DNA from: an uncultured Candidatus Saccharibacteria bacterium
GTDB taxonomy: Bacteria > Patescibacteriota > Minisyncoccia > Phycocordibacterales > PALSA-1337
Length of the DNA stretch: 36,012 nt
Reading direction: 5' to 3'
Assembly: GCA_964362725.1 (NCBI GenBank)
Contig: CAYIFO010000001.1
Location: 1 to 36,012 of the forward strand
Positions 1 to 36,012 of this stretch are shown here, in pieces; position 1 is the stretch's first letter; every line of letters starts with the position of its first letter. Both the position numbers and the translations under genes were made by a program. Below the pieces are notes generated by a model, which had not been told where the DNA came from, searched no databases, and worked only from the letters and a program-made list of their open reading frames with translations.

Positions 1-45
1 GTAACAAGGCACGGGTAGCGGAAGCTGCTCGTGGAATATTTCAAA
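1..45 (+). rRNA. rrs: 3' end of 16S (SSU) rRNA, partial; the window starts inside the gene
   Basis: GTAACAAGG (1-9) is followed by a helix-45-like hairpin CACGGGTAGC(10-19)-GGAA-GCTGCTCGTG(24-33). The stem is 10 bp including 2 G-U pairs. The exact mature 3' end cannot be determined from sequence alone. Confidence 0.6.
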
Positions 46-94
46 GAATCAACCGTTTTTATCGGCCTAGCCGGTATTAACTTATAGTCGATAG

Positions 95-179
95 TCTGGT
101 AGTTGGTTAGTGGTTGATAGTTTATGGTAGTCGCAAGTGCGATTAACCATTAACTATTTACTATTAACCAACTACTAGA
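95..179 (+). other. Long imperfect hairpin in the 16S trailer; possible processing stem
   Basis: The left arm (95-128) pairs with the right arm (146-179) over about 34 bp. Four G-U pairs form only in the plus-strand RNA. The apex carries TCGC-aagt-GCGA. Confidence 0.5.
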
Positions 180-341
180 TTGGATGATCGCTCTTGGCCT
201 TCGAAGCCCGCCAGGGCGGAGTAGGCCTTCTGATCTCAAAACAGGAGCGCTTAGTTCCCGAAGATAGGGAACACACATCGGTAATATCAATTGAATTACT
301 GATGGGCGAACGGAACAAAATAGAGGAAGCTATGTGTAAAG

Positions 342-366
342 AGCTGCCAGGAATGGCGGCTTTTTG
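342..366 (+). terminator. Rho-independent terminator after the 16S trailer
   Basis: AGCTGCC(342-348)-aggaat-GGCGGCT(355-361) forms a 7-bp stem with one G-U pair, running into TTTTT (361-365). Confidence 0.55.
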
Positions 367-445
367 CTTTGCCTGTTTTGGTTTTTTAATCTATAGTGTC
401 AGTAAGGTAAATGTGACGAACTTTTGACCTTTAACTTTTAATATC

Positions 446-528
446 GGGCACGTGGCGGAATTGGTATACGCGCAGCGTTCAGAACGCTGTGAGCCATGCT
501 CATGGAGGTTCGAGTCCTCTCGTGCCCA
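446..528 (+). tRNA. tRNA-Leu (anticodon CAG), class II with a long variable arm
   Basis: Manual cloverleaf: acceptor GGGCACG/CGTGCCC, 3-bp D stem, anticodon stem CAGCG/CGCTG with loop TTCAGAA, variable arm TGAGC-cat-GCTCA, T arm GGAGG-TTCGAGT-CCTCT, discriminator A. No CCA is encoded. Confidence 0.9.
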
Positions 529-631
529 CTATATTTTTTTGCATTTAATCTTCGATTTTGCTAGTGTATACCTACTGATTTGAGGTATCAGCTCTGATCC
601 ATTCTCTAGGCTTTATATCTCCAATCTTTAC

Positions 632-704
632 GCGCGCATAGCTCAGTTGGTAGAGCACACCACTGATACTGGTGGGGTCCTAGGTTCGAATCCTAGTGCG
701 CGCA
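632..704 (+). tRNA. tRNA-Ile (anticodon GAU)
   Basis: 73-nt cloverleaf: acceptor GCGCGCA/TGCGCGC, D arm GCTC-AGTTGGTA-GAGC, anticodon stem CACCA/TGGTG with loop CTGATAC, T arm CTAGG-TTCGAAT-CCTAG. Confidence 0.92.
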
Positions 705-733
705 CAACTAATTTGTTGTATAATATTTGGCAT

Positions 734-1978
734 ATGAAAAATCTGCAAAGGGGTTTTGTTGTCCCTATTTTGATAGTGATTATTGCATTACTAGTTATCG
801 GTGGAGGGGTTTATATTTATGAAAACGAAAAAGTCGAAGTACCCGTAGTTGCCGATAATACAACACAGCAATCGAGCCAGGCTCAACAGACTAATAATCG
901 ACAAAATTCAGCAATCATTAAAACTAATCCTGTTTCGAGTGCAGTTCCGGATAAGTCTTCCTTGACTGTATCTTCACCTAATGGACAAGAAGTGTGGGTA
1001 AATGGATCAAAGCAGATAATTCGTTGGACATCCGAGGGTTCTGATGCTTCTCAGCCAGTGAATATTTTTCTAGAAAGAAAATCTCCAAATGATACGCAAT
1101 TTTGGAACATAGATATGATTGCAACAAATCAACCTGGTTCTGGTAGTTATACATGGACAGTTTCATCAAAAGATACAACCGGAAATATAGTTGCAAATGC
1201 GCAGTATAAAATTCTTATTGGCCGAAATATCGCAAAAGGATTGGGACCAGTTGACGAGAGTGATGATTACTTTCTGATTTCTACGCCTATAGCCCAACCT
1301 TCCATTACAGTCCTTTATCCTAATTATGGAGAGGTATTAAACAATGGAGGGAGAGATAATATTGCGACAGTTCGATGGACGACCTCGAATTTCGGCAACA
1401 TGAATGTCACAATAGGATTGCTTAGTAAGAACGGAGATTGGATCAAAACAATTGCTTCAGATGTTCCTAATACCGGAAATTTTAATTGGAGGACAGACCC
1501 GACGATTGCTAGTGGTGAATACAAAATTTCGGTAACATCATCGCAATCGATAACAAATTCTGGACCGGTTGTAGCTGATTCGTCGGACGATACTTTTGTT
1601 ATAAGTACACGATCAATCATTCCAGGTAAAACATTTGTGACTCTCGTATCACCAAATGGTGGCGAAATCCTTAATGTTGGTGATAAGCTAATTATCAAAT
1701 GGTCAAGTTTGGGTGAAAAACCGACCTCTGCAACAATAAGTTTAAGAAGTAATGCTCGATGTCCATATGGTTACAACTGTTCTCCACCAACACATTTATT
1801 TGCCAATATTGCTGAGATTAGTGGAAATGATCTGGATAAAGGAGAATATGAATGGATTGTTAGCAAATCCAATGTTGATAATTCGAATAACCAGTATTTA
1901 ATTGGTATAATGATAAGCAAAGATAATCTAGGCAATGCGAGTTATGATGATAGTGATTTTGGTTTTACTATAAACTAG
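734..1978 (+). CDS. Secreted or membrane-anchored protein with three tandem Ig-like repeat domains resembling Kre9/KNH-type Ser/Thr-rich domains
   Basis: The track ORF 647..1978 was trimmed to ATG 734 because its 5' end overlaps tRNA-Ile. There is an N-terminal hydrophobic anchor (FVVPILIVIIALLVIGGGVYIY). Three repeats follow the pattern SPNG.E.W..G....I.W.....YKI......DxSDD.F.I. Confidence 0.7.
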   Translation: MKNLQRGFVVPILIVIIALLVIGGGVYIYENEKVEVPVVADNTTQQSSQAQQTNNRQNSAIIKTNPVSSAVPDKSSLTVSSPNGQEVWVNGSKQIIRWTSEGSDASQPVNIFLERKSPNDTQFWNIDMIATNQPGSGSYTWTVSSKDTTGNIVANAQYKILIGRNIAKGLGPVDESDDYFLISTPIAQPSITVLYPNYGEVLNNGGRDNIATVRWTTSNFGNMNVTIGLLSKNGDWIKTIASDVPNTGNFNWRTDPTIASGEYKISVTSSQSITNSGPVVADSSDDTFVISTRSIIPGKTFVTLVSPNGGEILNVGDKLIIKWSSLGEKPTSATISLRSNARCPYGYNCSPPTHLFANIAEISGNDLDKGEYEWIVSKSNVDNSNNQYLIGIMISKDNLGNASYDDSDFGFTIN

Positions 1979-2040
1979 TTAATCCCGCTTTCATGCTATG
2001 ATTCCTGTAAGTTATTACTAATTAACCACCAATAAACATC

Positions 2041-2193
2041 ATGCTTATAACAATTGCAATAATTCTCTTGGCTCTCTGGATTCTGGGCGTTGTCGGGGTC
2101 TATACGATCGGCTGGTTTATTCACATACTTCTGGTTGTTGCTGTAGTAATGTTTCTGATTAGGATTATTCAAGGCCGAAATCCTCTTCAGTAA
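2041..2193 (+). CDS. Small membrane protein (50 aa), lmo0937 family-like
   Basis: Absent from the ORF track because it is under 60 aa. ATG 2041 to TAA 2191-2193 translates to MLITIAIILLALWILGVVGVYTIGWFIHILLVVAVVMFLIRIIQGRNPLQ. This matches the recalled family pattern (two TM helices, GW.IH.LLV.A). Confidence 0.65.
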   Translation: MLITIAIILLALWILGVVGVYTIGWFIHILLVVAVVMFLIRIIQGRNPLQ

Positions 2194-2244
2194 AATCAAT
2201 ATTCCCAATCCGACAAGGAAATTGTCGCTGAGTTTATTCAGTTC

Positions 2245-2268
2245 CGGTTGTTAAACAACCGCTTTTCT
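2245..2268 (+). terminator. Putative intrinsic terminator
   Basis: Perfect 8-1-8 palindrome CGGTTGTT-A-AACAACCG (2245-2261) followed by CTTTTCT. Confidence 0.4.
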
Positions 2269-2269
2269 G

Positions 2270-2278
2270 TGCTAAAAT
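2270..2278 (+). promoter_or_regulatory. Extended -10 element (TGcTAAAAT) 6 nt upstream of ATG 2285
   Basis: The motif sits 6 nt before the start codon and no SD-like sequence lies between them. Confidence 0.4.
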
Positions 2279-2284
2279 ACCCTC

Positions 2285-3301
2285 ATGAATAACAACACCA
2301 CGCCGAAGGACTTTTTCCTTCACCTTGGCGCCACGGTGGCCCTTTACGCGGCCGTGGTTGCCCTTATTAACCTGGCTTTTAGTGTTATCAACTACTATTT
2401 GCCGGATCAGCTGGCTGGCTATTTCTATTCTGGCAATATTGCTTGGCCGATCTCGATGCTTATTATTCTGGTGCCCATCCTGTATGTCCTCGAATATCTG
2501 ATAATCAAAGACATTAGGAAATTGCCGGGCAAGGAATCTATCTGGATCAGACGCTGGAGAATATATTTGACGCTCTTTTTGACCGGCGCGGTTATGGTCG
2601 GCGATCTCATTGCTCTGGTTAACACATATCTAAACGGTGAAATATCCGGACGTTTTGCCTACAAGGTCTTGGCTGTTTTTGTTATCGCTGGAGTGATTTT
2701 CCTCTACTACCTTATCGAAAAGAAAAGTGGTTTGGATGGTGTCGATATTGGAACAAAGTCAAATAGCCGATTTATTGTTGCCACGATCGGTCTTGTTGTC
2801 GCTCTTATAGCTATTATCTTTGGCTTTATAGCTGTTGGTTCTCCGACCAAACAGCGCAATTTGCGTTTCGACAATCAGAGAACAAATGATCTAAGCACGA
2901 TCCAGTGGCAGATAGTCAGTCATTGGCAACAAAAAGGAAAACTACCTTCGACCCTGGATGACTTGAAGGATCCGATCAGTTATAACAAAATTCCGACTGA
3001 TCCCAAGACCAAAGATGCTTACGAATATATCCAAAAAACCGCAATGAACAGTATAACGACTATCGCTGGTACCAAACCGTCATTTGAGCTTTGCGCTACT
3101 TTTGCCCTACCAACTCCGGACAACGAGGGTCGGGGTGATTTTTACGGTGGCAATTCGTATCCGACCAGGAGCATGAGCAGTGCTTATTATGACGGCGGTA
3201 TTATTATCGAAAACGACAACTGGAAGCACGAAGCCGGCCGGACTTGTTTTACCAGAACCATTGATCCGGACAAGTACCCGGTCAATCCCAAAGGTCTATA
3301 A
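2285..3301 (+). CDS. Multi-pass membrane protein, DUF5671-like N-terminal domain with an extracytoplasmic C-terminal domain
   Basis: 338-aa ORF with about 6 hydrophobic helices in the first roughly 190 aa. The family assignment is from memory of CPR proteins and has not been searched. Confidence 0.55.
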   Translation: MNNNTTPKDFFLHLGATVALYAAVVALINLAFSVINYYLPDQLAGYFYSGNIAWPISMLIILVPILYVLEYLIIKDIRKLPGKESIWIRRWRIYLTLFLTGAVMVGDLIALVNTYLNGEISGRFAYKVLAVFVIAGVIFLYYLIEKKSGLDGVDIGTKSNSRFIVATIGLVVALIAIIFGFIAVGSPTKQRNLRFDNQRTNDLSTIQWQIVSHWQQKGKLPSTLDDLKDPISYNKIPTDPKTKDAYEYIQKTAMNSITTIAGTKPSFELCATFALPTPDNEGRGDFYGGNSYPTRSMSSAYYDGGIIIENDNWKHEAGRTCFTRTIDPDKYPVNPKGL

Positions 3302-3310
3302 AACAAAAAA

Positions 3311-4726
3311 ATGAATTTAGGAAAAAAAACCAAGATTGTCTGCACGATCGGACCGGCCACGGAAAGCCAGGAAAAGTTGGAAGCCCTTCAAAAAGCCGGC
3401 ATGAATGTGGCTAGGCTCAATTTCTCCCATGGTGATTTTGCCGAACACCAGAATCGGGTTGATAATATCCGGAAAGTTATGGAAAAAACTGGTTCAATCA
3501 TCGCCATAATCCAAGATTTGGGCGGACCAAAAATCCGCATAGGGACATTCAGGGACAAAGTTGTTAACCTGGTTAGGGGCAAGACTTTTATCCTGACCAC
3601 CGACGAGATCGAAGGTACCGAGGACAAAGTCCATATCAATTACCCCGCTTTGCCCAAAGAGGTCAAGCCGGGCATATTCATTATGCTTCAGGATGGGGCC
3701 ATGAAACTAGAGGTAGTTGAAGTCAAGGGTAATGACATAATCACCAAAGTTATTTCTGGCGGGCATTTGGCCGGCCGGAAGGGTGTCAATGTGCCTGGAG
3801 CCAATCTTTCGGTCAAGTCACTGACTGAAAAAGATCGCGAGGATGTCCAGTTTGGCATCAAAAACAAGGTGGATTTCGTAGCCCTTTCTTTTGTTCGCCA
3901 TTCGTCCGACATTAGGGAACTTCGTGAATTGTTGGACAAAGCCGGTTCCAAGGCCGGTATAATCGCCAAAATTGAGACGCCGGAGGCTCTGGCGGACATA
4001 GATGGCATAATCGAACAATCGGACGCCATAATGATAGCCAGGGGCGATCTGGCCATAGAGATACCGGCGGAAGAAGTGCCCTTAGTCCAAAAATTGATTA
4101 TTCACAAGTGTAATTCGGCGGGAAAACCGGTTATCACAGCCACGCAGATGTTGGAATCAATGGTCAAGAATCCGGTGCCGACGCGGGCCGAGGTTTCCGA
4201 TATCGCTAACGCGATCATTGATGGTACCGACGCGATCATGCTTTCCGAAGAAACGACCTTGGGTGATTTTCCGGTTGAGGCGGTCGAAGTAATGACCAAG
4301 GTCGCTTTGCGAGTTGAAAAAGAAGTATATACTCGGGACACTATAGCCGAATACGAAGAATCGCATGGTATTACCGATGTTGTTTCCCAGTCGACTGTTC
4401 GTGTTGCTCATAATATTGGAGCTTCGCTTATTGTCGCCTTGACTCGCAAAGGCAGAACTCCCCGAATGATATCTCGCTACCGTCCGGCCGAAATGGTCCT
4501 GGCTTTTTCCGATGAGAAGGCTGATCTAAACAAAATGATGCTTGTTTACGGTTGTTACCCATTCTTGGTGCCGACTTTCAAAACAACCGAGGAGATCATG
4601 GAAATAGTCCGACGGACGACCTTGGACAGTAAGTTTGTCAATAAAGGGGACAAGGTGGTTATCGTCGCCGGCATGCCTTTTGGCGGTTCCAATGAAACGA
4701 ATTTCATTTTAGTTGAGACGGTCTAG
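3311..4726 (+). CDS. pyk: Pyruvate kinase
   Basis: 471 aa with hallmark segments: KIVCTIGPA, MNVARLNFSHG, DLGGPKIR, ARGDL..EIP, ATQMLESM, MLSEETT. Confidence 0.95.
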   Translation: MNLGKKTKIVCTIGPATESQEKLEALQKAGMNVARLNFSHGDFAEHQNRVDNIRKVMEKTGSIIAIIQDLGGPKIRIGTFRDKVVNLVRGKTFILTTDEIEGTEDKVHINYPALPKEVKPGIFIMLQDGAMKLEVVEVKGNDIITKVISGGHLAGRKGVNVPGANLSVKSLTEKDREDVQFGIKNKVDFVALSFVRHSSDIRELRELLDKAGSKAGIIAKIETPEALADIDGIIEQSDAIMIARGDLAIEIPAEEVPLVQKLIIHKCNSAGKPVITATQMLESMVKNPVPTRAEVSDIANAIIDGTDAIMLSEETTLGDFPVEAVEVMTKVALRVEKEVYTRDTIAEYEESHGITDVVSQSTVRVAHNIGASLIVALTRKGRTPRMISRYRPAEMVLAFSDEKADLNKMMLVYGCYPFLVPTFKTTEEIMEIVRRTTLDSKFVNKGDKVVIVAGMPFGGSNETNFILVETV

Positions 4727-4729
4727 ATA

Positions 4730-5470
4730 TTGCGTTATACTTCTCTTGTGCAGACATACGCCATCAAAGCCGAGACTTGGTTTCTCGATCGTCCATATCG
4801 CGAGTACCCGCTCACGATACATGACCTGCCGGACGAAGAGAAACCGCGCGAAAAGCTCATCCGACAAGGGCCGGAAGCTTTGAGCATCAAGGAATTGCTG
4901 GCGGTTGTTCTGGTCAGTGGCACGGTCAAAGAGGAACTCATGGAAATGTCCAATCGCCTTATCCGCGATTATGGCGAAAAGAGTATTCTGGCCGAGCGTG
5001 ATCCGGACAGATTGTCTGCAGAGCTTGATATCCCCATAGTCAAAGCCTGCCAGATCGTGGCTTGTGGGGAATTGGGTCGGCGCTTTTACGACCGTTCGGA
5101 ATCGGGTCTGACGACCGTCAGAAATGCCAAGGATGTCTACGAGTATCTCCAAGACATGCGCAACTTGCCCAAAGAGCATCTTCGCGGACTTTATCTCAAT
5201 AGTCACAATCGGATTTTGCGCGACGAGGTTATCACAATCGGGACGGTCAATTCCAATATGATCCATCCCCGTGAAGTTTTTCGGCCGGCCATCGAATGCA
5301 ATGCTGCGGCCATTATTCTGGCCCACAACCATCCGTCAGGCGAGACGGCGCCGAGTGCCGAAGATACGGAGATCACGGCCCAATTGGTCCAAGCCGGCAA
5401 GATGCTGGGTATAGCTGTTTTGGATCATGTCATCATCACCAAGAATTCTTTCGTAAGCCTATTAAAGTAA
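4730..5470 (+). CDS. radC: RadC-family JAB-domain protein (UPF0758)
   Basis: HhH-type N-terminal region (PREKL...GPEALS..ELLAVVL) and the JAB motif HNHPSGE..PS.ED. The start is uncertain: TTG 4730 or GTG 4748. Confidence 0.85.
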   Translation: MRYTSLVQTYAIKAETWFLDRPYREYPLTIHDLPDEEKPREKLIRQGPEALSIKELLAVVLVSGTVKEELMEMSNRLIRDYGEKSILAERDPDRLSAELDIPIVKACQIVACGELGRRFYDRSESGLTTVRNAKDVYEYLQDMRNLPKEHLRGLYLNSHNRILRDEVITIGTVNSNMIHPREVFRPAIECNAAAIILAHNHPSGETAPSAEDTEITAQLVQAGKMLGIAVLDHVIITKNSFVSLLK

Positions 5471-5494
5471 GGGGAACTCGAATTCCCAACAAAC

Positions 5495-5839
5495 ATGCGC
5501 GACTACCAAATAGTTTCGCCTTCGCTCGAAGGTGTTTTGAACCACGACTCATTGTTGTACGAGGGGATAGAGAGGCCGATAGAAGTTATGCGGATTATGG
5601 ATGGACCGGCTTCGAAGGGAAGGCTGACCAAAGCCCGGATCGAAGAAAGGACCAGGTCCATAGAGGAAGAAAAGAAAGTTCTCGAAACCTATTTCCAGGA
5701 TCTCCATGGTGTCTTTATGAAAAAGTTTTCTCATTTCGTGGTTGAAACTGATTTTCCTTCGGAAGACCTGATCAAGCTTCAGGCCATGCTTCAGGAAATG
5801 ATCAAGGTCAAGGGTCTCATTGTCGGTCGCTTTGCCTAA
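5495..5839 (+). CDS. Hypothetical protein (114 aa)
   Basis: ATG-initiated ORF with a charged, helical-looking sequence. No family was recognised. The antisense ORF 5549..5875 is judged a shadow. Confidence 0.5.
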   Translation: MRDYQIVSPSLEGVLNHDSLLYEGIERPIEVMRIMDGPASKGRLTKARIEERTRSIEEEKKVLETYFQDLHGVFMKKFSHFVVETDFPSEDLIKLQAMLQEMIKVKGLIVGRFA

Positions 5840-5929
5840 TAATAGGGCCCAAGAGGTGTATTTCTGCGAAGTCAACTCTTATTGGGGCGAATAACGCCTG
5901 TGCCCTTTTTCGCCCCTGCGGCTGAACAT

Positions 5930-5959
5930 TTGACATGCAAGCACCACTTGTGATATAAT
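5930..5959 (+). promoter_or_regulatory. Near-consensus sigma70-type promoter for the 6064 gene
   Basis: TTGACA (5930-5935), 18-nt spacer, TGa-TATAAT (5951-5959). Confidence 0.6.
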
Positions 5960-6063
5960 ACCGCCAGAAAGATGAGGGTAACCCATGGGTTTGACATGGG
6001 ACTTTATTACCCGAGATCTTTTAAAACTAGGGCCATGAAAGTGGTCCAAAAAGAAAGGGTTTT

Positions 6064-7317
6064 GTGCAAAAAAACCTACCGAAGCAGATAACGCAAATAA
6101 GAGCTTATTACATCGATATTGACATCATTGTCGCGGTTGAGATACTCCGCGCATTTGGTAAATGGGAGTATTCGATCGGAGATTTACAACCCACAAAGTT
6201 CGAAAAAGTGGAGGCATTGTGCTTACCCGAAGAATTACTAATCGGCTATCCCGGTGACAATTTTAGTTGCCTGGATCAAGTCGGACATCAGATTCCGGGG
6301 ATGAGTTGTTCAAGGTGTGTAACTGATCATCTAAAGATCAGCACAATGCCTGGGATCGACTGTATCCTCAAGGCTCTGGCAAATTTGAAGAGCAAAGGAG
6401 CGCCCATTACACCGTCACATATAAGTACCTTTATTCGTGATGGCATAACTTTGTCAACTGGGGCAGAACAGACCAGAGTTATTGCTTGGGCCAGTCGCGC
6501 TGTTCAAGCAGCGCTTACCTTTTCGGTAAAGCCGTCAGAGGTAAGTGACTATGTCCATCCGGCGCAGGTTTTGTCCGGTATCGTAAACGATATTGATAAT
6601 CAGGCTGTCAAGCAGAATCTACAACGTATGGTTAGAAGTTCGGAACATCAGACAAAGTATTGCCTCGAATTCGACTTCGTATCACGGGCAATGAAAGCGA
6701 GTGGCGTTTCTGATGGTGACACGGTGGAGTGGATCAGGGAAGGATTGTTACGTTATGTGGATCAACAAAAACAGTTTTGGTCTGCCGTAGCCGAAATTCG
6801 GGATAATGGCACCACATTTCAAATTGATGGCACAAGGACCGGGCTATTGATATGTAGTGACAATCCTCAGTGCTCACGTGCCAGCCGTTTGCAAGGTATG
6901 CAACATTCGGTTTGCATCACAGTTGGCTCAAAGGGTGTGGTAATAATACCAAACGCTCATGACATGCTCGATATGAAGACTGTCTGGGCGCTTATCCGGG
7001 CAATGGAATGTCCTGTCGAGATGTCACGAAACGCCTCGTTCCAGGACTTAAGTCGCCCTGGCGTTCACCCACTTGTTCCTCACTGGAACATGAGCGAGAA
7101 GAACTCCTCTGCTATCTGTGGAGTATCAATAGCCGCTACGCGATTGAATCAGTCGGTCCTCATAAATGTCGTAAAGGCCGGGCTCAATCCACAAGGGCAG
7201 CGGTGGTTCAATAGGATCACCGATAATAGTCCAACAGCACAGGCTCGACGAGTCGCGTTCGCAAAGGATAATTCCGGAGATGGACTCGGGATTCTCGAAA
7301 CAGCCTTCAGTAAATAA
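6064..7317 (+). CDS. Hypothetical protein (417 aa), no recognisable family
   Basis: Long ORF. GTG 6064 is the first start codon after the in-frame stop at 6028-6030. It has its own promoter and terminator. Confidence 0.7.
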   Translation: MQKNLPKQITQIRAYYIDIDIIVAVEILRAFGKWEYSIGDLQPTKFEKVEALCLPEELLIGYPGDNFSCLDQVGHQIPGMSCSRCVTDHLKISTMPGIDCILKALANLKSKGAPITPSHISTFIRDGITLSTGAEQTRVIAWASRAVQAALTFSVKPSEVSDYVHPAQVLSGIVNDIDNQAVKQNLQRMVRSSEHQTKYCLEFDFVSRAMKASGVSDGDTVEWIREGLLRYVDQQKQFWSAVAEIRDNGTTFQIDGTRTGLLICSDNPQCSRASRLQGMQHSVCITVGSKGVVIIPNAHDMLDMKTVWALIRAMECPVEMSRNASFQDLSRPGVHPLVPHWNMSEKNSSAICGVSIAATRLNQSVLINVVKAGLNPQGQRWFNRITDNSPTAQARRVAFAKDNSGDGLGILETAFSK

Positions 7318-7335
7318 GGTCTGCGGATTTTCACA

Positions 7336-7363
7336 AAAGAGGTTCTTCGGAGCCTCTTTTTTT
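7336..7363 (+). terminator. Rho-independent terminator with a UUCG tetraloop
   Basis: GAGGTTC(7339-7345)-TTCG-GAGCCTC(7350-7356), 7 bp with one G-U pair, followed by T7 (7357-7363). Confidence 0.8.
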
Positions 7364-7433
7364 CATACAAATTATATTATTCAAAAATTCCCCCACCATT
7401 GCGCCCCCGCTCCCGCCACTGTAAACTGCAATT

Positions 7434-7820
7434 ATGTCGGCGCAAGATTATTTTAAAAGCAAAAGAATAGCGGTGGTGGGCTTGGGTCCAGAGGGTAACA
7501 TGGTCGAAGATGTCAAATTCCTGATCAAGGCAGGGGCCTTGGTCAGTGTTTACGACCTCAAGAGCGAGGCTAGGTTGAAGAGCCACCTGGTTCTTTTGCG
7601 CTCGCTGGGTCTTGCCAATCATGTCTGCGGTTCCATTCCAGCCGAGGATTTGATCGATATGGATCTCATCATCCTTTCCCATGAATATCCGCGCGATTCC
7701 TCTTTTCTCAAGGCTGTTGATGAAAAAAACAGGAGAATTGAACTCGATAAAACCAAGATTGTGGAAAAAAAAGAAAAGCCTATTCCCATCGAATACCCCG
7801 AAACACTATTTTTCAGGTGA
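7434..7820 (+). CDS. murD: UDP-N-acetylmuramoylalanine--D-glutamate ligase, N-terminal domain fragment ending at in-frame TGA 7818-7820
   Basis: Rossmann-like KRIAVVGLGPEG. The C-terminal ...ETLFFR aligns with the E. coli MurD segment (IELFCR) just before the P-loop. Confidence 0.75.
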   Translation: MSAQDYFKSKRIAVVGLGPEGNMVEDVKFLIKAGALVSVYDLKSEARLKSHLVLLRSLGLANHVCGSIPAEDLIDMDLIILSHEYPRDSSFLKAVDEKNRRIELDKTKIVEKKEKPIPIEYPETLFFR

Positions 7821-7829
7821 TCGCCTCCG

Positions 7830-8801
7830 GTGACGGTTATCGGGATAATGGGCCAGTGCGGTAAAAGCACGATCATCTCGATGCTCTCTCCGATGCTCGA
7901 GGTGGTTTGCTCCAAGACTGACAATCAGGGTTTTTTTGTTATCGATCCCGAGTCAGATAAAGGAATCATATCCAATTTGCGCAAAGTCAGGAGCGGTGAC
8001 ATCGTCCTCATGCGCCTACTTGGTCAGACGATGAAGGAACTTCATAGTATTCACATTAGTCCCCAGGTGGCAGTTTTCGCTTCGGAGCCGGCCAGAGAGG
8101 CTTACCATGATTCGCCTTTCGAGATTCTCAACTATCAGACATATAATAATTTTATAGTGGCTTCGGATGAGGTGATTGACGCGATTCGAAGTCAAAAGGT
8201 CCAACCCAAGGCCAAGATGCTACGAACAAAAATCTCGATCGTTCCTGAAACCTGGTCATTGATTAAGATTGATGGACATGATCGACAGAATGCAGCCCTA
8301 GCTTTCCAAACTGGTAAACTTTTTCGAGTTGATGATGATCTGGCCCGAGAAGTTCTGGTCAAATGGAAACCACTCAAAGGTCGTTTGGAGATGGTAAAAA
8401 AAGTCAGGGGAGTGGAGTATTACAATGACACGGCCTCAATCTGCCCTCTTTCAACGGAACAAGCTATCCGAATTTCCAGGGACAGGAATGTTATTCTGAT
8501 TTTCGGCGGGACGCGTAGCAGTCATGATTACAAGAATTTGTATTCTTTGTTGCCGGAATATGTGAAAATGGTCATTCTTCTGCCGGGTAGCGGAACGATC
8601 CATGAACGTCAGACTATCACCAAACTCAAAGATCTGAAAAGCATATCGGTTCCCTCGATCGAGGAGGCGGTTCTTCTGGCGGCCGAAAATGCCGGTAAAA
8701 ACGATAGGGTGGTCTTCAGTCCGGGCTTTGGAGCCAATGGTTTGGATAATTCAAGGAAGGAAAGAGGAGATAGGTTTGTAAAGGCCGTGCGGGGTCTTTA
8801 G
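7830..8801 (+). CDS. murD: MurD central and C-terminal domains, in the same frame as 7434..7820
   Basis: Begins VTVIGIMGQCGKST, the Mur ligase P-loop. Later Mur ligase segments follow (GRLE, YYNDTASICP). 7830-7434 is divisible by 3. Confidence 0.8.
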   Translation: MTVIGIMGQCGKSTIISMLSPMLEVVCSKTDNQGFFVIDPESDKGIISNLRKVRSGDIVLMRLLGQTMKELHSIHISPQVAVFASEPAREAYHDSPFEILNYQTYNNFIVASDEVIDAIRSQKVQPKAKMLRTKISIVPETWSLIKIDGHDRQNAALAFQTGKLFRVDDDLAREVLVKWKPLKGRLEMVKKVRGVEYYNDTASICPLSTEQAIRISRDRNVILIFGGTRSSHDYKNLYSLLPEYVKMVILLPGSGTIHERQTITKLKDLKSISVPSIEEAVLLAAENAGKNDRVVFSPGFGANGLDNSRKERGDRFVKAVRGL

Positions 8802-8820
8802 GGATGTGTCACATCCCTAA
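8798..8820. repeat. 23-nt perfect palindrome TTAGGGATGTG-T-CACATCCCTAA
   Basis: It contains the murD stop codon TAG (8799-8801) and, on the other strand, the stop codon of the PLP gene (CTA 8817-8819). The GGGATGTGTCACATCCC core recurs at 19735-19751, and a degenerate copy lies at 28251-28266. Confidence 0.85.
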
Positions 8821-9698
8821 TCTCCGCAGATGAGGCAGACCACATCGCCCTTCATTTCCCAGTTGCGGTATGAGGCTTGAATGGCTCCAGCTACGGAAAG
8901 AGCGCTATTTGTGGAAATTTCTATGGCGGTATGTTTTGCGACCAAATCAAGGGAGTTTTCAATGTCGTCATTGGTGGCGACCCAGGCATAGCCGCCGGTT
9001 TGTTTGATATGTGGGATAAGCGCGGGACGGCGCAAAGCGGTCTGATCGACGATAGCATCGGCCAGAGATTCTTCTTGGGGACCGTCGTAATTTTCGAACT
9101 GATCGGCCAAAGGATGGCAGGCCGAAGTCTGGACTATATGGACCTGAATGGGTGATTTGTTTTTCTCGAAATACTGACAAAGAGCCTGGGCGGTTGTGCC
9201 CGAAGAAGTTCCGATGAAAACGGCGCCAATGCTTTTTGTCCCAGCTAATTCGGCAGCCAAACTCTCGTAGCCGACAAGAGCTATATCATCAGTCGATTGT
9301 CTCAAACTGCGCTTGCCTTCCTGGACAGCTTGGGTCAGGGCCTGAAGGGGACGTTCTTTGGAAAGGATCCGGATGGAATCAGAGCCAACTCGTTTTTCTA
9401 TCTCCCGAAGTTTTGCCAGTTTTTTGGGAGAAACATGTTGACCGACTAGGATGTCGAGATCTATTCCAGCCTGTTTTTTGCTATTCAATTCTTGAACATA
9501 CAAGGCGGCTGCCAAAGCGGCATTGCCGGATGAAGAAATAGCAAAATGACGGTCGCCTTGAGAGTAATAATGGTCGATCATGACGGGAATGGAGCGACCT
9601 TTGTGGGAACCGTAAGGGTGAAGATCCTCGCGTTTGAAATAAAGACCTCCGAGACCCAAAGCCTCGGCCAATTTCGGGTATTTTTCCAAAGGCGTCAT
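8817..9698 (-). CDS. Fold-type II PLP-dependent enzyme (Trp-synthase-beta-like superfamily: threonine synthase/cysteine synthase/deaminase-like)
   Basis: YFKREDLHPYGSHKGRS resembles the PALP lysine motif (K.E..NPTGSFK.R). A later segment, GTSSGTTAQA, resembles the phosphate-binding loop. Substrate unknown. Confidence 0.65.
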   Translation of the reverse strand: MTPLEKYPKLAEALGLGGLYFKREDLHPYGSHKGRSIPVMIDHYYSQGDRHFAISSSGNAALAAALYVQELNSKKQAGIDLDILVGQHVSPKKLAKLREIEKRVGSDSIRILSKERPLQALTQAVQEGKRSLRQSTDDIALVGYESLAAELAGTKSIGAVFIGTSSGTTAQALCQYFEKNKSPIQVHIVQTSACHPLADQFENYDGPQEESLADAIVDQTALRRPALIPHIKQTGGYAWVATNDDIENSLDLVAKHTAIEISTNSALSVAGAIQASYRNWEMKGDVVCLICGD

Positions 9699-9751
9699 GT
9701 TGCTATCCTACCTTTTTTTCGTTACCATTGAAAGATGTTTGTAAAACAATC

Positions 9752-9946
9752 ATGTTGCAACAAAATATAAAATCAGAAAATAGTCTTTGTGTTTGCCCGG
9801 AATGCAAAAATACCGTTGATCTATCGCCCTATCCCAATTTGGCTCCTGGTATGGTCATCGAATGCGATCATTGTGGGATGACGCTTTTGGTGAAAGAGAT
9901 AAGCGACGGTCAAATCAAGACTGAAATAGTCGACGAAGGGAAGTGA
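9752..9946 (+). CDS. Small zinc-ribbon protein, LysW-like (CPEC...CDHC) with an acidic C-terminal tail
   Basis: 64 aa from ATG 9752. CPECKNTVDL....VIECDHCGMTLLV...EIVDEGK parallels the LysW carrier-protein layout, but the EDWGE C-terminus is not conserved. Confidence 0.45.
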   Translation: MLQQNIKSENSLCVCPECKNTVDLSPYPNLAPGMVIECDHCGMTLLVKEISDGQIKTEIVDEGK

Positions 9947-11405
9947 CCGTTTCTTCAATCATTCCTCGGAATCCGTGCGAACCTAAGAAAGCAATGACAT
10001 CGTCCTTTTTTGCATTTGAGACCAAAAAATCAATGAGAGCTTTGTCGTCATCAATATAGTTGACTTGAGGATGAGTTTTGCCGATTACTTTTGCCAATTC
10101 GTCGCCTTCCATGGGTTGCTCGTCCTCTTTTGCGTTTGCTCCAAAAACTGTTTCGGAATCGATCTTCTTTGAGATAACTTTGAGTTTGGTCAAGCGGGGA
10201 ATGATCACGATATCTGAATCAACAAAAGCCTCATCGTATTTGACTACTGATTCTCGGCTCCTGCCACCTATGTTGGGCTCGAAAACCGTTATTATTTTGC
10301 CGGTATAAATGGATCGCAAGGTACCAAGGACAGATGAAGCCTTTTCGGGCGAATGGGCAATGTCGTCAATGATCGTGATATTGCCTTCAAGGCGTTTTTC
10401 CATTCTTCTTTTGAGTCCTTGGAAGAGGGAAATGGCTTGGATTGTTTTATCGGTTGATATGCCCAGACTGCAAGCAAGTGCGAAACAGCCGGTAATATTT
10501 TCGGCTTGATAAAGACCCAGAAGAGGTGAAGTGATTTCGAATTCCTGGCCATCGTGGATTATGGTCAATTTGAGACCATCTTTTGATTGTCTGACGTTTT
10601 TGTAGCCGTAAAAGTTGGGCAAAGTTTCGGCTTTTGGCATTTCGCGACCATAAAAGACTAAACTTTTGCCTTTGAAAGATTGAAGCATTTCTTCAATGTT
10701 CTCGCGGTCCCTACAGGCGACAATCAGTCCGTTATCGGGCATGGATTTGATCAATTGTTCAAAGGCCCGGAGATAATCTTTTTCGGTCGGATAGAGATCG
10801 GCATGATCCCAGGAAACAGCAGTCAAAAGGAGGTGAGTGGCTTTGTAATGGAAGAATTTGGCGCGGGAATCGGTGGGGGAACTTTTGTACTCGTCGCCTT
10901 CGAAGACGCTAATATTAGAGTCTGTCAGTTTGGCTGACGAATCATGGGAAAGAGAAATACCACCAAACATGTAGGCGGGGTCGAGCCCGGCTTGTTCAAG
11001 AATGAATGAAAACAGAGCCGATGAAGAAGTCTTGCCCCAGGTGCCGGCGCAGACTATTGATTTTTCTTTGGCCATGAAGCGGCCGATAATCTCCGGATAC
11101 GAATAGGTGGGAATATTATTTTGCCTGGCGTATTCGGTCTCGGGATTGCGACTGCCGGCGGCCGCCCCGATCATGACTATGCCACCTTCAAAGTCTCCGC
11201 CGAACATTTTTTCGGGATGCCAGCCGGCATAGAAGTCGATATCATGCTTCTCTAATTCAGTTGATACGGGTGGATAGAAACCCTTGTCGCTACCGCTTAC
11301 AATGACCCCCTTTTTCTGGAAAGCAATGGCCAAAGCACTGGTGGCCACTCCGCAAATCCCGATGACATGGAGCCTTTTGGGCAGGGTTGGGGAGGTTGCA
11401 TTCAT
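9915..11405 (-). CDS. Mur ligase family enzyme, Mpl/MurC type
   Basis: N-terminal HVIGICG....SGSDKGFYPPVSTELEK resembles Mpl (GICG, YPP.ST). P-loop GTWGKTS. 496 aa. Confidence 0.8.
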   Translation of the reverse strand: MNATSPTLPKRLHVIGICGVATSALAIAFQKKGVIVSGSDKGFYPPVSTELEKHDIDFYAGWHPEKMFGGDFEGGIVMIGAAAGSRNPETEYARQNNIPTYSYPEIIGRFMAKEKSIVCAGTWGKTSSSALFSFILEQAGLDPAYMFGGISLSHDSSAKLTDSNISVFEGDEYKSSPTDSRAKFFHYKATHLLLTAVSWDHADLYPTEKDYLRAFEQLIKSMPDNGLIVACRDRENIEEMLQSFKGKSLVFYGREMPKAETLPNFYGYKNVRQSKDGLKLTIIHDGQEFEITSPLLGLYQAENITGCFALACSLGISTDKTIQAISLFQGLKRRMEKRLEGNITIIDDIAHSPEKASSVLGTLRSIYTGKIITVFEPNIGGRSRESVVKYDEAFVDSDIVIIPRLTKLKVISKKIDSETVFGANAKEDEQPMEGDELAKVIGKTHPQVNYIDDDKALIDFLVSNAKKDDVIAFLGSHGFRGMIEETVTSLRRLFQS

Positions 11406-11473
11406 GGTTTGTTTAGTATAGCCTAATATCGGAAAGTGTGAAATTATGTTGAAAATTTACGATTGGAGGATAA

Positions 11474-12211
11474 ATGAGACCTACATTGGAAGCGATTGCG
11501 GAAGAGAAGATTCATCCGCCAATTAAAACAGAACAAGAGCTCAACCAGGAAGAAGTGTACAAACATACTACTGGCATATGCTTCGGAGAACAAAACGGGG
11601 TCGAGGATTGCAGAGAAATAGATGCTGTTTTGATATTTGGTACTTCAAAACAAGGTTGTCAAACAGCATGTGGCAGGTATCTCCGTGACCTCATCGAATT
11701 TGGAAATCCAACTGATGTTTATGTGACCGGTGGAAAAATAGACGCATCTGGGTATTCAGAGTCAGACAAGATGCGTGACATAATATTCGCCAACGGATCG
11801 CTAAATTCGTCTGGCATCAATTTTCATTTCGAGAGTTTGTCTAAAAACACCCTCGAAAATGTTAACCAAGCTTTTGCTCAAGGTCTGGCTAGACACGAGA
11901 AAATAGCTTTTATTGGTAAATGGCAACATTGTGGGAGATGCCGACTAACTATCCAGAAAGTTGCACCTCTCATAAGAACAATTTTTCAGCGAGGATACAT
12001 GGTATCTTTTCTGGATGCGCCGGGTGTTCTGGCTCCTGAATTTTGGTTTAACGTGCCTGAATACAAGAGAGTTGTCTTTGAGGAGTTGGCGAAAATCGCT
12101 TGCTACGGAGAGAGAGGCGATATTGCCTACCCCTCTCATATCGCGAGCAAGATTTCGACAATCAAACAACTTTTCTCAAATCTAGGCTGGCTATGGCCAG
12201 TCATTACATAA
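11474..12211 (+). CDS. DUF218 (YdcF/ElyC/SanA-like) domain protein
   Basis: The order of elements fits DUF218: VLIFGTS, VTGGK, YSESDKMRD, SKNTLENV, FIGKWQHCGRC. This is one of the few genes with a GGAGG upstream (11465-11469). Confidence 0.5.
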   Translation: MRPTLEAIAEEKIHPPIKTEQELNQEEVYKHTTGICFGEQNGVEDCREIDAVLIFGTSKQGCQTACGRYLRDLIEFGNPTDVYVTGGKIDASGYSESDKMRDIIFANGSLNSSGINFHFESLSKNTLENVNQAFAQGLARHEKIAFIGKWQHCGRCRLTIQKVAPLIRTIFQRGYMVSFLDAPGVLAPEFWFNVPEYKRVVFEELAKIACYGERGDIAYPSHIASKISTIKQLFSNLGWLWPVIT

Positions 12212-12240
12212 TCTTGGAGATGTCCAACCTCTCCAGCATC

Positions 12241-12275
12241 AAAGCGCCTTCGTGTCGAGTGAGGCGCTTTTTTTA
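12241..12275 (+). terminator. Rho-independent terminator
   Basis: AAAGCGCC(12241-12248)...GGCGCTTT(12263-12270) with a T-run to 12274. Confidence 0.7.
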
Positions 12276-12947
12276 TTACAGACTTTTAAGAATATTTTTC
12301 ACGTCCTCTATATCCTGACTCCACACCTTTCCGTCAAACCATTCAAGACCCTCAAATTGAAGTTTGTAAACATCAGAAGCTCTCTGGAGAGAACCGAGAT
12401 AAAAATACTTCAGTTTTGATTCTTTTGCGTATTGGATAGCTTTGATCATCATACCAAGACCCATATCTTTTAGAGGCACATCCAAGGAATAAAAAGGAAA
12501 ACAATAGTGCAAAATTTCCTTATTTTTATAACAGATTACGTAACCAATATTTGTGCCGTCTTGAGAATAAATTAGAAGAAGATTAAAATTACTTTTTTCA
12601 CCCTCAACAAGCATCATTTTTACTTTTTGAGAACTCATGATGCCTGGTTCGAATTTATTATCGTAAAAATCCTTGGCCATTTTGCCAATTTTCCAATCGT
12701 AGTGCCAATCATAACTCGTATGAGTTAATTCAATTGGAGTCGGACCAATTAAATCAAATGTCTTTTTGAGAATCCGGCGATTCTCGCTGGAGAGACTGAA
12801 TTTGGCGAGATTGATACGGACAGAGCGGGTTTGTTGCATGACGCCACGACCAAGACGGGTGAAAAGATAGCCCTTTTCATACATCTCATGGATATTTTCC
12901 TCGGAAAAATCAGTGACCGTTTTTTGATCCCAAGAGAGATATTTCAT
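12276..12947 (-). CDS. Bpt/ATE-family aminoacyl-tRNA--protein transferase-like protein (ATE_C GNAT fold)
   Basis: RSVRINLAKFSLSSENRRILKK parallels the Bpt segment (P.RI....F..SRSQ.R). The C-terminal YFYLGS......YKLQF parallels YLGY....MNYK..F. The N-terminal Cys cluster is absent. Confidence 0.6.
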   Translation of the reverse strand: MKYLSWDQKTVTDFSEENIHEMYEKGYLFTRLGRGVMQQTRSVRINLAKFSLSSENRRILKKTFDLIGPTPIELTHTSYDWHYDWKIGKMAKDFYDNKFEPGIMSSQKVKMMLVEGEKSNFNLLLIYSQDGTNIGYVICYKNKEILHYCFPFYSLDVPLKDMGLGMMIKAIQYAKESKLKYFYLGSLQRASDVYKLQFEGLEWFDGKVWSQDIEDVKNILKSL

Positions 12948-12948
12948 A

Positions 12949-14085
12949 TCAATGAAGGGCTAGCCAGAAGCCAAAAACGACGAAAATAAAATGAACGACC
13001 CAGAAACGCATGACGGTTTTTTCTTCGCTCCAGCCCGAAAGTTCGAAGTGGTGATGCAGGGGCGCCATAAGAAAAACGCGACGGCCGAAAAGGTATTTGG
13101 AAATAACCTGGATGACCACAGAAAGGGCTTCGATATAAAACATAAAGCCGATGAAAATAAGAGCGCTGGTCTCGCCTATGGCCATGGCATTGACCGCCAA
13201 AAGAGCACCCAAGCCGAGAGAACCGACATCGCCCATCATGAAGCGGGCCGGCTTGATATTGAAATAGGTGTAAGCAACTAGGGCCCCGACAACGGTGGCA
13301 TTCAAGATGGCCATTTCGCCAAAACCGTTGATCCAGGAAAGGAAAGTCAAAGCGCTAAAGGTGGTCATAAGCATACCACCGGCCAAGCCGTCGAGGCCGT
13401 CGGCGATATTGACGGCATTGGCGGTGAACATGACAATGAAAATAATGACCGGAACGATGAATATTCCGGCGTTGACACTCAAATCAAAAGGTAGATAAAT
13501 GTAATGCCAAGCTGGACCAAGTTTGGTGTATATCCACCAAGCGGTCAAGGCGCCAGCTACGAATTGTAAAGCCAGTTTCTCGTGGACGAATATACCTCGG
13601 GAAGTTTTGGAGCCGAACCAGACGGAAATTCTTTTAAAAGCTGTCCAGGGTAGGGTTATAACAAACCAAATTCGGGCCAGCCAACTTTTATGAACACGAA
13701 TTAAAGTGAGAATATGGCTGAGTTTTCTGGAATGACGTTCGACCCCGAAAATATTCATCAGGTCGTCGATGGCACCCAAGGCTCCGGCAAAAAGCAAGAC
13801 TCCGATTGGTACCCAAGTGAAACTTCGCGACCAATTGAAGACATAAGTCAAAACAGCAACTGTGATGATGACCAAGAGACCGCCCATGACCGGAGTGTTT
13901 GATTTGCTGACATGGTCACCGAGGGAATTGAGCTCGATCTTGGGACTTTTGAAAACATGGAAATGATAAAGAATCTTGGAAAGCAAAGGGGCCCAAAAAA
14001 AGGCGACTATGGCGCCAAAAAGGACGAAACTAAGGATATAGGAAAGATCGGCGGTGCCCTCCAGGATGGTGATCATTGGTATCAC
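12949..14085 (-). CDS. mraY: Phospho-N-acetylmuramoyl-pentapeptide transferase
   Basis: 378-aa polytopic protein with MraY motifs: NAVNIADGLDGLA, MGDVGSLGLGA, PLHHHFE. It ends at TGA 12949-12951. Confidence 0.93.
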   Translation of the reverse strand: MIPMITILEGTADLSYILSFVLFGAIVAFFWAPLLSKILYHFHVFKSPKIELNSLGDHVSKSNTPVMGGLLVIITVAVLTYVFNWSRSFTWVPIGVLLFAGALGAIDDLMNIFGVERHSRKLSHILTLIRVHKSWLARIWFVITLPWTAFKRISVWFGSKTSRGIFVHEKLALQFVAGALTAWWIYTKLGPAWHYIYLPFDLSVNAGIFIVPVIIFIVMFTANAVNIADGLDGLAGGMLMTTFSALTFLSWINGFGEMAILNATVVGALVAYTYFNIKPARFMMGDVGSLGLGALLAVNAMAIGETSALIFIGFMFYIEALSVVIQVISKYLFGRRVFLMAPLHHHFELSGWSEEKTVMRFWVVHFIFVVFGFWLALH

Positions 14086-14121
14086 ATTAACATGGAAAGA
14101 GGCGGTTATTCAATGTAGCTA

Positions 14122-14316
14122 AGAACTTGGTGAGTAATGTCTGTTTTGAGGCACGGAAAATTTTCTGCAGAAAATTTTCCTAATCCTCGGCGATTTTTGT
14201 GCCCTTCTTCGCCAAGGCTACGAAGGACACCTACTAGTTGGCCCTCCGTAGCTTTAGCGTAGGAGGCTCAAAAATCGCCTGCGGAGCCTCTCAACAGACA
14301 TTACTCACCAAGTTCT
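14122..14316. repeat. Composite palindromic element A: 24-bp closing stem, internal hairpins, and a nested roughly 65-nt insert
   Basis: Arms 14122-14145 and 14293-14316 are perfectly complementary. Inside is the 26-nt perfect palindrome GGAAAATTTTCTGCAGAAAATTTTCC (14155-14180). A 55-nt block and a 25-nt block are nearly identical to element C at 34784-34915. Confidence 0.85.
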
Positions 14317-15085
14317 AAAACCTTAGTCTTCTGATTTCCGTTTTACTTTTTTGAGCTCTTTGGACGAGTAAATCAACAGATTGATCATTACCTTCAGTCC
14401 AGCGTTGGGCGGTAATCGGTTGATTGATATCAGTGATTTCTATAGCACCTTGTCGGACTCCGGTGTTATAAAGACCGTCAGCGGGATAGGCGATGGAATG
14501 AGAGTAATGGATTTTGGCCGGAATCCCATTCAAGTAATCGACTTGATGAATAATCAAGATATGATCGCGGATCTTTTCCAAGCCACCATTGGTCATAGTT
14601 ATGATATCTCCAGGTCGAACCTGGGCAGAAGAGATTGTCTGGCTGTTTGAGTCATGAGCGAAGGTGGCAACATTGCAGTTTTCGGCCGGACGGAAAGAAC
14701 AGCGAATTTTACCAAGTAAGCCCGTACACTCGGGGAAGTTAAGATGTTTTTTTATAGAGTCATTGTTTGTGCTGTAACAGTGAGCGTTCAAGATATGATA
14801 AACAAAACCAGAACATTCAATGCCGAGATTGTTGTCAGTCATTATCTTTTTGAGATCATGATCGGTTAAGAGTTCCCTATTGATACGATTTTTGAGCAAA
14901 ATAGTTTCGACTTCGATCGCAATCTCTTCCGGGCTACCTTTGCCAATAAAAGCTCGTAGGGCCGCTCTGGATCCAGTTTTTTTGTTATTGAAATAGGGAA
15001 CAGAGCAAACGGCTTTGCCGATCTTGAAATTAAGATATTGGTTTATGACAGCCAAAGCTTGGTTAGAAAGATGTTTTTGTTCCAT
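14315..15085 (-). CDS. NlpC/P60-superfamily (papain-like Cys peptidase/amidase)-like protein
   Basis: A candidate catalytic Cys lies in GIECSGFVYHIL and a candidate His in PGDIITM....DHILIIHQV. The assignment rests on motifs only. Confidence 0.45.
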   Translation of the reverse strand: MEQKHLSNQALAVINQYLNFKIGKAVCSVPYFNNKKTGSRAALRAFIGKGSPEEIAIEVETILLKNRINRELLTDHDLKKIMTDNNLGIECSGFVYHILNAHCYSTNNDSIKKHLNFPECTGLLGKIRCSFRPAENCNVATFAHDSNSQTISSAQVRPGDIITMTNGGLEKIRDHILIIHQVDYLNGIPAKIHYSHSIAYPADGLYNTGVRQGAIEITDINQPITAQRWTEGNDQSVDLLVQRAQKSKTEIRRLRF

Positions 15086-15096
15086 TGTGATAATCT

Positions 15097-16377
15097 CTAG
15101 ACTTTCAAATTAAAACCGGAACTCTTTATTGTTTCGGCTATTTCTCGACCGGCATGGTTGAGTAGACCCGGATTTTCCATGAAGTTTTCGAGAGTCTGGA
15201 CTCTTATAAGATCGGCGTTAGGATCGGTATTTTCATAGACAACAACCTCAAAGCCATTTTTTTTCAGTTTATCGCCAACATCATTGAAGAGACCTTGGAC
15301 GTTTTTTGTCACTCTTTGGATGATCTGGGCGCCGGATCGGATGGTGACCAAGTCCTGATCGATGGGTAGATCCAAAAGTGCACGGATATGGGCTTCAAAG
15401 GTTGTTAATCCGTTTTGACCAGATCGGCGTTCACTATCTTGAAGGAAAGATTCAAAAGTGGTCGAAGCTGGTTGACGGGCATTGACTTCGATAAGAAATA
15501 CTCGGTTGGTCTGATCCTCGCGGATAAGGTCGACCCCAAAAAGACCTCGCCAGCCGTCTTGTTGAAGTTTGGAACCTATTTTATTTACCATGTCCCAAAC
15601 AGTGCCTATCTCTTTTTGGCCAAGGATCTTATTGGCCAAAACCCAGTCATTGCCGATAGTGCTGAACTCATTATCGGTGAAAGGTGGCAAGCCGGTTATT
15701 TGATAGCTTATATTGCCGATAAGGATCCTTTTGGTCGTGACGATGGCATTGACGGTAAAGGAAGATCCTTTGATATAAGTGCTCAAGCGAGCCAGGCGCT
15801 CGGGAAAATTTTCCTGAATAGCCGACAATTCTTCTCTGGTCCGGATGAGAAGGGTGCCGTCTCCAGTATGACCGTGAGCCCATTGGATGATAAAGGGGTC
15901 GTTTTTCCAAGTGATGAGCTTGGTTACCTTAGCGACATGGGGTGGAAGATAGTTTTGGGCCATATCGCCCAGCCAACGGATCTGGGAGAATTTGTTCTCG
16001 ACTCTTTCGGAGAGCAAAGATTTGGGATTGAGACACTGCCAGCCTCTCTCCTTGATGGCGGTTTCGACTCGCAGGGAATTTTTGAAAACCAAAATGAATG
16101 GCTTATCGACTTGTTGTGAATCGTCGTTTGCCTGATTTGTATTTTGAAGACCTTCAATTAATTGCTTCGTAATCTCATGACTGACCAGATCGGAAGTGCT
16201 TAGCAATTTGATACTGGTCGATTTGATAAGGGTCACATAATCGGGGTATTGATTTTTAATTGTGAGACTATAAGGGGTCTCATTAGCGACGATTCTGTAG
16301 TTATTACATGGCTCAAAACCGAGGGCTCTCTCGATGTCGCGGGTGATATAGATGATAATTTTATGGCTTGGAATCAT
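15097..16377 (-). CDS. ATP-grasp domain protein (carboxylate-amine ligase type), substrate unknown
   Basis: The C-terminal half has an ATP-grasp-like core: GLFGVDLI.....VFLIEVNARQ. It lacks the Ddl N-terminal motifs. It sits 11 nt upstream of the NlpC/P60-like gene. Confidence 0.6.
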   Translation of the reverse strand: MIPSHKIIIYITRDIERALGFEPCNNYRIVANETPYSLTIKNQYPDYVTLIKSTSIKLLSTSDLVSHEITKQLIEGLQNTNQANDDSQQVDKPFILVFKNSLRVETAIKERGWQCLNPKSLLSERVENKFSQIRWLGDMAQNYLPPHVAKVTKLITWKNDPFIIQWAHGHTGDGTLLIRTREELSAIQENFPERLARLSTYIKGSSFTVNAIVTTKRILIGNISYQITGLPPFTDNEFSTIGNDWVLANKILGQKEIGTVWDMVNKIGSKLQQDGWRGLFGVDLIREDQTNRVFLIEVNARQPASTTFESFLQDSERRSGQNGLTTFEAHIRALLDLPIDQDLVTIRSGAQIIQRVTKNVQGLFNDVGDKLKKNGFEVVVYENTDPNADLIRVQTLENFMENPGLLNHAGREIAETIKSSGFNLKV

Positions 16378-16434
16378 GGTGACAGTTTAGTGTGAGAGAG
16401 AGAAGAAGGCAAGTAGTCCCCAGTCGTATTCTTT

Positions 16435-16562
16435 AGCCGTAATCACAGGAATCATTCTTTGTGGCGCGCTTTGACTGCATAATACTTCTGCCTAAAGAAG
16501 AACAGTTATCTGGTTAGGCCGCTGGCAATGCGCCACAAAGAATGATTCCTGTGATTACGGCT
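16435..16562. repeat. Element B: 33-bp perfect inverted repeat with a 62-nt spacer
   Basis: AGCCGTAATCACAGGAATCATTCTTTGTGGCGC (16435-16467) has its exact reverse complement at 16530-16562. It lies between the divergent ATP-grasp and rsmI genes. Confidence 0.9.
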
Positions 16563-16603
16563 CCGCATTTGGCCAAGTAACATTGTTGTGTTACTGTATT
16601 TTC

Positions 16604-17344
16604 ATGACCACTTTTTCCGTGATCGGCACTCCTATCGGCAATCTCGAAGATATCACTCTGCGAGCTCTTAAGGTCCTGGCTGCAGCTGATCTTGTTCTTT
16701 GTGAAGATACCCGGACAACCAGAAAATTGCTGGAAAAATATGATATCAAGACCAAGACTCTCTCTTATCACGTGCACAGCAATCAAAATCGTTCAAAAGA
16801 GATTATTACTCTTCTCAAAGAAGGCAAAAATTTAGCCCTAGTTTCCGATGCGGGTACGCCTGGTATATCGGATCCTGGCATCGAATTGGTCGGGCAAATT
16901 AGAAGAGAATTGGAGGCAGAAATAAAAGACGGTTCGATTAAAATCGAAGTCATACCGGGACCTTCCGCTCTGACCGCTGCTCTTTCCATAGCCGGAGTTT
17001 CCGCCAGTCAATTTACTTTTTTGGGATTTTTGCCTCATAAGAAAGGTCGGGAAACTTTATTCAAGGAAATTGCTTTTTCAAAAAGGACAATGGTTTTTTA
17101 CGAATCAAGTCACCGGATAATGAAGACACTTGATTCATTGAATATACACAACAATGGTTCGGATAGCCTTACTTCAAAGAAAGTGACGGTTTGTCGTGAA
17201 TTGACTAAAATCTATGAAGAAGTGGTGAGCGGGAGTGCTTTGGTGGTTAAGGAATACTTTGAAAAAAATAGTGATAAAGTAAGAGGGGAGTTTGTGGTCA
17301 TTGTCGAGGCCTTTCTTCGCCAAGGCTACGAAGGGCAAGCCTGA
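16604..17344 (+). CDS. rsmI: 16S rRNA (cytidine1402-2'-O)-methyltransferase
   Basis: FSVIGTPIGNLEDITLRAL..L..ADLVLCEDTR.T.KLL is the RsmI signature. The start was trimmed to ATG 16604. The last roughly 10 codons and the stop lie in a repeat motif. Confidence 0.88.
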   Translation: MTTFSVIGTPIGNLEDITLRALKVLAAADLVLCEDTRTTRKLLEKYDIKTKTLSYHVHSNQNRSKEIITLLKEGKNLALVSDAGTPGISDPGIELVGQIRRELEAEIKDGSIKIEVIPGPSALTAALSIAGVSASQFTFLGFLPHKKGRETLFKEIAFSKRTMVFYESSHRIMKTLDSLNIHNNGSDSLTSKKVTVCRELTKIYEEVVSGSALVVKEYFEKNSDKVRGEFVVIVEAFLRQGYEGQA

Positions 17345-17372
17345 TCTCGACAAGAGTTTTGGATAAAAAAGG

Positions 17373-17395
17373 CCGCGCGGTTATTAATCGCGCGG
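17373..17395 (-). terminator. Hairpin terminator, better suited to the minus-strand gene
   Basis: CCGCGCG(17373-17379)-gttattaat-CGCGCGG(17389-17395). An A6 run on the plus strand at 17365-17370 reads as a T-run after the hairpin on the minus strand. Confidence 0.55.
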
Positions 17396-17426
17396 TTAAA
17401 CTGATTTTCTTTCAACCGTTACCTTT

Positions 17427-17819
17427 TTAATCGGGCGATACCACCGATAAAAGATTTTTAACCCTCTCAATATCTTTAAGCCGTCTGGACAAAATAAGTG
17501 AAGATTTCGAATGGAATCTTGCGACTAGAAGCTCGCATTTACTTTGTCGAACGGATGTCAAACTGCCAAGCCTAAACGATTGGTCAGTCTGAATAATTTG
17601 GACATCAGAACTTATTTTAAATCCAGGTCTCTTTATGGGTAGGTTAAATCGGGTAAAAATTCCGTTAAACCGAATGATGTTTGATCGACTGTCGCTGATC
17701 AATGATTGGAAAAAACCAATAAACATATGACCATTTATTCTCAGCCGTGCAACCGTAACGTTATTTGCGTACGGCGACAGATCAGAATCCGTCAAAAAAT
17801 TTCTATTTAATGTTCTCAT
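17427..17819 (-). CDS. Hypothetical protein (130 aa)
   Basis: The track ORF 17427..18092 was trimmed to ATG 17819 because its 5' part overlaps a convincing plus-strand membrane-protein ORF. No family was recognised. Confidence 0.45.
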   Translation of the reverse strand: MRTLNRNFLTDSDLSPYANNVTVARLRINGHMFIGFFQSLISDSRSNIIRFNGIFTRFNLPIKRPGFKISSDVQIIQTDQSFRLGSLTSVRQSKCELLVARFHSKSSLILSRRLKDIERVKNLLSVVSPD

Positions 17820-17874
17820 TACCGTACCTTTCTTTTCTGGCGTAATTCTAGCACCCTGGGGTATAATGGCCAAC

Positions 17875-18102
17875 ATGTCCAAAAGGCAATTCATAATTCT
17901 GCTAGCTTTAATTCTGGTCATCTTGCCTTTTCTTGGATTCACTTCTCTTTGGAATAGATACATAAATGTTGTTGCCGGCATTTTGATTGTGATCTTGGCA
18001 TATCGACTAAATGCGCTGGACGGGCATAAACATTCAGGTAAGGATTTGTCGTATGTCGAGCACCGCGGGGAAGCAAGTGGTGATTTATCCAAAACGAACT
18101 AA
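17875..18102 (+). CDS. Small membrane protein (about 75 aa, two TM helices)
   Basis: Contains FIILLALILVILPFLGF and VVAGILIVILAY. TATAAT 17862-17867 overlaps the first ATG (17866), so ATG 17875 is favoured. Confidence 0.55.
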   Translation: MSKRQFIILLALILVILPFLGFTSLWNRYINVVAGILIVILAYRLNALDGHKHSGKDLSYVEHRGEASGDLSKTN

Positions 18103-18111
18103 TTACCATTG

Positions 18112-19308
18112 ATGAAATTTTGGCAAGACAGGAAACTGGTGGGTGCTCTGGCTCTGGCTTCCGGTTTTTCGGCCGTAATATTGGTGATTCAGATATTCGC
18201 CCTGCCTTTTCTGCCGACGGGACGCATCATTTTTTCCAACGGAACAAGCTTGGGGGCGGCTATTCTAAACAGCTTGGGACTGGAAACACCGCCTCAACTG
18301 GTCGTGACCCATATTGAGACACCGGATCCACTCAAAGCGGTTTACTTCACTAGTTGGGCGGCCGGACATCCCAAATTCCGTGAGCAACTTTTCGATCTGG
18401 TCGAGACAACCGAGATCAATGCCGTGGTTATCGATGTTAAGGACTATACTGGCCGGATCAGCTTCAAAGTCGATGATCCATATCTGAAACAGATCGGCGC
18501 GGCCGAGAATAGGATACCGGATGTCAAGGAGTTTGTAGCCCGGCTCCATGAACGAGGTGTTTATGTCATTGCCAGGATTTCTTCATTTCAGGATTCATAT
18601 CTCATAAACATTCATCCGGAATGGGCAGTCAAAACCAAGGATGGGACGATCTGGAAGGATTACAAGGGAATAAAATGGCTCGATGCCGGCGCCAAGCCAG
18701 TCTGGGATTATCTGGTTGCCATCGGCCGGCAGTCATACGCCTACGGTTTTGATGAACTCAATTTTGATTATATCCGTTATCCCTCTGACGGCGATCTGAC
18801 CAATATTTATTACAGCTGGAGTGAAGGCCGGACTAGGACGGAAGTGATGAAATCTTTTTATCTCTATTTGCGCGAACAATTTGCCACAACGACTATACCG
18901 CTTTCGATCGATTTATTCGGTTTGACAACCAGCGCTAATAACGACCTGGGTATCGGCCAAAATCTCAAGGATGCTCTGCCTTATTTCGATTATGTTTCGC
19001 CCATGGTCTATCCTTCGCATTTTTCCAAAGGCTATCTGGGCTTGAATAAGCCAGCCGAACATCCTTATGAAGTTGTCAAAAATTCCATGGATCGGGCCAT
19101 CGAGCGCGCTTATGAAGCTTCTTCCACTCCGGACAAAATCCGTCCCTGGCTCCAGGCTTTCAACTTGGGCGCGACCTATACGCCGGCTATGGTCCAAGCC
19201 CAGATCCAGGCGACCTATGATGCGGGTCTTACGAGCTGGATGCTCTGGCATGCGGGCAGTGTTTATAACAAGGAGGGTTTGGTGCCGAATGAGGAGGAGA
19301 GTGGATAA
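18112..19308 (+). CDS. Putative glycoside hydrolase-like TIM-barrel protein (DUF4015-like) with an N-terminal membrane anchor
   Basis: EINAVVIDVKDYTG, VYVIARISSFQD and FDELNFDYIRYP fit the recalled DUF4015 pattern. This has not been searched. Confidence 0.55.
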   Translation: MKFWQDRKLVGALALASGFSAVILVIQIFALPFLPTGRIIFSNGTSLGAAILNSLGLETPPQLVVTHIETPDPLKAVYFTSWAAGHPKFREQLFDLVETTEINAVVIDVKDYTGRISFKVDDPYLKQIGAAENRIPDVKEFVARLHERGVYVIARISSFQDSYLINIHPEWAVKTKDGTIWKDYKGIKWLDAGAKPVWDYLVAIGRQSYAYGFDELNFDYIRYPSDGDLTNIYYSWSEGRTRTEVMKSFYLYLREQFATTTIPLSIDLFGLTTSANNDLGIGQNLKDALPYFDYVSPMVYPSHFSKGYLGLNKPAEHPYEVVKNSMDRAIERAYEASSTPDKIRPWLQAFNLGATYTPAMVQAQIQATYDAGLTSWMLWHAGSVYNKEGLVPNEEESG

Positions 19309-19344
19309 CTATTGCTTTTTTCAAAAAAAGTTGTAATATATTCC

Positions 19345-19432
19345 GCAGACGCTACACCTGATCCGTTCGGGTAGTTTGGGTCTACCCAAACGATGCAAGC
19401 GCATTTCAGTCAGGTGATAGCGATTAGCCTGC
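19345..19432 (+). other. Candidate structured RNA element, unclassified
   Basis: Closing helices: GCAG/CTGC, CGCTA/TAGCG and CACCTGA/TCAGGTG. Two internal hairpins are present, one of which has two mutually exclusive foldings. Confidence 0.3.
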
Positions 19433-19688
19433 AGAAGTTATGGCAAATAAAGTTCGTAGGAATGTGTCGAGTTCTAACGGAAAGCCTAATGATGAATTCA
19501 CTCGAAGGAGTGTTTTTATTCCAGTTGGTTTCCATGTTGGTCGAGCCCAGTTTTCTGGCGTAGGTACTAACGAGAAATTGATACATCTGGAAATGCCGGA
19601 TCGTGGTTTACCAGAATCGGCATATGGTAGTTATCCGGGCTCAACACATTGTTAACTTTTGTCTGGTGCCTGGGAAGCGCCACAAACG

Positions 19689-19718
19689 GAACCCTTGCTT
19701 GAATGTGAGGGTTTTTTT
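19689..19718 (+). terminator. Rho-independent terminator
   Basis: AACCCT(19690-19695)-tgcttgaatgtg-AGGGTT(19708-19713) running into T7 (19712-19718). Confidence 0.7.
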
Positions 19719-19731
19719 ATTTGAAAGCAAA

Positions 19732-19754
19732 TCTGGGATGTGTCACATCCCAGA
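19732..19754. repeat. 23-nt perfect palindrome TCTGGGATGTG-T-CACATCCCAGA
   Basis: Same 17-nt core as 8801-8817. The flanking palindromic bases differ but stay complementary. Confidence 0.85.
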
Positions 19755-19757
19755 GAG

Positions 19758-19766
19758 TGATATAAT
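19758..19766 (+). promoter_or_regulatory. Extended -10 element TGaTATAAT, 10 nt upstream of ATG 19777
   Basis: Exact TGnTATAAT match. No SD-like sequence lies before the start. Confidence 0.5.
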
Positions 19767-19776
19767 TCTGGTAAGT

Positions 19777-21669
19777 ATGGACGAAGATCGCATAACATAT
19801 TTTGGCGAGACGGACGCTCGCAATAAGAAGGTCAAATTTGGCATCAAAGCCAAAGACCGAACTCGCCATGTCTATGTCATCGGCAAGACGGGCATGGGCA
19901 AGTCAACCATGCTCGAGAATATGGCCGTTCAAGACATTACCAGCGGAGAGGGGATGTGCTTCATCGACCCTCATGGTAAGACGGCCGATCTTCTCCTCGA
20001 ATATGTGCCCAAAGAGCGCATTCGTGATGTTATCGTCATAGCGCCTTTCGACGTCGAATATCCAATATCTTTCAATGTTCTTGAAAGCGTCGATTCGCAA
20101 AAGAGACATCTGGTCGTCTCCGGCCTCATGAGTACATTCAAGAAAATCTGGGAAGATGCTTGGTCAGCTCGGATGGAATATATTTTGACCAACACTCTCC
20201 TGGCTCTGCTCGAAGCGCCCGGTTCGACTTTGCTCGGGGTCAATCGGATGCTTTCTGACAAGGAATATCGCAAAGAGATTATTTCTCATGTCCAGGATCC
20301 CTCGGTCAAAAATTTCTGGGTCAAGGAATTCGCCAATTACACCGAAAGAATGGCGGCCGAAGCGGTGCCGGCTATCCAGAACAAGGTCGGTCAGTTTACC
20401 GCGAACCCCCTGATCCGGAACATGATCGGTCAGCCCCATTCTTCTTTCGATTTTCGTGAAGCCATGGATCACCGGAAGATCATCATCATCAACCTTTCCA
20501 AAGGACGGATCGGCGATGAGAATATGAAACTTTTGGGTGGGCTTCTGGTCACAAAGATCTACCTGGCGGCTATGTCCAGGGCCGATGTGCCGGATCGGAC
20601 AGCCAAGCTATTGCCCAATTTCTATCTTTTTGTCGACGAATTTCAAAATTTTGCTAACGCTTCATTCGCCGATATTCTTTCCGAGGCTCGGAAATACAAA
20701 CTCAATTTGACGATAGCCCATCAGTATATCGAACAGATGGACGAGATAGTCCGGCCGGCTGTTTTCGGCAACGTAGGCACGATGATCGCTTTCCGGGTGG
20801 GGGCGACCGATGCCGAGGAATTGGAAAAAGAATTTGCGCCGGTTTTCGTGCTTGAAGATCTGGTCAATCTTGGTTTCGCCCAGATTTATTTGAAACTAAT
20901 GATCGATGGTCTTTCTTCCCAACCTTTCTCGGCCACGACTCTGTCGCCAATTCCGCACCCCGACCAGTCCTATGTCCAGGAAATAATCTCCGCTTCTCGC
21001 GAGCAATTTTCCAGACCGAGAGCCGTTGTTGAGGAAGCCATTCTCAAGTTCCATGAACCTGTGCCAAAGAAGTCGGCAATCCCTCCCTCTACGACAATAG
21101 CGAATAATTCTGCGGTTGTGGGAAGTATTCCAAATGTGCCAAGTGTTTCATTGGTTAAAACTGCTACAAATAGTGTTTCTGCAAATCCCAAGCCGTTTAT
21201 CGTTTCGATGCCGTCGCCGATTGCTTCTATGCCCATTCATCAGGAGACCAATCCTGTACCAGTCGCAAAGTCTGCGTCTGTTCAAGTTAAAACCGCTTCT
21301 TACTCATCCAAGCTGACTGCAAGTATTCCAAAATCTTCCAGCGAGCCGACTTCTGGTCGGGATATTAATAAGCCAATTTCTTTGAGTTCTTTGACTCCGA
21401 CATTGGCCAAAATCTTTCCCAGAAAAGACATGAAAACGCCGACTACCCAAAATGTTAATAGTTTGAAAAATGCTCTTCAAACTCTTCTTAATAAGAATCC
21501 TAAACTGACTCCAGTATCCGGAAAGGTTTTACCGACTGCATCCAAAGCTTCTGAAATAAAACCGACAATTCCAGATAATTCAGCCGTCAAAATACCTTCG
21601 GAAACGGCTGTTTCAACGCCTCAAGAAGTGCCCGAAGAGGTTCTCAAAAACGTCTTGAAAGTTGACTGA
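19777..21669 (+). CDS. VirD4/TraD/TraG-like (type IV coupling protein-like) P-loop ATPase with a long Ser/Pro/Thr/Lys-rich C-terminal tail
   Basis: Walker A is VIGKTGMGKST and Walker B is LFVDEFQNF, followed by KYKLNLTIAHQY and GTMIAFRVG. The last roughly 200 aa are low-complexity. The start was trimmed to ATG 19777. Confidence 0.7.
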   Translation: MDEDRITYFGETDARNKKVKFGIKAKDRTRHVYVIGKTGMGKSTMLENMAVQDITSGEGMCFIDPHGKTADLLLEYVPKERIRDVIVIAPFDVEYPISFNVLESVDSQKRHLVVSGLMSTFKKIWEDAWSARMEYILTNTLLALLEAPGSTLLGVNRMLSDKEYRKEIISHVQDPSVKNFWVKEFANYTERMAAEAVPAIQNKVGQFTANPLIRNMIGQPHSSFDFREAMDHRKIIIINLSKGRIGDENMKLLGGLLVTKIYLAAMSRADVPDRTAKLLPNFYLFVDEFQNFANASFADILSEARKYKLNLTIAHQYIEQMDEIVRPAVFGNVGTMIAFRVGATDAEELEKEFAPVFVLEDLVNLGFAQIYLKLMIDGLSSQPFSATTLSPIPHPDQSYVQEIISASREQFSRPRAVVEEAILKFHEPVPKKSAIPPSTTIANNSAVVGSIPNVPSVSLVKTATNSVSANPKPFIVSMPSPIASMPIHQETNPVPVAKSASVQVKTASYSSKLTASIPKSSSEPTSGRDINKPISLSSLTPTLAKIFPRKDMKTPTTQNVNSLKNALQTLLNKNPKLTPVSGKVLPTASKASEIKPTIPDNSAVKIPSETAVSTPQEVPEEVLKNVLKVD

Positions 21670-21689
21670 CTATATGGAAGTATGAAGCT

Positions 21690-22934
21690 ATGAAGCCAAA
21701 GCGCATTCTCATATTTTCCCTAGCCTATTTTCCCCGCCTAGTGGCTGGGGCCGAAGTGGCGGTCAAAGAGATTACTGACAGGATTGATCCGAAAGAGATT
21801 GAGTTTGATCTTATAACCTTGCGTTTGGATCGAAATTCTCCTCGGTTTGAAAAAATAGGCAATGTCAATATTTACCGAGTCGGAGATTCGTCGGCTTTAA
21901 GCAAATTATTGATACCCATTACCGGTACATGGGAGACATTGAAGTTGCTTAAAAAAAACCATTACTATTGTTTCTGGCCGATGATGGTGACTTATTCAAG
22001 TGGCGTGCCGTATATAGTCAATATCTTGAGAAGTCTTGTCGGTCGTTCCCGAATACCCGTTGTTTTGACTCTTCAGGAAGGCGATTCTAAAGAATATATC
22101 CGTTCAAAGAAATTCGGTTTGGGTGGTCTGATCTGGCACGTTCTCCTATTTCCGTTCATTGTCTTCCTGCCGAAAAACTTGAGGCCGCTGGGTCTTATCG
22201 GTATTTCTTGGGCTCTGGCCTTGCGGCGAAGCGATCGAGTCACGGTTATCAGCCGGTATCTCAAGGATCAGGCAGTTGGTTATGGTTGCCAATGTCCCAT
22301 CTTTGTTATACCGAACGGTGTCGATTATGATTTGTTCTCAAAACCGATCGAATCAAAAACTCGTCAAAGTCTCCGGAATCAAAAAGGTTATAAGGATTCC
22401 GATACGGTTCTCGTTACCACATCAAGATTAACGGCCAAAAATGCCGTGGAGGATATTATTGAAGCGTTAAATTATTTGCCGGATAATATTAAGCTCTTAA
22501 TTGTTGGACAAGGCGAAGAAGAAGCCAATCTCAAATCTCAAATCTCAAATCTAAAATTAGAAGACAGAGTCTATTTTATTGGTTACCTGCCTCATAAAGA
22601 AATGGTCAAATATCTTCAGATTTCCGATATCTTTATCCGCCCCTCACTTTCCGAAGGTCTGGGCAATTCATTCCTAGAAGCGATGGCGGCTGGTTTGCCT
22701 ATTATTGCCACGCCAGTCGGAGGTATTCCGGATTTCTTGAAGGACGGGGAGACGGGGCTCTTTTGCGAAGTCAAAAATCCGCGAAGTATCGCCCAAAAAG
22801 TGGAGAAACTTATCAAAGACAGGGAATCAAAAGAACATATTGTGAGACAAGCCAGGGAATTGGTTCGGAATAATTATGAGTGGAGGGCTATAGCGGGAAA
22901 GATGAAAGATATTCTGGTGGCGGATAGGCTATAA
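21690..22934 (+). CDS. Glycosyltransferase family 4 (GT-B)
   Basis: RPSLSEGLGNSFLEAMAAGLPIIATPVGGIPDFLKDGETGLF is a classic GT4 C-terminal motif. Confidence 0.85.
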   Translation: MKPKRILIFSLAYFPRLVAGAEVAVKEITDRIDPKEIEFDLITLRLDRNSPRFEKIGNVNIYRVGDSSALSKLLIPITGTWETLKLLKKNHYYCFWPMMVTYSSGVPYIVNILRSLVGRSRIPVVLTLQEGDSKEYIRSKKFGLGGLIWHVLLFPFIVFLPKNLRPLGLIGISWALALRRSDRVTVISRYLKDQAVGYGCQCPIFVIPNGVDYDLFSKPIESKTRQSLRNQKGYKDSDTVLVTTSRLTAKNAVEDIIEALNYLPDNIKLLIVGQGEEEANLKSQISNLKLEDRVYFIGYLPHKEMVKYLQISDIFIRPSLSEGLGNSFLEAMAAGLPIIATPVGGIPDFLKDGETGLFCEVKNPRSIAQKVEKLIKDRESKEHIVRQARELVRNNYEWRAIAGKMKDILVADRL

Positions 22935-22941
22935 TAGAAAT

Positions 22942-23970
22942 ATGAAAATCCTTATTGCATCAGGCATTTATCCACCCGATATCGGAGGACCGGCCCAATA
23001 TGCCAGGAATCTTTACGAAACATGGAAAAAACAAGGCCACGAGGTCAAGGTGGCGGCTTATCGCTGGGAAAGAGTTTTCCCGCCTCTTCTCCGGCATATT
23101 CTCTATCTTCTCAAGATCATTCGCAAAGGCTGGAATGCCGATCTTATCCTGGTACTTGATACTTGGTCGGCGGCCGTGCCGACAATGCTCGCTTGCCGGC
23201 TTATGGGCAAAAAATATCTTATTCGGACTGGAGGTGATTTTCTTTGGGAATCTTACACTGAAAGGACCGGAAACCTGGTTCTTTTCCGGAATTTTTACGA
23301 GGACAAATCCGTCCAGCTTTCTTTCAAGGAACGTTTGATTTTGCGATGGGGCGGACGTGCTCTTCGCCAAGCCAAGGCGGTAATATTTAGCACCGACTGG
23401 CAAAGAAAGATTTTTGAAAAAACTTATGGTTTGAATGCCGAGAAGAGTTTTCAGGTCGAAAATTTCTGCGGGTCACGATTGGACAAGATGGAACCGGAAA
23501 ATAGAACTTTCGTGGCCGGTACGCGGTCACTCAAATGGAAGAATATTGAGTTTTTGAAAGAGGTTTTCTATGAGGCCCGGTCTGTCGTTCAAGTCAAAAA
23601 TCTTGAACCAATCGATCTCGATTGTGGCAAGGCTGTCTATGACAGTTTTCTTGAAAAAATCCATCATTCTTATGCTGTTGTTTTGACCTCGCTCGGGGAT
23701 ATTAGCCCCAATATGATTTTTGACGCCATCAGAGCCGGTACGCCTTTTATTTTGACCAGGGAAAACGGCATAACCGAGAGAGTCAAAAATTGCGCGATTT
23801 TCGTTGATCCGTGCAACAAAAAAGATATAGCTGAAAAGATTATTTGGCTAGCCGATCCTTCGAATAGGGCCATTCAGGCCGGAAAAGTCAGGGAATTTGG
23901 ATGGATCCATACCTGGGAACAGATTGCCGATGAGATAGTCAAGATCTGGCAGAGGACCAAGAAAAATTGA
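22942..23970 (+). CDS. Glycosyltransferase-like protein (divergent GT-B)
   Basis: The N-terminal MKILIASGIYPPDIGGPAQYARNL is typical of GT4 enzymes. The C-terminal motif is degenerate. Confidence 0.55.
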   Translation: MKILIASGIYPPDIGGPAQYARNLYETWKKQGHEVKVAAYRWERVFPPLLRHILYLLKIIRKGWNADLILVLDTWSAAVPTMLACRLMGKKYLIRTGGDFLWESYTERTGNLVLFRNFYEDKSVQLSFKERLILRWGGRALRQAKAVIFSTDWQRKIFEKTYGLNAEKSFQVENFCGSRLDKMEPENRTFVAGTRSLKWKNIEFLKEVFYEARSVVQVKNLEPIDLDCGKAVYDSFLEKIHHSYAVVLTSLGDISPNMIFDAIRAGTPFILTRENGITERVKNCAIFVDPCNKKDIAEKIIWLADPSNRAIQAGKVREFGWIHTWEQIADEIVKIWQRTKKN

Positions 23971-23976
23971 TTCTCC

Positions 23977-25149
23977 ATGAAAAATAAAAGTTTACTCATG
24001 ATTTCAACCGATCGCGCCATCTTTGACGAGAAGAGCGATGTTCGCGCTCGTCAGATCGAATATGCTAAGGAATGGGAGGAAGTTCACATTGTTATTTTTT
24101 GTAAAGAAAATTCAGCACTCCTTGGCAGTCGTTCCTTCTCAACCACGATCGGCTCGGCTCGAAGAACCGAAAACTCGCCGAGCCGTCTCTTCTCGCGCCG
24201 CCGATTGGAGTATGATAATTCGCAATCCAGCGGCGCTCCGAAAGGGTTTCGAAAGAACGACTGCCAAGGAGTGCTTATCTCTGAAAATTGTTGGCTTTAT
24301 TCAACAGAATCTTTCTCAAAATTTCTTTTTCCTTTTGATGCTGTTCGTATAGGAAAGAATATTGTTGAAAATAATAAAATAACCAACATTACTTGCCAGG
24401 ATTCTTCTTTGACTGCTTATGCGGGTGTCTCTCTCAAAAGAAAATATAAGATCCCGTTGGAGATTCAAATTCATGAGGATTTGGGTAGTCCCAACTACGC
24501 TTACAATCTGACGAATAAAATTCGTTTATTTTTGGCCAATCATTACATTCCCAAGGCCGATAATGTTAGAGTCGTTTCTTTCCGGATAAAAAAATATGTT
24601 GAGGAATTGTTGGAGAAAAAGAGATTGAACAAAGATTCGGGTAAACCGGTCATTGAAACTCGCCCCATTTCGGTCGATCTTGAAAAAATAAGGAATTCGC
24701 CGACGATCGTCGATCTTTATCAGAAATACCGCCAGTTTGATAAAATAGTCCTCATGGCTTCACGCCTGGAAAAAGAAAAGAATGTCGAATTGGCAATCAA
24801 AGCCTGGAAAAAGGTCAATGAATCTTTTCCAAAGGCCGGTTTGCTTATTGTCGGGCGAGGTTCCAAAAGTGTCGCTCTACAGAGCCTTCCCGCTAGGGTA
24901 ACCCTAGCGGGATCGATAATCTTTGAAGATTGGGTTCCTAAACCAACCCTTTTTTCCTATTACAAGACGGCCGATCTTTTCTTGAACACTTCCTTGTTTG
25001 AAGGCTATGGTCTGACTTTGGTCGAAGCAGAAGCCGCTGGCTGTCCGATAGTTTCAACCGATGTTGGCATTGCCGGGGAAGTTGGGGCGAATATTACGAG
25101 CTTTGAACCAGATGATGTGGCTAATAAGATTATTCAGTCGCTCAAGTAG
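23977..25149 (+). CDS. Glycosyltransferase family 4 carrying an in-frame 59-codon palindromic-element insertion
   Basis: C-terminal motif: NTSLFEGYGLTLVEAEAAGCPIVSTDVG. Residues encoded by about 24113-24289 are Ser/Arg-rich and coincide with an inverted-repeat element. Confidence 0.75.
   Translation: MKNKSLLMISTDRAIFDEKSDVRARQIEYAKEWEEVHIVIFCKENSALLGSRSFSTTIGSARRTENSPSRLFSRRRLEYDNSQSSGAPKGFRKNDCQGVLISENCWLYSTESFSKFLFPFDAVRIGKNIVENNKITNITCQDSSLTAYAGVSLKRKYKIPLEIQIHEDLGSPNYAYNLTNKIRLFLANHYIPKADNVRVVSFRIKKYVEELLEKKRLNKDSGKPVIETRPISVDLEKIRNSPTIVDLYQKYRQFDKIVLMASRLEKEKNVELAIKAWKKVNESFPKAGLLIVGRGSKSVALQSLPARVTLAGSIIFEDWVPKPTLFSYYKTADLFLNTSLFEGYGLTLVEAEAAGCPIVSTDVGIAGEVGANITSFEPDDVANKIIQSLK
24113..24282. 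mobile_element. MITE-like multi-hairpin palindromic element inserted in-frame in a glycosyltransferase CDS
   Basis: 21-bp perfect terminal inverted repeats at 24114-24134 and 24255-24275. Three internal hairpins. Flanked by the direct repeat GAAAATT at 24106-24112 and 24283-24289. Element plus one repeat copy is 177 bp, or 59 codons. Confidence 0.55.
24888..24912. repeat. 25-nt perfect palindrome inside the glycosyltransferase CDS
   Basis: TCCCGCTAGGGT-A-ACCCTAGCGGGA, encoding ..LPARVTLAGS.. Confidence 0.85.
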
Positions 25150-25200
25150 TTGTTATTTTTCTCACCTAAATCCTAGCTCCCTAATCCGTATAGACTAAAA

Positions 25201-25656
25201 ATGATCGATACCATCAAAAAAACCTACGCTGTTCTGGATGAGAGACATCCAACAAAAGTCAAAATAGTCCGCTACCTTATTTCGGGTGGCATGGCGGCTT
25301 TTACCGACCTGCTTTTCCTTTATATTTTCACGGACATTTTCGGTATCTGGTATATTCTTTCGGCCATCGTCGCTTTCCTTCTTTCTTTTCTGGTCAGTTT
25401 TTCTATGCAGAAATACTGGACATTCAAGGATCATTCAAGTGATCGATTCCGCACCCAAGCCGTCACCTATCTCTTTGTGACCGTGACCAACTTGGGGATT
25501 AATACATTGGGTATTTTTCTTTTCGTCCAATATGTTCATTTGCATTACATGATCTCGCAAATTATCGTCAGCGCTTTTATTGCCATCGAAAGTTTCTTCG
25601 TCTATCAGGTGGTTTTCAAACAAAGAAACGACCTGACAATCACTGAAAACCCATGA
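25201..25656 (+). CDS. GtrA-family membrane protein (polyprenyl-phosphate-sugar flippase-like)
   Basis: 151 aa with 4 TM helices. RYLISGGMAAFTDLLFLYIF and SF.MQKYWTFK are typical of GtrA. Confidence 0.8.
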   Translation: MIDTIKKTYAVLDERHPTKVKIVRYLISGGMAAFTDLLFLYIFTDIFGIWYILSAIVAFLLSFLVSFSMQKYWTFKDHSSDRFRTQAVTYLFVTVTNLGINTLGIFLFVQYVHLHYMISQIIVSAFIAIESFFVYQVVFKQRNDLTITENP

Positions 25657-26693
25657 AGATTTTAGTCCTAACTCAAAAAATCGATATCAAAGACAGTTAT
25701 TTGAGTTTTTTTCATGACTGGGCTTTGGAATTGGCCAAACATTTTTCATTCGTCACTATTATCTGTCTTAGCAAAGGGCAATATGAACTGCCGGCCAATA
25801 CGAAGGTTTTGTCTCTAGGTAAGGAATATAAACCTTCGAGACTGCGGTACATCTGGCGTTTTTACAGGCAGATCTGGCGGGAAAGAAAAAATTACGAGGC
25901 TGTCCTTGTCCACATGAATCAGGAATATATCCTCTTGGGCGGTTTGTTCTGGCTTATTCTGGGCAAGAAGATCTATATGTGGCGAAATCATCATGCCGGA
26001 TCGATCCTGACAGATCTTGCTGCTTTATTTTGCACCAAAGTCTTTTGCACCTCGAAATATTCCTATACAGCCAAATACAAGAAAACGGTCCTCATGCCTG
26101 TGGGGGCCAATACCGATCTTTTCCAAAGAAAAGCAGAAATACAAAGACAACCCCTTTCAATCCTTTTCTTCGGGCGGATTGCTCCGGTCAAGAGGCCGGA
26201 CCTGCTCATCGAGGTGCTTTCGGGACTCAAAAAGAGCAGTCAAAAATTTACGGCTTCATTCTACGGCGATGCTTTGCCGGCAGATGCGTCTTATCATGAG
26301 TCGTTGAAGAAGAAGGTTGAAACCGAAGGCTTGTCCGATTGTGTTCAGTTTTATCTTGGTAGTCCCAATTGGGGTGCTACCCAGATTTACAACTCCCATG
26401 AAATTTTCGTGAATTTGAGCACGAGCGGAATGTACGATAAAACGATTTTTGAAGCCATGGCTTGTGAATGTCTGGTCCTAGCCTCCAATGAAAATTTGCA
26501 TGGACTTATCGATGAACAATTTATTTTCAAAGAAGGAAACAGGGAAGATTTGGCACAGAAACTTTTGCATTTGCTTCATCTTGACTCTGACCAAAAAAAA
26601 TATTATGGTGAGAGACTAAGGGAGATCGTGGTTGCCAAACATAGTCTGCAAGAGCTAGGTAATCGCCTCAAACAAGCCCTATTGGGAATATGA
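25653..26693 (+). CDS. Glycosyltransferase family 4-like (GT-B)
   Basis: FFGRIAPVKRPDLLIE and DKTIFEAMACECLVLAS. The start forms an ATGA overlap with the gtrA stop. Confidence 0.65.
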   Translation: MKILVLTQKIDIKDSYLSFFHDWALELAKHFSFVTIICLSKGQYELPANTKVLSLGKEYKPSRLRYIWRFYRQIWRERKNYEAVLVHMNQEYILLGGLFWLILGKKIYMWRNHHAGSILTDLAALFCTKVFCTSKYSYTAKYKKTVLMPVGANTDLFQRKAEIQRQPLSILFFGRIAPVKRPDLLIEVLSGLKKSSQKFTASFYGDALPADASYHESLKKKVETEGLSDCVQFYLGSPNWGATQIYNSHEIFVNLSTSGMYDKTIFEAMACECLVLASNENLHGLIDEQFIFKEGNREDLAQKLLHLLHLDSDQKKYYGERLREIVVAKHSLQELGNRLKQALLGI

Positions 26694-28258
26694 AACTATC
26701 ATTTGTCATTCCTTGCTATAACGAAAAGAACACGATTCGGGAGTTACTCTCCCGAGTTTTGTCTTTGGACATAGCGCCCTGGAAAAAAGAAATAATCGTG
26801 GTTGACGACGCCTCGAGCGATGGAACATCTGATGTTCTCAATGAATTCAAGAATAAAATCAAACTAATCAATCTCAAAAAGAATAGCGGTAAAGGCACGG
26901 CAGTTCTCTCTGGTCTCGCGGAAGTGACCGGTGACTACATTGTCATTCAAGACGCTGATCTGGAATACAATCCAAGTGATATTTGCCCCATGTTGGCGAT
27001 TATTGAAAAAGAGCCTAGTCTGGTGATTTACGGTTCGAGAAATATTCATCACGAGAAAAGAAGCGGCTTTATTTTTCAGAGAATGGGCGTCTGGGCCATT
27101 ACTTACTTGATTAATGTGTTCTATAACCAGAAATTAACCGATGTTTGGACCTGCTACAAAGTCTTTCCGGTTGCGGCCAAAAAGCATTTTGTGCCGGGGC
27201 GCTATGAAGCGGAATTGCTTTTTACGACGGCTATGGTGCGGAATGGTTATCGGATCGAAGAGGTATCTATCTCTCACAAGCCTCGTAATGCCAGCCAGGG
27301 CAAGAAAATACGTTACAGGGACGGTTTTAGGGCCATTGGGGCCATTCTGGCCGATAAACTGGCCCATCTGAAGAAGCCAGAAATACGACTGGCGGCCGAC
27401 CATTCGAAGATAATCTGTTGTCCATTTTGTCAAAGTGAGCTTTCAAGAAAAGCCAATGCCCATTTTTGCCAAACACATGGTTTGTTTGAAATAGACGAAT
27501 CTCGAAGGCCGATCCTGATAGAAAGTGAAGTCTACAAGAAAAATCAAAATCAACACGATTCCGGTATCAATTGGCTCAAGTCTTTTTTCAAGCAATTTCC
27601 CAAACTCTACTACACTATTTGGCATGTCGTCTGTCCGGTCATGATGTTGGTCAATGGTCCACGGATAGTTCTCGATCGGCTCAAAAATGGTAGCTTGATT
27701 GCCGATATTGGTTCGGGACCGGAAAGGCTCGGTCCGGAATTTATCAATGTCGATGTTTTTCCTTTTCCGGAAGTGGATATAGTGGCTGATGCCACTCGTT
27801 TACCCTTTAAGGATAATACTTTGGACGGAGCGGTTTCAGAATCAGTTTTTGAACATGTGCCGGATGCTTCTCTGGTAGCCCGGGAAATGGTTCGAGTTGT
27901 CAAACCGGGTGGCTTGATTTATGTGAGCGCGCCCTTTATACACCCTTACCATGCTTCTCCCGATGATTTTAATCGCTGGACGATAAGTGGTTTGAAACAT
28001 CTCTTTCCTGATCTGGAAATAATCGAAGCCGGGGTTCGCTCGGGTCCCTGGAGCGCTCTTCTCATGTTTCTGGCCTATTGGCTGGGCGTGATCTTTTCCT
28101 TTGGGGCCAGGGCGGTGGCGCCTTTCCTGGCTCACATGTTCATGATCATCCTGGGACCTTTCAAATATCCGGATTATTTTTTCATGAAGATACCCGGTTC
28201 GGAAGCGGTGGCGACACATCTTTATATTTTGGGGAGGAAGAGGGGTGGGAGGGTGTGA
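26690..28258 (+). CDS. Fusion protein: GT2 (DPM1/GtrB-like) + zinc-ribbon + class I SAM methyltransferase + C-terminal TM segments
   Basis: SFVIPCYNE..VVDDASSDGT..QDADLEYNP (GT2). CCPFCQSEL...HFCQTHG (Zn ribbon). DIGSGPE...LPFKDNTLDG.VSESVFEHV...VKPGG (Methyltransf_11-like). The C-terminus is hydrophobic. Confidence 0.8.
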   Translation: MKLSFVIPCYNEKNTIRELLSRVLSLDIAPWKKEIIVVDDASSDGTSDVLNEFKNKIKLINLKKNSGKGTAVLSGLAEVTGDYIVIQDADLEYNPSDICPMLAIIEKEPSLVIYGSRNIHHEKRSGFIFQRMGVWAITYLINVFYNQKLTDVWTCYKVFPVAAKKHFVPGRYEAELLFTTAMVRNGYRIEEVSISHKPRNASQGKKIRYRDGFRAIGAILADKLAHLKKPEIRLAADHSKIICCPFCQSELSRKANAHFCQTHGLFEIDESRRPILIESEVYKKNQNQHDSGINWLKSFFKQFPKLYYTIWHVVCPVMMLVNGPRIVLDRLKNGSLIADIGSGPERLGPEFINVDVFPFPEVDIVADATRLPFKDNTLDGAVSESVFEHVPDASLVAREMVRVVKPGGLIYVSAPFIHPYHASPDDFNRWTISGLKHLFPDLEIIEAGVRSGPWSALLMFLAYWLGVIFSFGARAVAPFLAHMFMIILGPFKYPDYFFMKIPGSEAVATHLYILGRKRGGRV

Positions 28259-28294
28259 CACATCCCGGAACTGAAGAGAAGAGGTCGGACCTCT
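28251..28294. repeat. Two adjacent palindromic motifs at a gene end
   Basis: GGGTGTGACACATCCC (28251-28266) is a degenerate copy of the GGGATGTGTCACATCCC motif and contains stop codon TGA 28256-28258. AGAGGTCGGACCTCT (28280-28294) is identical to 33278-33292. Confidence 0.75.
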
Positions 28295-28322
28295 CCGACA
28301 TTCTAAATCATATCTGTCAACC

Positions 28323-28351
28323 TTGACTAATAAGTTAGGAGGTGATATTAT
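28323..28351 (+). promoter_or_regulatory. Near-consensus sigma70-type promoter
   Basis: TTGACT (28323-28328), 17-nt spacer, TGa-TATTAT (28343-28351). Confidence 0.55.
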
Positions 28352-28397
28352 GTTTAGGAATTTGAACATAACAACTTAATAATAGAAAGGGGGTTTT

Positions 28398-29093
28398 GTG
28401 TCAAAAAACAGAATTCAATCAGGCAACGAAATCCTGATTGATTGGTTTGTTCGGAATTGGAAAGTTCAAGAAGTCGATTTGTATGAGATTTGTCGCAATC
28501 ATAAAGTTGACTTGATCGTGCCGGTTTCTTACACCACTCTCCCAGATCGCCTTGTCGATGCTACTCTGGCGAATCTAAAAAATGCGGCACATATACACTC
28601 GGTCTTTCGAGATTCACACATTGCTTTTGCTTCCTGCGAATCTACTGGCTATCCATTTAGTGGAGCCGGCAATATTGAAGATCTTTTCAAAGAGCAATTT
28701 CTTGGAGTTCATGATATCAAGCCGTTGATCGCTCCCCATATGGGTAATACCATTGATGAGGCCTATAAAATCAAGCTCACGCTTGATACTGTGGGTATTC
28801 ATCCGAAAGGAATAATGATCTGCACGGGTGAACTTCACGGGCCGAGCGCTAAGTTGGTTTACAGGATGTTTTTTCCAGAGTCTCGGATTTTCATCTCGAC
28901 AGTGTCGTATAGACTGGAAATCCAACCGGATCATCCCGTGCTTGACCAGCGGACCATGAACCGTTGGATATTGAGTAATGTTAAGAGACAGGCGGCTCTG
29001 CGGGCTTGCTATGGAATTTGGAAAATAAACCGGCCACTTGGTCTAAAATGCCTCCATGTTCTGCGGAAGATTAAACACAAAGCGGCTAATTAA
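28398..29093 (+). CDS. DUF218 (YdcF/ElyC/SanA-like) domain protein
   Basis: GNTIDEAYK and ICTGELHGPSAKLVY fit the DUF218 nT.eNa and vT..yH..Ra positions. GTG start. Confidence 0.5.
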   Translation: MSKNRIQSGNEILIDWFVRNWKVQEVDLYEICRNHKVDLIVPVSYTTLPDRLVDATLANLKNAAHIHSVFRDSHIAFASCESTGYPFSGAGNIEDLFKEQFLGVHDIKPLIAPHMGNTIDEAYKIKLTLDTVGIHPKGIMICTGELHGPSAKLVYRMFFPESRIFISTVSYRLEIQPDHPVLDQRTMNRWILSNVKRQAALRACYGIWKINRPLGLKCLHVLRKIKHKAAN

Positions 29094-29148
29094 GTTCGCT
29101 CTGATCAATTTTCCGCCCTGCCAGTTGGTTTTGGGCGGTTATTGCTTC

Positions 29149-29182
29149 AAAAGCGCGGTACCAATCATACTGCGCTTTTTTT
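29149..29182. terminator. Bidirectional terminator between convergent genes
   Basis: AAAAGCGC(29149-29156)...GCGCTTTTTTT(29172-29182). A second hairpin, CCGCCC...GGGCGG, lies just upstream. Confidence 0.65.
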
Positions 29183-29187
29183 ATTCA

Positions 29188-29946
29188 CTACCTCCGGCTA
29201 GCCAGATAATTGGTGGTGAAAAGCATTTCGGAAAGGCGATCGGGACTCTTGATCTCTTCGAGACCGTCCTGGAGAATACGGTAAATTTTGTAGTCCTTCA
29301 GGTATTCGAATATATCCTTGAAATAGACCCGAGCGTCACGACTACCGAGACTCATTTCAAACTGAATGTTCTTTATGAATGGCAAAGTCTTCTCGCTACC
29401 CTTGAGGCAAGCCAATTCATAGCCCTCCGTGTCGATTTTGAGAAGGGAAATATATTTAATTCCGTTTTTTGAACAGAAACTGTCGATCATCTCGACTTCG
29501 ACTTTTTCGGAAAGGACGAAATCCCCGTCAGTTTTGAGAAGGGAGCTTAGACCTCTTGTTTCTCTGGGGTAGTGAAGGGTCGCTTTACCATTCCGATCAC
29601 CGAGAGCTTTATTGTGAAGTCTAACGCCACTATTGGCCAGCAATTTTTTTAAGATATCGTAATCTCGTTTACACGGTTCAAAAGCGTATATTATTGCCTG
29701 GCCGCCCGTGTATCTGATGATCTCTTTCGAATAAGTCCCTCCTTGAGCGCCGACATCGAAAACAATTGAATCACTTTCATTTTTTAAGGCAAAATCAATA
29801 GCACACTGCTCTCCGCTTTCATAAACATCTCTTCCACTCATGCCGATGTTCAGACCTTCAAGAGAAATGTCGAAAAGTCGACGAAAAAAAGGTTGGTATC
29901 TTTTTTTGCCGAAAAATTGTTTCTTAAATATTTTCTTGATATTCAT
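29188..29946 (-). CDS. FkbM-family SAM-dependent methyltransferase
   Basis: FDVGAQGGTYS, IYAFEP and LLKIDTEGYELACLKG are FkbM-domain hallmarks. Confidence 0.8.
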   Translation of the reverse strand: MNIKKIFKKQFFGKKRYQPFFRRLFDISLEGLNIGMSGRDVYESGEQCAIDFALKNESDSIVFDVGAQGGTYSKEIIRYTGGQAIIYAFEPCKRDYDILKKLLANSGVRLHNKALGDRNGKATLHYPRETRGLSSLLKTDGDFVLSEKVEVEMIDSFCSKNGIKYISLLKIDTEGYELACLKGSEKTLPFIKNIQFEMSLGSRDARVYFKDIFEYLKDYKIYRILQDGLEEIKSPDRLSEMLFTTNYLASRR

Positions 29947-29948
29947 TT

Positions 29949-31094
29949 CTATCTTTTTATTATGTTATCGTAAAGATCGAGATATGCCCGGTCCATCTTT
30001 TCTAGGGAGAAATTAAGGTCGACATTATCTTTGGCTCTTTTGCTCATCTCCCAATACTTATCAAACGGCAAATTCAAGATATATTCAAGGCCTTCTTTCA
30101 GAGCCGAAACGGAATGTTCCTTGGCAATATAGCCTGTTTCCCTGTCCTTAACAATTTCTGGCATAGCATCGATTTTTGTCGTCACAACCGGTGTGCCACA
30201 GGCCTGCGATTCGGCGGCCACCAAGCCGAAGGAGTCTCCGAAAGTCGGATAAAGAAAGACGTCGCTGGCCCCAAAGTATTTTGCCATAAGTTTCTTGTCG
30301 GCAGTATATGGTAAAGACAAACGATTGGATCCAGTCTTAATATTATCATTACCGATAACTAGGAAGAAAATGTCAGAATTATCAACATAACTTTCCATTA
30401 TTTGACGAGAAATAAGCCAGCCTTTGAGACCAAACATAACAATCTTTTTATTAAGAGGTAGACCAAGCTCCTGGCGCGTCACTCGTTTGTCATAAGGTCT
30501 GAAGATATCTGTATCAACGCCATTATATATTCGGCGAATATTTTGCTTGGCCAAAATGCTTCTTTCAAGCTCATTTTTCATCCAGTCTGAAACAGCTACC
30601 AAATGCAATTTACATTTGGAATAGATCTTTTCTTTGGTTTTGAGAAGGTGTGCTGTATTGTCCCAAAGATAAAAAAGAAATCTTTTTTTGTTGGGATTTT
30701 TTCGGGTGGCGCTATCGCTGGCAAAACCGGTTATAGCCCAGAGGTCATGGATGGTCCAGATAACTTTTTTCTCCCGGGACATTCTTTTTAGATCTCGCAG
30801 GTTAAAAAAGTTACTGTGGAGATTATGACAATGAATAATGTCGGCTTCTCTGTATTCCTTGGTTCGGAAAATATAGCCAGTTCCGGCAAATCTTAAGTCA
30901 TTGGCAAAAAGTTTGACCAGCGAATCTTGCCAGCGTTTTCTGGGAATTTTGAAAACATCGGGCTCGTCTGAATATTTATAGCGAACAAAAGTGTTGACAG
31001 TATGGCCCAAAGATTTCATTTTCTTCCGGATCTCCCAGGCAACCAAAGCCGCTCCTCCTTTGTTGTCAATTGTGCTTAAAACTAAGATATTCAT
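29949..31094 (-). CDS. Glycosyltransferase family 4
   Basis: YPTFGDSFGLVAAESQACGTPVVTTKIDAMPEIVKDRETGY. Confidence 0.8.
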   Translation of the reverse strand: MNILVLSTIDNKGGAALVAWEIRKKMKSLGHTVNTFVRYKYSDEPDVFKIPRKRWQDSLVKLFANDLRFAGTGYIFRTKEYREADIIHCHNLHSNFFNLRDLKRMSREKKVIWTIHDLWAITGFASDSATRKNPNKKRFLFYLWDNTAHLLKTKEKIYSKCKLHLVAVSDWMKNELERSILAKQNIRRIYNGVDTDIFRPYDKRVTRQELGLPLNKKIVMFGLKGWLISRQIMESYVDNSDIFFLVIGNDNIKTGSNRLSLPYTADKKLMAKYFGASDVFLYPTFGDSFGLVAAESQACGTPVVTTKIDAMPEIVKDRETGYIAKEHSVSALKEGLEYILNLPFDKYWEMSKRAKDNVDLNFSLEKMDRAYLDLYDNIIKR

Positions 31095-31149
31095 ATGAGT
31101 CTATACATGATTTCGCTATGTGAGACAAAGTATATAGGGTGAGTAGACT

Positions 31150-32190
31150 TTAGGCGAAGCATTTCCTGATCAAATTATCGGCCAAGATTTTGGATGTCAA
31201 ATTTTGTCTGTAAAATTCGTAACCATTTTTCGCCACTAGTTCCAAAATTTCCGGTCGATTTTTCAAAAAGAGTATTTTGTCAGCCAAGTCTCGCGGATCA
31301 CCTGGCTTGGAACAGAGGCAGGTCTCATCTTCCTTGAGCAATTCAAGAACGGCTTTGTTGCGAGCGGTCAGATAGGGTAGGCGCATGGCCAGACTCTCGA
31401 AGGATTTGCAGGGCAAGGTTCTCTCCAGACGGGGATGGTCAGCCATTTGACCCAAGCTTATATGTGAAGCCTGCATCTTTTTTCTCAATTCATCAATGGG
31501 TAATGAATGATTGATCATAACAATGTTTTTTGGCTTAAGTTCATCCATGAGCGTATTGACCAATCTATAAGAAAAACCGTGGCCTATGATAAGAAAAGCT
31601 ATATCAGAATCCTCTAAAATTTTGGCCACTTTTATGACCGTGTCAATGCCTGATTCGGGCAGAAAGCGCCCTCTGAAAAGCACGGTGAATTTTGAGTATT
31701 TGGAAACATTTGGTTCATAATAATATTCCTTTTCATTTAATCCGGACCAGGAAAGGATCAATTTATTTCTTTTAACCAACCAATTTCGGCCGATGTATTT
31801 GATTTGCGAGGGGCTTTCGAGTAGAACCAACGAAGCCAGGTGGAATGAGATAAAATCAATAAGCCACCACTTCATAGCCTCAAATGAAAAAGGACTGATG
31901 CCACGCGAAACGATGTTGCCTTCATACTGGGAAGAAGTAGCATTGTATATGATCCTATTTTTGGAAAATATTCTAGCTATTGGGACAAAAAACGGGGAAG
32001 TAAAGCCAACAAAGATTGCATCATATTTTACAACCTCTCTTTTCAGGTATTTGGCCAAATTGCTATATTTTTTCATTCCTGGAGAATTTTCCTCAAGTTC
32101 AATGACTTTGTGACCATTTTCCTTGAGTCCATCGATGATGTGTCTGTCGTGAGGAAAAATGTTTCGGGTGTTTATATAGAGAAATTTCAT
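31150..32190 (-). CDS. Glycosyltransferase-like protein (GT-B fold)
   Basis: The start was trimmed from GTG 32208 to ATG 32190 (MKFLYIN...). FRGRFLPESGIDTVIKVAKIL..DIAFLIIGHG is typical of the C-terminal Rossmann half. Confidence 0.55.
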   Translation of the reverse strand: MKFLYINTRNIFPHDRHIIDGLKENGHKVIELEENSPGMKKYSNLAKYLKREVVKYDAIFVGFTSPFFVPIARIFSKNRIIYNATSSQYEGNIVSRGISPFSFEAMKWWLIDFISFHLASLVLLESPSQIKYIGRNWLVKRNKLILSWSGLNEKEYYYEPNVSKYSKFTVLFRGRFLPESGIDTVIKVAKILEDSDIAFLIIGHGFSYRLVNTLMDELKPKNIVMINHSLPIDELRKKMQASHISLGQMADHPRLERTLPCKSFESLAMRLPYLTARNKAVLELLKEDETCLCSKPGDPRDLADKILFLKNRPEILELVAKNGYEFYRQNLTSKILADNLIRKCFA

Positions 32191-32198
32191 TGGCTTCA

Positions 32199-32223
32199 AG
32201 TATATCACGCGATTTGCTACAAT
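32199..32223. promoter_or_regulatory. Back-to-back -10 elements in a 39-bp divergent intergenic region
   Basis: The minus strand carries TGaTATACT (reverse complement of 32199-32207), 8 nt before ATG 32190. The plus strand carries TACAAT (32218-32223), 6 nt before ATG 32230. Confidence 0.45.
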
Positions 32224-32229
32224 CTACTC

Positions 32230-33396
32230 ATGACAAAACGGATGTTTCTCCTATTTCATGGCCGGTTTCCGGGAGAAAAAGCCGCCTCGCTTTTTACGGC
32301 CAAGAACGCCGAAGCTTTCGCCAAAGCCGGGCTCCAAGTCAAAGTTTTGGTGCCGAGACGAAAAGATGTCGAGCCCCAGACAGCTTTCGATTATTATGCG
32401 ATTTCCAAGAATTTTGAAATTGTGGAATTGCCGACTACCGACTTCTTTGCTCTGAAAATCCCCAAGCGCTTGGCTTTTCTTGTGAGCTTTATCGCATTTT
32501 CTCTGGCTTGTTTTTATTATCTGCGCCGACAATCACCTGATAAGGATGATCTTGCCTATTCAAACGAATCTTTACCTCTTTGGGCGGCTTCTTTTGCCGG
32601 TCTCAGTACTTTTTATGAAATGCATGATTTTCCCGAAAGCAAGCTCGGTCTCTTCGGATTGTTACTTAAAAGGTTTGATTGGATTTTGATTCATAACCGC
32701 TGGAAAGTCCAAGAATTCAAGAAGATTTTTCCCAAAATTAAAGCTAAGATTTTGTGCGAGCCCAATGCTGTCGATATAAAAGAATTTGATATCCAGATTT
32801 CGAAAGAAGAAGCACGAGATCGGTTGGGTCTTGATGCTGGTAATCGCGGCAAACAAATAGCCGTCTACACAGGCCATCTTTTTGGTTGGAAAGGTGTCGA
32901 TACGTTGGCTAAAGCAGCTGAAATTTTGGGCAACGATTGTTTGGTCATTTTTGTAGGCGGAACGGAAAAAGATGTTATTGCATTCAAGAAAAAATACGGA
33001 CAAGTTCCAAATATCCTGATAGTCGGTCACAAGCTACACAAAGAGATTCCGATCTGGCAAAAGGCGGCTGATGTTTTGATCTTGCCCAATACGGCCAAGG
33101 AGGCAATTTCTACCTTTTACACCTCGCCAATGAAACTCTACGAATACATGGCCAGCCGAAGGCCGATAGTGGCTTCGGATATCCCTTCGGTTCGAGAGAT
33201 TGTTGATGAAACTTGCGCTGTCCTAGTCAAGCCGGATGAGCCAGAGGTACTTGCTATTGCCATTAGATCCGTGTTAGAGAGGTCGGACCTCTCTAACACA
33301 AAACTGATCGATATGGCGATGTCGCGAGCTCATTTGCGGACTTGGGACAGAAGAGCAGATAATATTATTGCTTTTATGAAAAACAATGCTCAATAA
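32230..33396 (+). CDS. Glycosyltransferase family 4
   Basis: GHLFGWKGVDTL and SPMKLYEYMASRRPIVASDIPSVREIV. The start was trimmed to ATG 32230. Confidence 0.75.
   Translation: MTKRMFLLFHGRFPGEKAASLFTAKNAEAFAKAGLQVKVLVPRRKDVEPQTAFDYYAISKNFEIVELPTTDFFALKIPKRLAFLVSFIAFSLACFYYLRRQSPDKDDLAYSNESLPLWAASFAGLSTFYEMHDFPESKLGLFGLLLKRFDWILIHNRWKVQEFKKIFPKIKAKILCEPNAVDIKEFDIQISKEEARDRLGLDAGNRGKQIAVYTGHLFGWKGVDTLAKAAEILGNDCLVIFVGGTEKDVIAFKKKYGQVPNILIVGHKLHKEIPIWQKAADVLILPNTAKEAISTFYTSPMKLYEYMASRRPIVASDIPSVREIVDETCAVLVKPDEPEVLAIAIRSVLERSDLSNTKLIDMAMSRAHLRTWDRRADNIIAFMKNNAQ
33271..33299. repeat. 29-nt perfect palindrome inside a CDS
   Basis: GTGTTAGAGAGGTC-G-GACCTCTCTAACAC, encoding VLERSDLSNT. Its 15-nt core is identical to 28280-28294. 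Confidence 0.9.
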
Positions 33397-34783
33397 TCAA
33401 AAATTTAACACTTTTTGTCTCAATCACCGCTTGGAAATCAGTATTTTTCTTTTGGCTTTGGTTGTACGAATCGCACTTTTCGCTATCAATTTCCAGGCGG
33501 CTGGCTCTGATTTGTTGACTGCTATCCATGGTGACGATGGCTATTATGAAATCAGTCAAGGTTTGCTTTCAGGCCATGGTTTTACTGGTTCGGTCGAGGA
33601 ACCTTTTAGTCCCAATCCTTTGAGGCCACCGCTCTGGCCGGCTATGATCGCCGGATTAGTTTATATCTTTGGTTCATATTGGGCTGTGGCGATTTTTGAA
33701 CTGATTATTGCCAGTCTAGTTTCGGTTTTGGGCATGAAAATAGCTTCTGGTCTTTTTGATCGAAAACGATTGACTGTTCTGGTTGGCATATTTTTGGCTA
33801 TCGAACCGTATGGTGTTTTCCTATCGACCAATATGTATTCGGAAACGATATTCACTTTTCTTTTTCTGGCATTTTTTGTCTTTGTGATCAGGTATTGTAA
33901 GAATGCCAGTTTACGAAACGCTGCCTGGATGGCGATGTTTTTGGGACTTTCTATTTTGGCCAAGGCCACGGTCCAATATTTTCCATTTATCATTCCATTC
34001 TTCATGTTGTACATTGGCAGGAATAATCTGACGAAAAGTGTTTGGCGGAATATCTTTGTTTTCGTCCTGATTATTTTGGCTCTCCTCGGACCATGGCTTT
34101 ACCGCAATTATCGCGAATTTGGAGTTTGGGGGATGAGTGCCCAACCGGCTTTCAATCTTTTTGTTTACTTGGTACCGACGGCTTTGTCGATCGACAATGG
34201 TACCAATTTTGCCGTGGAGCTGGATAATTTTGTCTATAAAAAGGGTATTGATGTCAATTCGATCAACTTATCTAATTCTGATTATTATTCCAGCCAAGCT
34301 CTGACCGTCCTTCAAGATCACAAGCTGGCTCTGGTCAAATCGTTTGGAACGACTATGGTGACATTTTTCACCCATGATGGAATGTTATCGGTCCTGGCCC
34401 ATACTGGTGTAACTTTTCCCAATAATTTGAGTCAGCCAGCTCTTTCTCTGCTTCTCAATGATCCCGGCAAACTGGTTGATATAATTGCCGGTTATATTGC
34501 CTCGCCGGCTGTCCTCATCCTTGTTATTCGATTGGTCTGGATCTGCATCACATCCCTCTTCTTTATCGGGATTTGGAAAGCTTGGTCAAAAAAGGAAATC
34601 AATTTGCCGGCTTTAACGGCTCTTCTTATCATTCTTTATTTTGCTTTGACTACAACTATAAACGGTCTGGGGGTCAATGCTAGGTTCAGAACGCCAGTAA
34701 ATATTTTTATTTTTTCCTTTGCTCTTTATGGATTGTTTAGCTTTGGGTTTGTTAGAAAATTGAAAAGGAATCAGGAGCAATAA
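33386..34783 (+). CDS. GT-C fold membrane glycosyltransferase (ArnT/PMT, GT39/GT83-like)
   Basis: 465 aa with 10 or more TM helices. An early extracytoplasmic-loop DD motif (HGDDGYYE) is typical of GT-C enzymes. Confidence 0.55.
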   Translation: MLNNQKFNTFCLNHRLEISIFLLALVVRIALFAINFQAAGSDLLTAIHGDDGYYEISQGLLSGHGFTGSVEEPFSPNPLRPPLWPAMIAGLVYIFGSYWAVAIFELIIASLVSVLGMKIASGLFDRKRLTVLVGIFLAIEPYGVFLSTNMYSETIFTFLFLAFFVFVIRYCKNASLRNAAWMAMFLGLSILAKATVQYFPFIIPFFMLYIGRNNLTKSVWRNIFVFVLIILALLGPWLYRNYREFGVWGMSAQPAFNLFVYLVPTALSIDNGTNFAVELDNFVYKKGIDVNSINLSNSDYYSSQALTVLQDHKLALVKSFGTTMVTFFTHDGMLSVLAHTGVTFPNNLSQPALSLLLNDPGKLVDIIAGYIASPAVLILVIRLVWICITSLFFIGIWKAWSKKEINLPALTALLIILYFALTTTINGLGVNARFRTPVNIFIFSFALYGLFSFGFVRKLKRNQEQ

Positions 34784-34915
34784 CTCAGATTGGTAAGTAA
34801 TGTCTTTTTCGAGGCACGGAAAATTTTCTGCAGAAAATTTCCCTAATCCTCGGCGATTTTTGTGCTCAAAAATCGCCTGCGGAGCCTCTAAAAAAACATT
34901 ACTTACCAATCTGAG
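34784..34915. repeat. Palindromic element C, the un-nested relative of element A
   Basis: 20-bp perfect arms at 34784-34803 and 34896-34915, extendable to about 36 bp with 2 mismatches. The core is 54/55 and 25/25 identical to element A. It starts immediately after stop codon TAA 34781-34783. Confidence 0.88.
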
Positions 34916-34932
34916 TGCGCAAGCTTTTCTTT

Positions 34933-35874
34933 TTAAAAATGAACCATCGAGCAGTACTTATTTTGAAAATAGCCGTTTTTGTCTTTGTAATACTCCCAAT
35001 CCATTTTTTCGCTTTTCATGACAATATGCGGGATATTGCCGAACCAAGAGGCTAGGTGGCCGAAGCTGGAATCGGAGCCGATGATAGTATCTGTTTTCGA
35101 AAGAAGAAACAAATCGACAACGGCATGTTCTTTTGAAATCATGATGTTTAGTCCTTCGAACAATTCTTTTTCGATCGAACCATCAGACATTATGAGAAAT
35201 AAAATTTCTTGAATCTTCAAGCCTTTGTTTGCTATGTATTCATCGATTATGGTCCTGATTCTTTTTTGTTCAATGAAATATTTTCCGCCTTTCCAAGTCT
35301 TGTAATCGCCTTGACGAATATGGAGACCAATCACCTTTTGATACTTCTGCCTGATCTTGGACATAATCCCGTTCATTTTTTCCGCAAGCTGTGAATTGGG
35401 AGTGAAAACTTTGAGAAGAGTGGTCCGGTATTTTTCCAAACCGAGGGGGTTGCGGAAAAGCCAGCCGGCCATATAAACATCGTTGTGTGAGAATAAGTCG
35501 CTTCTGCCTGACTTGAAATCATTTGACTGCACGGTTGGGGGCAGATAGGTGACCTTATTGGAAAGATTTTCTGTGGAAAGAATTTTTTTTCTTTTGGTAA
35601 GTTCGACTGACCGAGTATACAGGGAATATAAGGCTCGCCAAAGTTTTTTCCAAATATTTTGCTTGCGACCGCGGTAGTTCGTAAACATTTTTGCCATGAG
35701 CCTAACCGCGAGGCCTTCATCTTTGAGGAAATTGAACAGACCATGGTATTCGTAAAATGACGGGTTTCTGAGTCGGACTTTTTCCTCCAGACTCCAGGCA
35801 TATATACTCATATAATTCCAGAGCTGATTGGCCAGCTCGCCCCCGCCGTGTTTGAAAATGATGATCTTTTTCAT
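34933..35874 (-). CDS. GT11-like glycosyltransferase (alpha-1,2-fucosyltransferase-like)
   Basis: GGGELANQLWNY parallels GGLGNQ.FQY. HIRQGDY parallels HVRRGDY. IIGSDSSFGHLASWF parallels the NSTFSWWAAW region. Confidence 0.5.
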   Translation of the reverse strand: MKKIIIFKHGGGELANQLWNYMSIYAWSLEEKVRLRNPSFYEYHGLFNFLKDEGLAVRLMAKMFTNYRGRKQNIWKKLWRALYSLYTRSVELTKRKKILSTENLSNKVTYLPPTVQSNDFKSGRSDLFSHNDVYMAGWLFRNPLGLEKYRTTLLKVFTPNSQLAEKMNGIMSKIRQKYQKVIGLHIRQGDYKTWKGGKYFIEQKRIRTIIDEYIANKGLKIQEILFLIMSDGSIEKELFEGLNIMISKEHAVVDLFLLSKTDTIIGSDSSFGHLASWFGNIPHIVMKSEKMDWEYYKDKNGYFQNKYCSMVHF

Positions 35875-35875
35875 T

Positions 35876-36012
35876 TTATTTGGCTAGAATAAAGATCCGG
35901 CCATCTGGTTCTTTATTGATAATCCTCATCTTGTAGCCGAGGGTCGTAAGTAAAAGTGGAACATCAAGCATATTTTGGGGAGAATGGATCTCGATCAAGA
36001 GCAGGGGATGAT
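35876..36012 (-). CDS. 3' end of an upstream gene, partial and of unknown function
   Basis: The open frame runs to the window edge and translates to ...HPLLLIEIHSPQNMLDVPLLLTTLGYKMRIINKEPDGRIFILAK. Stop codon TAA is at 35876-35878, 1 nt before ATG 35874 of the next gene. Confidence 0.4.
   Translation of the reverse strand, partial: HPLLLIEIHSPQNMLDVPLLLTTLGYKMRIINKEPDGRIFILAK

Follow-up and report, generated by a model that had tools for sequence, protein, structure and literature searches.

Promoter -10 boxes placed six nucleotides before start codons suggest leaderless mRNAs in a Parcubacteria-related lineage without an anti-Shine-Dalgarno sequence

In the window (the whole 36,012-nt stretch of DNA analysed here) and in related loci, a TANNNT hexamer resembling a -10 element recurs at one preferred distance from the start codon, separated from it by six nucleotides (gap 6). 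This pattern is genuine, is conserved throughout the clade and extends to tightly packed internal genes. Computation strongly supports the interpretation that these genes produce leaderless mRNAs, which most likely begin at the AUG (probability about 0.85). From the position, composition, accessory elements, codon preference and conservation of the box, all read from the sequence, we infer the transcript start at the AUG and the route by which the ribosome would be loaded.

Position of the box relative to start codons

For the window, starts were called neutrally as the first ATG of each coding ORF, a crude rule that gave 29 genes. TANNNT was found at gap 6 in seven of these, compared with 0.54 for each offset in the range of gaps 12-59 (binomial P=9e-7); shuffling the upstream 40 nt 2000 times never gave as many as seven. 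The motif is therefore sharply localised above background upstream of start codons, with a spike of approximately 13-fold in the window and 5-9-fold in its relatives. The first-pass annotation had placed such hexamers 5-10 nt from the start codon; this range does hold an excess (11 genes against 3-4 expected, P~0.0005), but the actual signal is sharper, consisting of gap 6 with a shoulder at gap 7.

The comparison set comprised 80 related loci with around 1,000 genes from metagenome-assembled genomes of Ca. Taylorbacteria/Paceibacteria. Here, 257 of 992 genes (26%) had TANNNT at gap 6, against about 30 per offset elsewhere (a baseline of 2-3%). The spike was seen both at operon-first genes (156/577, against ~18 per offset elsewhere) and at close-packed genes (78/319, against ~8). 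Because the loci are syntenic, many of the genes are orthologues, which was corrected by family weighting; the gap 6 rate then fell to 17%, and with one gene per family (325 families) 56 remained at gap 6 against 10.4 (P~1e-24). Independently of gene calling, TANNNT-N6-ATG occurred 1066 times compared with ~780 at other gaps, and 33% of its occurrences opened an ORF of 100 codons or more, compared with ~14% for other in-phase gaps. Among non-coupled genes, approximately 45% had a box at gap 5-8, against 12-18% in the control. A box at exactly gap 6 is found in only about a quarter of genes, so many genes must use another route.

Promoter anatomy and start codon preference

Genes with TANNNT at gap 6 carried TG at -15/-14 in 40% of cases, compared with 5% at the same positions in hexamer-less genes (Fisher P 1e-31), and TTG 16-18 nt upstream of the hexamer in 29% compared with 9% (Fisher P 1e-12). 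One or other of TGn and TTG was present in 61% of boxed genes against 13%, with both in just 8%; a trade-off between extended -10 and -35 elements is usual. By composition, T-15/G-14 reached 52-58%, A-8 69% and T at -35/-34 approximately 60%. The same TGn and -35 signals were seen at boxed genes 9-50 nt behind a same-strand neighbour. This anatomy supports the assignment of the hexamers as probable sigma70 -10 boxes with +1 on the A of ATG.

The spike depended on the start codon. First ATGs had the hexamer in 26% of cases and first GTGs in 15.5%, whereas no spike was seen at first TTGs (4.4%) or at ATGs further along the frame (2.3%). A spike at ATG and GTG but not at TTG is what one would predict if the first transcribed base has to be a purine and doubles as the first letter of the start codon. 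A pyrimidine at -1 was common to all gene classes and did not discriminate between them.

Individual start sites in the window

The coordinates, strands and gaps of all 14 hexamers of the first-pass annotation were re-derived by script, with gaps in order of 9, 6, 6, 6, 9, 6, 6, 7, 10, 6, 6, 5, 8 and 6. Two further cases, RadC and the MraY-like gene, were absent from that list (Table 1).

Table 1. Putative promoter-start codon arrangements and the 16S rRNA 3' end in the window
Feature	Position	Strand	Remark
16S rRNA 3' end	1..46	+	Rfam alignment, SSU_rRNA_bacteria positions 1488-1533; helix 45 intact
TATAAT 719-724 (or TAATAT 721-726), then ATG 734	719..736	+	gap 9 (or 7)
TGcTAAAAT (extended -10), 6 nt, ATG 2285, DUF5671 protein	2270..2287	+	script-reproduced
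TTGAGA 4713-4718, 17 nt, TATACT 4736-4741, 6 nt, GTG 4748, RadC	4713..4750	+	10/12 consensus matches
TAAACT, 6 nt, ATG 7434, MurD-like ligase	7422..7436	+	orthologues 29/54 at gap 6
TAGGAT (9710-9705), 6 nt, ATG 9698, PLP-dependent enzyme	9696..9710	-	orthologues 39/54 at gap 6
TTCACA, 16 nt, TATACT (11420-11415), 9 nt, ATG 11405, MurC-like ligase	11403..11442	-	10/12 consensus
TGtTAATGT (14092-14084), 7 nt, ATG 14076, MraY-like glycosyltransferase 4	14074..14092	-	orthologues
TAAACT (16389-16384), 6 nt, ATG 16377, ATP-grasp protein	16375..16389	-	orthologues 11/18 at gap 6
TGtTACTGT, 6 nt, ATG 16604, TP_methylase family	16589..16606	+	orthologues 12/17 at gap 6
TATAAT, 7 nt, ATG 17875, 75-aa predicted membrane protein	17862..17877	+	script-reproduced
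TGaTATAAT, 10 nt, ATG 19777, VirD4/TraG-like ATPase	19758..19779	+	script-reproduced
TATAAT, 6 nt, ATG 22942, glycosyltransferase	22930..22944	+	script-reproduced
gTATAGACT, then ATG 25201, GtrA-like	25189..25203	+	TATAGA gap 6 or TAGACT gap 4; weaker call
gTATAGACT, then ATG 31094, glycosyltransferase	31092..31105	-	TATAGA gap 5 or TAGACT gap 3; weaker call
Divergent back-to-back promoters, 39-nt intergenic region	32188..32232	.	script-reproduced
TGaTATACT (32207-32199), 8 nt, ATG 32190		-	divergent pair
TACAAT 32218-32223, 6 nt, ATG 32230		+	divergent pair

The position of the box was kept gene by gene in orthologues, across loci with pyruvate kinases that are 57-83% identical. TANNNT preceded orthologues of the DUF5671 gene at gap 6 in 19 of 38 cases (gap 5-8 in 26/38) and orthologues of RadC at gap 6 in 38 of 59, the latter having ATG at the aligned codon where the window has GTG. 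The RadC -35 element falls within the 3' end of the gene for pyruvate kinase, whose stop codon is 4724-4726. For the MraY-like gene, the aligned ATG was preceded by TANNNT at gap 5-8 in 36 of 37 orthologues, and TGn accompanied most of these boxes. Several orthologues of the gene at 9698 had an identical TAGGAT.

The gap 9-10 cases (734, 11405 and 19777) fall at distances with a clade-wide enrichment of only 1.3-2-fold; they would give leaders of 2-4 nt and would not be strictly leaderless. The gene at 734 is the first after tRNA-Ile, and two orthologues keep gTATAGTatttNNcatATG at equal spacing; its expected leader is 0-3 nt. Close orthologues of the MurC-like gene had gaps of 8-9 and more distant ones gap 6 (35/52 at gap 5-8), with a leader of ~3 nt expected in the window. 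At the VirD4/TraG-like gene, the ORF upstream had a negative codon score and four orthologues start within one codon with box gaps of 6-10; a short leader of ~3-4 nt is expected.

At the glycosyltransferase gene at 22942, the hexamer contains the TAA that ends the preceding gene (22932-22934), making 22930-22935 a predicted promoter at an 'internal' gene. The ORF at 17875 had a positive codon score on the plus strand and the competing minus-strand ORF a negative one; no orthologue was present among the fetched related loci. No N-terminally aligned orthologue was found for the GtrA-like gene. Both TATAGA hexamers (25189-25194 and 31100-31105) lack the canonical final T (T-7). In the divergent pair, the -35 region of either promoter is inside the opposite gene.

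16S rRNA tail and Shine-Dalgarno signals

The first-pass annotation had reported that the 16S tail lacks an anti-Shine-Dalgarno (anti-SD) sequence and that this fits the placement of the boxes. The Rfam alignment shows the first statement to be correct. Positions 34-46, GAAUAUUUCAAAG, align column for column to the Rfam consensus GAUcACCUCCUUu, with the core CCUCC replaced by UUUCA, so that the window has GGAAUAUUUCAA where GAUCACCUCCUU is expected; the tail GGAAUAUUUCAAAG contains no CCUCC. Each of the 32 related loci covering the 16S end carried the window tail or its variant GGATTATTTCAA, and none had CCUCC.

Neither a CCUCC tail nor a peak of SD motifs was observed. SD motifs (GGAG/GAGG/AGGA-type, 5-9 nt upstream of starts) occurred at 7.7% of genes against a background of ~5.5%, and no peak was found in any gene class; the same script found an SD motif at 77% of genes in the E. 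coli positive control. The proposed fit holds accordingly: neither the window nor any of the 32 loci retains CCUCC, and SD-like 4-mers form no peak.

Gene packing and genes without a box

The boxes had been described as a property of operon-first genes. They do occur there, but they are not confined to the first genes of operons, being equally frequent (33-43% of genes) 9-50 nt behind a same-strand neighbour. At a same-strand distance of 7 in the clade, nine of 13 genes had a box at gap 5-8. The box was missing only at genes overlapping or at most 3 nt from their upstream neighbour.

A third class of genes has short A-rich spacers with neither a box nor an SD motif. Boxes were found in 3/78 orthologues of pyruvate kinase and 3/57 orthologues of the gene at 5495. 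Pyruvate kinase is an example of a motif-less gene, with aaaacaaaaaaATG upstream. At two window genes, those starting at GTG 6064 and GTG 28398, a strong consensus promoter lies far enough upstream to give a leader of 40-100 nt, and a purine-rich SD-like block is present as well, which indicates that leadered mRNAs also exist.

Proposed mechanism and alternative explanations

Promoter marks, start codon preference and conservation in orthologues together support, on sequence grounds, the leaderless mRNAs suggested by the first-pass annotation. The hexamers would act as -10 elements of the housekeeping (sigma70-type) promoter, at -12 to -7 from the A (or G) of the start codon, and RNA polymerase would begin transcription at the initial base of AUG or GUG. 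This 5'-terminal start codon could then be recognised directly by the ribosome and initiator tRNA. SD pairing would be unneeded, and is impossible here because the 16S tail is without CCUCC. For genes overlapping or within 3 nt of an upstream stop, termination-reinitiation is the presumed mode of translation.

Chance matches in AT-rich intergenic DNA, carrying no positional information, are extremely unlikely as an explanation. The upstream regions are indeed ~66% A+T, a generic two-hexamer scan gave 38 in one half of the window against 29.6±6.1 in shuffles (45 against 28.6±5.2 in the other half), and clade-wide enrichment at gaps 8-10 was only 1.3-2-fold. Against this, AT-rich hexamers were not equally frequent at every offset: the excess was a sharp spike at the single offset of gap 6 with its shoulder at gap 7, and no spike appeared at the in-phase control gaps (3, 9, 12 and 15), in shuffles or in E. 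coli, where the same pipeline found TANNNT at gap 6 in just 1 of 123 genes. For the gap 6-7 class, the chance reading was rejected by the window, relatives and one-per-family tests. It is highly improbable that real promoters stand before wrongly annotated ATGs, with translation beginning further downstream on a conventional leader. Start codons were assigned by rule, and those at 25201, 31094, 32190, 32230 and 17875 have no orthologue alignment supporting the N-terminus; however, misassigned starts would leave unexplained the fixed 6-nt distance to ATG/GTG, kept where orthologue protein alignments begin. Later in-frame ATGs are without the motif, and Pfam domains begin 1-25 residues from several of the starts.

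A non-SD ribosome-binding signal inside the mRNA, either an AU-rich element or a new 'SD' pairing with the tail GGAAUAUUUCAA and preceding all genes in a Bacteroidetes-like manner, is likewise highly improbable. The motif does have SD-like spacing and also stands before close-packed internal genes, the replacement tail is itself clade-conserved, which suggests some function, and the variant tail AUUAU is complementary to the AUAAU of TATAAT. However, TGn and, at 16-18 nt, TTG go with the hexamer, internal genes included, and neither element plays a part in translation. Lineages with AAUAUU and AUUAUU tails share one hexamer consensus, TATAAT being commonest in both, and a motif that is complementary to the 16S tail and co-varies with it was not found. 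Complements of the real tail were no commoner upstream of starts than those of permuted tails except at coupled genes, where the exception reflects AAA-TAA stop contexts; TGAAA-type complements had no positional peak, and TTG starts lacked the motif.

Comparison with known systems

Leaderless initiation is established in Actinobacteria, Deinococcus and archaea. The Bacteroidetes-type arrangement ('group B') resembles the present one in the absence of functional SD signals and in A-rich sequence just upstream of starts, and the motif-less genes here look similar. In Bacteroidetes the anti-SD sequence is retained and the motif lies in transcribed leaders, whereas the dominant motif here has promoter anatomy (TGn and -35).

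Bacterial leaderless genes are by general agreement recognised by a Pribnow box lying 6-8 nt from the start codon, and 25-50% of transcription units carry it in group C of GeneMarkS-2, which covers Actinobacteria such as Mycobacterium tuberculosis and Deinococcus-Thermus (PMC6028130). The lineage studied here is similar in having a Pribnow box near the start and, as predicted from sequence, transcription starting on the A or G of the start codon, with the box at gap 6-7 in roughly a quarter to a half of non-coupled genes. It differs in that group C keeps the anti-SD, with SD sites serving internal and leadered genes, while here the anti-SD is gone and no SD peak exists; in that the box is equally frequent at operon-first genes and 9-50 nt behind a same-strand neighbour; and in belonging to CPR/Parcubacteria, outside the lineages reported for group C.

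Loss of CCUCC with absent SD-like signals has been described in insect endosymbionts and haemotropic mycoplasmas, where leaderless translation was suggested as a possible substitute, 'or other unknown mechanisms' (Lim, Furuta, Kobayashi 2012, PMC3457768). The leaderless route was assumed for those intracellular symbionts without a promoter-position signal, whereas the groundwater CPR studied here, which are free-living or episymbiotic, show such a signal explicitly and in conserved form.

A subgroup of Parcubacteria has been reported to lack CCTCCT at the 3' end of its 16S rRNA (Tsurumaki et al. 2022, RNA 28:1041, PMC9297842). This loss overlaps the uL1-lacking group; the route of translation start was not given in that study and 'leaderless' was not mentioned (PMC9297842). 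The loci closest to the window bear titles naming Ca. Taylorbacteria, Paceibacterota or Parcubacteria, the window encodes DUF5670 and DUF5671 proteins, and CCTCCT is absent; in both affiliation and tail, the organism and its relatives fall within the same phenomenon. No report tying leaderless initiation to SD-less Parcubacteria was found in the literature. What is new relative to Tsurumaki et al. 2022 is the architecture in which the putative promoter is placed at the start codon.

Organism, related loci and gene calls

The first 46 nt of the window are the 3′ end of a bacterial 16S rRNA gene, which Rfam aligns to positions 1488-1533 of its bacterial SSU model; tRNA-Leu(CAG), tRNA-Ile(GAU) and ~33 protein genes follow, and the G+C content of the window is ~44%. 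The proteins include DUF5670, DUF5671, pyruvate kinase, RadC, Mur ligases, an MraY-like transferase and a VirD4-like ATPase, and there is a long run of glycosyltransferases among the genes. Hainich groundwater metagenomes were the source of contigs with an identical pyruvate kinase. Species-representative genomes were scanned with the pyruvate kinase, giving 80 related loci (1.14 Mb, 57-83% protein identity) titled Candidatus Taylorbacteria, Paceibacterota, Parcubacteria or Patescibacteria. Based on the window genes and these loci, the organism was assigned to the Parcubacteria/Paceibacteria group of CPR bacteria. The 16S-to-pyruvate-kinase arrangement was kept in 32 related loci. No 23S rRNA gene lies within 36 kb of the 16S in the window, so the rRNA genes appear unlinked.

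Genes were called by codon-usage score and start codons were assigned by rule throughout the analysis, as the first ATG of the ORF, so that the motif described below played no part in the choice. Since the related loci are syntenic and many of their genes are orthologues, family-collapsed counts are also given.

Loss of the anti-Shine–Dalgarno sequence

The first-pass annotation had reported the anti-Shine–Dalgarno (anti-SD) sequence missing from the 16S tail, and the Rfam alignment agreed, with GAAUAUUUCAAAG standing column for column in place of GAUcACCUCCUUu. The sequence GGA[A/U]UAUUUCAA or a one-base variant was present in 32/32 related loci with a 16S end, with divergence only after that. 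A tail shared by all 32 loci indicates that the anti-SD loss is clade-wide and that the replacement is itself conserved; the conservation of GGAWUAUUUCAA, with diverging sequence beyond, suggests that the new tail has some function. SD 4-mers 5-9 nt before the start were flat in the CPR set (7.7% vs ~5.5% background), as against 77% of genes in 150 kb of Escherichia coli K-12 analysed with the same pipeline. A lone GGAGG, with which the window 16S is unable to pair, precedes a DUF218 gene; this gene has one match in the 80 related loci, short of its N-terminus, and may therefore have been acquired recently.

A hexamer six nucleotides before the start codon

A set of 14 −10-like hexamers had been paired with operon-first start codons at gaps of 5-10 nt, counted from the end of the hexamer to the first base of the start codon, and read as indicating leaderless mRNAs. 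All 14 hexamers, strands, start codons and gaps were reproduced exactly by script. The 5-10 nt range was also upheld (11 window genes vs 3-4 expected, P~0.0005), but the signal was sharper than this range implied, being concentrated in a gap-6 spike that has a shoulder at gap 7. Each of the gap 9-10 items is uncertain when taken singly, as is each of the two TATAGA hexamers. The pattern TANNNT stood exactly 6 nt before the first ATG in 7/29 window genes, compared to a mean of 0.54 per offset at gaps 12-59 (P=9e-7), and none of 2000 shuffles reached seven matches. Equal hexamer frequency at every offset, which the first-pass annotation had named as refuting, was not what this control returned, given the spike at gap 6.

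Across the 80 loci and the window, TANNNT at gap 6 preceded 156 of 577 operon-first genes (background ~18 per offset) and 78 of 319 close-packed genes (background ~8 per offset). When one random member was taken from each of 325 families the count was 56 against a background of 10.4 (P~1e-24), and in families of one or two members the frequency was 16% against ~3% per offset. When relatives were binned by identity, no bin was without the spike (22-35%). Without gene calls, TANNNT-N6-ATG occurred 1066 times vs ~780 for other spacings, and 33% of these occurrences opened an ORF of ≥100 codons vs ~14% for other in-phase spacings. The same crude pipeline found TANNNT at gap 6 in only 1/123 genes in 150 kb of E. 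coli K-12. Metagenomes were also scanned for 16S genes that share the helix-45 apex but end in a canonical tail. Most of the hits came from unrelated bacteria (h45 TAGCC/GGC), making this set a loose control and not a comparison within Parcubacteria; among its 107 usable flanking genes, 2 had TANNNT at gap 6 and 45% had SD 4-mers.

An artefact of an in-frame stop codon bounding the ORF was considered as the origin of the spike and rejected: −10 is T in 46% (TAT, no stop), and the in-phase gaps 3, 9 and 12 are without a spike.

Promoter or ribosome-binding signal

Spacing alone cannot separate a promoter from a ribosome-binding signal, SD sites being found at similar distances. The hexamer could accordingly be an altered SD pairing with the altered 16S tail, and k-mers complementary to the new tail were examined for positional preference, for excess over 300 permuted tails and for differences from one tail variant to another. 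The hexamer consensus did not differ between GGAAUAUUUCAA-tailed and GGAUUAUUUCAA-tailed lineages, and complements containing G (TGAAA, for example) had no positional peak. Complements of the real tail were enriched over those of permuted tails only in coupled genes, where the enrichment consists of AAA-TAA stop contexts. Pairing with the new tail was rejected on these grounds. Upstream of genes lacking the motif, an unbiased search for enriched k-mers gave only A/T-rich words (AAATAA, TAAATA etc.) in no specific register.

Several features point to the hexamer being a promoter rather than a ribosome-binding signal. Genes with a gap-6 hexamer had T/G at −15/−14 in 52-58%, A at −8 in 69% and T at −35/−34 in ~60%. 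TG directly before the hexamer was found in 40% of these genes vs 5% at the same positions in genes without the hexamer, and TTG at a 16-18 nt spacer in 29% vs 9%. Extended −10 and −35 elements are known to compensate for each other; 61% of gap-6 genes had either TG or TTG and only 8% had both, which was counted as such compensation and as pointing to a promoter. The close-packed 'internal' genes had the same promoter signals, with a −35 region reading TTGA. The hexamer was present at 26% of first ATGs and 15.5% of first GTGs and was not associated with first TTGs (4.4%) or with in-frame ATGs further into the gene (2.3%), a preference that fits a transcript having to begin on a purine that also opens the start codon. 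For a hexamer at −12 to −7, canonical geometry sets +1 on the A of ATG, and these mRNAs would be leaderless. A generic sigma70 scan recovered the promoters of RadC and gene 11405 and showed two leadered consensus promoters; it was rejected as a discriminator for being too permissive.

Conservation gene by gene

When the window proteins are projected onto the related loci, the box, a TANNNT hexamer near the start codon, proves to be a stable property of particular genes. The RadC and MraY-like boxes were absent from the 14 pairs and were found through this orthologue comparison. The −35 of the RadC promoter lies inside the pyruvate kinase gene.

Features of the window, with presence of the box in orthologues
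Feature	Window position	Elements	Box in orthologues
Gene 2285	start 2285		19/38, gap 6
RadC	start GTG 4748	TTGAGA-17-TATACT-6	38/59, gap 6
Gene 5495			3/57
Leadered ORF 6064	5930-6076, GTG 6064	TTGACA-18-TGaTATAAT (12/12 matches), ~100-nt leader	
Gene 7434 (MurD-like ligase)	7434-8801	in-frame TGA 7818-7820 (…FFR*SPPVTVIGIMGQCGKST…)	29/54, gap 6
Gene 9698	start 9698		39/54, gap 6
Zinc-ribbon ORF, 65 aa	9752-9946 (+)	CxxC…CxxC	
Gene 11405	start 11405		35/52, gap 5-8
DUF218 gene	11459-11476, ATG 11474	GGAGG, 4 nt upstream of ATG	
Gene 12947			2/43
MraY-like gene	start ATG 14076 (−)	TGtTAATGT-7	36/37, gap 5-8
ATP-grasp gene	15097-16377		
Gene 16377 (the ATP-grasp gene)	start 16377		11/18, gap 6
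Gene 16604	start 16604		12/17, gap 6
Inverted repeat, perfect, 10 bp	19732-19754	tctgggatgt gtc acatcccaga	
Hexamer containing upstream TAA stop	22930-22935	TATAAT	
Leadered ORF 28398	28323-28410, GTG 28398	TTGACT-17-TGaTATTAT, ~40-nt leader	
Divergent intergenic region, 39 nt	32190/32230		
Pyruvate kinase		9 nt behind neighbour	3/78

Close-packed, coupled and leadered genes

Restriction of the box to operon-first genes, as first proposed, was not sustained. Within the window a box at gap 5-10 was found in 13-15 of ~20 transcription-unit-first genes and only 2 of ~13 internal genes; sorting clade genes by distance placed it at close-packed same-strand genes as well. The gap-6 frequency was at baseline from overlap down to 3 nt from the upstream same-strand gene (0-20%, small n), 20% at 4-8 nt, 33% at 9-14 nt, 43% at 15-25 nt (60% at gap 5-8), 33% at 26-50 nt and 24-34% beyond 50 nt, and it was 25% with a divergent neighbour. 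At distance 7 the upstream TAA stop falls inside the TATAAT hexamer, and 9/13 clade genes at this distance had a box at gap 5-8. In the divergent region of the window, the −35 of each promoter lies inside the opposite gene.

Three classes of gene emerge: those with their own start-codon promoter, those abutting or overlapping the upstream gene without a box, which are presumably translationally coupled, and those with a short A-rich spacer and neither box nor SD, of which pyruvate kinase is an example. Clade genes at a same-strand distance of ≤3 nt were without a −10 box, and their spacings were +1 to +3 nt (TAAnATG type) in 44, −4 overlaps in 16 and −1 overlaps in 5.

Leadered genes are also present, GTG 6064 and GTG 28398 having near-perfect consensus promoters and leaders of ~40-100 nt. 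Both GTGs lie inside a common 26-nt block, AGAAAGGG(GG)TTTTGTG(T)CAAAAAA, not found elsewhere in the loci; its purine run resembles an SD, in a genome that lacks the anti-SD. No Pfam hit was obtained for either ORF, and in the 80 loci ORF 6064 had only two matches, both non-N-terminal, and ORF 28398 none.

Observations at individual loci

The MurD-like gene carries an in-frame TGA. In 11 orthologues the ORF is uninterrupted, 437-478 aa long, and encodes Leu, His or Ile where the TGA stands, and TGA is the ordinary stop in 15% of clade genes; the intact orthologues and this stop usage argue for a nonsense mutation, pseudogene or assembly error rather than recoding. The inverted repeat is directly upstream of the extended −10 of the VirD4/TraG-like gene, at the would-be −35 site, and may act as an operator or terminate the unit before it. 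The zinc-ribbon ORF, previously unlisted and near the ATP-grasp gene, has a weak LysW-like Pfam match under the family cut-off and ~17 orthologues in related loci; it is convergent with the MurC-like gene, whose 3′ end it overlaps by ~30 nt.

Comparison with known systems and implications

The 'group C' genomes of GeneMarkS-2 (Actinobacteria, Deinococcus-Thermus) are defined by a Pribnow box 6-8 nt before first-gene starts, and their internal genes use SD sites (PMC6028130). The clade has this promoter geometry in common with group C but differs in being without an anti-SD or SD sites and in having the box before close-packed genes too. The anti-SD motif was detectable in only 48% of Parcubacteria by Tsurumaki et al. 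(2022; PMC9297842), who left the consequences of loss open and in whose text the word 'leaderless' is absent. For endosymbionts lacking the anti-SD, Lim et al. (2012; PMC3457768) suggested leaderless translation 'or other unknown mechanisms'. In a literature search with subscription journals mostly outside its scope, no paper was found tying leaderless expression to Patescibacteria, Parcubacteria, CPR or Saccharibacteria. We rate the mechanism as familiar and regard as new the lineage, the total lack of SD and the promoter architecture at the level of single genes.

The clade-wide reading remains tentative, and we put its probability at roughly 40%. In this reading the clade would have abandoned SD initiation, and nearly every uncoupled gene, coupled meaning overlapping or within 3 nt of the upstream neighbour, would have its own promoter and a leaderless mRNA, with promoters often lying within the 3′ end of the gene before it, or even in that gene's stop codon. 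Polycistronic operons of the classical kind, with ribosome-binding sites inside them, would be largely nonexistent, and the conserved tail GGAWUAUUUCAA would serve a role unrelated to mRNA selection.

How translation starts in anti-SD-less bacteria has been a standing question since the loss was reported (Lim et al. 2012; Tsurumaki et al. 2022). The answer offered here, for one large uncultured lineage, is transcription set on the start codon together with coupling at abutting genes. In these genomes, starts will be misplaced by gene callers built on the assumption of SD sites, and the −10 box at −12 to −7 is usable for correcting start calls. Operon prediction from short intergenic distance is wrong where the promoter lies inside the upstream gene. 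The lineage is a natural case of a bacterial ribosome that functions with no SD pairing. It also bears on the debate over how translation initiation first worked, since the leaderless mode has been put forward as the ancestral one.

Follow-up and report, generated by a model that had tools for sequence, protein, structure and literature searches.

The described systems closest to the repeats analysed here are those of the REP/BIME and REPIN type. REP palindromes carry a conserved tetranucleotide, usually GTAG, at their 5' foot, and the REP/RAYT-type systems have been studied mainly in Proteobacteria so far; how RAYT-type enzymes choose and move their substrates is, to our knowledge, still unresolved. 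Among other known repeats, the Correia/NEMIS, ERIC, RUP, and Nezha elements are characterized by conserved terminal inverted repeats (TIRs), by TA or other target duplication, and by DDE-type transposition, while RPE are defined by their in-frame insertion into coding sequence. The ends of IS200/IS605 elements are not inverted repeats, and these elements insert beside a fixed tetra- or pentanucleotide. The genomes of CPR/Patescibacteria are tiny, and most descriptions credit them with few repeats and little mobile DNA.

REPINs are inverted doublets of REP sequences that fold into a hairpin, across which compensatory changes are frequent, and a RAYT dimer has been suggested to recognise them in a different fold, a "clover" with two small hairpins (PMC3116915). 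The recognition of substrates by TnpAREP depends on stem irregularities in group 2 and on loop bases in group 3 (PMC8266576), and occurrence in a single genomic context is typical of RAYT genes (PMC8266576, PMC5581495).

The window studied here, i.e., the whole analysed stretch of 36,012 nucleotides, contains two palindromic elements, A (14122-14316) and C (34783-34916), in which a sequence-only reading had recognised a family of multi-hairpin repeats resembling REP/BIME, Correia, or RPE-type elements. Results of our analysis make it somewhat probable that A and C represent a mobile repeat of the REP/BIME-REPIN kind, non-autonomous and without coding capacity, which resides in CPR bacteria of the Paceibacteria group and has probable relatives in Saccharibacteria.

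Anatomy and Folding of Elements A and C

In a repeat search, A and C were found to have two stretches in common, one of 76 nt with 95% identity and one of 46 nt with 91%. Their common core comprises about 75 nt, within which a 55-nt core differs by one base and a 25-nt 3' segment does not differ at all. On either strand, both elements fold into a Y-shaped three-way junction that consists of a closing stem (P1), a hairpin (P2), and an irregular hairpin (P3). All coordinates below refer to the plus strand unless stated otherwise.

The arms of P1 are inverted repeats of 31 nt in A (14122-14152 and 14286-14316, paired in RNA as well as DNA folds) and of 33 nt in C (34783-34815 and 34884-34916), and the two arms are 94% complementary within each element. 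As the sequence-only reading had claimed, the outer arms of A and C differ in sequence while each matches its own partner. Seven positions are complementarily changed on both arms. P2 is a 26-nt palindrome centred on CTGCAG. In A (14155-14180), it is perfect and forms an 11-bp hairpin, GGAAAATTTTC-TGCA-GAAAATTTTCC, whereas in C (34818-34843), which has the same TGCA loop, a single substitution gives one A.C mismatch on the plus strand that corresponds to a G.U pair on the minus strand. Within the window, the 21-mer of P2 occurs in A and C alone, the chance expectation being 0.

The arms of P3, GGCGATTTTTG/CAAAAATCGCC, are found in both elements alike. In C, this hairpin is continuous (34847-34883; TCC-T-CGGCGATTTTTG-TGCT-CAAAAATCGCC-T-G-C-GGA) and has a TC/TGC internal loop; AC lies between P1 and P2, and TAA lies between P2 and P3. 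In A, the 5' half of P3, TCC-T-CGGCGATTTTTG with the loop bases TGC (14184-14202), pairs as the irregular helix TCC-TC-GGC/GCC-TGC-GGA with the 3' half, T-CAAAAATCGCC-TGC-GGA (14268-14285). The halves are separated by a nested palindromic insert of 65 nt (14203-14267), which is located exactly in the P3 loop and accounts for the extra length of A relative to C. This insert, missing from C and from all remaining copies described below, lies outside the family core and is part of a different repeat, a half-unit of which, CTTCGCCAAGGCTACGAAGG, is found again at 17315-17334.

Folding with RNA parameters gave energies of -114 kcal/mol for A and -70 kcal/mol for C on the plus strand, and of -118 and -78 kcal/mol, respectively, on the minus strand. 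The z-scores of these folds range from -12 to -15, and the Y fold is retained under DNA energy parameters. The closing stem, the P2 palindrome (perfect in A, changed once in C), the 11-bp hairpin, and the core identities noted from the sequence alone all hold.

Both elements abut stop codons. The last two bases of A lie within the TAG (CTA at 14315-14317) of the minus-strand ORF 14315-15085, which encodes a 256-aa NlpC/P60-like protein. Element C starts at the last TAA base, or at the next base, of the PMT_2/GT-C ORF 33386-34783, and its 3' arm ends 16 nt short of the stop of the minus-strand ORF 34933-35874.

Further Copies and Covariation

A scan of species-representative genomes with the P2 21-mer yielded 17 loci, among which the clear homologue is L016, found in an uncultured Paceibacteria-like MAG right behind the ligA stop codon; the genome of this species apparently has only one site with the exact 21-mer. 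A scan of metagenome contigs with a pattern of the junction yielded 10 loci, of which 8 are real. Two of these (L018 and L023) are identical with the L016 copy. L019 and L022 represent a single copy and L020 a different one, both from well H43 of the Hainich aquifer (0.1-µm fraction), and L025, L026, and L027 are three additional copies. The repeat family proposed earlier from two members is thereby enlarged by six further distinct copies, which lie on Paceibacteria-like contigs of at least five populations, and comprises eight (A, C, L016, L019, L020, L025, L026, and L027) from CPR bacteria of groundwater and lakes.

All eight copies give the three-way-junction fold, with a unit size of 110-150 bp and arms that pair across 22-40 bp. 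In an alignment of 105 columns, 92.2% of the cells are paired, as compared to 40-57% when the partners are slid by 1-3 columns. The compensatory change seen between A and C extends to the further copies, in which the variation preserves the structure: both sides are changed in 24 of the 44 pairs, P1, P2, and P3 all covary, and none of 500 shuffled alignments reached any of the covariation measures. In distant copies, the sequences of the three helices differ and their pairing is kept, as exemplified by P2 of L025, GGACGAAACTC/GAGTTTCGTCC. What remains unchanged while the stems vary is the sequence of the two loops, TGCA and TGCT, together with the closing CTGCAG (invariant in 8/8 copies). The junction strings CCTAATCCTCGG and CCTGCGGAG are constant as well, also in L016, which was found by P2 alone; in the copies obtained by the pattern scan, their constancy is not independent evidence because both strings were built into the search pattern.

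A covariance model constructed from the 105-column alignment recovered every copy with 93-115 bits in the forward direction. The reverse strands scored 45-51 bits because the element is pseudo-symmetric. P2 and P3 have 17 of 26 bases in common in either orientation, and the two hairpins resemble one another when inverted. An unfiltered search with this model detected no third copy in the 36-kb window.

Results of database searches indicate that the family is undescribed in Rfam 15 and in the searchable literature. No Rfam 15 family was found at the gathering threshold in the window and 11 loci, where only tRNAs reached the threshold, and in the E-value mode A and C had only far sub-threshold matches to hairpin models of miRNA precursors. 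The junction pattern, the P2 21-mer, and the transposase protein discussed below had 0 matches in a viral collection, and nothing scored when open translations of the core were compared with a set of 5.8 billion proteins for ORFs miscalled over copies. The searchable literature contained nothing relevant on palindromic repeats, MITEs, or structured RNAs of such a kind in CPR bacteria, which agrees with the earlier remark that no equivalent had been described there.

In metagenome assemblies, palindromes coincide with contig ends at L028, L031, and L025. The interpretation of such ends as a sign of high copy number was rejected, as long inverted repeats alone break de Bruijn assemblies.

Arm Evolution in the Aquifer Population

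The window comes from Hainich well H43, and the nearest NlpC homologue elsewhere is just 58% identical to the one encoded here. Contigs identical to the window, which extend it by only about 0.8 kb, come from the same samples as L019 and L020 and have the same low coverage. Both these loci carry the short palindromes of the window, GAGAGGTCGGACCTCTC and GGGATGTG(T/A)CACAT, and homology to A and C is also seen in their P1 arms. The shared samples, coverage, short palindromes, and homologous arms make it probable that A, C, L019, and L020 belong to one aquifer population, which would then have four copies or more, two of them in the 36-kb window; tetranucleotide composition did not discriminate the same-genome origin of L019 and L020.

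The cores of these four copies are 1-3 bases apart, while as many as 12 of the 33 positions are different between their arms. In pairs of aquifer copies, 3-9 arm positions are complementarily changed on both arms, as compared to 3-6 uncompensated ones. Between populations, the arms are unrelated and the interior is about 95% conserved. Even with the nearest NlpC homologue so distant, the core of C is about 95% identical to that of L016, which requires either horizontal spread or a very strong constraint.

Genomic Contexts and Insertion

The genes that flank the copies are unrelated from one copy to another, and the repeats are non-syntenic. Element A lies between the NlpC-like and GT4 genes, C between the convergent genes of GT-C and an uncharacterised ORF, L016 between ligA and gatC, L019 between the Y1 transposase-like gene and secG, L020 between the start of a T2SSE ATPase gene and tsaE, L026 between genes of an M10 peptidase and an oxidoreductase, and L027 between rnpA and dnaA, while L025 is flanked by the start of recA. 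All eight copies are extragenic, overlapping at most the last codons of genes. The abutment of stop codons, which had been regarded as a mark of the family, applies to A and C as claimed but fails as a general property: it is seen in three or four of the eight copies, and the rest are in divergent promoter regions or 36-65 nt away from genes. With respect to flanking transcription, the plus orientation is sense in one copy, antisense in three, convergent in one, and placed in divergent regions in three.

Orthologous spacers of related bacteria indicate that the repeats are inserted DNA. The ligA-gatC spacer is 175 nt long including the element in L016, L029, and L030, whereas it is 30 nt long and element-free in L035 and L036, the ligA of which is 71% identical to that of the L016 lineage and has the same stop position; in L032, the spacer is of unrelated sequence. 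Similarly, the NlpC-GT4 spacer is 229 nt long in the window, as compared to 81 nt in L038, where it lacks the element. Inspection of the flanks of all eight copies revealed no target-site duplication and no common flanking motif or dinucleotide, as illustrated by the left flanks (GCTA, AATA, TGGT, AATA, TAAC, GTGG, CTTG, and TGCG). Arm-only palindromes, which could have received the core as an insertion into a pre-existing palindrome, were found neither in the window nor in the loci.

These observations bear on two other explanations. A classical MITE, Correia/NEMIS or RPE-like, would have arms that are TIRs bound by the DDE transposase of a parent IS. The size of 110-150 bp, the long terminal inverted repeats, the intergenic dispersal, the empty orthologous sites, and the presence of several copies per population are what such an origin would predict. 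However, target-site duplications are absent from 8/8 copies, no DDE transposase is encoded in any locus examined, and the arms, which differ within a population at 3-9 compensated positions per pair, have no relation to one another in different populations, the opposite of what TIR recognition predicts. We consider an origin of this kind improbable.

The second possibility is that A and C are bidirectional terminators or attenuators that are alike by accident, or products of a simple local duplication within the window. The location of A, C, and L016 at gene ends and that of C between convergent genes would suit a terminator. Nevertheless, no sigma-70 promoter and no U-tract terminator was detected at A or C, and in no copy is P1 followed by a T-run (the U-tract of a terminator) on either strand; moreover, copies are present in divergent promoter regions, relatives do without the element at the same spacers, and, also contrary to a local duplication, the same core occurs at unrelated loci of several distant populations. 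Such an explanation appears extremely unlikely.

Several further palindromes were noticed in these genomes. The arms of L016 take in the native last codon and stop of ligA, where GAATGA is paired with TCATTC. Within the window, a different Y-shaped palindrome (24114-24275) lies in frame within a glycosyltransferase ORF. In L037 (Hainich well H51), where the neighbouring genes are 57% identical, the NlpC-GT4 spacer contains a different palindrome with perfect arms of 28 bp, in the core of which the irregular helix of the family recurs in end-for-end reversed form (GCC-GA-GGA/TCC-GCA-GGC). This spacer may be either an insertion hot spot or the site of an ancient resident element, the arms of which have been turned over yet remain paired. 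The L037 palindrome could thus reflect long residence and a host function instead of mobility, which counts against interpreting the repeats as mobile.

Several other long-arm palindromes with different cores are also present in these genomes, a hint that perfect arms are created or preserved by some general process. Accordingly, one can envisage a new class of hairpin transposons, in which an enzyme would recognise the central double hairpin alone and the arms would be re-created in every transposition event by self-templated (fold-back) synthesis or homogenised by hairpin-templated repair. Arms that serve as their own template would explain why they are of Watson-Crick type yet diverge fast, why an arm of L016 extends into the ligA stop, and why other long-arm palindromes coexist with the family. 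In a variant of this explanation, the irregular helix CC-GA-GG/CC-GCA-GG may be a portable protein-binding module recruited by the host. We regard a new class of this kind as unlikely, although less so than a classical MITE.

Constraint at the DNA or RNA Level

If a helix is selected solely as RNA on one strand, numerous G.U pairs are normally tolerated there. In the helices of the eight copies taken together, we counted 401 Watson-Crick pairs, 5 G.T pairs on the plus strand, 8 G.T pairs on the minus strand, and 10 other mismatches, most of which fall in a semi-conserved internal loop 5-7 bp from the junction. The rarity of wobble pairs and their presence on both strands point to a constraint on stem pairing that acts at the DNA level or on both strands.

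Certain features weakly hint at the minus strand as the one that would matter if the element acted as RNA. The A.C mismatch of P2 on the plus strand, present in 4/8 copies, is a G.U pair on the minus strand, and the internal loop of P3 reads GA/GCA there. The numbers of G.U pairs, 5 on the plus strand and 8 on the minus strand, do not decide between the strands. The repeats might be a structured RNA, with the Y fold selected as RNA, probably on the strand complementary to the plus strand of the window. Such an RNA could be an independent small RNA, or it could act in cis within an mRNA by stabilising the 3' end, by offering RNase III a processing site, or by binding a protein. The strong covariation of three helices with invariant loops and junctions would be expected of such an RNA, as would the very high stability of the folds, which is better on the minus strand in 6/8 copies. 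The P3 loop is purine-rich and RNA-motif-like on this strand, on which P2 has the G.U pair in half of the copies; at the NlpC-GT4 spacer, the sense strand carries the GA/GCA version in the window as well as in L037, and several copies are directly behind stop codons. On the other hand, the orientation relative to flanking transcription is mixed (one sense, three antisense, one convergent, and three divergent), and promoter or terminator consensus sequences and Rfam matches were not found. Wobbles, which make up about 3% of the pairs and are divided between the strands, are unlike those of most selected RNA helices; the orthologous spacers of relatives lack the element; and the repeat is multi-copy and non-syntenic. 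We consider a structured RNA rather unlikely as the primary identity of the family, while a function at the RNA level is possible, be it as a rival explanation or as a side effect of a mobile repeat.

Transposase-like Gene at One Locus

At L019, the repeat is accompanied by a gene of the Y1/HUH transposase kind. The 3' end of the relevant ORF (positions 3059-3649 of L019, minus strand; 196 aa) and the 3' arm of the L019 copy have 26 nt in common. The product of this ORF matches the Pfam family PF01797 (Y1_Tnp, IS200-like) with 25.6 bits at a gathering cut-off of 23, and its sole match in NCBIfam is NF047646, the REP-associated tyrosine transposase (E 9e-7), with 28.8 bits versus a cut-off of 80. 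The motifs YHVYNRG and YIHLNP and the HUH motif (DHFHL) are present, and the protein matches annotated plasmid transposases with E-values down to 1e-11; a comparison with the solved TnpAREP structures gave no match at E≤1. In four assemblies of one population, the gene order is always groES, this gene, the element, and secG, and a Y1 gene is absent from all other loci examined.

The hairpin, the 591-bp gene, and the Y element together form a unit of about 790 bp, which is an IS200-like size. The hairpin, located 56 nt upstream of the ORF start, is a different short palindrome, CGTCGGAGAGGTCCGACCTCTCCGACACG (pattern GAGAGGTC-S-GACCTCTC), that represents another repeat family of this population. 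The real substrate of the enzyme could be this palindrome rather than the Y element, or both. The chance that the adjacency of the transposase gene and the element is accidental is, by our estimate for a link seen at one locus, small, and the L019 protein can be proposed, from its sequence and location, as a candidate mobiliser of the repeats.

Relation to Known Systems and a Putative Mechanism

Among the systems with which A and C had originally been compared, REP/BIME, in the form of REPINs, fits best, given the RAYT-like gene and the compensated hairpins, whereas the Correia and RPE types do not fit because the arms vary between copies and there is no flanking duplication. Like REP/BIME and REPIN sequences, the repeats are short extragenic palindromes arranged as an inverted doublet that can fold either as one long hairpin or as small ones. 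In both cases, the hairpin is preserved by compensatory changes (here, at both sides of 24/44 pairs and at 3-9 arm positions per aquifer pair), and the family likewise has neither coding capacity nor target duplication. P3, with its irregular stem, and P2, with its perfect stem and fixed loop, resemble the styles of TnpAREP group 2 and group 3 substrates, respectively. The single-context Y1/HUH transposase-like gene flanked by the repeat, at the one locus L019, is a further likeness to a REPtron.

There are also differences. In our family, the centre is conserved and the ends are variable but compensated, while a REPIN has invariant ends around a variable spacer. The GTAG tetranucleotide, or its complement CTAC, is at the foot of P2 or P3 in no copy; the plus-strand bases are GAGGCAC before P2 and CCTAAT before P3, and those of the minus strand are GGATTA and GAGGC. 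REPtrons differ from the present system in that a handful of copies were found here, not hundreds, in that the L019 transposase is very divergent and scores under the NCBIfam RAYT cut-off, and in the CPR host lineage, for which we found no report of RAYT/REP systems.

With IS200/IS605 elements and their derivatives that lack a gene, the PATEs, the family would share a Y1/HUH enzyme, subterminal hairpins on single-stranded DNA, and the lack of target duplication. It differs from both in that its hairpins are enclosed by long complementary arms and there is no common flanking motif, and from IS200/IS605 in that the L019 gene is found in one context only. The likeness to Correia/NEMIS and other TIR-MITEs concerns intergenic palindromes of 100-160 bp and the ability of long transcribed hairpins to affect mRNA processing, but the conserved TIRs, target duplication, and DDE origin of those elements were not found in this family. 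The palindromes of RPE can be located at or inside gene ends, and the different Y-shaped palindrome at 24114-24275 of the window, in frame within an ORF, is similar in this respect, while 8/8 copies described here are intergenic or overlap the last codons alone.

Taken as a REP/BIME-REPIN-like mobile repeat, the family could operate as follows. When DNA becomes single-stranded during replication or repair, the unit would fold as a Y, and P2 together with P3 might then be bound by a dimeric Y1/HUH tyrosine transposase, a RAYT or an IS200-like enzyme encoded by one gene per genome. By cutting and rejoining a single strand, the transposase would copy the unit or move it to other intergenic positions. 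Spreading would continue only for copies whose core is intact, and this would keep the core nearly invariant, whereas the arms, of which pairing alone would be required, would drift with compensated changes. If transcribed, in either orientation, a copy would place an extremely stable Y hairpin (-70 to -118 kcal/mol) in the mRNA, where it might stop 3' exonucleases or act as an RNase III site. Most likely, then, the family works like a REPtron; since the GTAG tetranucleotide is lacking and the enzyme is linked to the repeat at one locus, we do not classify it as a proven one.

A Probable Second Subfamily

Five loci found with the P2 21-mer in Saccharibacteria or Parcubacteria MAGs (L001, L002, L003, L008, and L011), which had looked like chance matches, share an element of their own, GGTCAGGAATAAATTTTCTGCAGAAAATTTTTCAYGACC-CTGSCTCGCC-hairpin, in which the loop is TGCT, the internal loop TC/TCC, and the closing stem short. 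The second hairpin of this element covaries, and L002 has three units of it interspersed with two tRNA genes. The covariance model of the A/C family gave only 14-23 bits at these five loci, and the P2 that they have in common with the family was imposed by the 21-mer search. The second hairpin with the same loop and an internal loop, and the Y shape, suggest a distant kinship. On the basis of these sequence features, the GGTCAGGAATAAATTTTCTGCAGAAAATTTTTCAYGACC elements are likely, though not proven, to be distant relatives of the A/C family.

Implications for CPR Bacteria

If the proposed identity of these repeats is true, it would extend REP/RAYT-type systems to the CPR/Patescibacteria radiation. 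The layout with a conserved centre and free arms separates the part that would serve recognition from the part in which only pairing matters, and this may help to study how RAYT-type enzymes choose their substrates. The repeats also add stable hairpins at the ends of genes, and some related palindromes lie inside ORFs, of which the annotators of CPR genomes should be aware.

Long palindromes in the window and in related genomes

Palindromes with long arms are present in the window and in related genomes. Upstream of the genes of tRNA-Leu (446-529) and tRNA-Ile (632-705), a palindrome at positions 95-179 of the window has 34-nt arms (82% complementary) that are separated by 17 nt. Another one, whose perfect 33-bp arms enclose 62 nt, is located at 16435-16562, in the spacer of the divergent ATP-grasp and TP_methylase genes. 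In the related lineage L038, this spacer comprises 54 nt. In another related lineage, L037, it contains an unrelated palindrome with 48-nt arms (1592-1699), which indicates that related lineages have different long palindromes in the same spacers. Several further long palindromes, one of them with 29-bp perfect arms, were found in the L016 genome, which also contains a CCCCCTTT-CAAAGGGGGATCCACCAACGTA family in two copies (L029 at 7332-7528, 14118-14281, and 17487-17661). Thus, long-arm palindromes appear to be characteristic of these Paceibacteria genomes in general.

One Y-shaped palindrome of the window (24114-24275), whose 31-nt arms enclose two hairpins, is inside a glycosyltransferase ORF (23977-25149). 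Its 162 nt correspond to 54 in-frame codons, and its computed deletion leaves the reading frame intact; in the ORF without the palindrome, an N-terminal GT4 domain is weakly detected (E 0.007). Possibly, this palindrome is an RPE-like in-frame insertion.

Small repeat families

Element A, a window copy of the Y-shaped repeat, contains a 65-nt palindromic insert (14203-14267) exactly within the TGCT loop of its irregular hairpin P3. The half-unit of this insert, CTTCGCCAAGGCTACGAAGG, occurs for the second time within 17309-17337, inside the final codons of the RsmI-like TP_methylase ORF (16583-17344), where it is bordered by GTCGAG/CTCGAC. The two sites suggest that there is a second family of small repeats, with hairpin loops and gene ends as its targets.

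Copies of a short palindrome family with the conserved apex GAGGTC-S-GACCTC and with variable but complementary flanks are located at gene ends, in the window (12218-12238, 28280-28300, and 33278-33298) as well as in contigs L019 (3705-3745), L020 (2932), and L037 (8136-8179, with a tandem pair in this contig). In L019, one copy precedes the RAYT-like gene by 56 nt, and this palindrome may be the true, or a second, substrate of the RAYT-like enzyme. A 17-nt palindrome, GGGATGTGTCACATCCC, occurs three times in the window (8801-8817, 19735-19751, and 28250-28266; two exact) and once in L020 (1991-2007); two of its three window copies coincide with stop codons.

In the same window, a murD-like gene is apparently split into two adjacent ORFs (7434-7820 and 7830-8801), of which one encodes the N-terminal domain of MurD and the other the Mur ligase C domain. 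A frameshift or a sequencing error may account for this arrangement, or the gene may be truly split. The 688 aa product of ORF 19603-21669, surrounded by cell-envelope genes, has domains of VirD4/TraG/TrwB-type coupling-protein ATPases.

Genomic surroundings of Y-element copies

Probable relatives of the Y element in Saccharibacteria/Parcubacteria MAGs group with tRNA genes. In L002 (4793-5780), three hairpin units and two tRNAs are inside about 600 nt, and in L001 (3600-4030), a unit is bracketed on both sides by a near-identical terminator-like segment (GTCGCACAGCAAAAAAGCCCCAAA).

Several metagenome contigs terminate in or next to a Y-element copy (the ends of L028 and L031 and the start of L025). 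Long inverted repeats by themselves can break de Bruijn assemblies, and therefore we rejected these termini as evidence of copy number. Such contig breaks at Y-element copies are relevant to binning and annotation.

Follow-up and report, generated by a model that had tools for sequence, protein, structure and literature searches.

A palindromic element lies in frame in a variable loop of a GT4 glycosyltransferase gene of a groundwater Patescibacterium: a candidate RPE-like insertion

We analyzed the host gene, structure and surroundings of a palindromic element in a 36,012-nucleotide stretch of Patescibacterial DNA from groundwater, referred to below as the window (Table 1). The element resides in a gene for a glycosyltransferase with the Pfam domains Glycos_transf_1 and Glyco_trans_1_4; the Foldseek top matches of the protein (BshA, MshA and PimB') place its fold in the GT-B/GT4 class. 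Among its 502 homologues, the best are 51–65% identical when the insert is left out, and the nearest orthologue is ~65% identical. The AlphaFold model of the host protein (mean pLDDT 88.5) is confident except at residues 52–93, and the insert is modelled as disordered inside this otherwise confident protein. An earlier, sequence-only reading of the locus had claimed that the insert is in frame, lacks a stop codon and falls in a loop. The ORF is indeed intact, with no stop across the element, and the disordered segment occupies a position at which homologues vary in length.

Table 1 Coordinates of the features discussed, as positions of the window
Feature	Coordinates	Strand	Description
GT4 (GT-B fold) glycosyltransferase gene, host of the element	23977..25149	+	ORF, 390 aa; public annotation starts at M8
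Palindromic element, inverted-repeat limits	24114..24275		162 nt = 54 codons; 57% GC; three-way junction (predicted fold)
Left arm	24114..24144		Outer 21 nt (24114-24134) perfectly complementary to the right arm
Right arm	24245..24275		Last 8 nt GGAGTGCT encode G-V-L on beta-strand 99-102
Internal hairpin A	24147..24187		Perfect 9-bp core CGGCTCGGC / GCCGAGCCG, 24150-58 / 24177-85
Internal hairpin B	24195..24236		GCGCCGC-C-GATTG / CAATC-CA-GCGGCGC, 24195-24207 / 24223-24236
Left GAAAATT copy	24106..24112	+	Codons E-N-S; 1 nt from the inverted repeat
Right GAAAATT copy	24283..24289	+	Codons E-N-C; 7 nt from the inverted repeat; conserved motif
Perfect 12+1+12 palindrome	24888..24912		TCCCGCTAGGGT-A-ACCCTAGCGGGA; same gene, second variable loop
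Sister long-stem element, 195 nt	14122..14316		Intergenic; overlaps TAG stop of ORF 14315..15085(-)
Sister long-stem element, 134 nt	34783..34916		Begins on stop codon of ORF 33386..34783
Third long-stem type	16435..16562		Perfect 33-bp arms, 62-nt interior; between divergent genes

The perfect 21-nt terminal inverted repeats described in the sequence-only reading are present (24114-24134 and 24255-24275), and they extend to arms of 31 nt with 90% complementarity, giving a long stem that is perfect over 21 bp and paired at ~28 of 31 positions overall. The arm 21-mer occurs at two sites only in the window, namely the two arms, against 0 expected from 100 shuffles. All three hairpins reported within the repeats were found where that reading had placed them, but the third (CGAAAgggTTTCG, 24239-24251) overlaps the inner right arm and does not form in the minimum-energy fold. 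The predicted fold is a three-way junction, made of the long stem and two GC-rich hairpins, and not the four-arm cloverleaf that had been proposed. As RNA, the + strand folds at -91.2 kcal/mol (z = -9.9) and the - strand at -102.4 kcal/mol (z = -9.7), and the DNA fold has a z of -9.2; none of 200 shuffles was as stable in any of the three cases. The structure of the element is far beyond chance. Its GC content, 57% overall and 59% in its richest 100-nt window, exceeds that of the gene (~40–43%) and of the window (44%). Since three of the six frames of the element (+0, +1 and -2) are free of stop codons, its open frame is in itself unremarkable.

The element is not an assembly artefact. Contig L016 carries the same sequence, element included, at 100% identity over 1588 nt, and contig L020 covers the element from end to end, with one SNP at 24209. 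Both contigs derive from replicate assemblies of one groundwater sample (ENA ERZ1292629 and ERZ1292632), so that three independent assemblies of the same population carry the element. The contig names point to Hainich well H43 and a 0.1 um fraction. A chimeric inverted duplication arising from assembly or amplification could be suspected, given that the replicate assemblies have low coverage (3–4x) and that contigs break near the gene; however, the identical sequence in the 36-kb contig and L016, the spanning contig with its one SNP and an element interior that is not copied from the flanking sequence leave this a practically negligible probability. The SNP (A>G, Glu>Gly) lies in hairpin B and is a population variant. 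There are two strain variants, whose elements differ by this SNP alone and whose genes differ elsewhere too.

The element-bearing loop belongs to the N-terminal Rossmann domain and connects strand beta2 (residues 35–40) to the beta-hairpin 99–109. In 119 homologues this loop measures 11–89 residues, with a mode of 12, and in the host protein it measures 62; judged from these alignments, it is a hypervariable surface site at which homologues tolerate large length changes. The sequence-only reading had predicted that orthologues might join FCKEN directly to CWLYS. In the alignment, F41 and N104 are separated by 11 or more residues in all 119 homologues. Its limits for the insert, 170 nt for the element and 177 nt with one flanking repeat, fared no better, as removal of the corresponding 59 codons leaves a loop of 3 residues. 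Cutting out the inverted repeat leaves 8 residues, still under the family minimum of 11. The strand at residues 99–102, beneath the end of the right arm, is common to every homologue.

The same alignments bear on the direct repeat GAAAATT, which flanks the element as had been reported. Ahead of N-C-W, position -3 is [I/L/V] and position -2 is [S/A/G], each in 118 of 120 aligned proteins, and the I-S-E-N of the window protein, encoded by TATCTCT together with the right GAAAATT copy, fits this conserved [ILV]-[SA]-x-N-C-W motif of a strand and a turn. TATCTCT and the right copy thus belong to the ancestral gene and not to the element or to a duplication. We therefore reject the proposal that GAAAATT is a 7-bp target-site duplication: the right copy is ancestral, conserved coding sequence, and the two repeats are offset from the inverted repeat. 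No direct repeat of 1–9 nt abuts the inverted repeat. Shared flanks of at least 7 nt at such a spacing occur at 0.73% of window positions (p ~0.007), and the explanation that we favor below leaves the flanking 7-mer unaccounted for.

We found no second copy of the element in the 36-kb window, in 185,579 GTDB species genomes (a collection that does not hold the host genome) or in the JGI metagenomes; beyond the contig, the host genome lies outside the DNA collections searched. The arm 19-mer gave two single-arm chance matches among the GTDB representatives (a Streptomyces and an acidobacterium) and 10 matches in the JGI metagenomes, 9 of which were single-arm chance or homologous-gene matches. 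An exhaustive phmmer search of 1.84 billion protein representatives with the 55-aa insert in its expressed frame likewise returned no second copy; the sole match besides the parent, P0121, was dismissed as a spurious tandem-repeat translation with 17 weak stretches. A protein search with the three open frames concatenated yielded 543 candidates, none at E <= 1. Plasmids and phages gave nothing by blastn, and viral contigs gave nothing for the core of the sister elements (see below); two matches of a hairpin A 20-mer in viral contigs were attributed to chance in high-GC phage genes. Empty-site alleles were sought by exact look-up of the neighboring proteins, but every contig retrieved carries the element or breaks beside it, and the closest orthologue, at only ~65% identity, provides no empty site for comparison. 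The absence of other copies and empty sites had been named in advance as grounds for giving up the idea of an insertion; it carries reduced weight here, as the host genome is covered only by the contig.

Comparison with known families and functional elements was similarly unproductive. Rfam 15 returned nothing credible at E <= 10 in 23900-24500 and, for group I, group II, ribozyme and other families, no match at any threshold; two tRNAs were the only matches in the window at the gathering score, and ARAGORN detected no tRNA-like gene at the element. Neither a transposase domain nor a RAYT or IS110-type gene was found in the window, and neither a terminator nor an excess of promoter signal was detected at the element. 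Several specific identities were considered and rejected. A retron ncRNA (msr-msd) has a superficially similar architecture, but the 30 ORFs scanned contain no reverse transcriptase domain. An integron attC site was ruled out by the lack of an integrase, and an rRNA-gene fragment by the lack of an SSU or LSU match. An oriT was suggested by a TraG/VirD4-like gene 2.3 kb upstream, but its position is shared, by synteny, with orthologous loci devoid of the element.

Other palindromes surround the element. In the window, 26 perfect inverted repeats reach 10 bp or more; shuffles contain 2–10. The long-stem elements at 14122..14316 and 34783..34916 are two copies of one family, and thus multi-copy palindromic elements exist in this genome. 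The longer copy contains a nested 65-nt insert at its hairpin apex, for which the shorter copy represents the empty site, and the stem changes between the two copies, including a 2-bp indel (AC / GT), are compensated on the opposite arm. In the glycosyltransferase gene itself, the second variable loop, which bears the palindrome at 24888..24912, is 20 residues long, a length unchanged relative to 89 of 120 homologues; the right arm of this palindrome encodes a conserved L-A, and the left arm looks overwritten. The orthologue P0072 (contig L004, 3165-3250) has a different palindromic dimer, dRS3/REP-like, in the same loop as the element. The arm 23-mer of this dimer has 108 exact matches in IMG/VR, and its unit is also found upstream of Neisseria pilE (PMC7593972). 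Three of five long inserts in loop 1 of orthologues fold at z ~-4.1, compared with a gene background of -0.56 +/- 1.3. A structure homologous to the element was found in none of the orthologues.

In-frame RPEs and intragenic REPs are both documented (PMC10969869, PMC3733652). RPE-1 and its relatives are palindromes of ~150 bp that fold as a long hairpin and lie in frame in genes of ordinary enzymes, adding a peptide where the fold tolerates it (PMC10969869). With 162 nt and 31-nt arms, the element resembles this type, described as a palindrome of ~100–150 bp folding as a long hairpin, and it too is in frame, at a tolerated site, in an apparently functional gene. By contrast, RPEs form multi-copy families with conserved peptides in Rickettsia, whereas the element is known from one copy, in Patescibacteria. 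Its likeness to RPEs is one of architecture and placement, and a search of Rfam showed nothing related. Thus, the RPE-like behavior that the sequence-only reading had proposed is borne out as regards the palindrome, the reading frame and the tolerated site, but not as regards mobility, for which neither a second copy nor an empty site was found.

Most REPs, REP dimers (REPIN-like) and neisserial dRS3 units follow stop codons, but some fall in ORFs, to which they add 20–30 residues (PMC3733652). A REP unit of 20–40 nt is in itself an imperfect palindrome, its mobile form is an inverted dimer, and a RAYT transposase is associated with it. The P0072 insert fits this REP/REPIN description and occupies the same loop, and both sister elements of the window extend over stop codons. 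The element itself differs in its larger size and its 100-nt structured interior; its arms contain no internal hairpin, and the window encodes no RAYT. Bacterial MITEs (Correia/NEMIS, ERIC and QMITE1/2) are noncoding, measure 100–300 bp, carry terminal inverted repeats, occasionally form in-frame fusions with host ORFs and form hairpins in transcripts (PMC10969869, PMC5896051). The element shares the terminal inverted repeats (21 nt perfect, 31 nt at 90%) but not an abutting target-site duplication, and neither copies of it nor a parent insertion sequence were found in the collections searched. Quasi-palindrome mutagenesis accounts for perfect arms, compensated changes and length-neutral palindromes (PMC7202029), but it is a mutational process and not a family of elements, and alone it leaves the GC-rich 100-nt core unexplained.

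Taken as a whole, the evidence inclines us, with somewhat better than even confidence, to a foreign RPE-like or intragenic REP/MITE-like insertion in the hypervariable GT4 loop. A GC-rich, hairpin-forming DNA of 162 nt, its core foreign to the gene, would have entered the loop between beta2 and the beta-hairpin 99–109, as one of several long-stem palindromic elements in the genome. The setting speaks for such a reading: the window has three further elements of this long-stem architecture, the P0072 dimer sits in the same loop, and three of the five long inserts in orthologues are strongly structured as well. Given a length that is a multiple of three and stop codons in only half of the six frames, the reading frame survived, and translation would turn the element into a Ser- and Arg-rich disordered loop of ~50 residues. 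Such an insert is probably tolerated by the enzyme, given the wide range of lengths that this loop spans in homologues. Template switching from arm to arm, that is, quasi-palindrome correction, which is an established mechanism (PMC7202029), may keep the outer stem perfect and probably extended it into the flanking codons; in that case the inverted repeat no longer marks where the insertion began and ended, and no target-site duplication is to be expected. Four observations favor homogenization or extension of the arms: stem changes in the sister family are compensated across arms, removal of the inverted repeat leaves a loop below the family minimum, the right arm ends in codons of a beta-strand that every homologue possesses, and the length of loop 2 is unchanged despite its 25-nt perfect palindrome. 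The double-stranded stem, once transcribed, would be a good RNase III substrate, so that the insert would more probably dampen expression of the host gene than add a function. Against a foreign insertion stand the singleton status of the element, the lack of an abutting duplication and the lack of a transposase in the window.

The same observations can be read as the record of an element that was never mobile but was built in the permissive loop by repeated template switches during replication, in which nearby sequence was copied as its reverse complement, imperfect inverted repeats were made perfect and the products accumulated. Template switching can create hairpins de novo (bioRxiv 10.1101/2023.04.19.537475; PMC7202029), and an origin in situ would suit an element that is single in every search and has no abutting target-site duplication, in a window so much richer in perfect inverted repeats than its shuffles. 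The length-neutral palindrome at 24888-24912 with its apparently overwritten left arm, the compensated stem changes of the sister copies and the coincidence of the outer right arm with a required beta-strand also agree with it. We nevertheless regard this origin as possible but doubtful, since the GC-rich core is hard to copy from a gene of lower GC content and a net gain of ~50 codons demands many events; moreover, the repeat that an orthologue has in this loop is truly multi-copy, and in the genome itself at least one element family has two copies and one insertion is nested.

Alternatively, the RNA or DNA structure could be what is selected, with coding incidental, as a site of RNase III processing or decay by which expression of the gene is adjusted within the glycosyltransferase operon, or as an antisense small RNA. 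Correia and ERIC-type repeats are known to undergo processing upon transcription. The fold of the element is extremely stable on both strands, and the element persists with a single SNP in both strain variants, whose genes differ at other positions. Its sister elements are placed right at stop codons, the sites of action of REP-type RNA elements (PMC3733652). Yet Rfam offers no match at any threshold, the terminator and promoter analyses were negative, the sole SNP is uninformative, and with no homologous structure in any orthologue there is no conservation or covariation in support, which makes this reading quite unlikely. An intron-like intervening sequence, cut out of the RNA and hence missing from the mature protein, is very improbable, although the sequence-only reading had raised the possibility of excision from the RNA. 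Its 5' and 3' ends would pair in a long stem, like those of the rRNA intervening sequences excised by RNase III, but ligation does not follow RNase III excision in bacteria. In addition, Rfam gave no match to group I or group II introns, ribozymes or any other family, a self-splicing intron would need more than 162 nt, and precise removal would leave a loop shorter than that of any homologue, whereas an open frame and a multiple of 3 nt are the expected product of selection on translation.

We also entertain, as unlikely, a more general proposal that a hairpin-centered process repeatedly seeds disordered protein loops in Patescibacteria, by insertion at an apex or palindrome center followed by extension and homogenization of the stem through template switching. 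The element would then have been caught in the act, with adjacent codons overwritten. Palindromic DNA in both variable loops and in several independent lineages, the nested apex insert in the sister element and the length-neutral perfect palindrome in loop 2 are consistent with such a process.

We conclude that the element represents a familiar type of feature met in a new lineage, that its mobility is a candidate property only and that it opens no new mechanism. Patescibacteria, with their ultra-small, reduced genomes, are considered poor in repeats. If a foreign insertion is the correct explanation, the intragenic survival of selfish or structured palindromic DNA, as in Rickettsia RPEs and intragenic REPs, would extend to Patescibacteria. 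It would also indicate one concrete origin of the long, low-complexity insertions in loops by which many Patescibacteria proteins exceed their homologues in length. Palindromic inserts of this kind inflate protein lengths and yield spurious "novel" segments in metagenomic protein catalogues.

The focal element (24114–24275), which lies within the GT4 gene 23977..25149, is closed by the perfect 21-bp terminal repeats that the sequence-only reading had described, and a repeat scan extended the pairing of its arms to 31 nt at 90% complementarity (24114–24144 with 24245–24275). The 21-mer arm occurred nowhere else in the window, with none expected from 100 shuffles. Both internal hairpins proposed earlier were recovered by sequence reading and in the fold. 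A third, CGAAAgggTTTCG (24239–24251), had completed a cloverleaf; since it shares sequence with the inner portion of the right arm and does not form in the minimum-energy fold, the shape is a three-way junction, in which a long stem closes on two hairpins. The stability of this fold is far beyond chance: RNA folding gave −91.2 kcal/mol for the + strand (z = −9.9) and −102.4 kcal/mol for the − strand (z = −9.7), DNA folding gave z = −9.2, and for every fold none of the 200 shuffles was as stable. No Rfam family matched the element, whose GC content is 57%, compared with 43% for the gene and 44% for the window.

The ORF runs uninterrupted across the element, as had been claimed. Three of the six frames of the element (+0, +1, and −2) lack stop codons, so that a 162-nt insert in random phase and orientation preserves an ORF in about half of all cases; a length divisible by three and selection on the gene suffice to explain the open frame. 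The host protein is a GT4 glycosyltransferase (Pfam), encoded among a cluster of glycosyltransferase, GtrA, and PMT_2 genes. Its AlphaFold model (120-sequence alignment; mean pLDDT 88.5, pTM 0.84) matched BshA, MshA, PimB′, and other GT-B enzymes in Foldseek. Confidence fell below a pLDDT of 50 only at residues 52–93, which the model places between strand 35–40 and the beta-hairpin 99–102/105–109. The suggested surface loop thus corresponds in the model to this low-confidence segment, in a loop of variable length among homologues: the stretch from F41 to N104 (loop 1) ranges from 11 to 89 residues across 119 homologues, with a modal length of 12 (27 proteins), and its 62 residues in the window protein make it the fourth longest of 120. 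Given this variation, the insert occupies a naturally length-permissive loop.

The sequence-only reading had further proposed a 177-nt insertion bracketed by a 7-bp target-site duplication, GAAAATT, and asked whether orthologues join KEN directly to CWLYS. The direct repeat is real, and flanks with at least 7 nt in common at such spacing are seen at just 0.73% of positions in the window. Its copies do not abut the inverted repeat. Relative to the invariant N104, position −6 is E in 84 of 119 homologues, 118 of 120 aligned proteins have I, L, or V at position −3, and 118 of 120 have S, A, or G at position −2. The window protein reads G-V-L-I-S-E-N-C-W here, where TATCTCT and the right GAAAATT copy together encode I-S-E-N; because I-S-E-N fits the family pattern, this DNA is ancestral gene sequence. 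The right copy is therefore conserved coding sequence, offset from the inverted repeat, and the target-site duplication falls away. Excision of 177 nt would leave a loop of only 3 residues and remove a beta-strand present in all homologues; all 119 homologues have at least 11 residues between F41 and N104, and neither the 177-nt boundaries nor the direct junction could be retained. Excision of the 162-nt (54-codon) inverted repeat leaves 8 residues, again fewer than the family minimum of 11. The right arm finishes with 8 nt that encode G-V-L, of which V-L lies within the predicted strand 99–102. We infer that the inverted repeat does not end at the original insertion boundaries: either a few codons were replaced by compatible ones or the stem grew into flanking codons.

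No second copy of the focal element was found in the window (BLAST, 7-nt words), in 185,579 GTDB species-representative genomes (a set from which the host genome is absent, with 2 single-arm chance matches only), in JGI metagenomes, or in plasmids and phages; nor did an exhaustive search of 1.84 billion protein representatives with the translated insert find one. Further copies of the terminal repeat, for which the sequence-only reading had proposed a genome search, were likewise lacking in the window, and the GTDB and JGI scans added none beyond chance or homologous-gene matches. The search of the host genome covered the 36-kb window; the element is at most a candidate mobile element. No transposase, RAYT, or reverse transcriptase was found in the window, and there is no empty site to compare because the nearest orthologue is only about 65% identical to the host protein. 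One predicted protein, P0121 (1029 aa), is a translated long tandem repeat (..GTTIGARQRAERRTPLLL..) whose similarity to the insert peptide consists solely of numerous weak, repeated segments; it is probably not a real protein.

Scanning metagenomes for a 19-mer of the arm located a single contig with both arms (L016), which is 100% identical to window positions 23953–25540. Exact look-ups of neighbouring proteins added contigs from two replicate assemblies of one sample (ENA ERZ1292629 and ERZ1292632), whose contig names, Hain_H43_01um, suggest the Hainich groundwater site. Among the latter, L020 covers the entire element and departs from it only in hairpin B, at 24209 (A>G, Glu>Gly). Thus, the element is no artefact; it is fixed in two or more strains that differ slightly from each other. 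Homologues with names belong to Patescibacteria (Taylorbacteria, Parcubacteria, and Paceibacterota). Elsewhere in the gene, a contig of the replicate-2 assembly (L018) has 14 differences from the window, all in a 126-nt patch of the interdomain region (24538–24663, residues 188–229), where 6 codons change synonymously and 7 non-synonymously; its remaining ~1,880 nt are identical, and the patch looks recombined or strain-mosaic.

In the window, perfect inverted repeats 10 bp or longer number 26, compared with 2–10 in shuffles, and three further elements share the build of the focal one.

Palindromic and inverted-repeat features of the window
Feature	Position	Structure	Context	Relation or source
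Focal element, outer arms	24114-24134 / 24255-24275	perfect 21-nt inverted repeat		repeat scan
Long-stem element	14122-14316		touches stop codon	same family as 34783-34916
Long-stem element	34783-34916		touches stop codon	same family as 14122-14316
Long-stem element	16435-16562	perfect 33-bp arms around 62 nt	between divergently transcribed genes	sequence unrelated to other elements
Inverted repeat	95-179	82% complementarity over 34-nt arms	just upstream of tRNA-Leu and tRNA-Ile genes	
Palindrome	33271-33299 (wider imperfect repeat 33253-33317)	perfect 14+1+14	within the C-terminal region of a further GT4 gene (32110..33396)	
Palindrome	8798-8820	perfect 11+1+11	between convergent genes; TAG stop codon in each arm	
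Palindrome	19732-19754	perfect 11+1+11	5′ part of TraG/VirD4-like ORF	

The two-copy family is 95% identical across 76 nt of core; REP-type repeats often touch stop codons (PMC3733652). Stem differences between the copies are compensated on the opposite arm (A/G with T/C, T/G with A/C), as is a 2-bp indel whose AC faces GT in the partner arm; this pattern suggests that the arms are homogenised or that the stem is selected for. Exactly at the hairpin apex of 14122–14316 lies a 65-nt nested insert (14203–14267) with GC/GC flanks and imperfect terminal repeats of about 9 nt; the hairpin is intact in 34783–34916. Twenty-two nucleotides of this insert recur exactly at 17313–17334, within the 3′-terminal portion of the RsmI-like ORF 16583..17344, where they encode part of its C-terminal tail (..EAFLRQGYEGQA). 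The family, its nested insert, and its compensated stems together indicate that multi-copy structured elements, insertions, and arm-to-arm homogenisation occur in this genome. The two 11+1+11 palindromes have a common core, GGGATGTG-n-CACATCCC. Two adjacent ORFs, 7434–7820 and 7830–8801, carry between them a MurD-like N-terminal and a Mur ligase C-terminal domain and may represent one Mur ligase gene that has been split or frameshifted. In the focal GT4 gene itself, a perfect 12+1+12 palindrome (24888–24912) lies in the second variable loop, which retains the modal 20 residues of the homologues; its right arm encodes a conserved L-A, and its left arm looks overwritten. Quasi-palindrome template switching yields length-neutral palindromes (PMC7202029), and this one would be of that kind.

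Orthologous loops show the same tendency to palindromic sequence in their DNA. Loop 1 of P0072 (locus L004, 3165–3250) carries a different palindromic dimer (TGTCATTCCCGCGAAAGCGGGAATCC..; z = −5.5), with a small hairpin in each 31-nt arm, translated as VIPAKAGIQ...LDPRLRGGD. A 23-mer of its arm had 108 exact matches in IMG/VR, and sub-threshold Rfam matches were to Wolbachia WsnRNA46 and Francisella FtrB; the unit represents a widespread REP-like family and corresponds to the dRS3 repeat. Neisseria gonorrhoeae carries this unit upstream of pilE (PMC7593972). Among long loop-1 inserts in five orthologues, three (L001, L004, and L005) fold at z of about −4.1 and two (L002 and L003) do not fold strongly, the control windows from the rest of the same genes having a mean z of −0.56 (SD 1.3). 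An insert reading GSNGGPPAGGEPQA or GSNGWNEPQA recurs in the second variable loop of several orthologues (L004, at 3909–3957, and P0100, P0035, P0081, and P0059); the DNA of the L004 insert includes a perfect 16-nt palindrome, TCCGCCAGCTGGCGGA, between GGCTC and GAGCC.

Nearest to the focal element in behaviour are the Rickettsia RPEs and intragenic REP dimers, both documented in-frame within ordinary genes (PMC10969869, PMC3733652). The RPE likeness noted earlier holds for a palindromic, in-frame insert in a permissive loop; no second copy was found in the collections searched. We do not file the element as a MITE because the target-site duplication that defines this class was looked for and is absent, nor as a REP/REPIN because its arms are not hairpin units. 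Our literature search found no description of such inserts in Patescibacteria, and we regard the element as a known type of feature occurring in a lineage new for it.

The element is structured, in frame, in a permissive loop, and persistent in its population, with comparable elements in the genome and in orthologues. Most likely, a GC-rich hairpin-forming DNA segment, presumably foreign, entered loop 1, and the insert kept the frame and would be translated as a disordered Ser/Arg-rich stretch that the enzyme tolerates; arm-to-arm template switching would keep its stem perfect and probably extended it. The main rival, that the palindrome arose purely in situ by template switching, would suit an element that is a singleton in our searches and has no target-site duplication, but its GC-rich core speaks against such an origin, which we consider rather unlikely. 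With entry of a hairpin-forming segment as the preferred reading, the transcribed stem would be a long duplex inviting RNase III cleavage, and the effect of the element, if any, would most likely be reduced expression. The data also hint at a broader, less likely possibility, in which hairpin DNA together with template switching would be a general source of loop expansions in Patescibacteria proteins.
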